DNA of 39,196 nt. Source: an uncultured Opitutia bacterium (GTDB lineage: Bacteria; Verrucomicrobiota; Verrucomicrobiia; Opitutales; UBA953). A program made the translations under genes and the position numbers. The stretch is taken from NCBI GenBank assembly GCA_937874455.1, contig CALNBE010000236.1, forward strand, positions 1 through 39,196. The letters run 5' to 3'. Below are positions 1 to 39,196 of this stretch, one piece after another (within the stretch, counting starts at the first letter, position 1; each line of letters begins with the position of its first letter). The notes beneath the pieces were generated by a model. That model searched no databases, had not been told where the DNA came from, and worked only from the letters and a program-made list of their open reading frames with translations.

Positions 1-1047
1 GGCCGCGGTGGTGGTGGTGGCGATGCTGTTTGCTGCCGCTCCGCGGAACCGGCCCTGCACTTCGACGGTGGCGTCGGCGGTCAGGTTCACGAGACCGACC
101 AGCGGGTGTTTGGCGCAGTTGTGCTTGACCCCGTAATTCGAGGCGGTGCCGAGGATGGCGTCCCGGAAGTTCTGGGCCATGTTGGCCGGGGTGGCGTCGA
201 TCAGGATTCCGTTGACCGTCGAGCCGAGGACGGTCTTCAGGGTGTAGACCACGGCTCCCACGGTGATGGTGTCGCCGTCGGTCGGGTCGGTGGCTCCAAA
301 GGTCAGGGTGCCGGTGGCAAAGGCGCCGTTCGTGTTGGAAACGCTGTTGTCGCTCGGGGCTCCGACCTTGCCCATGAATCCGATTTCCCCGGTGATCAGC
401 GCCTTGCTGGCCACGGCCAGATTGAAGGTGTTCACCGACATGCCGGTGTAGGCCTGATACTGGTCGATGCCCTGCGGGGTCAGGATCCGGCGCTCCATGG
501 TGAAGTGCTTCTTCACGACGCCGTTGCGGGCGGTCTTCCCGGTCAGGGTGATGGACACCGTGGTCTCGGCCGACGCGATGCTTCCGGCGGCGAGGTAGAG
601 GGTGTTGTTGTCGACGCTCTTCGCCATCACCTTCTTCAGGCCATTGTTGAAGGGGTTGGCGAACCCGGCGACCTTGACGAAGCCTCCGACCGGCACGGCG
701 GCGTATCCTCCGCCTGTGGTGACCAAAGTCTGGGCGGTGAGGGAACTGGTGCTGGAAGCCGTCACGTTGATCACGGTCCAAGCCTCCTGGCCCAGGGCGG
801 CCAGCAGGAAGTCCTGGTATTCGGCCTGGCTGAACTCAATCTGCAGGGCGCCTCCGGCCATGGCGCCGACGAGGACAAGGTCGGATCGCTGGCGGTCGGA
901 GCGGATCTCGTTGGAAACAACGGTTTCCTTGGTATGCGCCAGGGTCTCCCCGGTCATGCGCAGAAGGCGGAGAGTGGCCGGGGAAGGGGTCACTCCATAG
1001 GTGTCCTCTTCGATGTAGGACACGTCGGAATAATTGGCGTCGGACAT
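1..1047 (-). CDS. tail tube-like major structural protein (3' end outside window)
   Basis: My own translation starts at ATG 1047 (MSDANYSDVSYIEEDTYGVTPSP...). The frame stays open to nt 1, so the ORF track omits it for lack of a stop. It follows the tail-terminator-like gene in canonical head-to-tail order. Its C-terminal ~95 aa (DGDTITVG...) resemble a module in 3402..4415. Confidence 0.6.
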   Translation of the reverse strand, partial: MSDANYSDVSYIEEDTYGVTPSPATLRLLRMTGETLAHTKETVVSNEIRSDRQRSDLVLVGAMAGGALQIEFSQAEYQDFLLAALGQEAWTVINVTASSTSSLTAQTLVTTGGGYAAVPVGGFVKVAGFANPFNNGLKKVMAKSVDNNTLYLAAGSIASAETTVSITLTGKTARNGVVKKHFTMERRILTPQGIDQYQAYTGMSVNTFNLAVASKALITGEIGFMGKVGAPSDNSVSNTNGAFATGTLTFGATDPTDGDTITVGAVVYTLKTVLGSTVNGILIDATPANMAQNFRDAILGTASNYGVKHNCAKHPLVGLVNLTADATVEVQGRFRGAAANSIATTTTAA

Positions 1048-1053
1048 GGTGGG

Positions 1054-1455
1054 TCAAGAGTAGGTGTCGCGGGTAAAATTGCACGCGACATTTTTTTGGA
1101 CGAAGCCCTCGGCCTCCCCGGCATTGATGATCCCGGTGGTGTCGAAGGTCACGATGGTGTTCCCCCGGCGCAGCTGCCGGCGGTCGATCCGGGCGAGGTT
1201 GTCGGCGGCGTTCATTGCTGCCTTGGTTCCCTGCTCCTTCGGAATGAAGACCTGGAGGTAAAGCACGCCGGTTCCGCGGGTGTGGCCCGGACCGATGATG
1301 GCCGGCTCGGTGGTGCCCTGAAGAATGCTCCACCGGCCCCATGGGCCTTCCTTCCGGGCGACGGTTTTGCCTCCCTCCCATTCGATGGGGAATCCGAAGC
1401 TGGGGAGCGTGCCGAGGTGCTCGGCGATCATCTGGCGGGTGGTTTCAAAGCTCAT
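1054..1455 (-). CDS. tail terminator / tail completion-like protein (DUF4128-like)
   Basis: 133-aa track ORF with ATG at 1455. Its size and its position between the gp10-like gene and the tube-like gene fit a terminator. The pattern YLQVFIPKEQGT..AADNLA is recalled from gpU-like terminators. Confidence 0.55.
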   Translation of the reverse strand: MSFETTRQMIAEHLGTLPSFGFPIEWEGGKTVARKEGPWGRWSILQGTTEPAIIGPGHTRGTGVLYLQVFIPKEQGTKAAMNAADNLARIDRRQLRRGNTIVTFDTTGIINAGEAEGFVQKNVACNFTRDTYS

Positions 1456-1835
1456 GTCGAGGCTCCAAAGATTTGTTCCAGTTCAGCGTCAATCTCGGCC
1501 ATGGACAACCGGACCATTCCGGCCGGCGCCTGCTTCGACCAGCCGTGTTCAAGCCGCTCGATGTAGGGCAGGTTGTTGACGAGGTAGATCTTCTCTTTCC
1601 CGGTGATTTGCGCGATGGCTGGCGGGACGAGGACCGGCTGGCCGAAGTCGTCGATATCCAACCTGTCACTGGGGTTGTTGATGGTCAGGTCCCAGTTGGC
1701 CCGGGCGCGCCCGGTGTCGACCGGGGTTCGTTCCACCACTCTCCGGAAGAGGTCCGCGGCAATGCGGCGCATGAAGGTCTTCTGGCGGCTCCGCCATTGC
1801 TTCTCGAAGTCGGCGGCTGGTTTCCAGTCGATCAT
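1452..1835 (-). CDS. HK97 gp10-like neck/tail attachment protein
   Basis: Internal ATG (MIDWKPAADFEKQW...) of track ORF 1452..2387 forms an ATGA overlap with the upstream stop. The ERTPVDTGRARANW motif is typical of the gp10 family. The N-terminal extension of the track ORF is Pro/Arg-rich noise. Confidence 0.6.
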   Translation of the reverse strand: MIDWKPAADFEKQWRSRQKTFMRRIAADLFRRVVERTPVDTGRARANWDLTINNPSDRLDIDDFGQPVLVPPAIAQITGKEKIYLVNNLPYIERLEHGWSKQAPAGMVRLSMAEIDAELEQIFGAST

Positions 1836-2233
1836 TGGCGGAGGCGGAGGATGTGGATGGCCTGCCCCGGGGGCGAGTCGGCTTCCATCACCTTCCACAC
1901 TACGCTTCCTTCCACAAGCTCCGCTTTCGGGCTGATCACGATGTTGGCCGGCAGGTCCTTGGCCCGGAGCAGGGCCATCTTGCTCAGGCGGGGGATGGTG
2001 GCGTCCATGGAGCCGGTTTCCAGCCGGGCCGTCTTCTGGGTGTAGAGCAGGGCGCGCAGGTTGCCTCCCCCGGCCTGCGTGCTGACCTCGGTGGCCCAGG
2101 TGATGACCTCTGCCTCGGTGGTGGGATTGTGGCTGGTGGTGGGCCCGTCCCGGAACGTCACGGGGCTGAGGACGCTGGCGGCCTTCAGCCAGGCCACGTC
2201 CACACCGTTTCTGGCGATGGCAGGGATATCCAT
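1832..2233 (-). CDS. head-closure / head-tail joining protein (by position)
   Basis: 133-aa track ORF, translationally coupled on both sides, lying between the adaptor-like and gp10-like genes. Confidence 0.45.
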   Translation of the reverse strand: MDIPAIARNGVDVAWLKAASVLSPVTFRDGPTTSHNPTTEAEVITWATEVSTQAGGGNLRALLYTQKTARLETGSMDATIPRLSKMALLRAKDLPANIVISPKAELVEGSVVWKVMEADSPPGQAIHILRLRQ

Positions 2234-2772
2234 TATCGGCGGACGATTGGGACCATGCCTCCGGTTCCTGCCCGGGTGCCGTAGCCGCGGAGCAGCTGGG
2301 CCACGTAGGGCGGGACCATGTTGTCGGCGGTGATCGGGGTGGCTGTGGGGTCGGATCCGAATTTGAGCTCAAGGGCTCCGGATCCAAGGCTGATCTCTTC
2401 CAGCGCCTGGCTCCCGCTGGACGTGTCGCTCAGCCGGTTCCTGTCGAGCAGGGCGATGGCCATTTCCATGGTCGCCGAGAGCAGGGCGACGGGCAGCTGG
2501 TTCCGGCCAATGGTGACCCCGTCCACCCGGACTCCGGACCGGGGCCAGGCCAGCGGTTGGCCGGTCACGGTCCGGTTGCCCCGGAAGGCGTAGAGGGCGT
2601 CGAGGGTGCGGCTGGCGCTGATCACGGCTGCCTCTCTCCGCCCCGTGCTGGCGTCGTTCCAGGCTGCGGTGTAGAGGCTGCCGGCAACGTAGGCCGCGGC
2701 GAAGGTTCCCGCCGGGTCAACGTAGGTATTGGCCGCGGGATTGGTTCCGGTTCCGTCCTCGACAACGATCAT
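2233..2772 (-). CDS. head-tail adaptor/connector protein
   Basis: 179-aa track ORF. The pattern NTYVD...AAW..AS...REAAVISASRTLD...G...TGQPLAWPR resembles gp6/DnaT_2-like adaptors. Position is downstream of the capsid genes. Confidence 0.55.
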   Translation of the reverse strand: MIVVEDGTGTNPAANTYVDPAGTFAAAYVAGSLYTAAWNDASTGRREAAVISASRTLDALYAFRGNRTVTGQPLAWPRSGVRVDGVTIGRNQLPVALLSATMEMAIALLDRNRLSDTSSGSQALEEISLGSGALELKFGSDPTATPITADNMVPPYVAQLLRGYGTRAGTGGMVPIVRR

Positions 2773-2778
2773 GGCTGG

Positions 2779-3309
2779 TTACGGGTTGGCGGCTTTGAGC
2801 TCGGCGAGCTTGTTCCGCATTTTGGGCAGGCGGGTCTGGTGGGGTTCGTCCTTCATCGCGATCTCCCGCAGCGCGGCCCGCCATTCCGGATTCGTCTGCT
2901 CGTTGATCAGGGCCAGCATGCCCGGGGTGGCTCCGGGCGTGTCCTGTTCGGTGTGGTCCACCAGGCCGGCGGGGGCAGGCGGGGTGCCGGTGGCTCCGGC
3001 CGGCTGGGGCGATTGAGCGGTGTCTTCTGTCGCTTTTGCGGCGGCGGCAGCGGAGAAATCGGCAGCGGCGCCAATTGGCGCCGGAGGCAGCGGGTTGGCT
3101 GCGACGTTGACGATTTTGAGGTCGCGGCCGCTTGCTTCTTTGATTGCGGCCACGATCCGGGAGACGGCGTCGGCGAGCTCAGCCCTCACAATCTGCTGAA
3201 TGTCGGCGCGCTGCGCGGGGCTGAAGGCGGCGCCAGTCAGCGGGCGGCGGGGGCGGTCCTGGAAGGGCCGGGATCCCCCGGGGAGGTCGTTTGGTGTGTT
3301 GATTGCCAT
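2779..3309 (-). CDS. hypothetical virion-module protein (Ala/Pro-rich)
   Basis: 176-aa track ORF with ATG at 3309 and a terminator upstream. It contains palindrome copy 1 in frame (PAPIGAA). Confidence 0.5.
   Translation of the reverse strand: MAINTPNDLPGGSRPFQDRPRRPLTGAAFSPAQRADIQQIVRAELADAVSRIVAAIKEASGRDLKIVNVAANPLPPAPIGAAADFSAAAAAKATEDTAQSPQPAGATGTPPAPAGLVDHTEQDTPGATPGMLALINEQTNPEWRAALREIAMKDEPHQTRLPKMRNKLAELKAANP
3067..3082. repeat. 16-bp perfect palindrome GGCGCCAATTGGCGCC, copy 1 (inside CDS 2779..3309)
   Basis: Read directly from the sequence: gcGGCGCCAATTGGCGCCgg. Confidence 0.9.
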
Positions 3310-3345
3310 GGCGTGTCACTGGTGGACGGAATCGGCGGGGCTGGC

Positions 3346-3381
3346 AAAGGAAAAAGGGCGGGAAGGTTTCCCCTCCCGCCC
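3346..3381 (-). terminator. rho-independent terminator after 3402..4415
   Basis: Minus strand: GGGCGGGAGGG-GAAA-CCTTCCCGCCC followed by TTTTTCCTTT. Confidence 0.65.
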
Positions 3382-3401
3382 CGCCATGAGCAACCTGGCC
3401 C

Positions 3402-4415
3402 TTACCGGCCGGCGGTCACAATGATGAGGTCCCCGGCGGCCCAGTCCGAGGTTCCTGCGTTGTCCACACTCACCGTGTTTCCACTGATGGCGGGAACGCC
3501 GTCCCATGCCTTGTGCGCTCCGGTGCTGCTCTTAAGCACGACCGAGGCATAGGTGGGGTTGAAGTTGAACGGGAAGCGCATCACCCCCAGGGCGACCTCG
3601 GTCGCGAGAGCGGCGCGCTGGACGATCTTGGTGATCGGGAAGTCGTTGCCCTGGGCGGTGCCCCCGAAGGAGGCCGCGGCGGCGAAGACGTTGTTGCTCC
3701 CCGCCATGGTGGTGGTGGTCGCGAGGCTCTTCCCGTTGGCGTCGGTGCCTTGAAGGATGATCTCGTTGGTTCCTCCGGAAGTGGCTTTGAATCCGGCGGC
3801 GTTCGCATTGATCGCGAGGATGATGGCGGCCTTGGCTTCCGCTGCGGTGGGGTCCACTCCGTTGGCCAGGGTGGTGGCTGCGCCGGCCCAGCTGAACTGT
3901 GCGGCGCTCTCGGCCAGGGTGATGGCGTTCCCGTTGGTCCCCTTCGCCCGGGCCGTGATGACCACGGCGTTCGTGCTCGATGCGGCCGCGGTGACGTTCG
4001 GGTGGGCGACGCTGGCGGAGGTGTAGACGGTCCCGGCTCCGGCTCCGCCGTTGATGAGGGCGACGTAGTTATTCCGCGTCGCGGTCAGGTCGGCCCCGAG
4101 CAGGAACTCATTGGCGGCGCCAGTCAGGGTGGCCCGGCAGGTGGCGGCGACCCCGCCGACGGTGATGGTGTCCCCGTCGGTCAGGTTGGCGGCAAAGGTG
4201 CCGGTGATGTTGGCGGCGACTGCGGTCGGTGCGGCGCTCAGGTCGATGGGGATCCGGCCAGCCGTCACGGCCTTCCCGGTGTAGAACTCAAAGACCTTCG
4301 TCCCGAGGGTGATGGTCTCCGTGTCCTTCACCGCGCTGGCGATGCGGAGGATGTTCATGCTCGGAAGCGCGGCGGCGATCACGAGCCGGTCGAGTGCGGA
4401 AAGTTGGCGTTTCAT
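3402..4415 (-). CDS. repeat-containing virion protein, candidate capsid decoration protein
   Basis: 337-aa track ORF directly after the capsid gene, bracketed by two terminator hairpins. It carries three internal units of the type xTITLG/DGDTITVGG/GNAITLAE. It is Ala/Thr/Gly-rich and beta-strand-like. Confidence 0.5.
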   Translation of the reverse strand: MKRQLSALDRLVIAAALPSMNILRIASAVKDTETITLGTKVFEFYTGKAVTAGRIPIDLSAAPTAVAANITGTFAANLTDGDTITVGGVAATCRATLTGAANEFLLGADLTATRNNYVALINGGAGAGTVYTSASVAHPNVTAAASSTNAVVITARAKGTNGNAITLAESAAQFSWAGAATTLANGVDPTAAEAKAAIILAINANAAGFKATSGGTNEIILQGTDANGKSLATTTTMAGSNNVFAAAASFGGTAQGNDFPITKIVQRAALATEVALGVMRFPFNFNPTYASVVLKSSTGAHKAWDGVPAISGNTVSVDNAGTSDWAAGDLIIVTAGR

Positions 4416-4430
4416 GGTGGTGTCGGGTGG

Positions 4431-4465
4431 GAAGAAAGAAGGGGCAGGGCTCTGGTCCCTGCCCC
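4431..4465 (-). terminator. rho-independent terminator after the major capsid gene
   Basis: Minus strand: GGGGCAGGG-ACCAGAG-CCCTGCCCC followed by TTCTTTCTTC, 20 nt after the capsid stop. Confidence 0.65.
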
Positions 4466-4484
4466 TTCCAAATGGTGGAAACGC

Positions 4485-5489
4485 TTAGGCGTTGTAGTGC
4501 TCGACCGCGACCATGCGGACGTTCTTCTGCTCGTAGACGCGTTCCCAGTTGGTTCCGGTCGCGAGCTCGTCGTTGCTCGGGGTTTCGAGTGCCATGCTCC
4601 CCTGGGTGAACTTCACGCCGCGGGGGTGAAGGATGAAGTCCCGGCGGTTATACATTTCCGAGACCCCGGTGTTGGCGTTGCGGGCAAGCTCCTGATACCA
4701 GTCGCCGATCCCGCCGTCCACCGGCTTCGGGTTGGTGTTCTCGCCGTGGGCGATGGCACCGGGGCCAAAGAGGTAGGTGGTGTAGGCGGTGCGGCCATCC
4801 ACGCTCCGGGTGGGCATGGTGTCGTCCACGATCATGGCGTGGCCCTGGAAGGACTTCAGAGGCCGGCCCTGGGAGTCGGGAACGTAGTCGATCATGTCGA
4901 GCTTCCGCAGGGCGCGCTCGGTGGCGGAGTGCATGGCCACGCCGGTCAGCTTGCCAGCAGCATCGCCCAGCAGGCCGGTGACGTCCACGAAGGTCATACC
5001 GTTGAGGGTGGTGCTGTCGTTGGCCACGCCGCCGCTCGCGAGGGCGCTCACGGCGCTGGACATGGAGGCCGCGGCGAACACGCCTTTCAGCATGGCCAGA
5101 ACGGTAACCTGGAAGCGGCGCACCCAGTAGGCGGCCACGAGGTCACCGATGGCTTTCATCGGGTCGGAGCCGGCGAGGATCCCGGCAATGTCTTCCGCGC
5201 CCCAGGCTTTCTTGCGGAGCAGGCGCTGTGCCTGGTCCTTACCAGTGGTGATCTTGCCAACGCTGGTGGTCTGGTTGGTAGTGACGATTTCGTCGTCGCC
5301 GGTCAGGTCCTTCCAGAAGGGCATCTGGATCAGTTCCCCGCCCTGGCGGACGAGTGCGTCGAATTCATCGGTCCGGACGATGATCCCGGAACGGACGAGT
5401 TCGGAGAGTTCCGCGGTGCGCTCGATCACGTAGTCGCGGAATACTTCGGGGACGATGACGTCCGCGAGGCGGGTTGGCAGGTTGGCCAT
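4485..5489 (-). CDS. major capsid protein (HK97-fold type)
   Basis: 334-aa track ORF. The N-terminus MANLPTRLADVIVPEVFRDYVIERTAELSELVRSG and overall pattern are recalled from phage major capsid families. It lies after the scaffold gene and is followed by a strong terminator. Confidence 0.8.
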   Translation of the reverse strand: MANLPTRLADVIVPEVFRDYVIERTAELSELVRSGIIVRTDEFDALVRQGGELIQMPFWKDLTGDDEIVTTNQTTSVGKITTGKDQAQRLLRKKAWGAEDIAGILAGSDPMKAIGDLVAAYWVRRFQVTVLAMLKGVFAAASMSSAVSALASGGVANDSTTLNGMTFVDVTGLLGDAAGKLTGVAMHSATERALRKLDMIDYVPDSQGRPLKSFQGHAMIVDDTMPTRSVDGRTAYTTYLFGPGAIAHGENTNPKPVDGGIGDWYQELARNANTGVSEMYNRRDFILHPRGVKFTQGSMALETPSNDELATGTNWERVYEQKNVRMVAVEHYNA

Positions 5490-5598
5490 GGGTAGTGGTT
5501 TGGGAGTGTGGGTAAAGCTCCCGCCTGTTCGGGAGCGCGTTTTGGCTCAGGAACAGACCACCGGTCCGATGTGCCTTCCCGGACCCCGGGTTGGCTCA

Positions 5599-5614
5599 TG
5601 CTGCGAAAGTGCCA
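5599..5614 (-). promoter_or_regulatory. candidate promoter box TGGCACTTTCGCAGCA upstream of the capsid gene (-24/-12-like spacing)
   Basis: The coding strand reads GTGGCAC-N6-CAGCA, the same frame as GTGGCAT-N6-CAGCA in cassettes E1 and E3 (GG-N10-GC). It lies just downstream of a terminator and about 110 nt upstream of the capsid ATG. Confidence 0.35.
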
Positions 5615-5632
5615 CGCCTTCCGTTCTGCACA

Positions 5633-5675
5633 AGGAAAAAATGAACCCCGCCAGGCTGGTAAGTTCCTGGCGGGG
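5633..5675 (-). terminator. rho-independent terminator between the scaffold and capsid genes
   Basis: Minus strand: CCCCGCCAGG-(10-nt loop)-CCTGGCGGGG followed by TTCATTTTTTCC. Confidence 0.65.
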
Positions 5676-5768
5676 TAGGGGTTGCTCTTGGCTGGCCCTT
5701 GGTGAGGCTGGTTCAAGTATGGACTTTTTTTATTTTAAATCCAGTCCTTTCCTGACTTATTTTCTGGC

Positions 5769-5784
5769 GGCGCCAATTGGCGCC
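5769..5784. repeat. palindrome copy 2 (scaffold-capsid intergenic region)
   Basis: Read directly from the sequence, 28 nt downstream of the scaffold stop. Confidence 0.9.
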
Positions 5785-5811
5785 GGATCTTTCCGTCGGG
5801 GAAAACCAGCC

Positions 5812-6624
5812 TCAAACGCCCTCGGTCCGGATTCCTGGTGTGCCGGCCGCGGCGGCGGCGGCGGCCTTCAGGGCACTGGCCTGGGCGGGGTTTTCGCGAA
5901 TCATCCTGGCCTGCTCGGTCAGGTTGAAATGCGGGGTGTTCTTGATGAACGGGTTCTGCGTCGGGCCTCCGCCCGCGCCTGCGCCCTGGCTCTGGGATCC
6001 GCTGCCCTGGCTCGGGTTGAAGAGGTGGGCGTAGGCTTTGTCCTTGGCCACGTCGGCGACCCAGTCGTCGATGCCCAGCGGCGCGCCAGCGGCGTTGTAT
6101 CGCTTCTCGGTGCCATTCATGGCCACCACGTTTCCGTTCTCATCGAGGCTGAACACGCCTTGGCCGCGGCGGACGAAGTCCTCGACGGCCTCGGGCCGGA
6201 GGCCGGCCTTGGTTCCTGCGGTGGTCAGGGCTCCGTCGATCTTGAGCTTGCCGATCTCGCTGGTGCGCTCGGTCAGCTTCTTGGTGGCCTCGGCCAGCTT
6301 GGCCTCGTATTCTGTCTTCATGGTGCCGACCCGCTTCTCGACGGCGGCGTCCAGGCCTTCAGTGGTGATGAGCTTCTTCTCGTCGAGGAGCTCGGCCCGG
6401 GTCTTCAGGGTCTTGTATTGATCCGGATCGACGTCCTTGAATTTTTCCACCAGGGCGTCCCGCTCCTTGAGCAGGGCGATATTGTTGTTCCGGAATTCCT
6501 CGAACTTGGCTTCAGGAACGGCTCCGTCCACCTGTAGCACCCACTTGGTGCCGGAGAGGGTGAAAAGGCTTTTGAACTCGGCGGGGATGTCTTCCTCTTT
6601 GTCGTAGATGAATTTTAGCTTCAT
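5812..6624 (-). CDS. capsid scaffolding protein
   Basis: 270-aa track ORF, charged and coiled-coil-like with a Gly/Ser/Ala-rich C-terminus, immediately upstream of the capsid gene. Confidence 0.6.
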   Translation of the reverse strand: MKLKFIYDKEEDIPAEFKSLFTLSGTKWVLQVDGAVPEAKFEEFRNNNIALLKERDALVEKFKDVDPDQYKTLKTRAELLDEKKLITTEGLDAAVEKRVGTMKTEYEAKLAEATKKLTERTSEIGKLKIDGALTTAGTKAGLRPEAVEDFVRRGQGVFSLDENGNVVAMNGTEKRYNAAGAPLGIDDWVADVAKDKAYAHLFNPSQGSGSQSQGAGAGGGPTQNPFIKNTPHFNLTEQARMIRENPAQASALKAAAAAAAGTPGIRTEGV

Positions 6625-6688
6625 GGCGCCCCGATTCTTGCCGCTCCCGGCTCCGGCGTCAAATGCGAGGAATCATCAAGGTTGATCC

Positions 6689-6705
6689 GTCAAGGAATCC
6701 TTGAC
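6689..6705. repeat. 17-bp palindrome GTCAAGGA-A-TCCTTGAC in the methyltransferase-scaffold intergenic region
   Basis: Read directly from the sequence. It is flanked by TCAAGG and TTGATCC/TTGGATCG repeats. Confidence 0.5.
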
Positions 6706-6797
6706 AGTTGGATCGTCTATGCGGTTTCCTCCCATGGCCCGAACGGCCTTCATGAAGGCCATGGCGCATCCCGGTGGACCTCCGTTGTGGGAAAACC

Positions 6798-8372
6798 TCA
6801 TTGCCTTCGGGAACTCGATGCTTGGTCGGGCCAGGTGATCAGCCAGGCGATCTTGATCCGCCGGCCAAGCCAGCGCATGACGGCCACGGCCATTGAGTTC
6901 CCGAGCGCCCGGTAGCGGGGGCTGTCCGGGCAGGCGTCTGGTTCTGCGCCCCTCCACGCGATCCGGGTGTGGCCGTCAGGGAAGCCCTGGAGCCGCTCGC
7001 ATTCGGTCGGAGTCAGCCTGCGGACGGCGTAGTCCATGGCGACTGTGGTGCTGCTGTTGCTGATCTCGCCCGGGGGGCTGGTGGTCAGGGCGCAGGCCAC
7101 TTCCGCCGGGGTGGCCGTGGACTTGGTGCCGTCGGCGCCGTGCAGGGTGTAGGCCACGAGGGCGCCGCGGTCGGATCCGCTCTGCTTCCCGTGGCTGGCC
7201 GGGCTGGTCGGTCCTGCCATCACGGTCGGGCTCACGTCCTCGACGTAAGCCACTGCCGGCATGGTGGCGACGCAGTGCGTCTTCACGGTCTCGAGTGCGC
7301 CCGTGATGTCCCCGAAGACCTGCGGGGCCCGGTCGTAGCCGCGCCCGTCGTCTCCCCGGGCGCGGCCGCTGAATGCGATGGCGCTGGGGTTTTTGGCGCC
7401 GAGGCTGGGGAGGCCTTCTTCCGCGACGGCTTGGGTGCCGGAGAGGTTGGCGGGGAAGGGGATGATGGTGCAGGTCTCCCAATCGTTCCGCTGGCCTTCT
7501 CCTTTCGTGATGCAGCCCGCGACTTCGGGGATGAGACCTCCGCTTGTTGCGAAAGTGTTTGCCCCGCTACGTCCGGCTCTACAGTCGAGGGTTGGCGCCC
7601 TTTCGGGGAGGATGTTGGCGTCGGGGCCTCGGTCGGAGTAGGGCCGGCGGGTGATGGGCTCTGCGATGCCACGGCCTCCAGTGCCTTCCGGAGCGGCTCC
7701 GGCAGGGCTTTGCCCCGGTTCTCTGCCCGGCGCAGAATCCCGGCGCATGCCTTCCCACTCAAATAAAACCTTGGTGGGATCGGGCCCGTTTCGAGGACTC
7801 GCGAAAGCAAACACACGCTCGCGTCGTTGGGCCAGGCCGAAATATTGGGCATCGAGGACCCGCCACGCGATTGTCCTTTTGGGTCCAAACACAGCACCAC
7901 AGTCTGTCCATCCGTCCCCTGGCGGTTGCAGCGGAACGTCTGCTCCGGCCAGCCCTGCCAGAAAATGTCCGTAGGGGTTGTCGTTGTGGTTGAGGACTCC
8001 GGGGACGTTTTCCCAGAGGCAAAGAGCGGGAGGTCGTCCAAAAAGGCTTCGGGCATGATCGATTCGTTCTAGCAGGTGGATAAAAATGAGGGTGAGGTTC
8101 CCGCGCTCGTCTTCGAGTCCGCCCCGCAGGCCGGCCTGGCTGAATGACTGGCAGGGGGTTCCGCCGACGAGCAGGTCGACCTGGGCGAGCAGGTCCAGCG
8201 GCCAGTCCCGGTATTTGGTCAGGTCGCCCAGGTTGGGAACGCGGGGGTGGTGGTGCCGGAGGACCTCAATGGGGAACTTCTCAATCTCGGCGAAGGCGAC
8301 CGGGGTCATGCCCAGGTCCCGCCATGCTGTGGACGCGGCCTCGATGCCCGAGCAGACACTAAGGAACTTCAT
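6798..8372 (-). CDS. DNA (cytosine-5) methyltransferase with very long variable region
   Basis: 524 aa. Motifs present: I (FLSVCSGIEA), IV (GGTPCQSFSQAG), VI (ENVPGVL), VIII (QRRERVF), IX (RRLTPTECERLQGFP), X (ALGNSMAV). About 255 aa separate motifs VIII and IX. Confidence 0.9.
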   Translation of the reverse strand: MKFLSVCSGIEAASTAWRDLGMTPVAFAEIEKFPIEVLRHHHPRVPNLGDLTKYRDWPLDLLAQVDLLVGGTPCQSFSQAGLRGGLEDERGNLTLIFIHLLERIDHARSLFGRPPALCLWENVPGVLNHNDNPYGHFLAGLAGADVPLQPPGDGWTDCGAVFGPKRTIAWRVLDAQYFGLAQRRERVFAFASPRNGPDPTKVLFEWEGMRRDSAPGREPGQSPAGAAPEGTGGRGIAEPITRRPYSDRGPDANILPERAPTLDCRAGRSGANTFATSGGLIPEVAGCITKGEGQRNDWETCTIIPFPANLSGTQAVAEEGLPSLGAKNPSAIAFSGRARGDDGRGYDRAPQVFGDITGALETVKTHCVATMPAVAYVEDVSPTVMAGPTSPASHGKQSGSDRGALVAYTLHGADGTKSTATPAEVACALTTSPPGEISNSSTTVAMDYAVRRLTPTECERLQGFPDGHTRIAWRGAEPDACPDSPRYRALGNSMAVAVMRWLGRRIKIAWLITWPDQASSSRRQ

Positions 8373-8422
8373 GGGTCAGGATGGTGGCGGTAAGGGTGAG
8401 GATCAGGGTCGTTCTCATGGGC

Positions 8423-8647
8423 TTAGGCTACGTGGAATCCGGCCAGGGCAAAGGCGGTTGCCAGGTTCATGGTGGTGTGGTGCTCAGGCCGGCCAAAGAT
8501 CCGGCGGGCCTCAGGGGCTTGGATCGTGCCTTCGTCGTCGGCGGCGTCCCAGATCTTCCGGGCCTTGGCTATCTGCTTACGGCCCGTGGCTTTGACTGTG
8601 CATTCCTGGCCGGCGCTATCGCCGAATTCAAAAGTTTGGGAGCTCAT
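8423..8647 (-). CDS. hypothetical small protein (cargo of repeat cassette E1)
   Basis: 74-aa track ORF with ATG at 8647, preceded by the conserved cassette and the GAACCC leader. Confidence 0.5.
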   Translation of the reverse strand: MSSQTFEFGDSAGQECTVKATGRKQIAKARKIWDAADDEGTIQAPEARRIFGRPEHHTTMNLATAFALAGFHVA

Positions 8648-8727
8648 GGTGGTGTCGGGTTCGGGTTCGTGCTGACACTATGCCACACTCAGTCAGGATA
8701 GCTAGTAGTTTTTTTAAATCTATGCAC
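8648..8727 (-). promoter_or_regulatory. conserved intergenic cassette E1 (A-tract box, TGGCATAGTGTCAGCA box, GAACCC leader)
   Basis: Coding strand reads TAAGTGCATAGATTTAAAAAAA-N24-TGGCATAGTGTCAGCACGAACCCGAACCCGACACCACC-ATG. It fills the whole gap between two genes. Confidence 0.6.
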
Positions 8728-9069
8728 TTATTTCATGGCGGCCAGGATAGCCGTGGTCACGGCGGCGGTGGCTTCATCCTCGGTCATGGCCGGGGTGATC
8801 CCGAACCGGGTCGCTGCCGCGGGGCTGGCCGTGCAGGCGTATTGGACGCACATGGCGATTGCCTGGACGTTCTCGCTCTCCAGCAGCTTGGTCCGCAGGC
8901 CGCGCAGGGCCTCGACCAGCCGGAGGGCCTCGGCCATGGCCGCGATCTCCTCTTCCTTCTGGACCTCGTTCATCCGGCAGGCTGGCTTCTTGTAGAAGCT
9001 TTTGCGCATGTTGAGTTCCCGGGCGAGGCAGCCCACGACCTTCGCAAGTTGGGGGCGTTCCTCAGGCAT
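8728..9069 (-). CDS. hypothetical protein
   Basis: 113-aa track ORF. Its start overlaps the upstream stop by 8 nt. Confidence 0.5.
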   Translation of the reverse strand: MPEERPQLAKVVGCLARELNMRKSFYKKPACRMNEVQKEEEIAAMAEALRLVEALRGLRTKLLESENVQAIAMCVQYACTASPAAATRFGITPAMTEDEATAAVTTAILAAMK

Positions 9070-9487
9070 GGTATCCTTTCCCCAGGCAGGCTGGGCATTG
9101 AATGGTCGGGCTGTCGACGTCGAGGCTGGCCTGTTCCCCGGTTCCTTGGCAGTCCGGGCAGCCGGTGATCGGCGGATGGAGCGTGCCCTGCCGGGCGCTG
9201 TATTTCAGGTAGGCCTCAACCTTGTATTTCTTCCGCTCCGCGGCAGTCCAGTCGATCCAGCCCATGGCCGGGAAGACTCCTTCAGCTGCCAGCATGCTGG
9301 CCACAGCGATCAGGTCTGTGATCTCGGCAAGTAGCCGTTCCCGGTTGGTTGGGCCATCGCCGGGCGGGCCGGTGGGGTCCAGTGTCTTCCGGTCGTCCAG
9401 CCCGAACCGGAGGCACTTGGTCGCGGCCTGGGCGACCTCGGCTCCCTCCTCGGCGAGTATTGTCAGTAGGTGTTCGGTGCGGTTCAT
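9062..9487 (-). CDS. MazG-like nucleotide pyrophosphohydrolase fused to a DnaJ-type zinc finger
   Basis: 141 aa. N-terminal LAEEGAEVAQAATKCLRFG is EExxE-type MazG-like. The C-terminus has CPDCQGTG...CPACLGKG, two CxxCxGxG units. Confidence 0.55.
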   Translation of the reverse strand: MNRTEHLLTILAEEGAEVAQAATKCLRFGLDDRKTLDPTGPPGDGPTNRERLLAEITDLIAVASMLAAEGVFPAMGWIDWTAAERKKYKVEAYLKYSARQGTLHPPITGCPDCQGTGEQASLDVDSPTIQCPACLGKGYHA

Positions 9488-9888
9488 GCGGTGGGGCTGG
9501 TTTTGCGGAGGGGAACCATGCGCAGGGCGTGGAACTCGTCGGCGGTGATCATGGGCCGGCCGGCCCGTTGGCAGGCCTGAACCAGGGCGCCTTGGCTCTC
9601 CTCGTAGGCCTTGTCGCTTATCTGGCGCTGGCGGGCTTCCTCTTTGACCTGCGTCTCAAGCTCGCACATGGGTTTCTGGCGCAAGGTGATCGGCGGGGTC
9701 TGGATGGTCGGCAGCGTGGGGTTCTTGAGCTCGTCCATGCGGTCCCGGTCGGGCTTTTTGGTGACCGGTGCCTGGAGCAGGCAAAGCGCCCGGTGGGGCA
9801 TGTCGAGGCTCAGCCGGCCGCTGGCGGGCTCGGGCCGGGAGGCGATGGTGGACAGGAACGGGCTGTGGGTGTTGCGGAATGGATCCAT
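9484..9888 (-). CDS. hypothetical protein
   Basis: Internal ATG (MDPFRNTHSP...) of the 362-aa track ORF 9484..10572. Its stop forms an ATGA overlap with the next gene. The longer ORF overlaps the GNAT and DUF4326 genes out of frame. Confidence 0.4.
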   Translation of the reverse strand: MDPFRNTHSPFLSTIASRPEPASGRLSLDMPHRALCLLQAPVTKKPDRDRMDELKNPTLPTIQTPPITLRQKPMCELETQVKEEARQRQISDKAYEESQGALVQACQRAGRPMITADEFHALRMVPLRKTSPTA

Positions 9889-9890
9889 GG

Positions 9891-10301
9891 TCAGGGGCGT
9901 TTCAGGTTGATGGCATAGCAGCGGTCGCCGTCGGCGAACTCGGCGGCAAGGCTGAAGCCGCGGGGCTCGTAGAACTTCCGGCCGAGGTGGTGGTTCATGG
10001 GGTTGAGGCTCAGGTTCAGTGCCTCGCAGCCGTCGCGCCGGGCTGCGCCTTTGCAGGCTTGGACAAGCTGGCTGCCGATACCCCGGTATCGGAACTTCTC
10101 GGCGACGAACAGCTGACGCATGCTGGCCACCGGCGGCACGGTGGAAACCCCGACCCGTCCGATGACCTCGGGGTAGATGGCGCTCCGGTTGGGGAAGCGC
10201 AGGGCGTGGAACTGGGTTTCCCGGATCCCGTCGACCTCGACGATGATTTCGGAAATGTAGATCTCGTCGTCGGCGGGTTTTACTGTTGGGTCTGCTTCCA
10301 T
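9891..10301 (-). CDS. GNAT-family N-acetyltransferase
   Basis: 136 aa. Motif A is VAEKFRYRGIGSQLV, followed by the ...RKFYEPRGF tail typical of GNAT. Confidence 0.75.
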   Translation of the reverse strand: MEADPTVKPADDEIYISEIIVEVDGIRETQFHALRFPNRSAIYPEVIGRVGVSTVPPVASMRQLFVAEKFRYRGIGSQLVQACKGAARRDGCEALNLSLNPMNHHLGRKFYEPRGFSLAAEFADGDRCYAINLKRP

Positions 10302-11077
10302 GCTTCGATTTTGGTTTTGGCGGTTGGTATGTCGGTTTCGAGGTATTCGGCGATCTCTCTCCAGCTGTCTCCCCGGGCGGCCATCTGGAGCGCGGACTTC
10401 CGCTCGGCGGCTTCCAAGTCCACACCCTTGGCCATGACCTCCGCCCGGGTCGGGTCCTTGATGGCTCCGGCCGGAATGTGCCTGGCGGCCAGTTCCTCAT
10501 CGGTCGCCCGCCGGGGTCCGGCCTGGCAGCCGCAGTGCCTCCAGATCCGGACCTTGTCGCTCCGGAGCTCAAGCTCCTTTCCGCAGTCGCACCGGCAAAG
10601 CCAGACGGTGTTCTTCGCGTCGCGGTGGCTGAACCGGATCACGGTGATCATGCCCAGCCGGTGGCCGGTCAGGTCGGTGAATTGGGCTTGCTGGTTGGAG
10701 TGCTTTCCGGTCTCTCCGGTCACGCGGTAGGCTGTGGGCATGGGTGGGTCTGGTTGTAGTTTGGCGAGGTCCAGCAGGACGTCGCGATGGCAGGGCTGGC
10801 CGTAGTTGCACCAGCATGCCAAATTCTTGCCGCGCAGGGGAGCGATGTATTCCTCGAGGCGGTCGGCGGGCCATGCCTGCAGGGCGGCGCGGAAACGGTC
10901 CACGCTGGCCTGTGCGGTGGCCTCCTGGTATGGGTTTCCCCAGGCGGTGGTCCGGTCCACCTTGATGGCCGGCAGACCGTTGGCGGCGTGGCTTGTGACC
11001 TGCAGGTTGAATCCCGCGGTCCGGCGCAGTTGGATTCCCCGGGGTTCTCCCCCGGGGATGCGAATGGCTTTGGGCAT
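10280..11077 (-). CDS. DUF4326-like domain protein with Cys-rich middle and C-terminal sigma70-region-4/LuxR-like HTH
   Basis: 265 aa. WGNPY...LRGKNLACWC..GQPCHRDVLL is DUF4326-like. WLCRCDCG...CGC forms a Cys cluster. RGDSWREIAEYLETDIPTAKTKI is HTH-like. Confidence 0.6.
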   Translation of the reverse strand: MPKAIRIPGGEPRGIQLRRTAGFNLQVTSHAANGLPAIKVDRTTAWGNPYQEATAQASVDRFRAALQAWPADRLEEYIAPLRGKNLACWCNYGQPCHRDVLLDLAKLQPDPPMPTAYRVTGETGKHSNQQAQFTDLTGHRLGMITVIRFSHRDAKNTVWLCRCDCGKELELRSDKVRIWRHCGCQAGPRRATDEELAARHIPAGAIKDPTRAEVMAKGVDLEAAERKSALQMAARGDSWREIAEYLETDIPTAKTKIEAWKQTQQ

Positions 11078-11178
11078 CAGAGCGGGCTCAGGTAGTAGGC
11101 CTTCAGGACCTGGTTCAAGCTCAGGATGGCGGCGGCGGTCAGGGCCAGGTAAAGCAGGCTGGTCAGGGCGCGTTTCAT
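11077..11178 (-). CDS. 33-aa hydrophobic peptide (possible membrane protein)
   Basis: My own translation gives MKRALTSLLYLALTAAAILSLNQVLKAYYLSPL. It has a GAACCC-type leader upstream and its stop overlaps the next ATG. It is too short for the ORF track. Confidence 0.35.
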   Translation of the reverse strand: MKRALTSLLYLALTAAAILSLNQVLKAYYLSPL

Positions 11179-11206
11179 GGTGGTATTGGGTTCGGATTCG
11201 TGGGGC

Positions 11207-11407
11207 TTAGGCTTGGGTGGCCAAGTTGGCGTCGGCGAGTTTTTCGAATTTGTCTATCAGCTGGCGGCGGCGGCGGGTCAGGCCGGAGTTCCGTGTGTTG
11301 CCCCGGGCTTCCCGGGCGTCGATCACGTTTCCAAGGCTGGTGATGTGCCGGGCCAGTTCGACCATGTCAGGGGTCATTTCCGGGGCTGTGTTGTTGGCGG
11401 TGCTCAT
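11207..11407 (-). CDS. hypothetical small protein (cargo of repeat cassette E2)
   Basis: 66-aa track ORF preceded by the conserved cassette and leader. Confidence 0.5.
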   Translation of the reverse strand: MSTANNTAPEMTPDMVELARHITSLGNVIDAREARGNTRNSGLTRRRRQLIDKFEKLADANLATQA

Positions 11408-11489
11408 GTTCGGTGTCGGGTTCGGGTTCGTGTCAGGAGTATGCCATGGGCCGTGGTGTTATCCACTCCTTTTTTTAAATCCATGCACT
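11408..11489 (-). promoter_or_regulatory. conserved intergenic cassette E2
   Basis: TAAAGTGCATGGATTTAAAAAAAGGAGTGGATAAC...TGGCATACTCCTGACACGAACCCGAACCCGACACCGAAC-ATG, in the same register as E1 and E3. Confidence 0.6.
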
Positions 11490-12719
11490 TTATTTTCGCT
11501 GCCTCGGCGGGGCCGGCACGAACTGCCCATCGTTGTCCAGATCGGCGATTGTCAGTCCCTTGGTCTCTGGTGGCGGCTCCCCGCGGCTGACCTTTGCGTC
11601 CAGCTGCTTCAGGGTCAGTGGCCGGTTGTTCTGGTCGGTCAGGTCGGACAGGCTGAGCTCTCCCTTGCCCCGGTTCCACCGTGCTGCCCGGCCCGGGCCC
11701 AGCGTCTTGTCGATGAACGTGTCGTCTTTCTTCGCGAGCCACTCGTCCATGGTCAGGTCCTTGTTGACCTGCCCGTCCATGCTGGCGCGGCTGTTGATGG
11801 TCACGGCCTCGATCTGCTCCTTGCTCATGCCCTGGGCGGCCAGCTTCTTTTTCACGGTGTCCTCCAGCTTCTTGTTGTCGAGGCTCGGCAGCTTCCTGCC
11901 CATGAGCTCTTCCCAGGACTTCAGGACCGGCACGCGGGTGGACCTGCAGTTCCAGTGGGCCGTGGTGCCGGGGTATGCCTTGTTGTGGCCGACCGGCTTG
12001 TAGTCGGGGATCGTCCAGATCTTTCCGGACAGCCCTTGGCAAATCAGGGTGGTCCGGCCGTCCAGGGTGCTGACCCACTGGATGGCGTCGACCACGTCGT
12101 CGAGGTCCTCAATGGTCTTTTCCCGGGCGGCGTTGGCGGTGCTGAGCGCGCTGGTCCGGACAAGGCTGGTGGCCTCCCTCCGGCTCACTGCCATCACGCC
12201 GTCGGTGTATCCGGCCTGTGCTGTGCCGCGGACCCGGCGGACCAGCTGCTCGTTGGTTTCGCCCAGAAGCTGGCCTCGGGTCATTTCCCCGCGGAACCGC
12301 TGCTGAAGGGATTCGTCCTGGCCCTGCCACCATGTCCTGGCCGAGTGGCCCATGATGTTGGGGCCGGTGCTGATTGCGGTCAGCTGGTTGAGGCTCAGGC
12401 TGACTCCGAGCACGTCGGCCCCGATCACTTCGTTGATGAATCCGACGGTGGCCTTGGCTTCCACGGTGGCCAGGCCGGCCAGCTGCTTCCGGTGCTTTTT
12501 CTCGATCCCCTCGTAAGCCAGCCGGATGCTGGCGGTGCATTCCTCCAGCATCCGGAGGAACCGGGTCCGGGCGTTGAGGCTCCGGGCGTTGGCCACTTTC
12601 CCGACGAGGTCGGTTTCGAGGTCCAGCAGCGCCTGCAGGGCGATCTGCTGGTGGCCGGCTGCCACGCGCAGGATGTCGATGGTGTGGCCGGTGAAGGCGT
12701 CGGGTAGGCGGTCGTCCAT
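11490..12719 (-). CDS. head morphogenesis protein (SPP1 gp7 / Mu F-like minor capsid protein)
   Basis: 409 aa. WVSTLDGRTTLICQGLSGKIW...HWNCRSTRVP is the hallmark of the Phage_Mu_F family. Confidence 0.8.
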   Translation of the reverse strand: MDDRLPDAFTGHTIDILRVAAGHQQIALQALLDLETDLVGKVANARSLNARTRFLRMLEECTASIRLAYEGIEKKHRKQLAGLATVEAKATVGFINEVIGADVLGVSLSLNQLTAISTGPNIMGHSARTWWQGQDESLQQRFRGEMTRGQLLGETNEQLVRRVRGTAQAGYTDGVMAVSRREATSLVRTSALSTANAAREKTIEDLDDVVDAIQWVSTLDGRTTLICQGLSGKIWTIPDYKPVGHNKAYPGTTAHWNCRSTRVPVLKSWEELMGRKLPSLDNKKLEDTVKKKLAAQGMSKEQIEAVTINSRASMDGQVNKDLTMDEWLAKKDDTFIDKTLGPGRAARWNRGKGELSLSDLTDQNNRPLTLKQLDAKVSRGEPPPETKGLTIADLDNDGQFVPAPPRQRK

Positions 12720-12740
12720 GGCCTCCAGCTTGAACGAAGA

Positions 12741-12775
12741 ACGGCGGACCGCAACTCACGGCCCGCCGTCTTTTT
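12741..12775. terminator. GC hairpin whose T-run is on the plus strand
   Basis: ACGGCGG...CCGCCGT followed by CTTTTTCC on the plus strand. On the minus strand the trailing sequence is only TCTTCGTTC. Confidence 0.35.
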
Positions 12776-12818
12776 CCATCCGGTCGAACCCCCCCAGGGT
12801 TCATGTGGATGCTCCGTT

Positions 12819-13067
12819 CTACGCGGCCTTGGCCGTGGTGTCAACGCTCCAGGTGTTCTGAGGCACCGGGCAGGTCTCAAGGCCTGAAGTCATGACCTGT
12901 GCGGCGGTGGTGTATGCTTCCATCCGGCCCCAGGCTTCACACTCGCGCTGGGAATGTTCCCCGTGCTTGGCTTTGACGTTCTGCCAGTCGCGGCGGGCGT
13001 CCTGGGCGATACGGATCAGGATCTCCATGTTGAATTCGATCTTCTCGGCTCTGCGCTTCTGGTTCAT
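12819..13067 (-). CDS. hypothetical protein
   Basis: 82-aa track ORF with a stable hairpin upstream. Confidence 0.45.
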   Translation of the reverse strand: MNQKRRAEKIEFNMEILIRIAQDARRDWQNVKAKHGEHSQRECEAWGRMEAYTTAAQVMTSGLETCPVPQNTWSVDTTAKAA

Positions 13068-13092
13068 CGTGTTCGGGTGGTTGAATGTTCGG

Positions 13093-13143
13093 CCAGGGGC
13101 AGGGCTGGGAAGGGCCTCGTCCGGAGGTGGGCCCTGCCCCTGG
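13093..13143 (-). other. 13-bp perfect stem-loop between two small genes (no U-run)
   Basis: CCAGGGGCAGGGC...GCCCTGCCCCTGG. It shares the GGGGCAGGG stem sequence with the capsid terminator. Confidence 0.45.
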
Positions 13144-13176
13144 CTTGCTCGGCTTCCGGCACTCGCCGGGCCGAAA

Positions 13177-13434
13177 TTATGCGGCGGCGATGGTGGCTTC
13201 GATCACCGCGGTGGGGGTCTCGCTGGTGAAGGTCGCGCTCCAGATCAGGATCCCGTTTTTGGTGAAAGCCCGGATGGCCCAGGAGGGTTTGTCGGCTCCT
13301 TCAAATTCGGCGGTTACGCTGATCACCGTGCCGTCGGTTTTGGTCCATTCGATCTGCCGGCTTTCGGCGTTGTCGTATCGGCCAGTCTTGAATCCGTTGG
13401 CGAGGAGGCGGTCGAGGAAGGCTGTGGTTTTCAT
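13177..13434 (-). CDS. hypothetical small protein (cargo of repeat cassette E3)
   Basis: 85-aa track ORF preceded by the conserved cassette and leader. Confidence 0.5.
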   Translation of the reverse strand: MKTTAFLDRLLANGFKTGRYDNAESRQIEWTKTDGTVISVTAEFEGADKPSWAIRAFTKNGILIWSATFTSETPTAVIEATIAAA

Positions 13435-13516
13435 GGTCGGGTCGGGTTCGGGTTCGTGCTGACACTATGCCACGTCCTTCCTTGTTATCCACTCCTTTTT
13501 TTAAATCTATGCACTT
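13435..13516 (-). promoter_or_regulatory. conserved intergenic cassette E3
   Basis: TAAAAGTGCATAGATTTAAAAAAAGGAGTGGATAAC...TGGCATAGTGTCAGCACGAACCCGAACCCGACCCGACC-ATG. Confidence 0.6.
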
Positions 13517-14017
13517 TTATTCGTCCTCGGGCAGGCAGCCATCCGGGGCCGGCGGTTTCGGGCAGGCCGGCCGGCACGGGCCGGGGCCGGGTGTCTCCTC
13601 TCCGCACTCCGGGCAGATCGAAAGCTGCAGCTCTCCCCGAAGGTAGAGGATCAGGGCCTCCCGGTCATACCAGAAAATGACCGGGCTGCGCTGGTCGCAC
13701 ACGAAGTGCACGGGGCAGTTGAACTGGTCGGCCAGACCGGGCCGGAATCGTGGAACTGTCACGGCCACGACCTCCGGTAGGGCCGGGTCGAAGTGCTCGC
13801 GGAAATATCCGTCAGTGTGGAAGAACCACATGTCGTTCCGCTTCACGATCCAATCCCCGGGCTGGCAGGCGGCCTCGTTGGGGTAGGCAGGAAAGGACAG
13901 GTCTCCGGCCTGGTTGAGCTTCAGGCTGGGCATCAGGGCCCGGACCTGCTCGGCATTGCGGCCCGTCCATTGGATGGCCTCGACGGGCTGGGGTTTGGTT
14001 TTATGCGTCGGGGTCAT
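13517..14017 (-). CDS. hypothetical protein, Cys/Pro-rich C-terminus
   Basis: 166-aa track ORF. The N-terminal PVEAIQWTGRNAEQV resembles the N-terminus of 29610..30554. Confidence 0.5.
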   Translation of the reverse strand: MTPTHKTKPQPVEAIQWTGRNAEQVRALMPSLKLNQAGDLSFPAYPNEAACQPGDWIVKRNDMWFFHTDGYFREHFDPALPEVVAVTVPRFRPGLADQFNCPVHFVCDQRSPVIFWYDREALILYLRGELQLSICPECGEETPGPGPCRPACPKPPAPDGCLPEDE

Positions 14018-14031
14018 CGGCTTGGTCGGCC

Positions 14032-14505
14032 TCAGTCATCGTTCGGGTTGAGCGGGTCGGTGCCTTTGCCTCCTTCCAGCCGGACCAGCGTCCGGGCCTT
14101 CCAGAGCTCGATCAGCCCGAGGGCGGCCAGCCGGTCTCCCCAGAAGACGTGGGCGGTGCTGATCGTCTCGGTGCCCTCGCTGGTCACGGCGAAGATCACC
14201 CCGGCCCGGGTGTGCTCGGAAACGTCGCGGTAGATCTCGTTGAAGGCCTCCACGTCGGCTGCCGTCAGACCATGCCCACCCTTCCTGTCCTTGATGTTGA
14301 TCAGCCGGTGCAGGGCGACCTGCTGGATGGTCGTTCCCCAGTGGGTCCAGAACCATTGCGACCCGTTGTCTTCCCCGGGGTTCTCTGCTTCCACGATGAC
14401 CACCCCGGCGGTGGTCAGGCCGGCCAGGGCCTCCTTGGAAAAGCCGAGGAGGTCGTTCATGAATTTGGCGTGCTGGTCGTGCTGGTCTTGCTGGGTCTGG
14501 TTCAT
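14032..14505 (-). CDS. hypothetical protein
   Basis: 157-aa track ORF directly after the portal gene and palindrome copy 3. Confidence 0.5.
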   Translation of the reverse strand: MNQTQQDQHDQHAKFMNDLLGFSKEALAGLTTAGVVIVEAENPGEDNGSQWFWTHWGTTIQQVALHRLINIKDRKGGHGLTAADVEAFNEIYRDVSEHTRAGVIFAVTSEGTETISTAHVFWGDRLAALGLIELWKARTLVRLEGGKGTDPLNPNDD

Positions 14506-14537
14506 TTTCGGGTGGGTTTATCGGGGAAATGGGGTCC

Positions 14538-14553
14538 GGCGCCAATTGGCGCC
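14538..14553. repeat. palindrome copy 3 (immediately after the portal stop)
   Basis: Read directly from the sequence. It carries the extended form TCCGGCGCCAATTGGCGCCGAGG. Confidence 0.9.
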
Positions 14554-14559
14554 GAGGCT

Positions 14560-16089
14560 TCAGGCGGCCTTCTTCACCGGCGGTTTCTTGCCGCTTCCGG
14601 GGGCGGGCGGTTCGTTGGTGGGAGGTGGTTTGTTCGGGTCCAATGGCAGCGGCGGCGGCAGGGCCGGGTTCGCATCGATGCTGTCCTGTTCGTCCTCGAA
14701 GGTCCAGCCGGGCTTGTAGAGCTCCCCGCGCTCCATCTGGTGGAAGAAGGTTTCCTTGCTGATGTGGCCGGCCTGCAGGGTGGCGACCATGGCGGTCAGC
14801 ATTTCCGGGGTGATGCTGGCAGAGGTGAAATCGGTATTGAGGCTGTATTTGATCTTCGGATCGAGGACGGTCGCGGTGCCGAGCCACCAGTCGGCGATTT
14901 GGCATGCCCGGGAAAGGGTCTCGCTGATCTGGCCTCCGATCCGGGCGAGGGTGCTCGTCTCGGCCGAGGCCTCCAGGGCCACGGTGTCATATGCTTTGGC
15001 ATCCCCTCCTTTCGGCTCGATCAGCCGGGCGCCAACCGCGGCCATTTGGGTCTGCTTCTCCTCGGCTGCTTTCTCCAGGCACGACACGCCTTGGCCGTTG
15101 AATTCAAGGAATCCGCAGTCTGCGTCCGGGTTGTCCGTGACCCAGGCGAAGCTCGCGCCCAGGGCGAGCTCGGGATTTGGGTTGGCCTCGGATCCGAAGC
15201 ACTTCGCCCATGGTGTCGGAACGCCGCAGACGTGGCGGGCGTTCTCCAGGTCGGCGCTCGTCCGGAAGTGGCTGAGGTTGATGTTGGCGATGTCCTCCAT
15301 TGGGCTCCGTCCGATCTTCTCGCCCGGCTTGTCGGCGTTGTGGAAGATGAACGGGATGAAGTCCAGGGGGACGCCCCGGCGGGTATACTGCGTGGTCAGT
15401 TCCGGGACCATGACCGGGTCGCTGGGGGCTGGTCCAGTGCCGGGGCTGGTGGTGGTGACCACGGCGGGGCTCCGCGGGGTCTGCCAGATTTCGCAGCTGG
15501 CGCGGCCATCGACCAGCCGGAGCACGCGGTAGGAGATCACGAGCTCCTTCTCGAATTCGTCGGTCGGCTTGGCCACGTAGGCGGCGTCCATCAACACTAG
15601 CTTGATCAGCTGCATCCGGCCTTTGATGCGGGCGACCTCCCAGTTCAGGATGGAGGTCCCTGGGTAGAAGCTGAAATATGGCCGGTTCTCTCCGTCCTCG
15701 GCACTGAAGTCGATCAGCGTCCCGCAGCGGCCAGTCCCGCAGACCGCCTCGGTTACCTGCCGGGCGTAGCTGAAAAGCGGCCCGCCGGCCAGGTCGGCAT
15801 CAGCCTTGAAATCGTCCAGCGAGGTGGGGAGCTCGTCGGTCGGTGGTTTCCGGAACAGGAAGCCCATCATGGCCTCATGGGTGCGGCCTGTGGCGTTGAA
15901 GAAGCATGCCCGGGCAAGGTATGCGGCATAAGCGGCCCGGCCTTCGTCGCTCTCGTTCTGGCCGGCCAGCATGGGCAGGAACTTGGCCCCGCCGGCTTTG
16001 ACTGCGTGCTCCCCCTCGATGCAGGTTTCCACGGTCCGCCAGATGGGCAGGGCGGCGACGTAATCCGGGTGCGGTGTCTGGACTGGCAT
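14560..16089 (-). CDS. portal protein (DUF4055-like)
   Basis: 509 aa. The N-terminus YVAALPIWRTVETCIEGEHAVKAGGAKFLP and the protein size are recalled from DUF4055-type portals. Confidence 0.75.
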   Translation of the reverse strand: MPVQTPHPDYVAALPIWRTVETCIEGEHAVKAGGAKFLPMLAGQNESDEGRAAYAAYLARACFFNATGRTHEAMMGFLFRKPPTDELPTSLDDFKADADLAGGPLFSYARQVTEAVCGTGRCGTLIDFSAEDGENRPYFSFYPGTSILNWEVARIKGRMQLIKLVLMDAAYVAKPTDEFEKELVISYRVLRLVDGRASCEIWQTPRSPAVVTTTSPGTGPAPSDPVMVPELTTQYTRRGVPLDFIPFIFHNADKPGEKIGRSPMEDIANINLSHFRTSADLENARHVCGVPTPWAKCFGSEANPNPELALGASFAWVTDNPDADCGFLEFNGQGVSCLEKAAEEKQTQMAAVGARLIEPKGGDAKAYDTVALEASAETSTLARIGGQISETLSRACQIADWWLGTATVLDPKIKYSLNTDFTSASITPEMLTAMVATLQAGHISKETFFHQMERGELYKPGWTFEDEQDSIDANPALPPPLPLDPNKPPPTNEPPAPGSGKKPPVKKAA

Positions 16090-16129
16090 TCAGACCGATA
16101 TCCTTCGGGCTGGATCCTGCAAAGGGATT

Positions 16130-16525
16130 TCAGGGTTCCTCTGGATCGGGAACCGGCCATTCGTCGGCCAGGAAATACGTCAGCGTCAGGGTTCGCAGAA
16201 CCGGCAGCAGCGCAGCCAGCCGCCCACCGCGCAGGGCGTCGGAAAGCAGGTCTGCGCAAACGTAAAGTTGGCCCCCCGTCTGGGCGCGTCCCGTTATGCA
16301 AGTATCCGCCGGGCAGGCAGCATTCAGCGCGGCCAGCTGCGGCGCCGTGACCGGCAGCCACCACCGTGAGAGATATTCCCTCTGGATCGGCTGAAAGGAA
16401 GGCTCTGGCATCAGGGCAGCCTCCAGCGTGGCCCGGTCAGACGCGGACAGCCCATCCCAGCTGACGGGATTGGCCCGGATGCTGTCGCCCACGGCGACTA
16501 TGGCGGCGAGTTGTTCCGGGGTCAT
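16130..16525 (-). CDS. hypothetical protein
   Basis: 131-aa track ORF with an ATGA overlap to the upstream gene. Confidence 0.5.
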   Translation of the reverse strand: MTPEQLAAIVAVGDSIRANPVSWDGLSASDRATLEAALMPEPSFQPIQREYLSRWWLPVTAPQLAALNAACPADTCITGRAQTGGQLYVCADLLSDALRGGRLAALLPVLRTLTLTYFLADEWPVPDPEEP

Positions 16526-17538
16526 GCCTGGAGGCTGTTGTGATAGTTTTGCAGGATGGATTCAAGCAGGGCGCGCTGACCAGATGTTTGCACTGATGGC
16601 CCGGTTCCAAATGCTGAAATACGAGCATCTGATATACCGACTGCGGCTCTTGAAAAGAAAGTCAATGCATTTGCGCTGTTTCCGTCTGTAGCTATAGAAA
16701 ATACTTGCTCTGTATTCTGATTCCGGAAAACAAACTGTCCGGAGTTCATTCGATCCATCAGAAATAGACCAGTCAAACTGCTGGTGTTACCCGATGGAGT
16801 CTGGATGGTGGTATTTTTTGCCCTGGCTGCAAGCTCGTCTCCGGCAGAAGCCTTCAATAGTTGAATGGTTCCGGTGCCGCCTCCGGTCGAATTTCCAAAA
16901 TAGGCCTTGACAGTCAATGCTGATGTTGGCGCCGAGGTAACCCAACACCATGCAGAAAAATCATTTTGGCCATTCGCGTTGCCCGCCCAGTCTGTTCCAA
17001 GGTATTTGGTTGTTCCGTCGCTCATCCACCCCGTCAGCAAATCAATATCCCCGCTGACAAAGTTGTTGTTTGTGATTGCCCCGCCCTTCCCGGCCACCAG
17101 CCCGCCCGCGATGGTGTTCGTCCCGGCCAGCACGCGGTATTTGAAGCCGGTGAAAAGTCCGGCGGCCTTCAGAGCAATCACCATGTCATCACGGAGCCAT
17201 TTGTTGTTGGCGCGATTTCCTGGGGAGCTGCCCCATTCGCCTGATCCGCCTGCCGAAATCACTGCGGTAATTTCTGCGGCGGCGTCAGTGTCATACGCCG
17301 CAACGGTCCTTGTGTTGCTGGCCGGGGCCTGGGTGATCAGGTCGCCAGGGCTGGTGGTGTAGGGCACGGCAAAGGTATTGCCGGTTTGGCCGATCACGTC
17401 CACGCCGTTGATTCGCCATTGGCCGGCCCGGGTGCTGGTGAGGGTGTTCCCCGGGCGGGCGGTGCCAGTAATCACCCCCGGGGTGGGCTTCCCGGGACGG
17501 CTCAGGCCAAATCCTACGCCAAATCCAAAGCCGGGCAT
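16522..17538 (-). CDS. fiber/receptor-binding-like protein with LamG/concanavalin-like C-terminal half
   Basis: 338 aa. The N-terminus is Gly-rich and the C-terminal half is rich in beta-strand Asn/Gly/Thr. The 3' half of the gene is visibly AT-richer than its surroundings. Confidence 0.45.
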   Translation of the reverse strand: MPGFGFGVGFGLSRPGKPTPGVITGTARPGNTLTSTRAGQWRINGVDVIGQTGNTFAVPYTTSPGDLITQAPASNTRTVAAYDTDAAAEITAVISAGGSGEWGSSPGNRANNKWLRDDMVIALKAAGLFTGFKYRVLAGTNTIAGGLVAGKGGAITNNNFVSGDIDLLTGWMSDGTTKYLGTDWAGNANGQNDFSAWCWVTSAPTSALTVKAYFGNSTGGGTGTIQLLKASAGDELAARAKNTTIQTPSGNTSSLTGLFLMDRMNSGQFVFRNQNTEQVFSIATDGNSANALTFFSRAAVGISDARISAFGTGPSVQTSGQRALLESILQNYHNSLQA

Positions 17539-17541
17539 AAT

Positions 17542-17808
17542 TCAGGAGGCGAGGATTGCGCAGACGGATCCGCTGGTCAGCTGGAAGGCCTTCAGCCTGA
17601 AGGGCAGCTGCATCCCTGCCGGGAATGTCACACCGGTCAGGCCTGTGGCTTTATAGTTCCCGTCTGCGGTCACGGACGCAAAGATGGTGTCGGTCAGGAC
17701 AAGGAACCCGATGACCCTCATGGTTTTGGCGGTCGTGTTGCTCACGACTTCGGCCCCGCCTCCGCCGCTGAGGGTGCTTGCGATTTTTCCTCCAGTGAGT
17801 GCGCTCAT
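17542..17808 (-). CDS. hypothetical protein
   Basis: Internal ATG (MSALTGGKIAST...) of track ORF 17542..18210. The long N-terminal extension overlaps other genes. Confidence 0.4.
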   Translation of the reverse strand: MSALTGGKIASTLSGGGGAEVVSNTTAKTMRVIGFLVLTDTIFASVTADGNYKATGLTGVTFPAGMQLPFRLKAFQLTSGSVCAILAS

Positions 17809-17852
17809 GCCCGGCACTATGCCTGGCCAGAAGCTGGGCGCAAAGGTTTTCC

Positions 17853-18119
17853 TCAGACCTGCGGCGGGCTCGGGGGCCGGTGGTTGGTCAGGTCCTTGGC
17901 TGCCATCCACCAAGCCTTTCCGGACATGGCCCGGCCTTTGACTTTGACGTATCGGCGGCATTGGCTCACTGCCTCGATCTGGACGCGCCAATTGTTCCCC
18001 TTTCCGTTCTTGGGTGGGGCGACGGCGTGCCAGCCTCTGCCCAGGCCGGCTTCCAGCTGGGCATAAAAATCGGCGGATCGCTTCTCCGCGAGGGTCATGC
18101 GTGGGATGGTCTTTTTCAT
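17853..18119 (-). CDS. hypothetical basic protein
   Basis: Internal ATG (MKKTIPRMTLAEK...) with an ATGA overlap to the upstream stop. Confidence 0.4.
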   Translation of the reverse strand: MKKTIPRMTLAEKRSADFYAQLEAGLGRGWHAVAPPKNGKGNNWRVQIEAVSQCRRYVKVKGRAMSGKAWWMAAKDLTNHRPPSPPQV

Positions 18120-18238
18120 GATGGTCCAAGTATCCATTTCCAAATTTCGATAATGGCGCGGATCCCTGCTCCCACTGCTGTGCTCCAGAACACGATAGCC
18201 GGAATGGCATAGATGCCTTCGATCAGTTTCTTTTTCAT
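18116..18238 (-). CDS. 40-aa single-pass membrane peptide
   Basis: MKKKLIEGIYAIPAIVFWSTAVGAGIRAIIEIWKWILGPS, the tail of track ORF 18116..18550. ATGA overlaps on both sides. Confidence 0.35.
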   Translation of the reverse strand: MKKKLIEGIYAIPAIVFWSTAVGAGIRAIIEIWKWILGPS

Positions 18239-18426
18239 GGCGGGATGGGTCTGGCGGGCCGGCCTTCGCGCTTGGCGGCGAGTTGCTCGGCCTCGTTGGC
18301 GTAGCTGAACTTCTGGGCTTCGGTGAGGCCGCGGCCGGCTGGTGGCCGGACCTGCGGGGGGAGGCAGATTCCGGCCAGCAGCAGCACCGCGGCTGCGGTC
18401 ATGGCGTAGACGGGTCCGTTGGTCAT
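18235..18426 (-). CDS. 63-aa membrane-anchored/secreted small protein
   Basis: Internal ATG (MTNGPVYAMTAAAVLLLAGICLPP...), a hydrophobic N-terminus and ATGA overlaps. Confidence 0.4.
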   Translation of the reverse strand: MTNGPVYAMTAAAVLLLAGICLPPQVRPPAGRGLTEAQKFSYANEAEQLAAKREGRPARPIPP

Positions 18427-18683
18427 TTCCCGATCCTTTCCAGCACGTAAAATACGGACAGTGCCAGCAAGAGCCAGGTGGGAATGATGACGAACAGGGC
18501 GTTGTCCCGAAGCCACTCAATGTGTTCCAGCTGGGCCCGGATCTCTTCACGGGTCATCGGCTTCATGCGGGCTGGAGGTCCCTCCGTTTGGGTTTGACCG
18601 GCTTCCCGGTGCCGGATGGGCATGGGCCGGGGCCGCCGGGGCTCCGGCTCAGGGTCGATTTGGGGTGGTGGTGTCGGGTTCAT
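18423..18683 (-). CDS. 86-aa protein with C-terminal transmembrane helix
   Basis: Track ORF with an ATGA overlap to the upstream stop. FVIIPTWLLLALSVFYVL is a transmembrane segment. Confidence 0.45.
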   Translation of the reverse strand: MNPTPPPQIDPEPEPRRPRPMPIRHREAGQTQTEGPPARMKPMTREEIRAQLEHIEWLRDNALFVIIPTWLLLALSVFYVLERIGK

Positions 18684-19012
18684 TTCGGGTGCCAGAGTTC
18701 GTTGGTGGTGATTTCATCAGGGAGGATCTCCGTGGCGCCCTCGCGGATGAGACCGGGGACGTAGAAGTGGCGGGCGTATCCGAGCACGACCTGCTGGCGG
18801 CCTTGGTTGTCGGCGATGAAGGGATGCAGCCCTTTTGTCGGTCCGTTGGTATCTGCCGGCAGCAGCCAGCCGGTTCGGCCATAGTGCAAGTCGTCGAACG
18901 GCGCGGCGATGTAGATGGCCCGGGTCGCTGCTTGGATCGGCAGCGGGTTTTTCGGCTCGGTCGCGGTCCTGGGAATGACCGGATCCGGGATGCGGTAGTC
19001 GGGGCGGCTCAT
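18680..19012 (-). CDS. hypothetical protein
   Basis: Internal ATG (MSRPDYRIPDPV...) with ATGA overlaps. Confidence 0.45.
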   Translation of the reverse strand: MSRPDYRIPDPVIPRTATEPKNPLPIQAATRAIYIAAPFDDLHYGRTGWLLPADTNGPTKGLHPFIADNQGRQQVVLGYARHFYVPGLIREGATEILPDEITTNELWHPK

Positions 19013-19245
19013 GTCCAGCGGATCCAGCCCTTGATGGAGGCCAGCACTACGAGATTGATCAGGGTGAGGATCAGCGTCCACTTCCGGCGCTGGGAGACAA
19101 TGGTCTTGGCCCGGATGATGTGGTCGAGGAGGTTCCCCGGATGCTTCGGGTTGCTCAGCCGGGCGATGACCTCGGCGAAGGCTGCTGCCGCGAGGAAGCA
19201 GAAGAGGATCAGGATCAGGGCTCTGGTGTCGATCTCGTAGTGCAT
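19009..19245 (-). CDS. 78-aa two-transmembrane protein (holin-like topology)
   Basis: Internal ATG (MHYEIDTRALILILFCFLAAAAFAEVI...WTLILTLINLVVLASI) with two hydrophobic helices. Confidence 0.4.
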   Translation of the reverse strand: MHYEIDTRALILILFCFLAAAAFAEVIARLSNPKHPGNLLDHIIRAKTIVSQRRKWTLILTLINLVVLASIKGWIRWT

Positions 19246-19258
19246 GGCTTTGGTGGGG

Positions 19259-19612
19259 TTAGTCGTCCTGGCCGAACATGTCCGGGGTCCCGTCGTCGGG
19301 TCCAAGGCGGTGGGCGGTTTTGGTGGTTGTCTTGACGCTGTGCGTCACGGCGGTCGTGACGAGGAGCTTCTCAAGGTCGAAGGTGATCCCGAGTGCGATT
19401 TTGAAGGTCGGGGATCCTTCCTCGGACTTCTCATCTTTGATGCGGTCCATGTCCTTGAGGATCTGGACCTCGTTGGCCCGGAGGGCCGCGGCCAGGTCTT
19501 TGCCTGCGTGGGTCACGATGGCCTGGAGGTGCTCGTTGAGTGGGCCATCGTCCACGGCTGTGGGTGGCGGGGGCTTGGGCAGGGGTGGTGTCGATCTGCG
19601 TTTGGTTGCCAT
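19259..19612 (-). CDS. hypothetical protein
   Basis: Internal ATG (MATKRRSTPPLPKPPPP...) two nt after the upstream stop. Confidence 0.45.
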   Translation of the reverse strand: MATKRRSTPPLPKPPPPTAVDDGPLNEHLQAIVTHAGKDLAAALRANEVQILKDMDRIKDEKSEEGSPTFKIALGITFDLEKLLVTTAVTHSVKTTTKTAHRLGPDDGTPDMFGQDD

Positions 19613-19614
19613 GG

Positions 19615-19833
19615 TCAGTTGGGTAGGTATTGCAGCCGGCCGGCGGCGGTGCACCGGTAGTAGACCTTCAGTGTCTTGACCGGCTGCGGGTTGTTGGTGG
19701 TTTGGGTTTCGAATCCTTCGGGGTGATCCCACTCCGTGGCTATGGTCCGGACCAGGGTGTCACCGATCTGGATCGGCTTGACCATGTCCTTCACTTCGCC
19801 ATCGAGCGGGCCTCCAAAGAATTCAAATTTCAT
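19615..19833 (-). CDS. hypothetical small protein
   Basis: 72-aa track ORF with an ATGA overlap. Confidence 0.5.
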   Translation of the reverse strand: MKFEFFGGPLDGEVKDMVKPIQIGDTLVRTIATEWDHPEGFETQTTNNPQPVKTLKVYYRCTAAGRLQYLPN

Positions 19834-20114
19834 TGCTCGTCGAAACGGGCTTCGATGCGGCGCTCAAGGTCCTTTCGGACGGCCACGTTGTCGGTTTTCT
19901 GGATCTCGCTCCACATGATGAGCTCCCGCTTCTGGCTCTCATAAAGCTCGGCCTGCAGCTTGTCGTCCGGTGTCGGTTCCTCGGCTTTGGCGCGAAGCTC
20001 GGCCTGCAGCTTGTCGAGCCGGTCCTGGGTGGTCACGGCGGCGTTGAAGTAGAAGCCGCTGATTGAGCACATGACGACCATCAGAAGGAAAGTGAGGATG
20101 GTTCCTTGTTTCAT
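19830..20114 (-). CDS. N-terminally membrane-anchored coiled-coil protein
   Basis: 94 aa. ILTFLLMVVMCSISGFYF is a transmembrane segment and DKLQAEL is duplicated. ATGA overlaps on both sides. Confidence 0.5.
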   Translation of the reverse strand: MKQGTILTFLLMVVMCSISGFYFNAAVTTQDRLDKLQAELRAKAEEPTPDDKLQAELYESQKRELIMWSEIQKTDNVAVRKDLERRIEARFDEQ

Positions 20115-20407
20115 GCGGTGGCGGCCTCCTTCTTCCAGCGGCGGGCGGTTTTGACGCAGACGTTGAAGCGCTCGGCCTGGCTGACCGCGGTGGCGGATGG
20201 ATCGAACCCTTCCGGGGCCGGGGCCGCGGCGGGGCCGTTCCGGCGGGGCGAGTCTCCTTCCAGTTCGCGGAGCCAGCGGTAGACCGTGGGCAGGCTCACT
20301 CCGTGCATAGCGGCGAGCACCTTCACGCTTTTCGTGCGGTCGATGTTCTTCGGTGGTGGGCTCTTCGGCCTGCCGATCTTCTTCGGCTTTTCGGGTTCGG
20401 GTTTCAT
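20111..20407 (-). CDS. helix-turn-helix DNA-binding protein
   Basis: VKVLAAMHGVSLPTVYRWLRELEG is an HTH. The track start at 20443 is a TTG, so I prefer the ATG at 20407 (MKPEPEKPKK...). Confidence 0.5.
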   Translation of the reverse strand: MKPEPEKPKKIGRPKSPPPKNIDRTKSVKVLAAMHGVSLPTVYRWLRELEGDSPRRNGPAAAPAPEGFDPSATAVSQAERFNVCVKTARRWKKEAATA

Positions 20408-20452
20408 GTGAGGGTATTGTCGGGGAGGGAATGGTTTTGTCAAGAAGTCTGG

Positions 20453-20668
20453 TCAGTTCTGGGCGCCGTTTCCGATGTAATGGTCAGGTCGGTTTTTGTG
20501 GGCTGTCAGGCTGGCGTTTGGTGAGGCCTTTGACCGGCGCTCCATTTCAGCCCTCCATTCCGGATCTGCTTGCAGCTTGGCCAGTTTCCTGGCCTCGGCC
20601 TTGGCTGCTTTGCGTTCCGCGGCCCGGCGTTCAGCCTGCTGCTTTTTGCGGTATTGGGCGGAGGTCAT
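20453..20668 (-). CDS. hypothetical basic small protein
   Basis: 71-aa Lys/Arg/Ala-rich track ORF with an ATGA overlap. Confidence 0.45.
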   Translation of the reverse strand: MTSAQYRKKQQAERRAAERKAAKAEARKLAKLQADPEWRAEMERRSKASPNASLTAHKNRPDHYIGNGAQN

Positions 20669-21234
20669 TGTTTGAAGAAAACCGCGTTCCGTTTCCTTGA
20701 CGGCTGCATCATGGAGGCAATCCGGCCCCGGACGGAGTCTCCTTCCTTCTGGATCCGGTCGGCCAGCTGGGCGTTGGTCAGGGGCACGTCCCCGGCCCGG
20801 TAGATGCCCTGCATTCCGCGGAGCTTCTCAAAGGGCAGGATCTCAGGTTCCTCCAGGACCCAGCCGACCGGGCCGCCGAACCAGAGGCTCGGGTGGGCCC
20901 GGACGGAGTCGGTCATGCGGACCTTGCCAATGATGCCCCCGCGCTGGTCGTGGGAGGCATTCCAGGCGGCCAAGGCTGGCCCTATTTCCGGAAAGCTTCG
21001 CCAGAGATCTTGCTTCGCGGCTTCGTCTACCTGAAGGCCGGCGTGGATGTGGAGCTCTCCGCGGTAGCTGTGCATCGTCTTCCGGTTCTCCACGTCCTTC
21101 CGGAGCGGGGAGGCCAGCCATTCTTGCCGCTCGGGGCTGCCGGCGGGCAGGTCGGGGCGGATGATGAGGAAGGCCCAAGGTTGTCTGATCGTGAGGACGC
21201 GCCTCAAGTCGAATTCAGTCGGCGACGTTTGCAT
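20665..21234 (-). CDS. ASCH (PUA-like) domain protein
   Basis: 189 aa. LTIRQPWAFLII...KDVENRKTMHSYRGELHIHAG matches the ASCH pattern seen in phage proteins. Confidence 0.65.
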   Translation of the reverse strand: MQTSPTEFDLRRVLTIRQPWAFLIIRPDLPAGSPERQEWLASPLRKDVENRKTMHSYRGELHIHAGLQVDEAAKQDLWRSFPEIGPALAAWNASHDQRGGIIGKVRMTDSVRAHPSLWFGGPVGWVLEEPEILPFEKLRGMQGIYRAGDVPLTNAQLADRIQKEGDSVRGRIASMMQPSRKRNAVFFKQ

Positions 21235-21282
21235 ATCTGATTCGGTTTCGGATTGTTTGGCTATTGAGGTTGTATTGATGTT

Positions 21283-22476
21283 CTATTGCTGCGCGGCCCC
21301 GCCTGTGGCGTGAACCAGCCGGCCTTCCATTTGCTTCTTGGCATGGTCTTCCTGCCGGTCGGCCAGCCAGGTGATCTGCTCGAGGAGTTCCTGTGCCCAT
21401 TGGCGCTCCAGCGCGAGGCCGGGCATGGCGCCGGGGTTCCGCCGGGCGAAGGCTTCAAAGATGGCTTCGATCCGGTTCTCGCGCCATAGCCACTGCGGCA
21501 TCAGGCCGAGGGCCGGCTTGGCGGCTTCGCGCCACATCGGGCACTCCTTGTGGTGCCTTGGTCCGAGGTCCGTGCCTCTCAGGCCGCAAATGCAGCGGGC
21601 CGGACGGTGGCTGGGGTTGGTGTCCTCCTGTGGGTGAATGCGCTGGTCCTGCTCCTTCAGGGTGTCCACCATGCTCGGGTGGTAGTTGTGCCTGGCGTCG
21701 AACTCGCGCATAAACCGCTCGCTGCTTTCGTCCAGTGCCGTGCTCTTCCGGCTCTGCAGGATCTCGCGCAGGATCCGGAGGTCCTCGTGGACCTGCTGCT
21801 GGGCCTGCTTCCGTTTGGCCTCGGCCTCCAGCTGGGCCTGCTTCCGTTTGGCCTCGGCCCCCAGAATCCGGATGTTCTCGTTCCGCTGGGTGGTGAGTTG
21901 CTCCTTCAGTTCATTGATCCGGGCCAGCCGTTGGTCACTGACCTTGAACCGGTTGGTGAGGTCCTCGCAGATCCGGTGGGCGATCTGCCCCCATCGTTCC
22001 GGGTCGAGGTTGCTCCGGTCGGTCTTGCCCAGCACCAGGTCGGCGATGTCGCTCAGCCATTGATGGGCGTCTTTCAGGTCGCTGGCGTTCTTCTGGTTGT
22101 GGGCGGTCGGCTGGTCCATCTTCTGGCCGCCCCGGTGCTGTTCGGCGACCTCCCAGCCGTCCCGGAGCTTCTCGACATTGGTCAGGATGAAGTGGGCCTC
22201 GGCATTGCCAGTGCTGTTCCCAAGGCTGCAAAGTTCCTCCAGCTTGTTGGTCACGGTCAGGAGGGTGTCGGCGGTGTCTTCCGGGTCGTTGATGTCCAAC
22301 GTCTGGATGATGGTGATTCCCTCGGTGCAGATGGCCCTGGCCTTTCGGGTTTCAGGGGTTGAGTCGTGGCCCAGATTCAGGAGCCGCTGGAACCCGCCGA
22401 GGGCGGCGGCCAGGGCGGCGAAGCGGGCGAGGTGGCGCGGAGTGGTGACTTTGGTGGGTGGTGTCGATGTGTTCAT
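21283..22476 (-). CDS. hypothetical coiled-coil protein
   Basis: Internal ATG (MNTSTPPTKV...) with an ATGA overlap. It contains a perfect in-frame 11-aa duplication, AEAKRKQAQLE. Confidence 0.5.
   Translation of the reverse strand: MNTSTPPTKVTTPRHLARFAALAAALGGFQRLLNLGHDSTPETRKARAICTEGITIIQTLDINDPEDTADTLLTVTNKLEELCSLGNSTGNAEAHFILTNVEKLRDGWEVAEQHRGGQKMDQPTAHNQKNASDLKDAHQWLSDIADLVLGKTDRSNLDPERWGQIAHRICEDLTNRFKVSDQRLARINELKEQLTTQRNENIRILGAEAKRKQAQLEAEAKRKQAQQQVHEDLRILREILQSRKSTALDESSERFMREFDARHNYHPSMVDTLKEQDQRIHPQEDTNPSHRPARCICGLRGTDLGPRHHKECPMWREAAKPALGLMPQWLWRENRIEAIFEAFARRNPGAMPGLALERQWAQELLEQITWLADRQEDHAKKQMEGRLVHATGGAAQQ
21798..21859. repeat. 33-bp tandem duplication inside CDS 21283..22476
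   Basis: gctgggcctgcttccgtttggcctcggcc occurs twice, 33 bp apart, in frame. Confidence 0.8.
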
Positions 22477-22910
22477 GGTTTTCGGGAAATGAGTTTGGCC
22501 CGGGCGCGCTGGCCACGGAGGAAACCGGCCTTCCAGATCCGGTGGTCGGCCTTCCAGCCAGCCTTGGTTTTCTCGTCGGTGACGTAGCCGGAAAAATCGT
22601 GCTCGCGGAGCATGCCCATAGCCCATGCGCCGTTATCCTCTATGCAGGTTTCGCACTGAGGGATCAGGCCTTCAGCGTATCCACAATGCCAGATGGCGTC
22701 CCTCTCGTTGAGCCATTGGTCATCCTCTGGGATCGGTCCTTCTGCTTGTTCGACGTGCCACCAATCCTCGCTGCTTTTCCCGAGGTAAATATCAATCCCT
22801 TCTGTGGGCTCCCAGCTGTCCTCGTGTGAGTCGGGCCATTTGCTTTGGAGGTGGGCGGCCAGTTCGAGACCGTGTTCCGTCTCAATCGGAATGAATACGT
22901 GGATTTCCAT
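22473..22910 (-). CDS. strongly acidic Trp-rich protein
   Basis: 145-aa track ORF with roughly 30 Asp/Glu in the first ~115 aa. Confidence 0.5.
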   Translation of the reverse strand: MEIHVFIPIETEHGLELAAHLQSKWPDSHEDSWEPTEGIDIYLGKSSEDWWHVEQAEGPIPEDDQWLNERDAIWHCGYAEGLIPQCETCIEDNGAWAMGMLREHDFSGYVTDEKTKAGWKADHRIWKAGFLRGQRARAKLISRKP

Positions 22911-22912
22911 GG

Positions 22913-23218
22913 TCAGAGGATGTGGGCGGCGATGAAGGCCAGGCCGGTAAAGACTCCGCCCCCGGCCAGCATGGCGAGGGTGGTGCGGATGTAGCGGCGG
23001 GCTCCGCGCCGTTGCGCTGCGCGGTTCATGGCCTCGATCAGCCGGGCTTCACGGGCAGGCCGCTCGTCGAGCTTGTCGGCCAGCCGGATCCGGTGGGCCC
23101 GGTTGGTCATGGCTTTGGCGCCGGCATTGGGGGATTCCAGATGCAGGATCCGCAGCTGCTGCCGCGGCTGGATCAGCGGGCGCTGGAATCGGTTGGTGGT
23201 CAGGGCGAGGCGGTTCAT
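22913..23218 (-). CDS. C-terminally membrane-anchored small protein
   Basis: Internal ATG (MNRLALTTNRF...) preceded by a GAACCC-type leader. The C-terminus LAMLAGGGVFTGLAFIAAHIL is hydrophobic. Confidence 0.4.
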   Translation of the reverse strand: MNRLALTTNRFQRPLIQPRQQLRILHLESPNAGAKAMTNRAHRIRLADKLDERPAREARLIEAMNRAAQRRGARRYIRTTLAMLAGGGVFTGLAFIAAHIL

Positions 23219-23352
23219 GTCGGGATCGGGTTCGGATGGGCCCTCCCCGCCGGCTGCCTGGTCCTCTGCCAGCGCCGTCGGGAAGGGTTGGTTACCGGGG
23301 CTTGCGGTCCGGTTGCTGCCACCATGGGGCCGGTTCCGTGGCTGGCAACTAC

Positions 23353-23364
23353 TTTTTTTAAATC
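23353..23364 (-). repeat. fourth copy of the GATTTAAAAAAA box (partial cassette upstream of 22913..23218)
   Basis: The plus strand reads tttttttaaatc, identical to the 12-mer at about 8709, 11470 and 13496. A degenerate variant lies at about 5722-5745. Confidence 0.55.
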
Positions 23365-23423
23365 CGTTCCGTTTGGGTGGTAACGAAGCGTTTTTCGTGA
23401 CCTCCATCGGGGGAATTGGGTCC

Positions 23424-23439
23424 GGCGCCAATTGGCGCC
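23424..23439. repeat. palindrome copy 4 (immediately after the terL stop)
   Basis: Read directly from the sequence. Its extended 23-bp form is identical to that of copy 3. Confidence 0.9.
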
Positions 23440-23443
23440 GAGG

Positions 23444-24904
23444 TCACAGGCCTTTGACCTTGGCCTTCCTGAACCCGCCATAAGTCTTCCACTGCAGGCC
23501 GTAGCGCAGGGCGTCGTAGAGGTGGTCCTCGGCGTCGGTGTCCACGTCTTCCGGGTTGTTCGGGTCCCGGGGCAAGGCGGGGATTGTTTCGATGGCGTTG
23601 AGGCAGTTCCGGAAGAACCGCAGGCGGGGCCGGGGCTTCCCGGTCCGGGGATTGATATCCTTCTCGTTCGGGCCAAGCATGCGCTGGACGTGGAGGCATC
23701 CCGCTACCCGGCTGCCTGGCCACTTCTCGGCCGGCTTCCATGCGCAGCCCAGCTTGTTGAGGGCAGAACCGCGGGTGATGTCGGATTGCTGGCCGGTGTC
23801 GCCGAAGGCGGACGGGTCGATGATGCCAGCCAGCTTGTCCTTGTTGTCCTCGACGGTTCCGTCCGGGAACATCCGCTTTATGCGGCGGTCCCGGGCCAGT
23901 GTCCTCTCGGCAAAAACTTCCGGCCGCATGCCCGTCTTGTAGAGCTCGTCGACGACGTAAATCGTTCCAGTGTGCGGGTCCTCGGCAAACCAAAGGACCG
24001 CGGCGTGGGCCGGGGAAAAGCCATCGTCTCCACCCCGCCACATCTTCCATTCGACCGGGATCTCGAACGGGTCGCAGGTGTGTTCCTCGTGCCTCCACAC
24101 GTCGCCGAACATGGAGCCGGCCACGATGTTCCAGTCTCCCTCGAGCATGGCACGGACAAGGATCGGGTCGCCCAGGCCGAGGAGGCGCGCCCGGTATTTC
24201 GGATCCGACTTCATGAGCGCTTTGTTGTCCTTGAGCAGGGCCGGCACGAACTGGCGCTTGAATCCGCCCTCGTCCCCCTCCGGGTCCTGCTGGACGATCT
24301 CGTAAGGCTTCTGTGGCGTAATGAAGGTCCGTTTGACCCAGAGGTGTCCGACCCCGCCCGGGTTGGCGCTCAGCACGATCCGGGGGAACATTTCCTTGAG
24401 ATGGTCCGGCACGTTGAGGCCGGTCATGCGGACGCGGCCGCGGAGGAACCGGTAGATGGTCTCCGTGAAGTGGGTTGCCTCGTCGATGCCCAGGACGTGG
24501 AACTCCTGTCCCTGGTAGTTGAGCCTGTGCCTCTCCAGGTGGCAGTGCAGCAGCTTGATCACGGATCCGGTGGGGACGAAGAGGATTTCGTTCTTCGTGA
24601 TTTTGACCTCCCCGGTCGCGATCTTCGGGGCCAGCATTTCCGGGAAGCTGTTGGGCCCGTCCATGTGGTTGGCCATCAGGTCGCCGTAGGTGCGCCGGAA
24701 AAGGGCCAGCTGGAGGCCGGGGATCATGTCGGCCCAGGCGATGAAGCTGGCGCGCATGAAGTGGCTCTTCCCTCCCCCGGCGGCCCCGCCATAAAGCTGC
24801 TCGGTGGCCCGGCTGAAGAAGGCGCGCTGCTGGGCGGGCTGGAACGTGAGCCGGAGAGGCTTCGCTTCCTTCCCCGTCTCGCTGCGGCTGCGGTATCGGC
24901 TCAT
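23444..24904 (-). CDS. terL: terminase large subunit
   Basis: 486 aa. Walker A is YGGAAGGGKSH and Walker B is FHVLGIDEATHF, followed by a C-terminal nuclease-like half. Confidence 0.9.
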   Translation of the reverse strand: MSRYRSRSETGKEAKPLRLTFQPAQQRAFFSRATEQLYGGAAGGGKSHFMRASFIAWADMIPGLQLALFRRTYGDLMANHMDGPNSFPEMLAPKIATGEVKITKNEILFVPTGSVIKLLHCHLERHRLNYQGQEFHVLGIDEATHFTETIYRFLRGRVRMTGLNVPDHLKEMFPRIVLSANPGGVGHLWVKRTFITPQKPYEIVQQDPEGDEGGFKRQFVPALLKDNKALMKSDPKYRARLLGLGDPILVRAMLEGDWNIVAGSMFGDVWRHEEHTCDPFEIPVEWKMWRGGDDGFSPAHAAVLWFAEDPHTGTIYVVDELYKTGMRPEVFAERTLARDRRIKRMFPDGTVEDNKDKLAGIIDPSAFGDTGQQSDITRGSALNKLGCAWKPAEKWPGSRVAGCLHVQRMLGPNEKDINPRTGKPRPRLRFFRNCLNAIETIPALPRDPNNPEDVDTDAEDHLYDALRYGLQWKTYGGFRKAKVKGL

Positions 24905-25647
24905 TGGTCTGGCTTGCGGATCATGGCTTTGATCCAGCGGCGGTGGAAGCGGAACAGGCCGGCGTCGTTGTTGATCTGGAACTGCTCCAGACTGACGCAG
25001 GACCGGAGGTTTGCGCTGCTCTCCACGACATAGCGGTGATTTCTGCCGCAGTCGGCCAGGATGATCTTGGCGTGGTTGCGGGTCATTTCCAGCCGGCCTC
25101 CGCGGGGCAGGGCTTCAATGGCGGCCTTGGCCTGGGCGAAGATCGGGGCGTCGGCTTTGGCGAAGAATTCCGAGCACAGCACGTCGACGCGTCCGGTGAT
25201 GAATCCTGTCTCGGCCATGTGGACCAGCTGCTGTGTGTTCCTTTTGCTGAATCCCAGGGTGGCAATGGTCAGGCTCCGGATCCGTCTGCCGGCCAATCGC
25301 TGGATGATGGGGATCACGTCGAAGCCGTGGTATGTCCCTCCCATGATGCAATGCAGGGCCCAGCCTGGCCGGGGCAGGGTCTTTATCTGGCCCATGCCCA
25401 GGCCGATGCCCGTCTCGTTGAGTTGGATACCCTCGGACTTCCGGAGGTGGGTGGTGGGCTGGTCGGCCAGGGCGGCGCCCGGCAGGCTGCGTTTCTCCTT
25501 GGCCTCTGCCTTGGCTTTCTCTGCCCGTTTGGCCTGTCCCCTTGCCCCTCCGGCCTGCGGAGCCGTGGGCATGGCAATCCGGCCCGTTTTGAGGCTTTCC
25601 TTGAGCGCTTCCTGCTCGGCTTTCAGCTGGGCCAGAATGTCGGACAT
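24901..25647 (-). CDS. phospholipase D-family (single HKD) nuclease-like protein
   Basis: 248 aa. NHAKIILAD is an HxKxxxxD motif, followed by VVESSANL. ATGA overlap with terL. Confidence 0.55.
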   Translation of the reverse strand: MSDILAQLKAEQEALKESLKTGRIAMPTAPQAGGARGQAKRAEKAKAEAKEKRSLPGAALADQPTTHLRKSEGIQLNETGIGLGMGQIKTLPRPGWALHCIMGGTYHGFDVIPIIQRLAGRRIRSLTIATLGFSKRNTQQLVHMAETGFITGRVDVLCSEFFAKADAPIFAQAKAAIEALPRGGRLEMTRNHAKIILADCGRNHRYVVESSANLRSCVSLEQFQINNDAGLFRFHRRWIKAMIRKPDQ

Positions 25648-25656
25648 GGATTCAGA

Positions 25657-26133
25657 TCATTCTGACTTCTTCGGGGCGGTGTATGGGTCGTCCTCGACCG
25701 GTGTCTCGACCACGATGGTCACGCCGATGTTTCCGCCTGTGGCCGGTGCTGGCAGCGGGGCGCCGTTGGCTCCGGTGTGCTCGTGGCGGTGGCGGAGGTT
25801 GAAGCTGGAGTCCATGCGTTCGAGGAGCCAGGCCTTGGCACGCCAGTCCGGGTCGTTTCCGATCCCGGAAATCATCTGGGTGATCTTGAGGGATTTGACT
25901 TCCTCGATGCGGCGGAAGAGTTCGGTGTATGGAGCCCGGCCTTCCGAGGCTTTGTGCTTCCAGTCGATCCATGTCTGGTGGGCGATGCCGATGGCTCCGC
26001 AGATGGCTTTGTCCGTGGTCAGGCCGCTGGCCAGGGTGACGGCGGTGTCCATGAGTTCCCTCGTGCATTTCCCGGCCTTGGAGGGTGGGGAAATCCTCCG
26101 GGGCTTTTTGCGTGGTGTCTTCTTGGCGGCCAT
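25657..26133 (-). CDS. terS: terminase small subunit
   Basis: Internal ATG (MAAKKTPRKKPRR...), an HTH-like segment, and DPDWRAKAWLLERM, which is typical of small terminases. Position is upstream of terL. Confidence 0.6.
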   Translation of the reverse strand: MAAKKTPRKKPRRISPPSKAGKCTRELMDTAVTLASGLTTDKAICGAIGIAHQTWIDWKHKASEGRAPYTELFRRIEEVKSLKITQMISGIGNDPDWRAKAWLLERMDSSFNLRHRHEHTGANGAPLPAPATGGNIGVTIVVETPVEDDPYTAPKKSE

Positions 26134-26137
26134 GGGG

Positions 26138-27469
26138 TCAGAGGAGTTTTGCGGGCGGGACGGTCTTTCCGTTCTGGGTGATGGTGGCTCCGTCGTAAAG
26201 CCTGTGGAACCGGCCAAGGATGGCCTGGGCGAAGGCCGGGTCTTTCTCCATGGTGAAGGAGGGTCGCTCGGCTTCGCTGGCCGCGATCATGGTGGATCCG
26301 GATCCTCCGCAAAAGTCGAGGACGGCTTCCTTGAGGGTCAGGTGGTTTTTGATGGCCCGGGCGGCCAGGGCGGTGGGTTTCTGCGTGGGGTGGATGTAGC
26401 TGGCGGCGGAGTCGCGTTTCACTTCCCATGCGGTGGCGTTGTGGAAGGCCTGCTCGATCCAGACGAGCAGGTCGGTCTTGCTCATCTGGGCGAGGTTGGG
26501 CTGGGCTTCTTTCCAGACCGTGGTTTCGATGCGGTCTCCTCGCCATGTGCCGCGGCCGGCGGATTGGCTGGCGTAGAGGCAGGGCTCGTGTGCCCAGTGG
26601 TAATCGGACCGGCCAAGGGCCATTTGCTTGGTCCAGATGATTTGCTGGCGGACGGTCCAGCCGGCCATGTTCAGGGCGTCTTCAAACTCGCGGTGCGTCC
26701 TCGATGCGTAGAAGCAGTAGAGCGGGGCGGTGGGGGCGGCGACGTCCATGGCGGCGCTGAACATGGCGGCCAGCATTTTCCGCAGTGGGGCTCCGGCTTC
26801 AAGGTCTCCCTGCAGGTCCTTCCGGGCAAGGTTCTTTCCGGTGCCCTGGTATGCCACGCCGTAGGGCGGGTCGGTGAAGATCAGGTGGGGGGCGGTGCCG
26901 TCGGTCAGCTTCCGCATATCGGCCTTCTCGGTGCTGTCCCCGCACATCAGGCGGTGCAGTGGTGCTGAACCTCCAATGTGCAGGGTGAAGATGTCGCCGG
27001 GCTTGACCCATGGTTTGATGGGTGGTGGTGGGGCTGGATCGTCGGGCCGGCCCTTCAGCGCTGCGCGTCCCTGTTTGAGGATCTCGACGAGGCTGGGGGC
27101 GTCGAAGCCGAGTATCTCCAGGTCGGACGTGTCCTTCAGCTGGGAGAGCAGGGCGGCCAGCTTGCCCTGGTGCCAGTTGTCCTCGCCGATCTTGTTCAGG
27201 GCGAGGTTGAGCTCGCGTTCGGCGTTGTCGTCCAAGGTGACGAAGGTCACGTCGACTTCCCTGATGCCGAGGGCCTTCATCACGGTGATGCGCTGGTTCC
27301 CGCCGACGATGTGGTTGTTCCTCCGGTTGATCACCGGGGGCTGGACGGCTCCGAACTTTTCGATGGAGTTCCGGATCTGCTCGAAGAGCGGCGAGCCGCG
27401 CTTGACTGCCTTCCGCGGGTTGTAGGGCGGATGGATCAGGGTGGCGATTTTGACGGTGTCAGTCTTCAT
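26138..27469 (-). CDS. ParB-like nuclease domain fused to N6-adenine/N4-cytosine DNA methyltransferase
   Basis: 443 aa. The N-terminus has a ParB N-terminal pattern (IVGGNQRITVMKALG). The methyltransferase part has IFTDPPYG and LDFCGGSGSTMIAA (SAM binding). Confidence 0.9.
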   Translation of the reverse strand: MKTDTVKIATLIHPPYNPRKAVKRGSPLFEQIRNSIEKFGAVQPPVINRRNNHIVGGNQRITVMKALGIREVDVTFVTLDDNAERELNLALNKIGEDNWHQGKLAALLSQLKDTSDLEILGFDAPSLVEILKQGRAALKGRPDDPAPPPPIKPWVKPGDIFTLHIGGSAPLHRLMCGDSTEKADMRKLTDGTAPHLIFTDPPYGVAYQGTGKNLARKDLQGDLEAGAPLRKMLAAMFSAAMDVAAPTAPLYCFYASRTHREFEDALNMAGWTVRQQIIWTKQMALGRSDYHWAHEPCLYASQSAGRGTWRGDRIETTVWKEAQPNLAQMSKTDLLVWIEQAFHNATAWEVKRDSAASYIHPTQKPTALAARAIKNHLTLKEAVLDFCGGSGSTMIAASEAERPSFTMEKDPAFAQAILGRFHRLYDGATITQNGKTVPPAKLL

Positions 27470-27642
27470 GGGTTGGCGGGTTCGGGTTCGGTGGTGGGTG
27501 CTTTGCTCCAGCCTCCGGCGCAGTTGGGCCTGCCTCTTCCGTCCCCGTGCAGGGCAAAGTATCCGTTCTTTTTGACTTTCCGCCGGTTCTTGCAGAACGG
27601 GCAGATGGCGGAGGGGAAGTGGCGGGGTTTTTCAGTCTTCAT
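27466..27642 (-). CDS. 58-aa zinc-ribbon-like peptide
   Basis: My own translation gives MKTEKPRHFPSAICPFCKNRRKVKKNGYFALHGDGRGRPNCAGGWSKAPTTEPEPANP. Its stop overlaps the methyltransferase ATG. It is below the ORF-track length cut-off. Confidence 0.4.
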   Translation of the reverse strand: MKTEKPRHFPSAICPFCKNRRKVKKNGYFALHGDGRGRPNCAGGWSKAPTTEPEPANP

Positions 27643-29296
27643 GTTTCTTTTGGTTGAGCCAATGGCTGGCGAGTTCGGCCACGCGGTTTACCGGGCCCGG
27701 GGTGCCGAGGCCGCTGTCGTGCTTTTGCTTGAGGAGGTGGGGATCAGTCAGCCCGGTGCTGCTCTCCCATTTGGCCCCGAGGACGGTGGCCATGATCGGG
27801 TCTGCACCAGCGTCGGAAACGAGGGTGAAGACGGTTACCTGTGATGCCTGGCCGTCCCGGTTGAGCCGGCCAATCAGCTGCTCAATGACCTGCGGGCTCC
27901 AGTCGAGCTCGCCGATGACCACGGTGCGGGCCGCGGTCTGGAGTCCGTCCAGGCCGGCTCCGCTGCGGAGGCTCATGATGAGGACCTGCGTGTCTCCCTG
28001 GGTGAAGCCCTTCACTGCGGCCGCTTTTTGGGCCGGGGATTCGGTGCCGGTGAAGAATGCGGCCTTGATGCCCATGCGCTGGAACTCGCGGCGCCAGACC
28101 TCGTAAACGTCCCGGTGCCATCCGGCCAGCAGGACCTTCTCTCCATTGAGGGCGAGCGTCTCCACGAAGTCGGCGACGAACGGTGCTTTCGCCAGGCCGG
28201 TGACGTGCCGCATTTTGATGTCGAGTTCCCGGCTGGCCAGGCCGGCCTGGTGGAAGCCGGCGGTCAGCACTTTCTGGGCGAGTTCGTTGAACTGCGCGGC
28301 CATGCGGGCGATCACCTTCGGGTTGTGCTCGACCATGTGGTTCATCCGGTGGACCTTCGGGAGCTCCCGGCCCACGTCGGCCCGGCGGCGGCGGATGTAA
28401 ATGTTCTGGTTCCGCAGCCAGTCGCCGAGGGCTTCGGGGTCGGCCACGCGGAACTTGTCGTCTGCGGTCCATTCCCATTTGAACTCCTCAAGGCTCCCGC
28501 ACGTCCCCGGGCTGAGGATCTCCATCACGTTGTAGATCTCCCCGGCGTAATTGTAGACCGGGGTCGCGCTCAGTCCGATCCTCGTGCTGCACTCGGTGGC
28601 GAGGTGCTTGGCGCCCTGGTATTTGACCGTCGTGCTGTGGCGGAGCTCCTGAACCTCATCGTAGACCACGGTCTCCCAGTCCCGGCGGAATGCCCACTCC
28701 GCTATCTTCGTGTAGGAGCAGATCGTGACGTCGTGCTCGGGAAGGATGTATTCCTTCTTCCACTTGATGATGTGGGTTTTGAGGCCGGGGCAGAAGAGCT
28801 GGATCTGGTCGCGCCATTGCTCCTGAAGGTGGCGTTGGCAAACGACGAGGGCCTTGCCCGGGTTGTCGGCGATGATGGCGATTCCCTCCGCGGTCTTGCC
28901 CAGGCCGAGGTCGTCGCCGATCAGCAGGCCGCGCATGATCCGGCTCAGGGCGACCGGCTGCAGCTGGTAATCCCGCAGCGGCATCGCCGGGTTCCAACGG
29001 GCCGGCTCGGTGGGTTTGGCCTCTCCGGACATGATCAGGCGGGCCTGCTCCCGGTCCGCGATGTTGCTCTCCACCCGGGCTTCGATCAGGTCCCGCAGCG
29101 CCGGGGAAACATCGTGATGCCACCGGCCAAGGATCATCTTCATGTCCTCGGTGGTGCTGGGGGTGCGCTTGATCCGGATAGTGTTGCCCTTCACGTCGCA
29201 GCCAATGAGGAGCCGCTTCACGACCATGCGGACGTGGGGCTCCGTATCGAGCCGGAATTGCTTCCCCTCGATGGTCAGTGTGCCGTGGGAGATCAC
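27632..29296 (-). CDS. SNF2-family helicase/ATPase
   Basis: Motifs: LRDYQ, DDLGLGKT, VVYDEVQ, GLSATP, QLIGRLNRDGQ. The proposed start is a GTG in a GTGA overlap with the upstream stop. The first ATG is at 29227. The track ORF's longer N-terminus is Pro/Arg noise. Confidence 0.85.
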   Translation of the reverse strand: MISHGTLTIEGKQFRLDTEPHVRMVVKRLLIGCDVKGNTIRIKRTPSTTEDMKMILGRWHHDVSPALRDLIEARVESNIADREQARLIMSGEAKPTEPARWNPAMPLRDYQLQPVALSRIMRGLLIGDDLGLGKTAEGIAIIADNPGKALVVCQRHLQEQWRDQIQLFCPGLKTHIIKWKKEYILPEHDVTICSYTKIAEWAFRRDWETVVYDEVQELRHSTTVKYQGAKHLATECSTRIGLSATPVYNYAGEIYNVMEILSPGTCGSLEEFKWEWTADDKFRVADPEALGDWLRNQNIYIRRRRADVGRELPKVHRMNHMVEHNPKVIARMAAQFNELAQKVLTAGFHQAGLASRELDIKMRHVTGLAKAPFVADFVETLALNGEKVLLAGWHRDVYEVWRREFQRMGIKAAFFTGTESPAQKAAAVKGFTQGDTQVLIMSLRSGAGLDGLQTAARTVVIGELDWSPQVIEQLIGRLNRDGQASQVTVFTLVSDAGADPIMATVLGAKWESSTGLTDPHLLKQKHDSGLGTPGPVNRVAELASHWLNQKKHED

Positions 29297-29613
29297 CGGC
29301 CCGGGATGATGATGAGGCTTGGTTCCTCGGCCTCCACGGCCACTCCTTCCGGAAGGCTCATATCCTCGACGATGTTGAGCGCTACCGGCGGATGGGTCCG
29401 GCCAAGAATTTCCAGCTGGACGCTGCCTCCGGCGTTGAGGAGTTCGATCTCCTCTGGCGTGGGCTTCCAGTGGGTAACGATGCGGTCCGGCAGCCGGGTG
29501 GCCGGCAGATCCTCGCAGCCTTCCGCTGTGAGGATCAGGTTCGTGTGGGTGGTCGGTTTCGGTGTCATGGCTCCATTGGTTCGCCTGGCCGGGCCCGGCT
29601 GGCAAATGGTCAT
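29293..29613 (-). CDS. hypothetical protein
   Basis: Internal ATG (MTICQPGPARR...) in an ATGA overlap with the upstream stop. An alternative ATG 15 codons downstream (MTPKPTT...) is also possible. Confidence 0.45.
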   Translation of the reverse strand: MTICQPGPARRTNGAMTPKPTTHTNLILTAEGCEDLPATRLPDRIVTHWKPTPEEIELLNAGGSVQLEILGRTHPPVALNIVEDMSLPEGVAVEAEEPSLIIIPGR

Positions 29614-30554
29614 GTGGGGTTCCGCCAAAGCTCGACCACGTCGAGCCGGCATGCCCCGCCTTTCGAGTTGTGGATGGTGCCGCTCTCTATTCCGGTGGGC
29701 TTCGCGCTGAGAAGGATCAGGTGGCTGAAGTGGTCGGCGTATCGGTAGATCTGGCGCCGGGTGTCTCCGGCGGTTCCTCCCTTGGTTTTGCACTCCAGTC
29801 CGATCTGTCGCCCGTCGATCAGGGTGATGGCAAAGTCGATCCGGTCCCGGCCAGCCAGCCGTTCCTCGGCTTTGAATGCGATCCCCATTTCCGTGAGGAG
29901 GTGGGTGACGGCTTCGTGGAGCCGCTTTTCCATGTGGAAGCTGCTAGGCAGGGCGCGGAGTTCTTTGAGGAGTTCCTCCAGCTGTAGGGAAGATTCGGAA
30001 TTTGCCTCTGCGGTCACGGCGCGCTCCAACCGGTCGTGCCGGTCCCACTCGGCCATCAGAAGGGCCATCGCTTTTTCGAGGTTCCGCTTGGGGGTGCTCG
30101 GCTTGAACCACTTTGGATGCCATGGCCAATCGGTGCGCAGGGATCCGGCGTAGCACATGGCTGCGTCGATCAGCTCTCCGTTGCACCACTGGTCGTCGTG
30201 CTCCGGAGTCCATCCCTCGGCGGTGATCTGGCGGTGCCGCTCGGCGGCGCCGGCCTTGGCTCCGTTCATGCCCTCTTGGACATAGGACTGCGCCAGCCTG
30301 GTTGGGTCGGGGCTGAATGCCTCGGCGAAGGCGTGGGAGTCGCAGAGGGCGAAGGCGTTCCGTTCAAGGCTCCTCGTCGCCCAGTATCCTGGAAACGCGG
30401 TGATCCCGTGAAGCTTCAGGCAAAGCCCGGGTGGTCGGGAAGCGGCGGCTTGGCCTCCGCACCAGGCGGCGACCTCGCGGAGGTTTTCTTTGGTGATGCG
30501 GACGGCTTCGATTTCGTGGTCGGTTCCGCGGAGGTAGTATCGGGTCGTGTTCAT
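29610..30554 (-). CDS. three-part fusion: small N-terminal domain, DUF550-like dATP/dGTP pyrophosphohydrolase-like domain, C-terminal PD-(D/E)xK nuclease-like domain
   Basis: Internal ATG (MNTTRYYLRG...) with an ATGA overlap. GWTPEHDDQWCNGELIDAAMCYA...WPWHPKWFKP...LLMAEWDRHDRLER is DUF550-like. RIDFAI...IGLECKTKG...RRQIYRY is D..ExK plus QxxxY-like. Confidence 0.6.
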   Translation of the reverse strand: MNTTRYYLRGTDHEIEAVRITKENLREVAAWCGGQAAASRPPGLCLKLHGITAFPGYWATRSLERNAFALCDSHAFAEAFSPDPTRLAQSYVQEGMNGAKAGAAERHRQITAEGWTPEHDDQWCNGELIDAAMCYAGSLRTDWPWHPKWFKPSTPKRNLEKAMALLMAEWDRHDRLERAVTAEANSESSLQLEELLKELRALPSSFHMEKRLHEAVTHLLTEMGIAFKAEERLAGRDRIDFAITLIDGRQIGLECKTKGGTAGDTRRQIYRYADHFSHLILLSAKPTGIESGTIHNSKGGACRLDVVELWRNPT

Positions 30555-31081
30555 GTCGGATTTGGGTTCGGTTTCAGTGCCTGGCTCCAGGCTTCGAGTT
30601 TCTTCCGGTGGTGGCCGAAATTGCGGTTTATGGTCCGGCGGCAAACGATGCGTTCCCGCTCCTTTACGAAGTCCTGCCAGTCCGGGTGGCAAAGCGGGAA
30701 AATCGGCAGGGTCAGGCTCCGCTTGGAATTGCATCGGGAGCAGGCCGGGAGGTAGTTCCGCATCGTGTTCCCTCCGCCCATGGACTTCGGGAAAATGTGC
30801 TCCCGGGTCCAGTCCCGCCAATGGGCCGGCTTGGCGCAGTAAACGCACTGGTAGCCGGTCTGGCTCCAGAGTTGGGTGATCTGGGCGCCCGGGCTGGGCG
30901 GGGTGGTTTTTGGCGCAAACTTGGTGGGGTCGGTCATCTGCGGTCCGGGGGTTCCTTTGGCTGGCCATGCTGCAGGGTTGGCCATGATTCCGGCCACGCG
31001 CCGGCTGTGCGCTTCTTGCCGCTTGAGGACCAGCATCAGCTGCTCGGGGCTCCAAAAGGCTGGAGGGGCGTGCGGATCCAT
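30551..31081 (-). CDS. HNH endonuclease
   Basis: 176 aa. The HNH core is CVYC...TREHIFPKSMGGGNTMRNYLPACSRCNSKR. Confidence 0.8.
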   Translation of the reverse strand: MDPHAPPAFWSPEQLMLVLKRQEAHSRRVAGIMANPAAWPAKGTPGPQMTDPTKFAPKTTPPSPGAQITQLWSQTGYQCVYCAKPAHWRDWTREHIFPKSMGGGNTMRNYLPACSRCNSKRSLTLPIFPLCHPDWQDFVKERERIVCRRTINRNFGHHRKKLEAWSQALKPNPNPT

Positions 31082-31084
31082 TGG

Positions 31085-32659
31085 TCAGCGCTTGGCGAAG
31101 ACTTGGTCGAGGGCGGCGGAAGCGGCCTCAAAGGTCATGAGGTGCGCGTCCTGGTATCCGGCTTTGGTCAGGTGGATGACCTGCTTCACTGTGGCCAGCT
31201 TGCTCCGGCTCTGACCGATCACCACGTCAATGATCCGGCTGGCCTGGCCCCGGTCCTTGATGCTGGTGGTGTCGAGTCCGGCCTTCTCCAGCATCTCCCT
31301 TTGCTTCGGACTGACCGCTGCGCGCTGCCAGCCTGCGACGGCCTCGTAGTCGAGGAGGTCAGTGGTGTGGAAGAGGGCGGCGAAGCTCAGGGCGTCCACC
31401 CGGTTCCCCTGCTTGCCCCGCTGGCGCTTGAGCTTGTCGAGGAGGTCCTGCTCGCGCTCCCCGGTGATGAACTCGTCGGTTTCGAGGAGGTCCATCTTCC
31501 CCTCCTTCAGCTTTTTGGCGACCGCCTTCCGCTGCTCAGGAGCGTCGGTCATGAGGTCCGCGGGGCCCATGACGTCATGCCCCTCAAACTCCCAGAGGAA
31601 ATCCAGAAGCAGCATGTCCTGTTTGCGGTCCGGGTGGTCGCACCAGCCGTCGCAGCCGTGGGGGCAGTGAAGCCTCGTTCCCCTGCCGGCCATCTGGATG
31701 TAGGGCGTCCGTCCCCGGGTTGGCCGGAGGATGATCACGCAGTCAATGTCGGGGCAGTCGAAGCCCTTCGTGAGCATCTGGCAATTGTTGAGGAACCGGA
31801 ATTCCGACCGCTGGAAGCCCTCGATGATTTCGGCCCGGTCCGGGCTGCTTCCGTCGACGTGCTTGGCGGCGTGGCCCCGGGTGACAAGCAGGTCGGTGAA
31901 CCGGCGGCTGGCCGCGACGCTGGGGTGGAAGATCAGGAACTTTTTCCGGTCCGGGGCGTGCTTCTCAATGGCGTCGATGATGGCCTGGTAATAGGCCTCC
32001 AGTTCGGCGGCCACTTCGTCATTGTCACCGTCGGTGATTTTGCTCTGGATCCGGATCTCCAAGGGCACCGTCTCGACCGTGATGGGGCTGAGGTGCCTGG
32101 CCTTGATGAGCTCGGACATGGGCACGTCTGCGGCGACGTGCTCGTAAAACTTCATCAGGCTCTTTTTGTCTCCACGCTCCGGGGTGGCGGTCACTCCGAG
32201 GATCCGGGCGCCCCCGCCGTGGAAGTGGTTCAAGGTCCGTTGCCAGTCCGGGGCCATGCTCAAATGCGCTTCGTCGGCCACCACGTAATCGAAGTGGTCC
32301 GGCTGAAACCGGGCGAGCCGGGCCGGCTTGGAAATGCTCTGGATGCTGGCCACGATCACGTTGTGGTGCAGGCTGGCCTTGTCCGCTGCCTTCTCGACGT
32401 CGGCGATGATGTTGGCGCTCTTGTAGAGCTTCTTCACGCTCTGGTCGATCAGCTCGTCGGTGTCAGCGAGGAAAAGGCACTTCCCCTGCTGCCTCGTGGT
32501 CCAGTGGTGGATCAGGGCGCTGGCGATGATGGTCTTGCCTGCTCCGGTCGCGGCAAGGCCGAGGACCTTGGTAAAGGCGGTGTCGTTCACCTTCCCGTCG
32601 AAGGCGTCGACCACGCCGCGGCAGAAGCGCTTCTGGTAGTCTCTCAGGCTGAATTTCAT
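31085..32659 (-). CDS. SF2 DEAH-box helicase (ResIII-like)
   Basis: Internal ATG (MKFSLRDYQKRF...) behind the GAACCC leader. Motifs: AATGAGKT, VVADEAH, GVTATP, QMAGRGTR. Confidence 0.85.
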   Translation of the reverse strand: MKFSLRDYQKRFCRGVVDAFDGKVNDTAFTKVLGLAATGAGKTIIASALIHHWTTRQQGKCLFLADTDELIDQSVKKLYKSANIIADVEKAADKASLHHNVIVASIQSISKPARLARFQPDHFDYVVADEAHLSMAPDWQRTLNHFHGGGARILGVTATPERGDKKSLMKFYEHVAADVPMSELIKARHLSPITVETVPLEIRIQSKITDGDNDEVAAELEAYYQAIIDAIEKHAPDRKKFLIFHPSVAASRRFTDLLVTRGHAAKHVDGSSPDRAEIIEGFQRSEFRFLNNCQMLTKGFDCPDIDCVIILRPTRGRTPYIQMAGRGTRLHCPHGCDGWCDHPDRKQDMLLLDFLWEFEGHDVMGPADLMTDAPEQRKAVAKKLKEGKMDLLETDEFITGEREQDLLDKLKRQRGKQGNRVDALSFAALFHTTDLLDYEAVAGWQRAAVSPKQREMLEKAGLDTTSIKDRGQASRIIDVVIGQSRSKLATVKQVIHLTKAGYQDAHLMTFEAASAALDQVFAKR

Positions 32660-32683
32660 GTTCGGGTTCGGGTTCGGATTTTC

Positions 32684-32729
32684 GGCACTTTTCCCCAATT
32701 TTTTGGGGTGTCCATCGGGGAAAAGTGCC
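32684..32729 (-). promoter_or_regulatory. nested inverted repeat in the leader of the SF2 helicase gene
   Basis: GGCACTTTTCCCC (32684-32696) pairs with GGGGAAAAGTGCC (32717-32729). The inner repeat CCCCAATTTTTTGGGG lies at 32693-32708. Confidence 0.55.
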
Positions 32730-32731
32730 TC

Positions 32732-32747
32732 GGCGCCAATTGGCGCC
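32732..32747. repeat. palindrome copy 5 (upstream of the SF2 helicase gene)
   Basis: Read directly from the sequence. It has the same 23-bp extended form in inverted orientation. Confidence 0.9.
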
Positions 32748-32755
32748 GGAGTGGT

Positions 32756-33028
32756 TCAGGCTCCGCCTTGGGCGGTCAGCGTGCCTGGCGCGGCGCCGGT
32801 TCCGGCAGCGACCGGGGCGCCGGGGTCACCCTCGCGGGGAGGCCAGTTCCAGCAGCCCGGATCCGGGCTCGGGCCCCGGACGCAAACCGCGTTAAAGGGC
32901 GCTCCGCCCTCGTTGAAGGCGGCCAGGTTGACGGTCTCATCCGGATTGATTCCGGCGATGATGGCGGCGCTCGGCTTGAAGTTGGCGCCGCGGTTGAGGT
33001 GGACGATCCGTCCAATGGTTGGTTTCAT
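32756..33028 (-). CDS. hypothetical small protein
   Basis: 90-aa track ORF with a GAACCC-type leader. Confidence 0.5.
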   Translation of the reverse strand: MKPTIGRIVHLNRGANFKPSAAIIAGINPDETVNLAAFNEGGAPFNAVCVRGPSPDPGCWNWPPREGDPGAPVAAGTGAAPGTLTAQGGA

Positions 33029-33059
33029 GGTGGGTTGGGTTTGGGTTCGGTTCTGTCGA

Positions 33060-33989
33060 TCAGTCTGCCCCTTCGACCACCCGGCGGGCGGTGATGGCCC
33101 AGCCGTTGATCACGGTTTTGAAGGCCTTGTTGGTCTTCTTGCCTTTGTCCAGGGCAGCAGCCAGCAGGATCAGATTCCCGATACTGTCCCGGGAGTCTAG
33201 CGTTTTCTGGATGAACTTGAGCGCCGCGTCGACGGTCCATTTTAGGATGATCAGTTCTGCGATGGCGACTTGGTCGTCCGCCGGCAAGGCAAGGAACTTG
33301 TCATGCTCGGACCTCGTTTTGAGGATCACCCCGTTTTCGTAGGCGGTGCCGAAAGCCTCGCCCAGGAGGGTGTTCAGCTTCTTGGTGTTTTTTTTCCGCT
33401 CGGCCTTCATGGCGGCCAGTTCGTTGGCCTCTGTGGCGGCCTGCGTCGCGGCGGCAGCCTGCTGTTTGTCGTCCTTGATCTCCTTCTCCGCGGCGGCCAG
33501 CGTCTTGGTGCCGGCCTTCACGTCGGCGAAGGCTTTCGGGTCGGCTTTCTTCACAGCCCGGGCACGCTCGACGCTGCGGGGGCTGGTGCCGAACTGGGCG
33601 GCTACCACCTTGGTGGATTCCTTGGTCGTGGTGCCGGCAGCGGCGGCGGCCTCGGCTTCAAAGGCAGCAAAGAACTCCTCGGCCGCGCTCGCCTTCTGGC
33701 CGATGGTCAGGTGGCGGCGGTGCCAGTTCTTGTCCTTCACGAAGTGGGCGGGGGAATCCCCGTCCGTGGGCAGGCTTCCGAACTCGCGATAGATCGGTGT
33801 GACCTTGGCAATCTCGCAGGCTCGTTGACGGTTGTTTCCGTCGAGGACCTGGCCGTCCAGCAGGACGATGGCTTCGCGCTGGCCGTTGACCTTGATGCTC
33901 TCGCCCAGGGTGGTCAGGTTGAGGACGTCCTCCATGGGGAGGATCTGGCTCAGGGGGTGGGGTGGGTATGCTCGGTGTGTCGTGCTCAT
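33060..33989 (-). CDS. ParB-family N-terminal domain protein with HTH
   Basis: Internal ATG (MSTTHRAYPP...) with an ATGA overlap. IVLLDGQVLDGNNRQRACEIA is a ParB box. VAAQFGTSPRSVERARAV is an HTH. The C-terminal part is coiled-coil-like. Confidence 0.7.
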   Translation of the reverse strand: MSTTHRAYPPHPLSQILPMEDVLNLTTLGESIKVNGQREAIVLLDGQVLDGNNRQRACEIAKVTPIYREFGSLPTDGDSPAHFVKDKNWHRRHLTIGQKASAAEEFFAAFEAEAAAAAGTTTKESTKVVAAQFGTSPRSVERARAVKKADPKAFADVKAGTKTLAAAEKEIKDDKQQAAAATQAATEANELAAMKAERKKNTKKLNTLLGEAFGTAYENGVILKTRSEHDKFLALPADDQVAIAELIILKWTVDAALKFIQKTLDSRDSIGNLILLAAALDKGKKTNKAFKTVINGWAITARRVVEGAD

Positions 33990-34519
33990 GGCTTTGGTTT
34001 GTGGATGCGGCGCAGAAGCGCCAGAAAATCGATCAGGATGAATCCGGTCCCCTGGGGGACGGGGTGGGCGTCGGCCCAGCGGAAGCTCTTGCGGTGCTTC
34101 AGCTGGGCGACGCACATGCTCGGGGTCACAAGCCGGGTCTGGTTGTCGAATCGCCAGAGGTAGGCGCATGCTGCTCCGGCGGCGCTCCAGCGCAGGCCGG
34201 CTTGGATCTGGGCGGCGGTGATCCCGTTGCTGCTGGAGGCCTCGCCGTCCTCTCTGATGTAGCCGAGGGACAGGGTCGGGTCGTTCGTCACCTTGCACTC
34301 CAGCTGCAGGGTCTTGCCTCCCATTTCCGTCCACGTCCCGATGATGTCGAGGAAGGGGTTCACGAGGTAGATGGTCCGGAGACTCCGGCCGTGGCCGAAG
34401 GTCCGGGTCGGTGGGTCGACCTTTTCAATGTCGGCCAGGCCGGCGGCTTTGTATGCCTGTCCCACCTTGAGCACTTCATTTTCGAATGCGGTCGATTCTT
34501 TGCTGATGCCTTTAGCCAT
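33986..34519 (-). CDS. RecU-like Holliday junction resolvase (PD-(D/E)xK)
   Basis: 177 aa. ADIEKVDPP...NPFLDIIGTW...GKTLQLECKVT parallels the RecU A.I.K.PTP...D..G...FEAKET arrangement. Confidence 0.55.
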   Translation of the reverse strand: MAKGISKESTAFENEVLKVGQAYKAAGLADIEKVDPPTRTFGHGRSLRTIYLVNPFLDIIGTWTEMGGKTLQLECKVTNDPTLSLGYIREDGEASSSNGITAAQIQAGLRWSAAGAACAYLWRFDNQTRLVTPSMCVAQLKHRKSFRWADAHPVPQGTGFILIDFLALLRRIHKPKP

Positions 34520-34745
34520 CGTAATTCGTCGGGTTCGGGTCGGTTCGGAGTCGGGTGATGATCAGGTTCAGGACGTGCTCACGCACGGCGAGGATGTGTC
34601 TGCAACGCCGTTTCCGGCATGTCCAGTCCTCGCAGCTGCATTGGCCGTCCGGGAGCTTCCCAAGGTCGACGAGGTGATGCTCGCCCGGACGGCTGTGGCT
34701 GGGGACCAGCCACCGCAGCAGGTGGTCATGCGGGATCGGCTGCAT
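34512..34745 (-). CDS. SWIM zinc-finger protein
   Basis: 77 aa. CSCEDWTCRKRRCRHI fits CxCxnCxH. Confidence 0.65.
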   Translation of the reverse strand: MQPIPHDHLLRWLVPSHSRPGEHHLVDLGKLPDGQCSCEDWTCRKRRCRHILAVREHVLNLIITRLRTDPNPTNYDG

Positions 34746-35223
34746 CGAGGATTAGCTGGGTGTCCCCCGGGCTGCCCATGACCCGGAGCCAGCGCTCCAG
34801 GGCGATGTGGATCTGCTCGGTGGGCGGAGGGGTGATGGCCACCATATGGACCCGCGGGACGTGCGGAAGGATCTCGACCTCGGCCGGCTGGCGGCATGCC
34901 ACCATCAGGCCGCAGATGGCGTCCTTCACGCGCTCCATGGTCCAGGGCGTTCCGGTGTGCTCCGGCACCGGGGCAGGTTCCTCGACCCGGATCTGGATGA
35001 TCTGGTTGTTGGCGGCACCAGCCTCCCGCATCAGGACCTTCAGGGCCATGATGTTCAGGCCGGCCTTGCCGATGATTTTCGGCATGTCCTCGCCGTGAAC
35101 TTGGATCTGAAGCTCGGTCTGGTTGGGGCCGAGGTGGGTGCTGTTGATCCGGAGGGATCCGGGTCGGAAAAGGGCGGGCTCGACGAGCGCCTGGAGCAGT
35201 TTGATTTGGTCGGTGGTGGTCAT
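34726..35223 (-). CDS. KH-domain nucleic-acid-binding protein
   Basis: Internal ATG (MTTTDQIKLLQ...) with an ATGA overlap. MPKIIGKAGLNIMALKVL carries the KH GxxG motif. Confidence 0.55.
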   Translation of the reverse strand: MTTTDQIKLLQALVEPALFRPGSLRINSTHLGPNQTELQIQVHGEDMPKIIGKAGLNIMALKVLMREAGAANNQIIQIRVEEPAPVPEHTGTPWTMERVKDAICGLMVACRQPAEVEILPHVPRVHMVAITPPPTEQIHIALERWLRVMGSPGDTQLILDAADPA

Positions 35224-35378
35224 GGTTTGTTGCTGCCGATGGCGGCCAGGGTAAGAAGTGCTGTGGTGACGAGGATGGCGGCGTGGAGGCCGGTGACGGT
35301 TCCTCCGGTCTGCTGGAGGGTGTAGCACACTCCGGCGATTCCGGACGCAAAGGTCAAAGGGGCGGTGAGGTATCTCAT
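35220..35378 (-). CDS. 52-aa two-helix membrane peptide
   Basis: MRYLTAPLTFASGIAGVCYTLQQTGGTVTGLHAAILVTTALLTLAAIGSNKP, the tail of track ORF 35220..35906. ATGA overlaps on both sides. Confidence 0.4.
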   Translation of the reverse strand: MRYLTAPLTFASGIAGVCYTLQQTGGTVTGLHAAILVTTALLTLAAIGSNKP

Positions 35379-36283
35379 GTGAATTTGATGGGGGTGCCTG
35401 TCAGGATCTGGAGCCTCCGGATGATGGCGTCGGCGAGGCTGCTGGTTCCGCCGTCCGGAGCGGGCAGGAAGCGCTTGGCTAGCTCGGCGCCGGTGTATTG
35501 CGTGGTGACCAGCATGGGCCGGCTCTGCTGCATGCGGCGCTCGGTCAGCTGGAAAAGCGCGTCCTCTCCGGCGGGCGTGCCAGCCATGTTTCCCACGTCG
35601 TCGAGAAAGAGGTAATCGCAGGCGATGAACGGTTTCAGGAACTGCAGGGTGTTGGTCTCCTTGGCTGCCCTGCTGCAGGCTGCGCGCCACTCGGAAGCGA
35701 TGATGTAGCGGAGGCTCTTCTGCTTCCAGACCAGCGGAAGGATGGCTCCGTGGAACATGGCGGTCGTCTTGAACTTGCCGCTTTTGCCATGGATCAGCAC
35801 GCCGGGGCCGGATTTGAAGGCGTCCTTGACCTTCTGGAGTTTCTCCGCCGGCAGTGCTGCGATGATCTCCTTGGTCCGGTAGAACTCCGGGCAGATGGCT
35901 TCCCACTCCGCATTCCGGGCTGCTTCAAAGGCCTGCTGTTTTTTGGACTTCTCCTTCTCGTTCTGGGCGGCGGAGCAGGCTTCGCAGAACCGCACGGTGT
36001 CGATGGTGCGGCCAAAGAGGAAGGCGGTCACGGCCTGAAACTCTTTGCTGCAGGTCTCGCAGATTTTGGTCTTGGTGGTGACCTCGGTCTGGTGGCTGAG
36101 GTCGAGGTCGGCGAACATCGCGCTCTGGCAGGGTGGGCAGGTGTTGGGCACCAGGGTGGTTCCGCCGTCGGAGCGCGGGAGCTTCACCGCGGGGGTCGGT
36201 GTGCCGCACTGCTTGCAGGGCAGGTCTTCGCTACCAGAGCCAGGGTCGGTCGGGGTCAGCAGGTGGGGTGGTGGATTGATCAT
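35375..36283 (-). CDS. DnaC/IstB-like AAA+ helicase loader with N-terminal Cys clusters
   Basis: Internal ATG (MINPPPHLL...) behind the GAACCC leader. The Walker A-like motif HGKSGKFKTT is atypical, with F at the second-Gly position. Walker B is YLFLDDVG. The N-terminus has three CxxC-type pairs. Confidence 0.6.
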   Translation of the reverse strand: MINPPPHLLTPTDPGSGSEDLPCKQCGTPTPAVKLPRSDGGTTLVPNTCPPCQSAMFADLDLSHQTEVTTKTKICETCSKEFQAVTAFLFGRTIDTVRFCEACSAAQNEKEKSKKQQAFEAARNAEWEAICPEFYRTKEIIAALPAEKLQKVKDAFKSGPGVLIHGKSGKFKTTAMFHGAILPLVWKQKSLRYIIASEWRAACSRAAKETNTLQFLKPFIACDYLFLDDVGNMAGTPAGEDALFQLTERRMQQSRPMLVTTQYTGAELAKRFLPAPDGGTSSLADAIIRRLQILTGTPIKFT

Positions 36284-36983
36284 GTGAGGTCGGGTTCGGG
36301 TTCGGTGAAATGTCCTGCCAGCGCTCCTCGTGGAACCACGTGGATCCGTGCGGCGTGAATGGCAGGCATTTGCCATCACTTCCGGCTCTGGACAAGGCAT
36401 AAGTCTTGGTCCGGGCCAAAAGTTCAGGTGCGGTTATTTTTTTCTTCCGGAGGGCTTGGCGGATGTAGTCGAGGGCCTTCTTTTTGCCCTCCTTGTTGGG
36501 GTAGGCTTTCCAGATCTCCTCGATGATTTCGGATCCGGCTTTGATCTCCTTGCTGGCATCCCCCTCCAACGCAAACGCCCCCCCTGGGGGGCATAAGTCT
36601 TTATTCTCATTCTTTTCTTTCTCTATATATGGCGTTTCCCCATTTGGGGAAAAGGCGTTCCCCATTTGGGGAAAGTCGTTTCCCCATTTGGGGAAATCCG
36701 GCTCAGGATGAACCGCCATGAGCATGCGCTGGTCTCCGTCTTTCCATCTTCGGAGCCAGCCTTTTTCGATCAGATTCGTGATGGCATTGGCCACGCTTTT
36801 TTCCGCAATATCGAAGGTCCGGGCGAGGTGTTCGTTGGTCGCAAAGCACCCTCCCCGGGTGTGGCTGAAAAGGGCGTGGATCTGGGCCCAGAGCAGGCGC
36901 TCAATCCAGCGCAGTCCCTGCGCGTCGATGATGTCGACGGGCAGGAACAGGCCGGTGAATCGGCGGTGAGGTCCGTCGCTCAT
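36231..36983 (-). CDS. replisome organizer / replication initiator (wHTH N-terminus, DnaD-like C-terminus)
   Basis: ATG at 36983 (MSDGPHRRFTG...) with an ATGA overlap. FATNEHLARTFDIAEKSVANAITNLIEKGWL is an HTH. The C-terminus IWKAYPNKEGKKKALDYI...STWFHEERWQD is typical of phage replication proteins. The iterons lie in the linker-coding part. Confidence 0.6.
   Translation of the reverse strand: MSDGPHRRFTGLFLPVDIIDAQGLRWIERLLWAQIHALFSHTRGGCFATNEHLARTFDIAEKSVANAITNLIEKGWLRRWKDGDQRMLMAVHPEPDFPKWGNDFPQMGNAFSPNGETPYIEKEKNENKDLCPPGGAFALEGDASKEIKAGSEIIEEIWKAYPNKEGKKKALDYIRQALRKKKITAPELLARTKTYALSRAGSDGKCLPFTPHGSTWFHEERWQDISPNPNPTSHDQSTTPPADPDRPWLW
36595..36630. other. AT-rich tract adjacent to the iterons (candidate DNA unwinding element)
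   Basis: taagtctttattctcattcttttctttctctatatat, in an otherwise ~63% GC context. Confidence 0.5.
36631..36697. repeat. three tandem 22-bp iterons (core TTCCCCATTTGGGGAA): candidate origin of replication
   Basis: Cores lie at about 36636-36651, 36658-36673 and 36680-36695. Each is an inverted repeat TTCCCCA/TGGGGAA. They sit inside the initiator gene. Confidence 0.65.
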
Positions 36984-37321
36984 GCGGTGAATTGCACGGG
37001 GGGTTGTTTCCGGCACCACTTCTGCCAGCTATCGGTGATGAAGCGCTCGGGGCTGCTCGGCTGGGGATTGGCCAGCCGGTAGGTGGCCATCTGGAACCAG
37101 CCGCTCTTGCTGGCCGGCCGGCGGGTGAGGTGCACGGCGGTCGGTTCCTTTTCCTGCCGGACGTAAACGAAGACTTTTTCGTTGGCCCGGTCGGGTTCGT
37201 CCTCCGGTTGGTCCAGCGCGTCCCAGGATCCGTCCCGGGCCTGCACAGCGCGCAGGAAGATCGGGGCGCGCTGGCAGGCCAGTTTCTGCCCCTCGGCGGG
37301 GCCGTCGAGGAAGCTGATCAT
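36980..37321 (-). CDS. hypothetical protein
   Basis: 113-aa track ORF with ATGA overlaps. Confidence 0.5.
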   Translation of the reverse strand: MISFLDGPAEGQKLACQRAPIFLRAVQARDGSWDALDQPEDEPDRANEKVFVYVRQEKEPTAVHLTRRPASKSGWFQMATYRLANPQPSSPERFITDSWQKWCRKQPPVQFTA

Positions 37322-37629
37322 GACTTAGGGACGCAGATGAAGAGCTCTTTACCGGTGCCGTGGATGTGGACCGATCCCTTCGGGTAGGCCTTCGCAATCG
37401 CGGCCATGAGCTTGGTGTTCAGGTCCATGTTGATCGGGGGGTGGATGGTCAGCAGGACGCGCTTCCCTGGCGGCATCCAGCCGGGCCGGGGGATGGCGCC
37501 AATTGGCGCCGCATCAAATGGCGGGGCGGTCCGGCTGGGCGCGCAGGGCCCCTCGTGGCCGTCGTTCCGGATGCATCTCCAGCCGTCCGGCTGGGGGATG
37601 GCGCATTCGTTATCGGTTTCGTTGCTCAT
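37318..37629 (-). CDS. hypothetical protein
   Basis: 103-aa track ORF. It contains palindrome copy 6 in frame (AAPIGAI). Confidence 0.5.
   Translation of the reverse strand: MSNETDNECAIPQPDGWRCIRNDGHEGPCAPSRTAPPFDAAPIGAIPRPGWMPPGKRVLLTIHPPINMDLNTKLMAAIAKAYPKGSVHIHGTGKELFICVPKS
37495..37510. repeat. palindrome copy 6 (inside CDS 37318..37629)
   Basis: Read directly from the sequence. Confidence 0.9.
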
Positions 37630-37635
37630 GGTGGT

Positions 37636-37917
37636 TCAGGGCTTTTTGATGGCGATCCACTCGCCTTGGATTTCGACGATCAGGGACTCGGAGTGGAGGT
37701 CTCCCATCCACTGCAAAAGCTCGACCAGCCGCGCTGCCGGCATCGGCATGCGGTAGGCGGCCACGGCCTTTTCCTCCAGATCGGTGGGGCTCGCGAGCCG
37801 CATCGGCGCGGCCTCAAGTTCTGCGGCGCCAATTGTCTTGATTGGGGTGGTTGCCTGCTTCAGGATATCGGTGAGGCTCGGCCTCGGGGAGTGGGGTGGT
37901 TCTTGTCTCGGTTTCAT
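37636..37917 (-). CDS. hypothetical protein
   Basis: Internal ATG (MKPRQEPPHS...) preceded by a GAACCC-type leader. The track ORF's longer start overlaps the helicase gene. Confidence 0.45.
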   Translation of the reverse strand: MKPRQEPPHSPRPSLTDILKQATTPIKTIGAAELEAAPMRLASPTDLEEKAVAAYRMPMPAARLVELLQWMGDLHSESLIVEIQGEWIAIKKP

Positions 37918-37960
37918 ATTCGGGTTCGTTTTTCGGTTATGCCTTTTCCGGCGATTTTTA

Positions 37961-39196
37961 TCAAGGCCTCGTGTCGGCGAGGAACGGGCTCGGGCTTTGC
38001 GGCTCATAAGCTTTGGTCCAAACGTTACGGCGGGTCTCGCTCCAGGTCAGGAAGAGGTTCTTCCGGGCCCGGGTCATGGCCACAAAAAGAACCCGGCGGT
38101 CTTCCTCGGGGTTCCGCCCGTAGGCTTTGGCGTTGCAGTTGATCACCGCGACGTTGTCGAACTCCAGGCCTTTGCTGGCGTGGCAGGTCATGACCACGAT
38201 GCCTTCCTCGGGGGCTGCGGGGGTTTCCTCCATCACCTGCCGGAGTTTCAGTGCGATCTCCGTCGCCCGGGTGGTCCAGTGGGTTTTGCCCTCGGATGCG
38301 GCCAGCAGCATCTTGCGCATTTCCTGGCTGAAGCCAATCCCTTCCATCCACTGAAGCAGGCCGGTTTCCGCGGTGGCTGGCTCCAGCGGGCGCAGGCTGT
38401 TGGCCTTGTCTGCCATGGCCACGGCGACCCGGCGGGCGAGTTCTCCGGCTCCCCACTTCTCCCGGATAAAGGTCTGGCCGGCCAGCGGGTGATCGGGGTT
38501 GGTGACCAGCGTCAGGGCGGCCAAGGCCAGCCGGAGGTCCCCGGGGGGCTTGGGTTTCTCGTTCCGGTAATGGCTGACCTCGGCGGCGGTCAGCTGCTCC
38601 TGGATGAAGTCCTTGTCAGCGTTATACCGGCAAAGGATGGCGGTCGTGGTGCCTGGTGTGGTGACCTTCTTGGCAAAGGCAATCACCCCGGCGGCCTCGT
38701 CGTATTCGTTCACGAAGCTCTTCCGGGCGACCTTCCCCGGATGCCCCGCGGCGCTCACTGTCTTTTTGTCGAACCGGTTCCGGTTCTTCCGGATCATGGC
38801 CTGGGCGGCGTCGCAGACCTCGGAGCCGCATCGGAAGTTTTCCTCAAGAAAGCCAGTGAAGGTCCCGGGCTGGCTGGATGCTTCCATGATGTTTTCGAGC
38901 CGGCCTCCGCGGAATCCGTAAATGGCTTGGTCGGGGTCGCCGACGAAGAACCGGTTTTCCGCCTGGATCATTCCGTAGATGGCGTGGTCGTGGCTTCCGC
39001 TGTCCTGGTATTCGTCCACCATCAGTCCCTTCAGCCGGAGGGTCTTGCGCTCCAGCAGTTCCCTCATGCTGATGAGGAGGGTGTCGAAGTCCTCGGCGTC
39101 CAGTTCCTTCAGCTTGGCCCGGTAGTGCATCGTCAGGACTTTCTCGGCCTGCGTGGTGGCCTCCCCGGTGTTTAGGCATTCCCGGGCGGCCTTCAT
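37961..39196 (-). CDS. UvrD/PcrA-type SF1 helicase (5' end outside window)
   Basis: Motifs: MVDEYQD, GDPDQAIYGFRGG, ENFRC, and a C-terminal VMTCHASKGLEFD...FVAMTRAR. The Walker A region is missing, so the true start lies beyond 39196. Confidence 0.85.
   Translation of the reverse strand: MKAARECLNTGEATTQAEKVLTMHYRAKLKELDAEDFDTLLISMRELLERKTLRLKGLMVDEYQDSGSHDHAIYGMIQAENRFFVGDPDQAIYGFRGGRLENIMEASSQPGTFTGFLEENFRCGSEVCDAAQAMIRKNRNRFDKKTVSAAGHPGKVARKSFVNEYDEAAGVIAFAKKVTTPGTTTAILCRYNADKDFIQEQLTAAEVSHYRNEKPKPPGDLRLALAALTLVTNPDHPLAGQTFIREKWGAGELARRVAVAMADKANSLRPLEPATAETGLLQWMEGIGFSQEMRKMLLAASEGKTHWTTRATEIALKLRQVMEETPAAPEEGIVVMTCHASKGLEFDNVAVINCNAKAYGRNPEEDRRVLFVAMTRARKNLFLTWSETRRNVWTKAYEPQSPSPFLADTRP

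Follow-up and report, generated by a model that had tools for sequence, protein, structure and literature searches.

Why does one phage genome carry the same 16-bp palindrome six times, and what reads it? In the window, by which we mean the whole stretch of 39,196 nucleotides that was analysed, GGCGCCAATTGGCGCC occurs in six perfect copies (Table 1), and no further match is found in the window when up to three mismatches are allowed. Markov models of order 0 to 4 predict between 1e-5 and 1e-4 copies, about 5e-5, and six copies were reached in none of 100 shuffles. This confirms the initial annotation, which had listed the six copies and stated that they are not expected by chance. The two half-sites that it mentioned are present as well, and about 0.03 of these would be expected per strand.

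GGCGCCAATTGGCGCC is neither a host-wide repeat, nor a canonical terminator, nor a target of restriction or methylation. In IMG/VR the exact sequence is found in 14 contigs, always as one copy and never more, and it is single-copy in each of the first 120 matches in GTDB genomes and in JGI metagenomes. Signs of a repeat of the REP or MITE type were also sought: neither the genome and metagenome matches listed nor the viral scan contain a multi-copy stretch, and no transposase was found. The generic host repeat that had been named as a possible objection is thus not what these searches return, as only single copies occur among the matches listed.

Table 1. Positions of the palindrome, its flanking elements and the genes discussed in the text.
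Feature	Sequence	Position	Strand	Remarks
Copy 1	GGCGCCAATTGGCGCC	3067..3082		inside gene 2779-3309 (minus); read APIGA, variable Pro/Ala-rich linker
Copy 2	GGCGCCAATTGGCGCC	5769..5784		27 nt past scaffold stop, 279 nt ahead of major capsid ATG
Copy 3	GGCGCCAATTGGCGCC	14538..14553		6 nt past portal stop, 32 nt ahead of next ATG
Copy 4	GGCGCCAATTGGCGCC	23424..23439		4 nt past terL stop; A-tract/TTGCCA promoter-like element ~75 nt downstream
Copy 5	GGCGCCAATTGGCGCC	32732..32747		8 nt past stop of 90-aa gene, 72 nt ahead of SF2 helicase start
Copy 6	GGCGCCAATTGGCGCC	37495..37510		inside gene 37318-37629 (minus); read APIGA
Half-site	GCGCCAATTG	17985..17994		intragenic
Half-site	GGCGCCAATTG	37825..37835		intragenic
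Flank motif	TTTCCCCGATAAA	14517..14529	minus	beside copy 3
Flank motif	TTCCCCCGATGGA	23403..23415	minus	register as at 14517..14529
Flank motif	TTTCCCCGATGGA	32711..32723	minus	register as at 14517..14529; 5' arm of second hairpin
Flank motif	TTTCCCCGACGGA	5792..5804	minus	here upstream of palindrome
Second inverted repeat	GGCACTTTTCCCC...GGGGAAAAGTGCC	32684..32729	minus	palindrome 5 to helicase gene
Orphan ParB-like protein		33060..33989	minus	proposed binder; ParB/Srx NTPase-type N-domain, HTH, C-terminal helical/beta domain
ParB_N-N6/N4 DNA methyltransferase fusion		26138..27469	minus	second ParB-fold protein of phage
C5 methyltransferase		6798-8372		
HTH_23 protein		20111-20443		
HTH_36/DnaD-like protein		36231-37019		

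The placement of the copies is not that of a random scatter. All genes of the window lie on the minus strand, and four of the six copies are intergenic, 4-27 nt past stop codons at operon junctions, while two fall in variable protein linkers (P <= 0.011 for four of six, against a non-coding fraction of 18% that was set generously on purpose). The earlier description of these four as lying at module boundaries is borne out, and the annotations of terL, portal, scaffold, SF2 helicase and two methyltransferases are upheld. The regular spacing of 8.8-9.3 kb described for the intergenic copies can be measured in the window, where the gaps are 8769, 8886 and 9308 bp, but is not seen in relatives, and it is probably incidental. 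Both coding copies, described as P-I-G-A, are read A-P-I-G-A and use the codons CCA (17.5% of Pro) and ATT (11.7% of Ile); the view that it is the DNA rather than the peptide that is conserved was judged correct.

A comparison with related phages had been proposed as a check, and it shows that positions are conserved while sequences are genome-specific. Relatives carry their own variants of the palindrome at homologous positions, which are kept between phages at 38-57% protein identity, and the copies within one genome change together. In L262 the variant is TCCGCCAATTGGCGGA, present three times, including a pre-helicase site and an intragenic one. Its site at 10959, 8 nt past the stop codon of the L262 ParB-like gene, is the positional homologue of copy 5, and its site at 6440, there read PPIGG, is that of copy 6. 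The scaffold-capsid junction that holds copy 2 carries a variant in L137, TCCGCAAATTTGCGGA, and in L504, where GTCCGCCAATTGGCGGAC occurs twice, past the scaffold gene and ahead of the portal gene. Further, L613/L615 contain TGCGAAAATTTTCGCA six times, 0-8 nt past stop codons, L300 contains AATCGGCGAATTCGCCGATT twice, and L264 contains CGCATGA-N4-TCATGCG four times, within sigma-70-type promoters and at none of the four sites next to its ParB-like gene. In the 13.7 kb of L265, which encodes an Arg7 ParB-like protein, there are no dispersed copies, and a single GC-only palindrome, GCGCCGGCCGGCGC, lies near the gene.

The gene at 33060-33989 had been annotated as a ParB-family HTH protein, and profile and structure searches uphold this: its product has the ParB/Spo0J/KorB fold. 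It has no match in Pfam or NCBIfam and is only about 17% identical to solved structures. In a profile search, Spo0J (1vz0) is found with E = 1e-7 over the N-domain and HTH, followed by Noc and ParB. The AF2 model has a pLDDT of 91, with the HTH domain in helices 126-159, and the top 28 Foldseek matches to it are all ParB, Spo0J, KorB or Noc. The N-domain contains the motifs DGNNR and N..RRHL (KNWHRRHL), matching Box II GxxR and an ENxxR-like Box III; D50, G51, R54, N88 and R91 are invariant across 28 homologues, and the P-motif residues are conserved. The recognition helix is SPRSVERARAV, with Arg at position 7. The next gene after the ParB-like gene is the 90-aa gene beside copy 5, so that one palindrome lies a single small gene downstream of it.

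The link between protein and palindrome comes from a larger set of loci, 80 from IMG/VR that were picked solely by homology to the ParB-like protein. In 31 of these 80 loci the gene contains a perfect palindrome with a length of 12 bp or more whose centre lies between +290 and +400 nt, where 3.2 such loci would be expected; at 14 bp or more the count is 27 of 80, with 1.2 expected. Some of the embedded palindromes are 26-48 bp long. They are of the same sequence family as the dispersed sites, and the frame in which they are read differs between homologues, with one 14-mer translated as PQICG or as xANLR. The embedded site has a fixed position in the linker, at the domain boundary just 5' of the HTH-coding DNA. 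In the ParB-like gene of the window itself, no such palindrome is embedded.

Further, the recognition helix covaries with the palindrome. Arg at helix residue 7 goes with G at base +3 of the half-site in 12 of 12 cases, and a residue other than Arg goes with a base other than G in 33 of 33 (Fisher p = 3.5e-11, a statistic that ignores phylogeny). This is the strongest association among 88 residue-base pairs, and the Arg/G state appears in at least five separate lineages of the N-domain tree. The phages with dispersed sites follow the same rule: the window and L262 are R/G, L613, L615 and L612 are H/T, L264 is A/T and L300 is D/C. The comparison, which took in hundreds of related viral sequences, thus gives a simple amino-acid-to-base rule by which such sites would be predicted in a very large and so far uncharacterised protein family.

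From these patterns in sequence we think it likely that the six palindromes are parS- or OB-like specific sites for a dimer of the phage's own ParB-like protein. Each half-site, TTGGCGCC, would be read by one HTH recognition helix, in which Arg at position 7 would contact the G three bases from the dyad centre. The sites lie right past stop codons at operon or module junctions, upstream of or over promoter-like elements, with a few in permissive protein linkers. Once bound, the protein may behave as KorB does on RK2 and BisD on ICEclc, forming a closed NTP-dependent clamp that slides along the DNA. The most likely role is transcriptional, in that the bound protein would repress, insulate or time the expression of adjoining operons.

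A role in DNA partition is less probable, given the lack of a ParA. No ORF scanned in the window matches the ParA family (the window is probably an incomplete genome, and ParA or some other regulator could lie outside it), neither a KGGxGK[ST] Walker A motif nor an LG(R/K)GL ParA-binding motif is found on its coding strand, and the loci of the relatives contain no ParA. Of the earlier proposal of an operator or a centromere-like site, it is thus the ParB-bound operator that the embedded palindromes and the covariation favour, and not the centromere, for which ParA and its binding motif are missing.

On the sense strand, CCCCGAT is found at nt 12-18 past copy 3, and the region can be read as TTGGCG-N17-GATAAA, which resembles a sigma-70 -35/-10 pair. 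The same motif recurs beside copies 4 and 5 in the same register; at the scaffold-capsid junction it is upstream of the palindrome, in the window as well as in L137. Between copy 5 and the helicase gene lies a second inverted repeat that is also present in L262, where changes in one arm are compensated in the other (GCGCC...GGCGC). Binding of ParB does not account for the conserved CCCCGATRRA flank, which could point to a promoter or to the site of a second factor. In the window, L264, L504 and L615 the sites are at operon junctions near promoter-like elements, which are consensus predictions; a sigma-70 scan of the window did not flag the palindrome sites.

The proximity to promoter-like elements would also suit operators of some other dimeric regulator of the phage, such as the HTH_23 protein, the HTH_36/DnaD-like protein or an unannotated small protein, with the link to the ParB-like protein being coincidental. 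The window does encode these additional HTH proteins, and L265 has a ParB-like gene without dispersed sites. However, it is specifically to the ParB-like family that the palindrome family is linked, both by the embedded palindromes and by the covariation of Arg with G, and the HTH_36 protein has distinct iterons of its own, inside its gene, so we regard this as unlikely. Even less likely are RNA hairpins in polycistronic transcripts, acting as terminators without a U-tract, 3'-end stabilisers or processing sites at module boundaries. In favour, the 16/18-mer folds into a strong stem of -11.7 to -14.1 kcal/mol, and four copies lie 4-27 nt past stop codons. Also, TCCGCCAATTGGCGGA is found in about 30 P2-like viral contigs, where it is flanked by runs of A and T like a terminator and where the fetched flanks contain no ParB-like gene; the sequence by itself is therefore not diagnostic. 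Against a hairpin, no U-run follows any of the six copies and none is called a terminator, real terminators of the phage (e.g. 3382-3355) and of its relatives are canonical, and L504 and L615 have a separate canonical terminator right after the palindrome. Copies within a genome are identical, loop included, whereas a hairpin needs complementarity alone; copies are also found within coding regions and promoter spacers, and an RNA element would not be expected to covary with a helix of a protein. The suggestion that hairpins mark mRNA 3' ends is accordingly disfavoured by the missing U-tracts, the separate terminators and the identity of the copies.

A small palindromic element that is mobile or promotes recombination, either a module-boundary sequence or of the MITE, REP or PATE kind, would account for other features; it would spread within and between phage genomes and mark points of mosaic exchange. 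Beyond the palindrome the copies have a further 15-20 nt of flank in common, so that the composite unit measures about 37 bp, they sit at module boundaries, some are in-frame in variable linkers, and the embedded palindromes lie at the boundary of a domain with promiscuous fusions to other domains. Palindromic elements of Rickettsia likewise sit in-frame in variable linkers. Yet the positions are conserved at 38-57% protein identity with concerted changes of sequence, no transposase or RAYT was found among the scanned ORFs, target-site duplications were not seen, and mobility leaves the residue-base covariation unexplained, which makes this origin improbable. Very improbable is a target of the phage methyltransferases or of host restriction, through the two GGCGCC and one CAATTG sub-sites. 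Two methyltransferases are encoded (the C5 enzyme and the ParB_N-N6/N4 fusion), and phage ParB-fold proteins can be cofactors of DNA-modifying enzymes (bioRxiv 10.1101/2025.08.14.668559). But GGCGCC is missing from the variants of L262, L137 and L504 and CAATTG from those of L137, L300 and L615, and the 16-bp specificity far exceeds that of type II recognition sites. Neither sub-site is over- or under-represented in the rest of the window, with 32 copies of GGCGCC (36 expected) and three of CAATTG (3.5 expected). The proposal of a methylation or restriction target was rejected on the missing conservation and enrichment of these sub-sites.

Returning to sites for the ParB-like protein, a wider picture can be sketched, which as a whole we hold only tentatively and consider somewhat doubtful: a vast orphan family of ParB-like proteins, each with its own parS-like palindrome, acting as NTP-gated clamp or as recruiter of a methyltransferase, with a readable code. 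At E <= 1e-30 and with the N-terminal NTPase fold and HTH, the family comprises about 14,800 clusters at 50% identity. Every member may possess a palindrome of its own or control one; one lineage may retain its only site within the gene, in the part that codes for the linker, while the lineage of the window may have moved the site outside and multiplied it at operon junctions. The protein may insulate or time phage operons as a sliding clamp gated by NTP, or it may recruit the ParB_N-methyltransferase fusion, a possible partner, to the genome. The code may pair helix Arg7 with G at +3 and Arg3 with GC at +4/+5. If true, it would make it possible to predict binding sites from nothing but sequence.

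Several known systems resemble what we describe. KorB of the IncP plasmid RK2 is a CTP-dependent sliding clamp of the ParB family and a global repressor (PMC11790492). As for KorB and its OB sites, a ParB fold with HTH is found here together with many dispersed copies of one short palindrome in a mobile genome, at variable distance from promoters (overlapping, tens of bp or remote); the proposed role is regulatory and not purely segregational, and KorB is among the structural matches. In contrast, this is a phage and not a plasmid, neither IncC/ParA nor a KorA-like partner has been identified in the window, the site has 16 bp and an AATT centre while OB is the 13-bp TTTAGCSGCTAAA, and the window sites hug upstream stop codons. 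The linear plasmid-prophage N15 has SopB and four dispersed inverted repeats, IR1-IR4, which together with SopA (ParA) serve as centromeres for partition of the plasmid-prophage (PMC7205306). There too, a few near-identical palindromes of about 16-18 bp lie among phage genes, and they are bound by a phage-encoded ParB-family protein, the role predicted for the protein here, but in the window ParA and a ParA-binding motif are missing and nothing suggests a plasmid lifestyle.

BisD of ICEclc and VirB of Shigella are ParB-like, CTP-dependent regulators of transcription (PMC12409273, PMC12704722). They are likewise orphan ParB-like proteins on mobile elements, which load at specific sites and regulate distant promoters; they differ in being activators or anti-silencers with one or few loading sites, where we find at least six identical ones. 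ParB/Spo0J and Noc bind parS and NBS as ParB-fold dimers whose HTH recognises a palindrome of 14-16 bp, as predicted here, and parS within or beside parB parallels the palindromes embedded in ParB-like genes. Within the ParB/Noc pair, a few helix residues shift specificity. Unlike these proteins, that of the window is highly divergent and an orphan for which no role with ParA, SMC or the membrane is suggested, and unlike parS the embedded site keeps one position in the linker, immediately ahead of the DNA that codes for the HTH. The stoperators of cluster A mycobacteriophages, bound by the L5 gp71 repressor, which does not have a ParB fold, are asymmetric, orientation-dependent 13-mers that are thought to block transcription between genes. 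They share with our sites the many copies of one short sequence in short intergenic spaces of a phage genome, but the site of the window is a palindrome and its candidate binder a ParB-fold protein rather than an immunity repressor. Among these systems it is KorB that the protein of the window probably resembles in its action, at promoters and operon junctions.

The palindrome GGCGCCAATTGGCGCC is present in exactly six copies in the window, and a scan allowing up to three mismatches finds no further match there. None of 100 dinucleotide-preserving shuffles reaches six copies, and Markov models of order 0-4, with the sites masked, give an expectation of 1e-5 to 1e-4 copies. The repeat described in the initial annotation is thus real, and the two half-sites that it listed in addition to the full copies are also found and exceed chance.

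The window is 64% G+C, spans the entire 39,196-bp contig and has every gene on the minus strand. The phage genome is probably incomplete here, since a UvrD-type helicase gene is cut by one contig end, no tail genes are present and the contigs of relatives measure 53-61 kb. Annotation with PHROG and Pfam agrees with the gene map drawn before. The replication module consists of a UvrD-like helicase, a DnaD-like HTH_36 protein, a DnaC-like loader, a KH protein, a SWIM protein, a nuclease, gene 33060-33989, an SF2 helicase, a SNF2 helicase and a ParB_N-N6 methyltransferase; it is followed by terL, portal, a MuF-like protein, HNH, a C5 methyltransferase, scaffold and major capsid.

Four copies (5769, 14538, 23424 and 32732) are intergenic, at operon junctions and immediately past stop codons: the gap is 27 nt after scaffold, 6 nt after portal, 4 nt after terL and 8 nt after a 90-aa gene. 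The two coding copies are read APIGA with the rare codons CCA and ATT, and both lie in variable, low-complexity protein linkers. Distances between neighbouring intergenic copies are 8769, 8886 and 9308 bp. This regularity, considered as a possible functional feature, is not reproduced in the relatives (4519 and 9869 bp in locus L262, 1.3-4.7 kb in L615), and the spacing of about 9 kb is probably incidental.

Coordinates of the sequence features in the window and in related loci
Feature	Genome	Coordinates	Strand	Description
Palindrome GGCGCCAATTGGCGCC	window	3067, 5769, 14538, 23424, 32732, 37495		start positions
Half-sites	window	17985, 37825
ParB-like gene	window	33060-33989	minus
HTH_36/DnaD-like gene	window	36231-37019	minus
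Tandem TTCCCCATTTGGGGAA	window	36636-36695		three copies, 22-bp spacing, inside the HTH_36/DnaD-like gene
86-nt repeat family	window	8644-8729, 11405-11490, 13431-13516; also 23348-23374, 5723-5741		intergenic; on the sense strand an A-tract (GATTTAAAAAAAG), then a TGGATA-16-CATAGT-like promoter, then a CA-rich leader
C/A-rich leaders (ACCCGAACCCGA...)	window	e.g. 4407-4434, 8639-8666, 11170-11197, 27466-27493, 33020-33047		precede many starts
Capsid leader, ~80 nt	window	5500-5600	minus	upstream of major capsid; nested inverted repeats CTGTTC...GAACAG and CTCCCG...CGGGAG
Capsid leader	L135	9940-10040
Capsid leader	L137	18790-18880
Terminator	window	3355-3382	minus	canonical hairpin plus T-run, after gene 3402-4415
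Terminator-like hairpin	window	5634-5675	minus	with T-run, in the scaffold-capsid spacer, downstream of palindrome 5769
Strong hairpin, then T-run	window	26074-26105	plus (non-coding)	between a methyltransferase gene and the gene after it; orientation opposite to that of all genes
Tandem 45-nt repeats (AACAAATCAATAGTGCTTAGA.ATCAGGCTCACCCC...)	L262	17481-17651		three copies, intergenic, ahead of the terminase region

Judged by sequence comparison, no cultured phage is close to this one. Megablast of 25 kb against cultured phages returned methyltransferase fragments only, tblastn of the ParB-like protein against them returned nothing, and the nearest cultured portal (Xp15) is 32% identical. A portal-based search of IMG/VR gave no close relatives, the composite pattern palindrome-N8-TTYCCCCGA had zero matches in JGI metagenomes, and a looser composite pattern gave chance matches only in IMG/VR. 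Metagenomic relatives were recovered through protein searches.

The closest relative, L262, has a ParB-like protein 55% identical and a terL 73% identical to those of the window, and carries three copies of (T/G)CCGCCAATTGGCGGA. At 8 nt past the ParB-like stop codon, ahead of the SF2 helicase gene, is a copy homologous to site 32732; another is inside the homologue of gene 37318-37629, at homologous codons, read PPIGG. At the scaffold-capsid junction, where site 5769 sits in the window, L137 has TCCGCAAATTTGCGGA and L504 has GTCCGCCAATTGGCGGAC, with a second L504 copy directly after a TATAAT hexamer, 16 nt before the portal start. L613/L615 hold six copies of TGCGAAAATTTTCGCA in 20 kb, most of them 0-8 nt past stop codons; behind the copies comes an A-rich stretch with a TTGACN-17-promoter (at consensus level) or else a separate terminator. 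All four copies of CGCATGA-WAAW-TCATGCG in L264 lie within or beside good sigma-70-type promoters, again at consensus level (e.g. TTGCNC-18-TAGATT), and L300 has two copies of AATCGGCGAATTCGCCGATT.

The positions are thus conserved across relatives, the sequence differs by genome, and all copies within one genome share one variant. Such concerted change at conserved positions is the signature of a trans-acting specificity factor.

It is not the pattern of a hairpin, which would need complementarity only. The initial annotation had offered an RNA hairpin at mRNA 3' ends as one explanation; as a canonical terminator this is ruled out. No T-run follows any of the six copies, and a terminator scan calls none of them, yet finds the textbook terminator at 3382-3355; in L504 and L615 a separate canonical hairpin plus T-run comes directly after the palindrome. 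A restriction or methylation target, also suggested, is ruled out as well, for GGCGCC and CAATTG occur outside the palindromes at the expected frequency and the versions in relatives lose GGCGCC or CAATTG.

The finding that was named as fatal to the whole proposal, a generic host repeat, is not seen: the 16-mer is only single-copy in IMG/VR (14 contigs) and single-copy among the matches listed (at least 120 each) in species-representative genomes and JGI metagenomes. Scans of Rfam, at the gathering threshold, and for tRNAs gave no match. An N4-type hairpin promoter, or a promoter of a phage RNA polymerase, was rejected as no such polymerase is present, and an ECF-sigma promoter as there is no AAC-type -35.

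The proposed trans-acting factor is the product of gene 33060-33989. Searches of this protein against Pfam, NCBIfam and, as a single sequence, PDB gave no match; only the profile and fold searches succeeded. A 28-sequence profile matches Spo0J (1vz0) over the N-domain and HTH with E = 1e-7, with Noc and ParB next, and the best 28 structural matches of the AlphaFold model (pLDDT 91) are all ParB, Spo0J, KorB, Noc or pNOB8-ParB. Further, its homologues carry the label COG1475 (ParB-like), and the family shows no variation in the phosphate-binding motifs GxxR and N..R of the ParB NTPase fold. From labels, profile, predicted structure and motifs, the gene belongs to the ParB family, as had been proposed. 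The family counts 14,792 clusters at 50% identity (E <= 1e-30), and the N-terminal part of the protein recurs as the N-terminus of many phage methyltransferases. ParA and a ParA-binding motif are absent from the window, which is probably an incomplete genome.

Palindromes were also found within the genes of this family. The 14-mers CCGCAAATTTGCGG and CCGCCAATTGGCGG were scanned, the matches listed being filtered before use, and an IMG/VR scan for the L262 variant TCCGCCAATTGGCGGA gave 93 stretches (L431-L596). Several of these have the palindrome within a ParB-like gene, a short way ahead of the DNA that encodes the HTH. To remove ascertainment bias, we gathered 80 viral loci from IMG/VR by protein homology alone, and derived the expected counts from the palindrome density of each locus itself. 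A perfect palindrome of at least 12 bp is centred +290 to +400 nt into the gene in 31 of the 80 loci (3.2 expected), one of at least 14 bp in 27 (1.2 expected) and one of at least 16 bp in 11 (0.45 expected); some are 26-48 bp long. Embedded palindromes (12-48 bp, in about 40% of homologous genes; L610-L689, L303-L553) keep to a fixed place, 38-60 nt ahead of the recognition-helix DNA.

The embedded cores belong to the window element's family, having G+C arms around an AATT or AAATTT centre, e.g. CCGCCAATTGGCGG and GCGCCAGCTGGCGC. The identical 14-mer CCGCAAATTTGCGG is read PQICG in some homologues and xANLR, in another frame, in others. It is therefore the DNA and not the peptide that is conserved, which bears out the earlier suggestion. 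Chromosomal parS sites are found within or beside parB genes, and the embedded palindromes parallel this.

The variant TCCGCCAATTGGCGGA has other settings too. In P2-like contigs of 63-66% G+C (about 30 of the 93 stretches; e.g. L550, L556, L566) it stands between TTTAT and TTTTTTG, shortly before the tail-sheath gene (MADHFLHG...), and on sequence it looks like a classical bidirectional terminator; no ParB-like gene is seen in the fetched flanks of these contigs. In other phages with TCCGCCAATTGGCGGA, of 42-48% G+C, each genome has 2-3 copies in coding sequence. All are read PPIGG, and one is followed by GCGCCAATTGGCGC, read APIGA.

To relate protein to site, we aligned the recognition helix (S-x-R-S-V-x-X7-A) with the half-site in 45 distinct protein/site pairs. 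Helix residue 7 (X7) is Arg in 12/12 pairs with G at +3, the third base from the dyad centre, and in 0/33 pairs with T or C there (Fisher p = 3.5e-11, a statistic that ignores kinship among the 45 pairs). C at +3 goes with Asp, Lys and Gln, and T with Ala, Ser, Thr, His and others. X7 and base +3 have the top mutual information of 88 residue-base pairs (1.25 bits, z = 11); helix Arg3 with GC at +4/+5 comes second. On a crude tree of the N-terminal domain only, five or more separate lineages have the Arg/G state, with other states in between.

Phages with dispersed sites fit the rule: the window and L262 (Arg; TTGGCG), L613/L615/L612 (His; TTTTCG or TTTGCG), L264 (Ala; AWTCAT) and L300 (Asp; TTCGCC). 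L265, seemingly siteless, has one GCGCCGGCCGGCGC 66 nt ahead of its ParB-like gene (Arg; G at +3).

On comparative evidence, the reading with the best support is that the ParB-like protein, as a dimer, would bind the six palindromes. The site had been proposed to be operator or centromere-like; embedded sites and the residue-base rule favour a site for the ParB-like protein, and the lack of ParA speaks against a centromere. In the window, sites 23424 and 5769 are upstream of A-tract/-35/-10 elements (consensus-level), and 14538 and 32732 are directly ahead of short CA-rich leaders. Sites at operon junctions and next to promoter-like elements, the L264 sites in core promoters and the missing ParA argue for a role in transcription rather than partition. 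The bound protein may thus act in a KorB-like or BisD-like manner, by repression, by insulation against read-through or in timing, and given its conserved NTPase motifs a nucleotide-gated clamp would be plausible.

A second element, CCCCGAT(R)(R)A, accompanies the palindrome in the window and in both L262 and L137. Only three sense-strand copies exist in the window, each 12-18 nt past a palindrome; at the scaffold junction of the window and L137 the element is instead upstream of it. The arrangement TTGGCG-N17-GATAAA/GATGGA resembles a weak sigma-70 promoter with its -35 hexamer within the palindrome; equally, the element could be the site of a partner protein. A tie of this flank to replication iterons was rejected, as the iterons differ in L262 and the flank is conserved.

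The TTCCCCATTTGGGGAA repeats look like replication-origin iterons that lie within the initiator gene, as they do in lambda O; the homologous gene of L262 holds four 24-nt repeats. The 86-nt repeats are probably strong promoters that carry an UP element and form a class separate from the palindrome sites; a sigma-54 reading of them is inconsistent. No Shine-Dalgarno precedes the start codons behind the C/A-rich leaders, in the window or in any relative, which suggests a host with SD-independent initiation. The capsid leader, common to phages with 58-65% capsid identity and with no Rfam match, may be a structured 5' UTR. No counterpart of the 45-nt repeats of L262 is seen in the window.

To our knowledge, orphan ParB-fold proteins are abundant on phages and other mobile elements, and next to nothing is known of what DNA they target or what they do. 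A 2025 survey of the ParB-CTPase fold lists many orphan phage homologues and reports no binding sites (PMC12704722). A preprint describes phage ParB-fold proteins as cofactors of DNA-modifying enzymes (bioRxiv 10.1101/2025.08.14.668559), so a link to the phage's own ParB_N-methyltransferase is possible. The window and its relatives supply a concrete candidate protein-site pair, and an architecture for the family as a whole in which the site either sits within the gene or is scattered over operon junctions. The greatest novelty attaches to the embedding of the site across the family and to the residue-base rule; the latter would make specificity predictable and engineerable. If confirmed, the function of tens of thousands of unannotated proteins would become directly testable, and orthogonal ParB/parS pairs would be at hand for DNA labelling or synthetic regulation.

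With KorB on RK2 as the first, the system is a candidate second case of a ParB-type clamp that controls a whole genome, in a lineage without ParA. Among known systems, it comes nearest to KorB-OB of RK2 (PMC11790492), to the four SopB sites dispersed in phage N15 (PMC7205306), to Noc-NBS and chromosomal ParB-parS, and to BisD (PMC12409273). In contrast to these, the system of the window is an orphan, with no ParA or KorA identified, from a phage lineage that is uncultured and may be lytic. Its sites stand close behind stop codons, and its protein comes from a divergent family in which the other members have the site inside their own gene.

Follow-up and report, generated by a model that had tools for sequence, protein, structure and literature searches.

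The window analysed here, a stretch of 39,196 nucleotides (contig CALNBE010000236.1), has a measured GC content of 63.7%, close to the ~63% given in a first-pass annotation made from the sequence alone. Three of its intergenic gaps are occupied by members of one repeat family, which we named cassettes E1, E2, and E3. All three lie on the minus (coding) strand, and each fills its gap from the upstream TAA to the downstream ATG: E1 (8648..8727) runs from the stop of a 113-aa gene to the start of a 74-aa gene, E2 (11408..11489) from the stop of the Mu-F gene to the start of a 66-aa gene, and E3 (13435..13516) from the stop of a 166-aa gene to the start of an 85-aa gene. The cassettes align in register over 86 nt with 67-81% identity to E1, which bears out the initial description of three fully occupied ~80-bp gaps with a single architecture. 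That architecture was also as first described, except that the variable stretch from the A7 run to TGGCATA measures exactly 23 nt, not 24, in every cassette. Past TGGCATA, they continue with 9 nt, CGAACCCGAACCCGAC, 6-7 nt, and the ATG, and the spacing is the same in each.

Shared blocks link the copies in pairs. As reported earlier, GGAGTGGATAAC is common to E2 and E3, while GTGTCAGCA is common to E1 and E3. E3 is a mosaic, with the 12-nt -35 block of E2 and the 9-nt discriminator of E1, which suggests that sequence was exchanged among the copies by recombination. The 12-mer GATTTAAAAAAA, for which a fourth copy and a degenerate version near 5722-5745 had been noted, was indeed found four times exactly and once with one mismatch (5730-5741), always on the minus strand (0.05 copies expected by chance). 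Because two contigs of another, independent assembly (ERZ27283054) are 100% identical to the window across E1 and E3, the cassettes are not an assembly artefact.

The genes that follow the cassettes, all on the minus strand, encode products of 74 aa (E1, 8423..8647), 66 aa (E2, 11207..11407), and 85 aa (E3, 13177..13434). These proteins are ORFans with no relation among them, in agreement with the first reading; the 85-aa product has only a sub-threshold match to DUF317. A confident single-sequence fold was obtained for the 74-aa product (pLDDT 87), with no match in the PDB. It had been proposed that these genes are wedged between head-morphogenesis genes, but only E2 directly adjoins one (Mu-F/SPP1 gp7-like, 11490-12719). 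E3 is located between the portal-adjacent genes and Mu-F, and E1 within an accessory block (MazG-like, DUF4326/HNH, acetyltransferase, and methylase genes) that has Mu-F on one side and the scaffold and capsid genes on the other. An intrinsic-terminator-like hairpin (12733..12770, minus strand), consisting of a 13-bp stem plus UUCUUCGUU, closes the E3 unit just before Mu-F. A perfect 14-bp inverted repeat (13092..13144, minus strand), which separates the E3 cargo gene from the small gene that follows, would form a very stable hairpin with no U-tract. Nothing terminator-like was detected past the first gene of E1 or E2, and both cassettes appear to lie at the head of a polycistronic accessory block. 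The term "moron-like", applied at first to all three units, thus holds for E3 only, as it alone ends at a terminator. In the window, which is an incomplete genome, we saw no genes for lysogeny, tails, or lysis.

The upstream part of each cassette has the layout of a promoter. The upstream block, GTGCATAGATTTAAAAAAA in E1 (8709..8727, with the A7 run at 8709-8715) and E3 (13496..13514) and GTGCATGGATTTAAAAAAA in E2 (11470..11488), occupies the position of an UP element, predicted at -57..-39. Four nucleotides downstream lies a -35-like hexamer: a weak TAGCTA in E1 (8699..8704; 3/6, with T1, G3, and A6 kept) and TGGATA, matching at 4/6, in E2 (11460..11465) and E3 (13486..13491). A 16-bp spacer separates this hexamer from an extended -10 element, TGG-CATAGT in E1 (8677..8685) and E3 (13464..13472) and TGG-CATACT in E2 (11438..11446). 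Transcription is predicted to start 7 nt past the -10, at the A of an invariant 'CA' directly before CGAACCC (positions 8670, 11431, and 13457 on the minus strand). Given these starts, the -10 would be at -12..-7, the TG at -15/-14, the -35 at -34..-29, and the A7 run at -45..-39. The proximal UP subsite consensus AAAAAARNR (PMC4132738), which was derived from E. coli, is matched at 9/9 positions by AAAAAAAGG of E2 and E3 and at 8/9 by E1.

The pattern A5-N6-TnGnnA-N17-nAnnnT, which was partly derived from these sites, matches only at E1, E2, E3, and one additional place (0.01 matches expected), and all four matches are intergenic and on the coding strand. The additional match belongs to a fourth promoter-like unit, S4 (23321..23365, minus strand), located after the large terminase gene and sharing the geometry of the cassettes: GGATTTAAAAAAA, 4 nt, TTGCCA, 16 nt, CATGGT (no TG), and GGCAGC-A. 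Its predicted 5'UTR is 96 nt. A fifth site, with the degenerate A/T block GGATTTAAAATAAAAAAA (5725..5742, minus strand), has no convincing -10 downstream, and its role as a promoter is therefore doubtful. A stock sigma70 scanner did not call E1-E3. The class of promoter had initially been left as unknown; the UP-like block, weak -35, and extended -10, together with the equivalent units of related phages, point to a promoter of the primary-sigma (sigma70) type, on the assumption that E. coli-derived consensus sequences apply to the host.

The last part of the cassettes is not specific to them. The CGAACCCGAACCCGAC motif occurs 12 times, without exception on the minus strand, and 11 genes have it 0-8 nt ahead of their ATG. 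In E1 (8654..8669; no Shine-Dalgarno sequence), E2 (11415..11430), and E3 (13441..13456), it is start-associated; two of the 12 sites overlap, both at E2. A copy at 36289..36304 precedes the ATG at 36283 of a DnaC-like loader gene. Copies with one mismatch precede the ATGs at 32659 (helicase gene; 32661..32676) and 27469 (ParB-methyltransferase gene; 27475..27490, inside the upstream ORF), and another (23219..23234), which ends the S4 5'UTR, adjoins the ATG at 23218. Copies with two mismatches precede the ATGs at 34519 (34528..34543) and 33028 (33034..33049); a third such copy (30555..30570) lies in the 3'-terminal part of the upstream ORF and adjoins the ATG at 30554 in an ATGA overlap. Finally, a copy with three mismatches (11185..11200) precedes the ATG (11178) with which the E2 unit's second gene begins. 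As about nine other genes use CGAACCCGAACCCGAC, this 3' third of the cassette does not belong to a portable unit.

The predicted 5'UTR of the cassettes is ~23-24 nt long and consists of CGAACCCGAACCCGAC plus 6-7 nt. It is A/C-rich, nearly devoid of G and U, unstructured, and lacks a Shine-Dalgarno sequence; the G/U-poor stretch starts exactly at the predicted +1. CGAACCCGAACCC is a stretch of the leader sequence. None of the 11 leader-bearing genes has a Shine-Dalgarno sequence. Leader 6-mers are enriched 12-18x at -25..-1, and 7/8 copies of CCCGAACCC are at most 30 nt from a start, while Shine-Dalgarno-like words are no commoner than at random positions (7 observed vs 7.8 expected). CA-rich and ACA elements are known translation enhancers, even without a Shine-Dalgarno sequence (PMC3879156), and lineages that rely on upstream-nucleotide context rather than on this sequence have been described (PMC6847099). 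From its position and composition, we infer that the CGAACCCGAACCCGAC leader is a start-associated translation-initiation region for a host that does not use Shine-Dalgarno pairing.

Related, syntenic phages (MuF 50-58% identical) were found to carry their own repeated cassettes, with a matching layout, in four genomic slots shared with the window, behind TerL, the portal-adjacent gene, MuF, and the homologue of the 113-aa gene. The cargo at these conserved slots consists of ORFans and varies between phages, so that the original proposal of portable promoter-plus-gene insertions fits poorly. The units of the relatives are canonical TTGACG-17-TGnTATCAT promoters followed by their own A/C-rich leaders. 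In L018, an 88-nt cassette (AAAAAATAAAAAATCG-TTTGACG-17-TGG-TATCAT...ATG) is present in four copies, three of which were called as sigma70 promoters with a TG by an independent scanner. In L014, the scanner called TTGACG-17-TGC-GATAGT and TTGACG-17-CATACT, and similar units lie directly after MuF in L016 and L013. In every unit, the -10 retains its A at position 2 and its T at position 6. The relatives are also depleted in Shine-Dalgarno sequences, and their A/C-rich leader words differ from phage to phage.

Several other explanations were weighed. The cassettes were first described as phage-specific promoters with an UP-like A-tract at a fixed distance from the core; their sequence does look like that of a promoter, but a phage-specific factor is not indicated. 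We consider it unlikely that they depend on a phage-encoded activator bound to the GTGCATRGATTTAAAAAAA block, or on a phage sigma factor or RNA polymerase, and are expressed at middle or late times instead of being constitutive early promoters. The upstream 19-20 nt are identical in the three copies save for one R position, AGTGCATRGA is found exactly only in these cassettes, and the -35 is weak, a trait of many activator-dependent promoters; a regulator could also be encoded outside the window, which is an incomplete genome. The conservation of the 19-nt block, including its non-A/T GTGCAT part, is stricter than alpha-CTD contacts require, and could reflect a specific DNA-binding activator or simply a recent duplication; the near-identity of the copies may likewise stem from recent copying and not from functional constraint. 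However, this block covers the stretch that an UP element would span, GTGCAT is missing from S4 and most relatives but GATTTAAAA and the A-tract are retained, the canonical boxes of the relatives need no activator on paper, and the scanned proteins of the window include neither a sigma factor nor an RNA polymerase. A sigma54 promoter (-24 GG/-12 GC) made of TGGCAT-N5-CAGCA, with the A-tract bending the DNA for an enhancer-binding activator, has next to no chance of being correct. The GG-N10-GC spacing exists in TGGCATAGTGTCAGCA of E1 and E3, and a similar TGGCACTTTCGCAGCA is upstream of the capsid gene (5599-5614), but E2 has TGGCATACTCCTGACA and thus no -12 GC. The boxes of the relatives (TGCGATAGT, TGGTATCAT, and TGGCAATAT) lack either the GG or the GC and keep TGn-nAnnnT, with TTGACG 17 bp upstream, and the protein scan revealed no enhancer-binding protein; this candidate was rejected.

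A primary role as recombination modules, in which exchange keeps the copies nearly identical and shuffles the ORFan cargo while promoter activity is secondary, seems quite improbable to us. It would account for the mosaic structure of E3, for cassettes that are more alike within the genome of each related phage than between genomes, and for the differing cargo, and it has a documented precedent in PeSL (PMC2839356). Yet the second assembly matches the window exactly and so shows no variants, and the searched collections hold no relative with more than 58% MuF identity, so that no cassette-bounded indel or swap could be demonstrated. Such exchange is moreover compatible with a promoter and leader, and does not replace them. 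There is very little chance that the repeats are not promoters at all and represent MITE-like remnants, a structured small RNA or riboswitch, or a terminator that acts in both directions through the A/T run, even though they are repeated, intergenic, ~80 bp long, and carry an A7/T7 run unusual for a 64% GC genome. The copies are co-oriented with the genes and fill the stop-to-start gap exactly, and no terminal inverted repeats or target duplications surround them, contrary to the mobile-element origin raised earlier. The small-RNA alternative also failed, as folds of either strand were no better than shuffles (z-scores -1.4 to +1.0) and Rfam gave no match. The terminator scan found nothing at the cassette coordinates on either strand, and the plus-strand T-run in E1 and E3 has no preceding hairpin.

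We therefore favor, as the likely explanation, cassettes built from two separable parts, a host-type promoter and a short leader without a Shine-Dalgarno sequence, that together would form a transcription-plus-translation start module. The promoter would be read by the host primary-sigma (sigma70-family) RNA polymerase, with the C-terminal domains of its alpha subunits contacting the GTGCATRGATTTAAAAAAA block, at about -57 to -39, as an UP element whose proximal subsite is the A7 run. This contact, along with the TG extension, would make up for the weak -35 (TnGnnA), and transcription would begin at the A of the 'CA' past TGG-CATA(G/C)T. The leader motif is placed by the phage before other starts as well. 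From slots directly after conserved structural genes, the cassettes would turn on lineage-specific ORFan or accessory genes, different in each case, and this expression, embedded in the head-gene region, is probably early and host RNAP-dependent. The cassettes are real and tidy, yet they are an instance of an already known kind, and their two closest analogues are the PeSL cassettes of T4-type phages and the start-associated sequences of Cluster K phages.

Every gene of the window lies on the minus strand; the cassettes are hence read here as reverse complements. Alignment of the three stop-to-ATG gaps of about 80 bp, E1 (8648-8727), E2 (11408-11489), and E3 (13435-13516), placed them in a single repeat family (D1), in which invariant blocks are separated by variable stretches of fixed length. 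The repeated cassette reported in the first-pass annotation is therefore confirmed. Its layout was also borne out, namely a TAA stop, (A)GTGCATRGATTTAAAAAAA, 23 nt, TGGCATA, 9 nt, CGAACCCGAACCCGAC, 6-7 nt, and the ATG, except that the first variable stretch is 23 nt in all three cassettes and not 24. The word GATTTAAAAAAA is found on the minus strand only, in four exact copies and one copy with one mismatch, when 0.05 would be expected by chance. Two contigs of another assembly (ENA ERZ27283054) are 100% identical to positions 4137-10517 and 11706-14388 of the window, which excludes an assembly artefact as the source of the repeats. Owing to this identity, no differences were seen between the cassettes of the two assemblies, and the second assembly is uninformative on natural variation. 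E3 is a mosaic, with an E2-like -35 block and an E1-like discriminator; together with the greater similarity of cassettes within than between genomes, this sequence pattern hints at exchange between copies.

Searches for the cassette in other sequence collections were made with several of its parts. No match to TGGCATANTNNNNNCACGAACCCGAACCC was found in viral contigs, and the two matches to GATTTAAAAAAA-N23-TGGCATA in such contigs, both in DNA of ~20% GC, were set aside as chance. The ten matches to GTGCATRGATTTAAAAAAA among GTDB genomes belong to unrelated taxa and were likewise judged to be due to chance. In metagenomes, CACGAACCCGAACCCGAC gave at least 120 matches, and the cassette context was present in none among the matches listed.

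The conserved blocks can be read as a promoter when the transcription start (+1) is set at the A of the invariant CA, i.e., at predicted positions 8670 (E1), 11431 (E2), and 13457 (E3). Relative to this predicted +1 and on the minus strand, a -10 hexamer (CATAGT in E1 and E3, CATACT in E2) occupies positions -12 to -7, a TG extension -15/-14, a -35-like hexamer (TAGCTA in E1, TGGATA in E2 and E3) -34 to -29, an A7 tract -45 to -39, and the complete conserved upstream block -57 to -39. The -10 hexamer has A2 and T6 in E1-E3, about 7 nt before the predicted start, and these are kept in related phages; the TGG ahead of it is present in E1-E3 and in most units of the relatives, and is missing from S4, a fourth promoter-like unit. 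The -35 of the window retains three to four of six consensus positions (T1, G3, and A6 are kept) with a spacer of 16 bp, and E1-E3 were not called by a stock consensus sigma70 scanner; in the relatives, the -35 is TTGACG, 17 bp from the -10. The conserved block has exactly the span of a UP element, including an A/T-rich distal part, and AAAAAAAGG agrees with the proximal UP subsite consensus AAAAAARNR (as cited in PMC4132738), to which E2 and E3 conform at 9/9 positions and E1 at 8/9. The UP element and the TG extension would compensate for the weak -35. Downstream, a leader poor in G and U starts exactly at the predicted +1, giving a 5'UTR of 23-24 nt made of the leader motif.

S4 (23321-23365), the fourth A-tract site, shares the geometry of E1-E3; its -35 (TTGCCA) is better than theirs, but its -10 (CATGGT, without TG) is poorer. 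A generic promoter-feature pattern matched only E1, E2, E3, and S4 in the window, with 0.01 matches expected. Having been built in part on the very sites that it matched, the pattern chiefly shows that S4 is in register.

Neither nucleotide relatives among GenBank phages nor a related locus in viral contigs, searched with the MuF protein, were found. Homologues of this Mu-F/SPP1 gp7-like head protein (11490-12719) share 50-58% identity with it; many MuF/gp7 homologues are much longer and fused to C-terminal domains, such as the ADP-ribosyltransferase PF03496, and the protein of the window has 409 aa and no C-terminal extension. Contigs of related phages (L013, L014, L016, L017, and L018) are syntenic with the window in the order TerL, accessory genes, portal, small genes, MuF, accessory genes and methylases, scaffold, and capsid. 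The window encodes at least three DNA methyltransferases, including those at 6798-8372 and 26138-27469, the latter as a ParB fusion; the relatives encode others. The contigs of the relatives have a GC content of 59-64% and are depleted in Shine-Dalgarno (SD) sequences, with leaders of ~70% A+C whose preferred words differ from contig to contig. Matches to the capsid and portal proteins by tblastn were spread over many host phyla, and no host was singled out.

Each relative has its own repeated intergenic cassette, laid out as in the window. In L018, an 88-nt unit, AAAAAATAAAAAATCG-TTTGACG-N17-TGG-TATCAT-...-CTCCTACT-ATG, is present four times, and three of these copies were called sigma70 promoters with a TG extension by an independent consensus scanner. 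The units of L014 read AACAAAAAGACG-TTGACG-N17-(TGC)GATAGT or CATACT, and those right after MuF in L016 and L013 read GATTTAAAAGAAAAG...TGC-GATAGT and TTTACA-N16-TGG-CAATAT. When anchored on the -10, the units share a common order: an A/T-rich block, ~4 nt, the -35, 16-17 bp, usually TGn, a hexamer with A2 and T6, 6-7 nt ending in CA, an A/C-rich leader, and the ATG. Because the positions of the elements and the units of the relatives match the UP/extended -10 layout, we assigned E1-E3 to putative primary-sigma promoters, with the reservation that this consensus may not be that of the host.

The four units of the window directly follow conserved genes, and the relatives have promoter-bearing gaps at the same positions, with different cargo. 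The S4 slot, after TerL, is found at 1773 in L014 and 1597 in L018. The E2 slot, after MuF, is found at 5321 in L013, 2217 in L016, and 2511 in L017, and at the E1 slot, after a gene coding for 113 aa, the L014 homologue is followed by a promoter at 5298-5326. After the portal-adjacent 166-aa gene, i.e., at the E3 slot, L014 and L016 have a TTGACA-N17-TAAAAG/TAGAAA promoter, about 80-100 nt, and an intrinsic terminator, and L013 has a tRNA-Asn. No ORF was called between promoter and terminator in L014 (9825-10000) and L016 (712-909), which are candidate small RNAs; the tRNA-Asn(GTT) of L013 is at 3749-3823, and the window itself contains no tRNA genes.

The 3' module of the cassette, the A/C-rich SD-free leader, has a wider distribution. 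Allowing up to three mismatches, CGAACCCGAACCCGAC has 14 copies on the minus strand and none on the plus strand (1.6 expected), and for 12 of the 14 the ATG of a long ORF follows 0-8 nt downstream. In total, 11 genes have the motif, as the E2 gene is served by two overlapping copies; among them are those coding for a DnaC-like loader, a helicase, and the ParB-methyltransferase, and the gene after the large terminase. Some copies lie within the 3' end of the upstream ORF (e.g., 30555-30570 and 27475-27490). The motif, CGAACCCGAACCC, is a tandem CGAACC repeat, and the words CGAACC, CCGAAC, and GAACCC are enriched 12-18-fold at -25 to -1 of 42 start sites. Seven of the eight copies of CCCGAACCC are within 30 nt of a start, and position -1 is a C in 29 of the 42 starts. 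SD-like words occurred 7 times upstream of these starts, compared with 7.8 expected at random positions. Since its copies precede starts genome-wide and SD-like words remain at the random level, we take the 3' module to be a start-associated leader without SD, with a putative role in translation. The first-pass annotation had listed this module as part of the cassette; with 12 copies before the ATGs of 11 genes, it is not private to E1-E3. The reading of the cassette as a promoter with a UP-like A-tract in that annotation is supported by sequence and comparison.

The phage host is evidently not an SD user. CA-rich/ACA elements acting as translation enhancers (PMC3879156) and hosts that do not use SD (PMC6847099) have been described, and by analogy provide a plausible way for the leader to work. 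The entire group, comprising the window and L013-L018, lacks SD sequences and has leaders of ~70% A+C, with ACC or CC directly before the ATG, a context that resembles Kozak sequences. In L018, a more distant relative, one gene has a leader of the (CCCGAA)n type, cctgaacccgaacccgaaccccgaaccccgaaccacacccgaacc-ATG (13811-13850), and GAACCC repeat leaders are thus not unique to the phage of the window. The coding strand strongly favors C over G and A over T (A 0.23, C 0.35, G 0.29, T 0.14). At ~64% GC, the host seems to use both canonical TTGACG/TAnnnT promoters and SD-independent initiation.

The three cargo genes encode proteins of 74 aa (E1, 8423-8647), 66 aa (E2, 11207-11407), and 85 aa (E3, 13177-13434), which are, as first proposed, unrelated to each other, and also to anything in the relatives. 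Searches of large protein collections retrieved only the proteins themselves, and matches in Pfam and PHROGs were all below threshold. The 74-aa protein (minus strand) yielded a confident single-sequence AlphaFold (AF2) model, with a pLDDT of 87 and two strands followed by three helices; it has no significant fold match in the PDB and no sequence homologue among 5.8 billion proteins. The confidence of this predicted fold supports the 74-aa ORF as a real gene. The 85-aa protein gave a model that was too weak for a fold search. The GC content of the cargo genes is 0.60-0.62 compared with ~0.65 for their neighbors, and their GC3 0.73-0.79 compared with 0.77-0.89, both slightly lower.

The transcription units that these genes would belong to are not alike. 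After the E3 cargo gene, the gap at 13068-13176 (minus strand) contains two very stable hairpins (-54.7 kcal/mol, z = -4.7) that include a perfect 14-bp inverted repeat and have no U-tract; they could be an attenuator, a stabilizer, or a processing site. A canonical terminator at 12733-12770, right before MuF, ends the E3 unit after two small genes, and E3, with its predicted promoter, is thus the start of a short unit that runs from promoter to terminator. No structure and no terminator were seen in the gaps behind the cargo genes of E1 and E2, and the next terminator identified downstream on the minus strand is at 5636-5675; the predicted promoters of E1 and E2 thus appear to head a polycistronic accessory block. 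The qualification of the units as moron-like is therefore fair for E3, which runs from promoter to terminator, but not for E1 and E2. The cargo is absent from the relatives, in which the corresponding slots are taken up by a candidate small RNA, a tRNA, or different cargo, itself promoter-driven. The comparison with related phages, which the first-pass annotation had suggested, thus gave units at the same slots before other genes; since the slots are conserved, portable insertion fits poorly, and conserved promoter slots with variable cargo are a better description than moron.

Taken together, the cassettes are probably host-polymerase promoters of the UP plus extended -10 type, fused to a phage-wide SD-free leader and driving ORFans from conserved slots. 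Other classes of element were considered and rejected. A sigma54 promoter (-24 GG/-12 GC) would account for TGGCAT-N5-CAGCA in E1 and E3, but E2 has no -12 GC and the boxes of the relatives are missing either the GG or the GC. The cassettes could also encode a structured RNA, a riboswitch, or a small RNA, the last of which the first-pass annotation had proposed to examine by folding; neither strand folds better than shuffled sequences (z from -1.4 to +1.0), and Rfam gave no matches. Likewise, a terminator scan found nothing at the coordinates of E1-E3. Repeated copies would be expected of a MITE or the remnant of another mobile element, but terminal inverted repeats and target duplications, for which the surroundings of the copies were checked as initially suggested, are absent, and all copies are oriented with the genes. 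A programmed frameshift at A_AAA_AAG was rejected by eye, as the A-run comes after the upstream stop codon and the three pairs of upstream and downstream genes are unrelated.

A bolder extension of the promoter-leader reading, which we consider rather unlikely, would make CGAACCCGAACCC a dedicated, lineage-specific SD-free ribosome-recruitment signal that is read by a particular partner, be it a protein of the phage or host or a part of the rRNA other than the 3' tail, in a GC-rich, non-SD host. The promoter-leader cassettes would then be standardized docking and recombination modules for ORFan swaps at the head-cluster slots of these siphoviruses, and private versions of both signals would be kept in each phage lineage by concerted evolution.

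Several other elements were seen in the window. A 16-bp palindrome, GGCGCCAATTGGCGCC, has six exact copies (3067-3082, 5769-5784, 14538-14553, 23424-23439, 32732-32747, and 37495-37510), four of which are 4-27 nt past the stop of TerL, the portal gene, the 32756 gene, and the 5812 gene. These four post-stop copies are each accompanied by TTTCCCCGA(T/C), at 32712, 23404, 14518, and 5793, and two of them are followed by the A-tract GGATTTAAAA, in a hairpin-plus-promoter arrangement like that of PeSL cassettes. The palindromes may serve as operators, attenuator hairpins, or processing sites, and analogous AATT-centered palindromes are found in relatives (TCCGCAAATTTGCGGA in L014, TTGCGCAAATTTGCAA in L013). 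Another palindrome, TTCCCCAAATGGGGAA, is repeated three times in tandem with a spacing of 22 bp at 36636-36695 (minus strand), upstream of the gene for the DnaC-like loader and within a stretch of 696 nt for which our rough map shows no gene. The helicase gene is preceded by a 13-bp inverted repeat, GGCACTTTTCCCC...GGGGAAAAGTGCC, at 32684-32729. This repeat and the TTCCCCAAATGGGGAA array look like iterons or operators, and may mark an origin or a region bound by a regulator.

Strong conservation was seen in the 5'UTR of the major capsid gene (CGGRCCGGTGGYCTGTTC...GCTCCCGAACAGGCGGGAG; window 5490-5580, minus strand; L013 9950-10057; L014 16856-16949; L017 6382-6470), though the encoded proteins share no more than 59-67% identity. 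This 5'UTR has two predicted hairpins, with one compensatory pair (A-U to G-C), is just downstream of the strong intrinsic terminator at 5636-5675, and may be a regulatory RNA element for late/capsid expression. Between this terminator and the conserved 5'UTR, TGGCACTTTCGCAGCA at 5599-5614 (minus strand) is a good sigma54-like GG-N10-GC match, which is probably fortuitous since the sequence is not conserved as such in L013, L014, and L017.

If the proposed reading is true, the cassettes provide a ready map of transcription and translation for an uncultured phage group, as they would mark host-polymerase promoters inside the structural cluster and the ORFans that these drive, which are candidate host-takeover or anti-defense genes. 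No established principle is contradicted, and we consider the interest of the cassettes to be moderate, mainly through the leader. This by-product is the more interesting part: a strictly placed, SD-free tandem CGAACC before 11 genes, with lineage-specific counterparts in relatives, would be a clean natural system for start-site selection without SD pairing in a GC-rich host. It also bears on whether start-associated sequences of the Cluster K type are a wider phage strategy, and the ~80-bp promoter and leader parts could be used as expression modules for non-SD hosts.

Among known systems, the promoter-early stem-loop (PeSL) cassettes of T4-type phages (Arbiol et al. 2010, PMC2839356; Comeau et al. 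2014, PMC4122927) are similar in being repeated intergenic cassettes that run from the upstream stop in an A/T-rich tract, through a sigma70-like promoter, to the ribosome-binding region and start. They are also found mostly before ORFans in variable regions, as is the case here, where the cargo consists of ORFans and the regions vary between relatives, and copies within one genome resemble each other. However, PeSL cassettes have a terminator stem-loop, which E1-E3 lack (coding-strand fold z from -0.7 to +1.0); a hairpin-forming palindrome is present upstream only at S4 and at site 5, a degenerate A/T block (5725-5742). In addition, the phage of the window is not T4-like, having a portal, Mu-F/SPP1 gp7, and HK97-type head module, its cassettes end 3' in the SD-free leader rather than an SD, and recombination between its copies is only suggested by the E3 mosaic.

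The leader is closest to the start-associated sequences (SAS/ESAS) of Cluster K mycobacteriophages (Pope et al. 2011, PMC3203893). Each is a short asymmetric motif that occurs in a single orientation, a few nt before the starts of many genes of different families; both are ATG-associated, sometimes overlap the end of the upstream gene, are lineage-specific, and are presumed to be translational. Unlike the leader motif CGAACCCGAACCC, the SAS (GGGATAGGAGCCC) contains the SD core AGGAG, which is able to pair with the 16S 3' end. About half of the SAS sites have an upstream 17-bp inverted repeat (ESAS), whereas none is found upstream of the leader copies, and the motif of the window differs in being a tandem CGAACC repeat.

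The putative promoter part resembles sigma70 promoters with a UP element and an extended -10 in its A-tract at about -45 to -39, its A/T-rich distal part, the TG at -15/-14, and the A2 and T6 of the -10. It departs from the UP consensus by a conserved non-A/T segment, GTGCAT, within the block. Among phages, an example is given by the early promoters of T4, whose upstream region is A-rich. The concept of the moron, a promoter-gene-terminator unit of lambdoid phages, reportedly goes back to Juhala and Hendrix in 2000. As with those morons, the extra genes have their own, here predicted, promoter among virion genes and are absent from relatives, and the E3 unit runs from promoter to terminator between conserved genes. 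On the other hand, neither E1 nor E2 is closed by its own terminator, the flanking genes are separated in relatives, where other cargo occupies the slots, the cargo differs only slightly from its neighbors in composition, and no sign of lysogeny or of expression from a prophage was seen. PeSL-like cassettes and SAS-like leaders are already known, and the cassettes described here are new as a variant.
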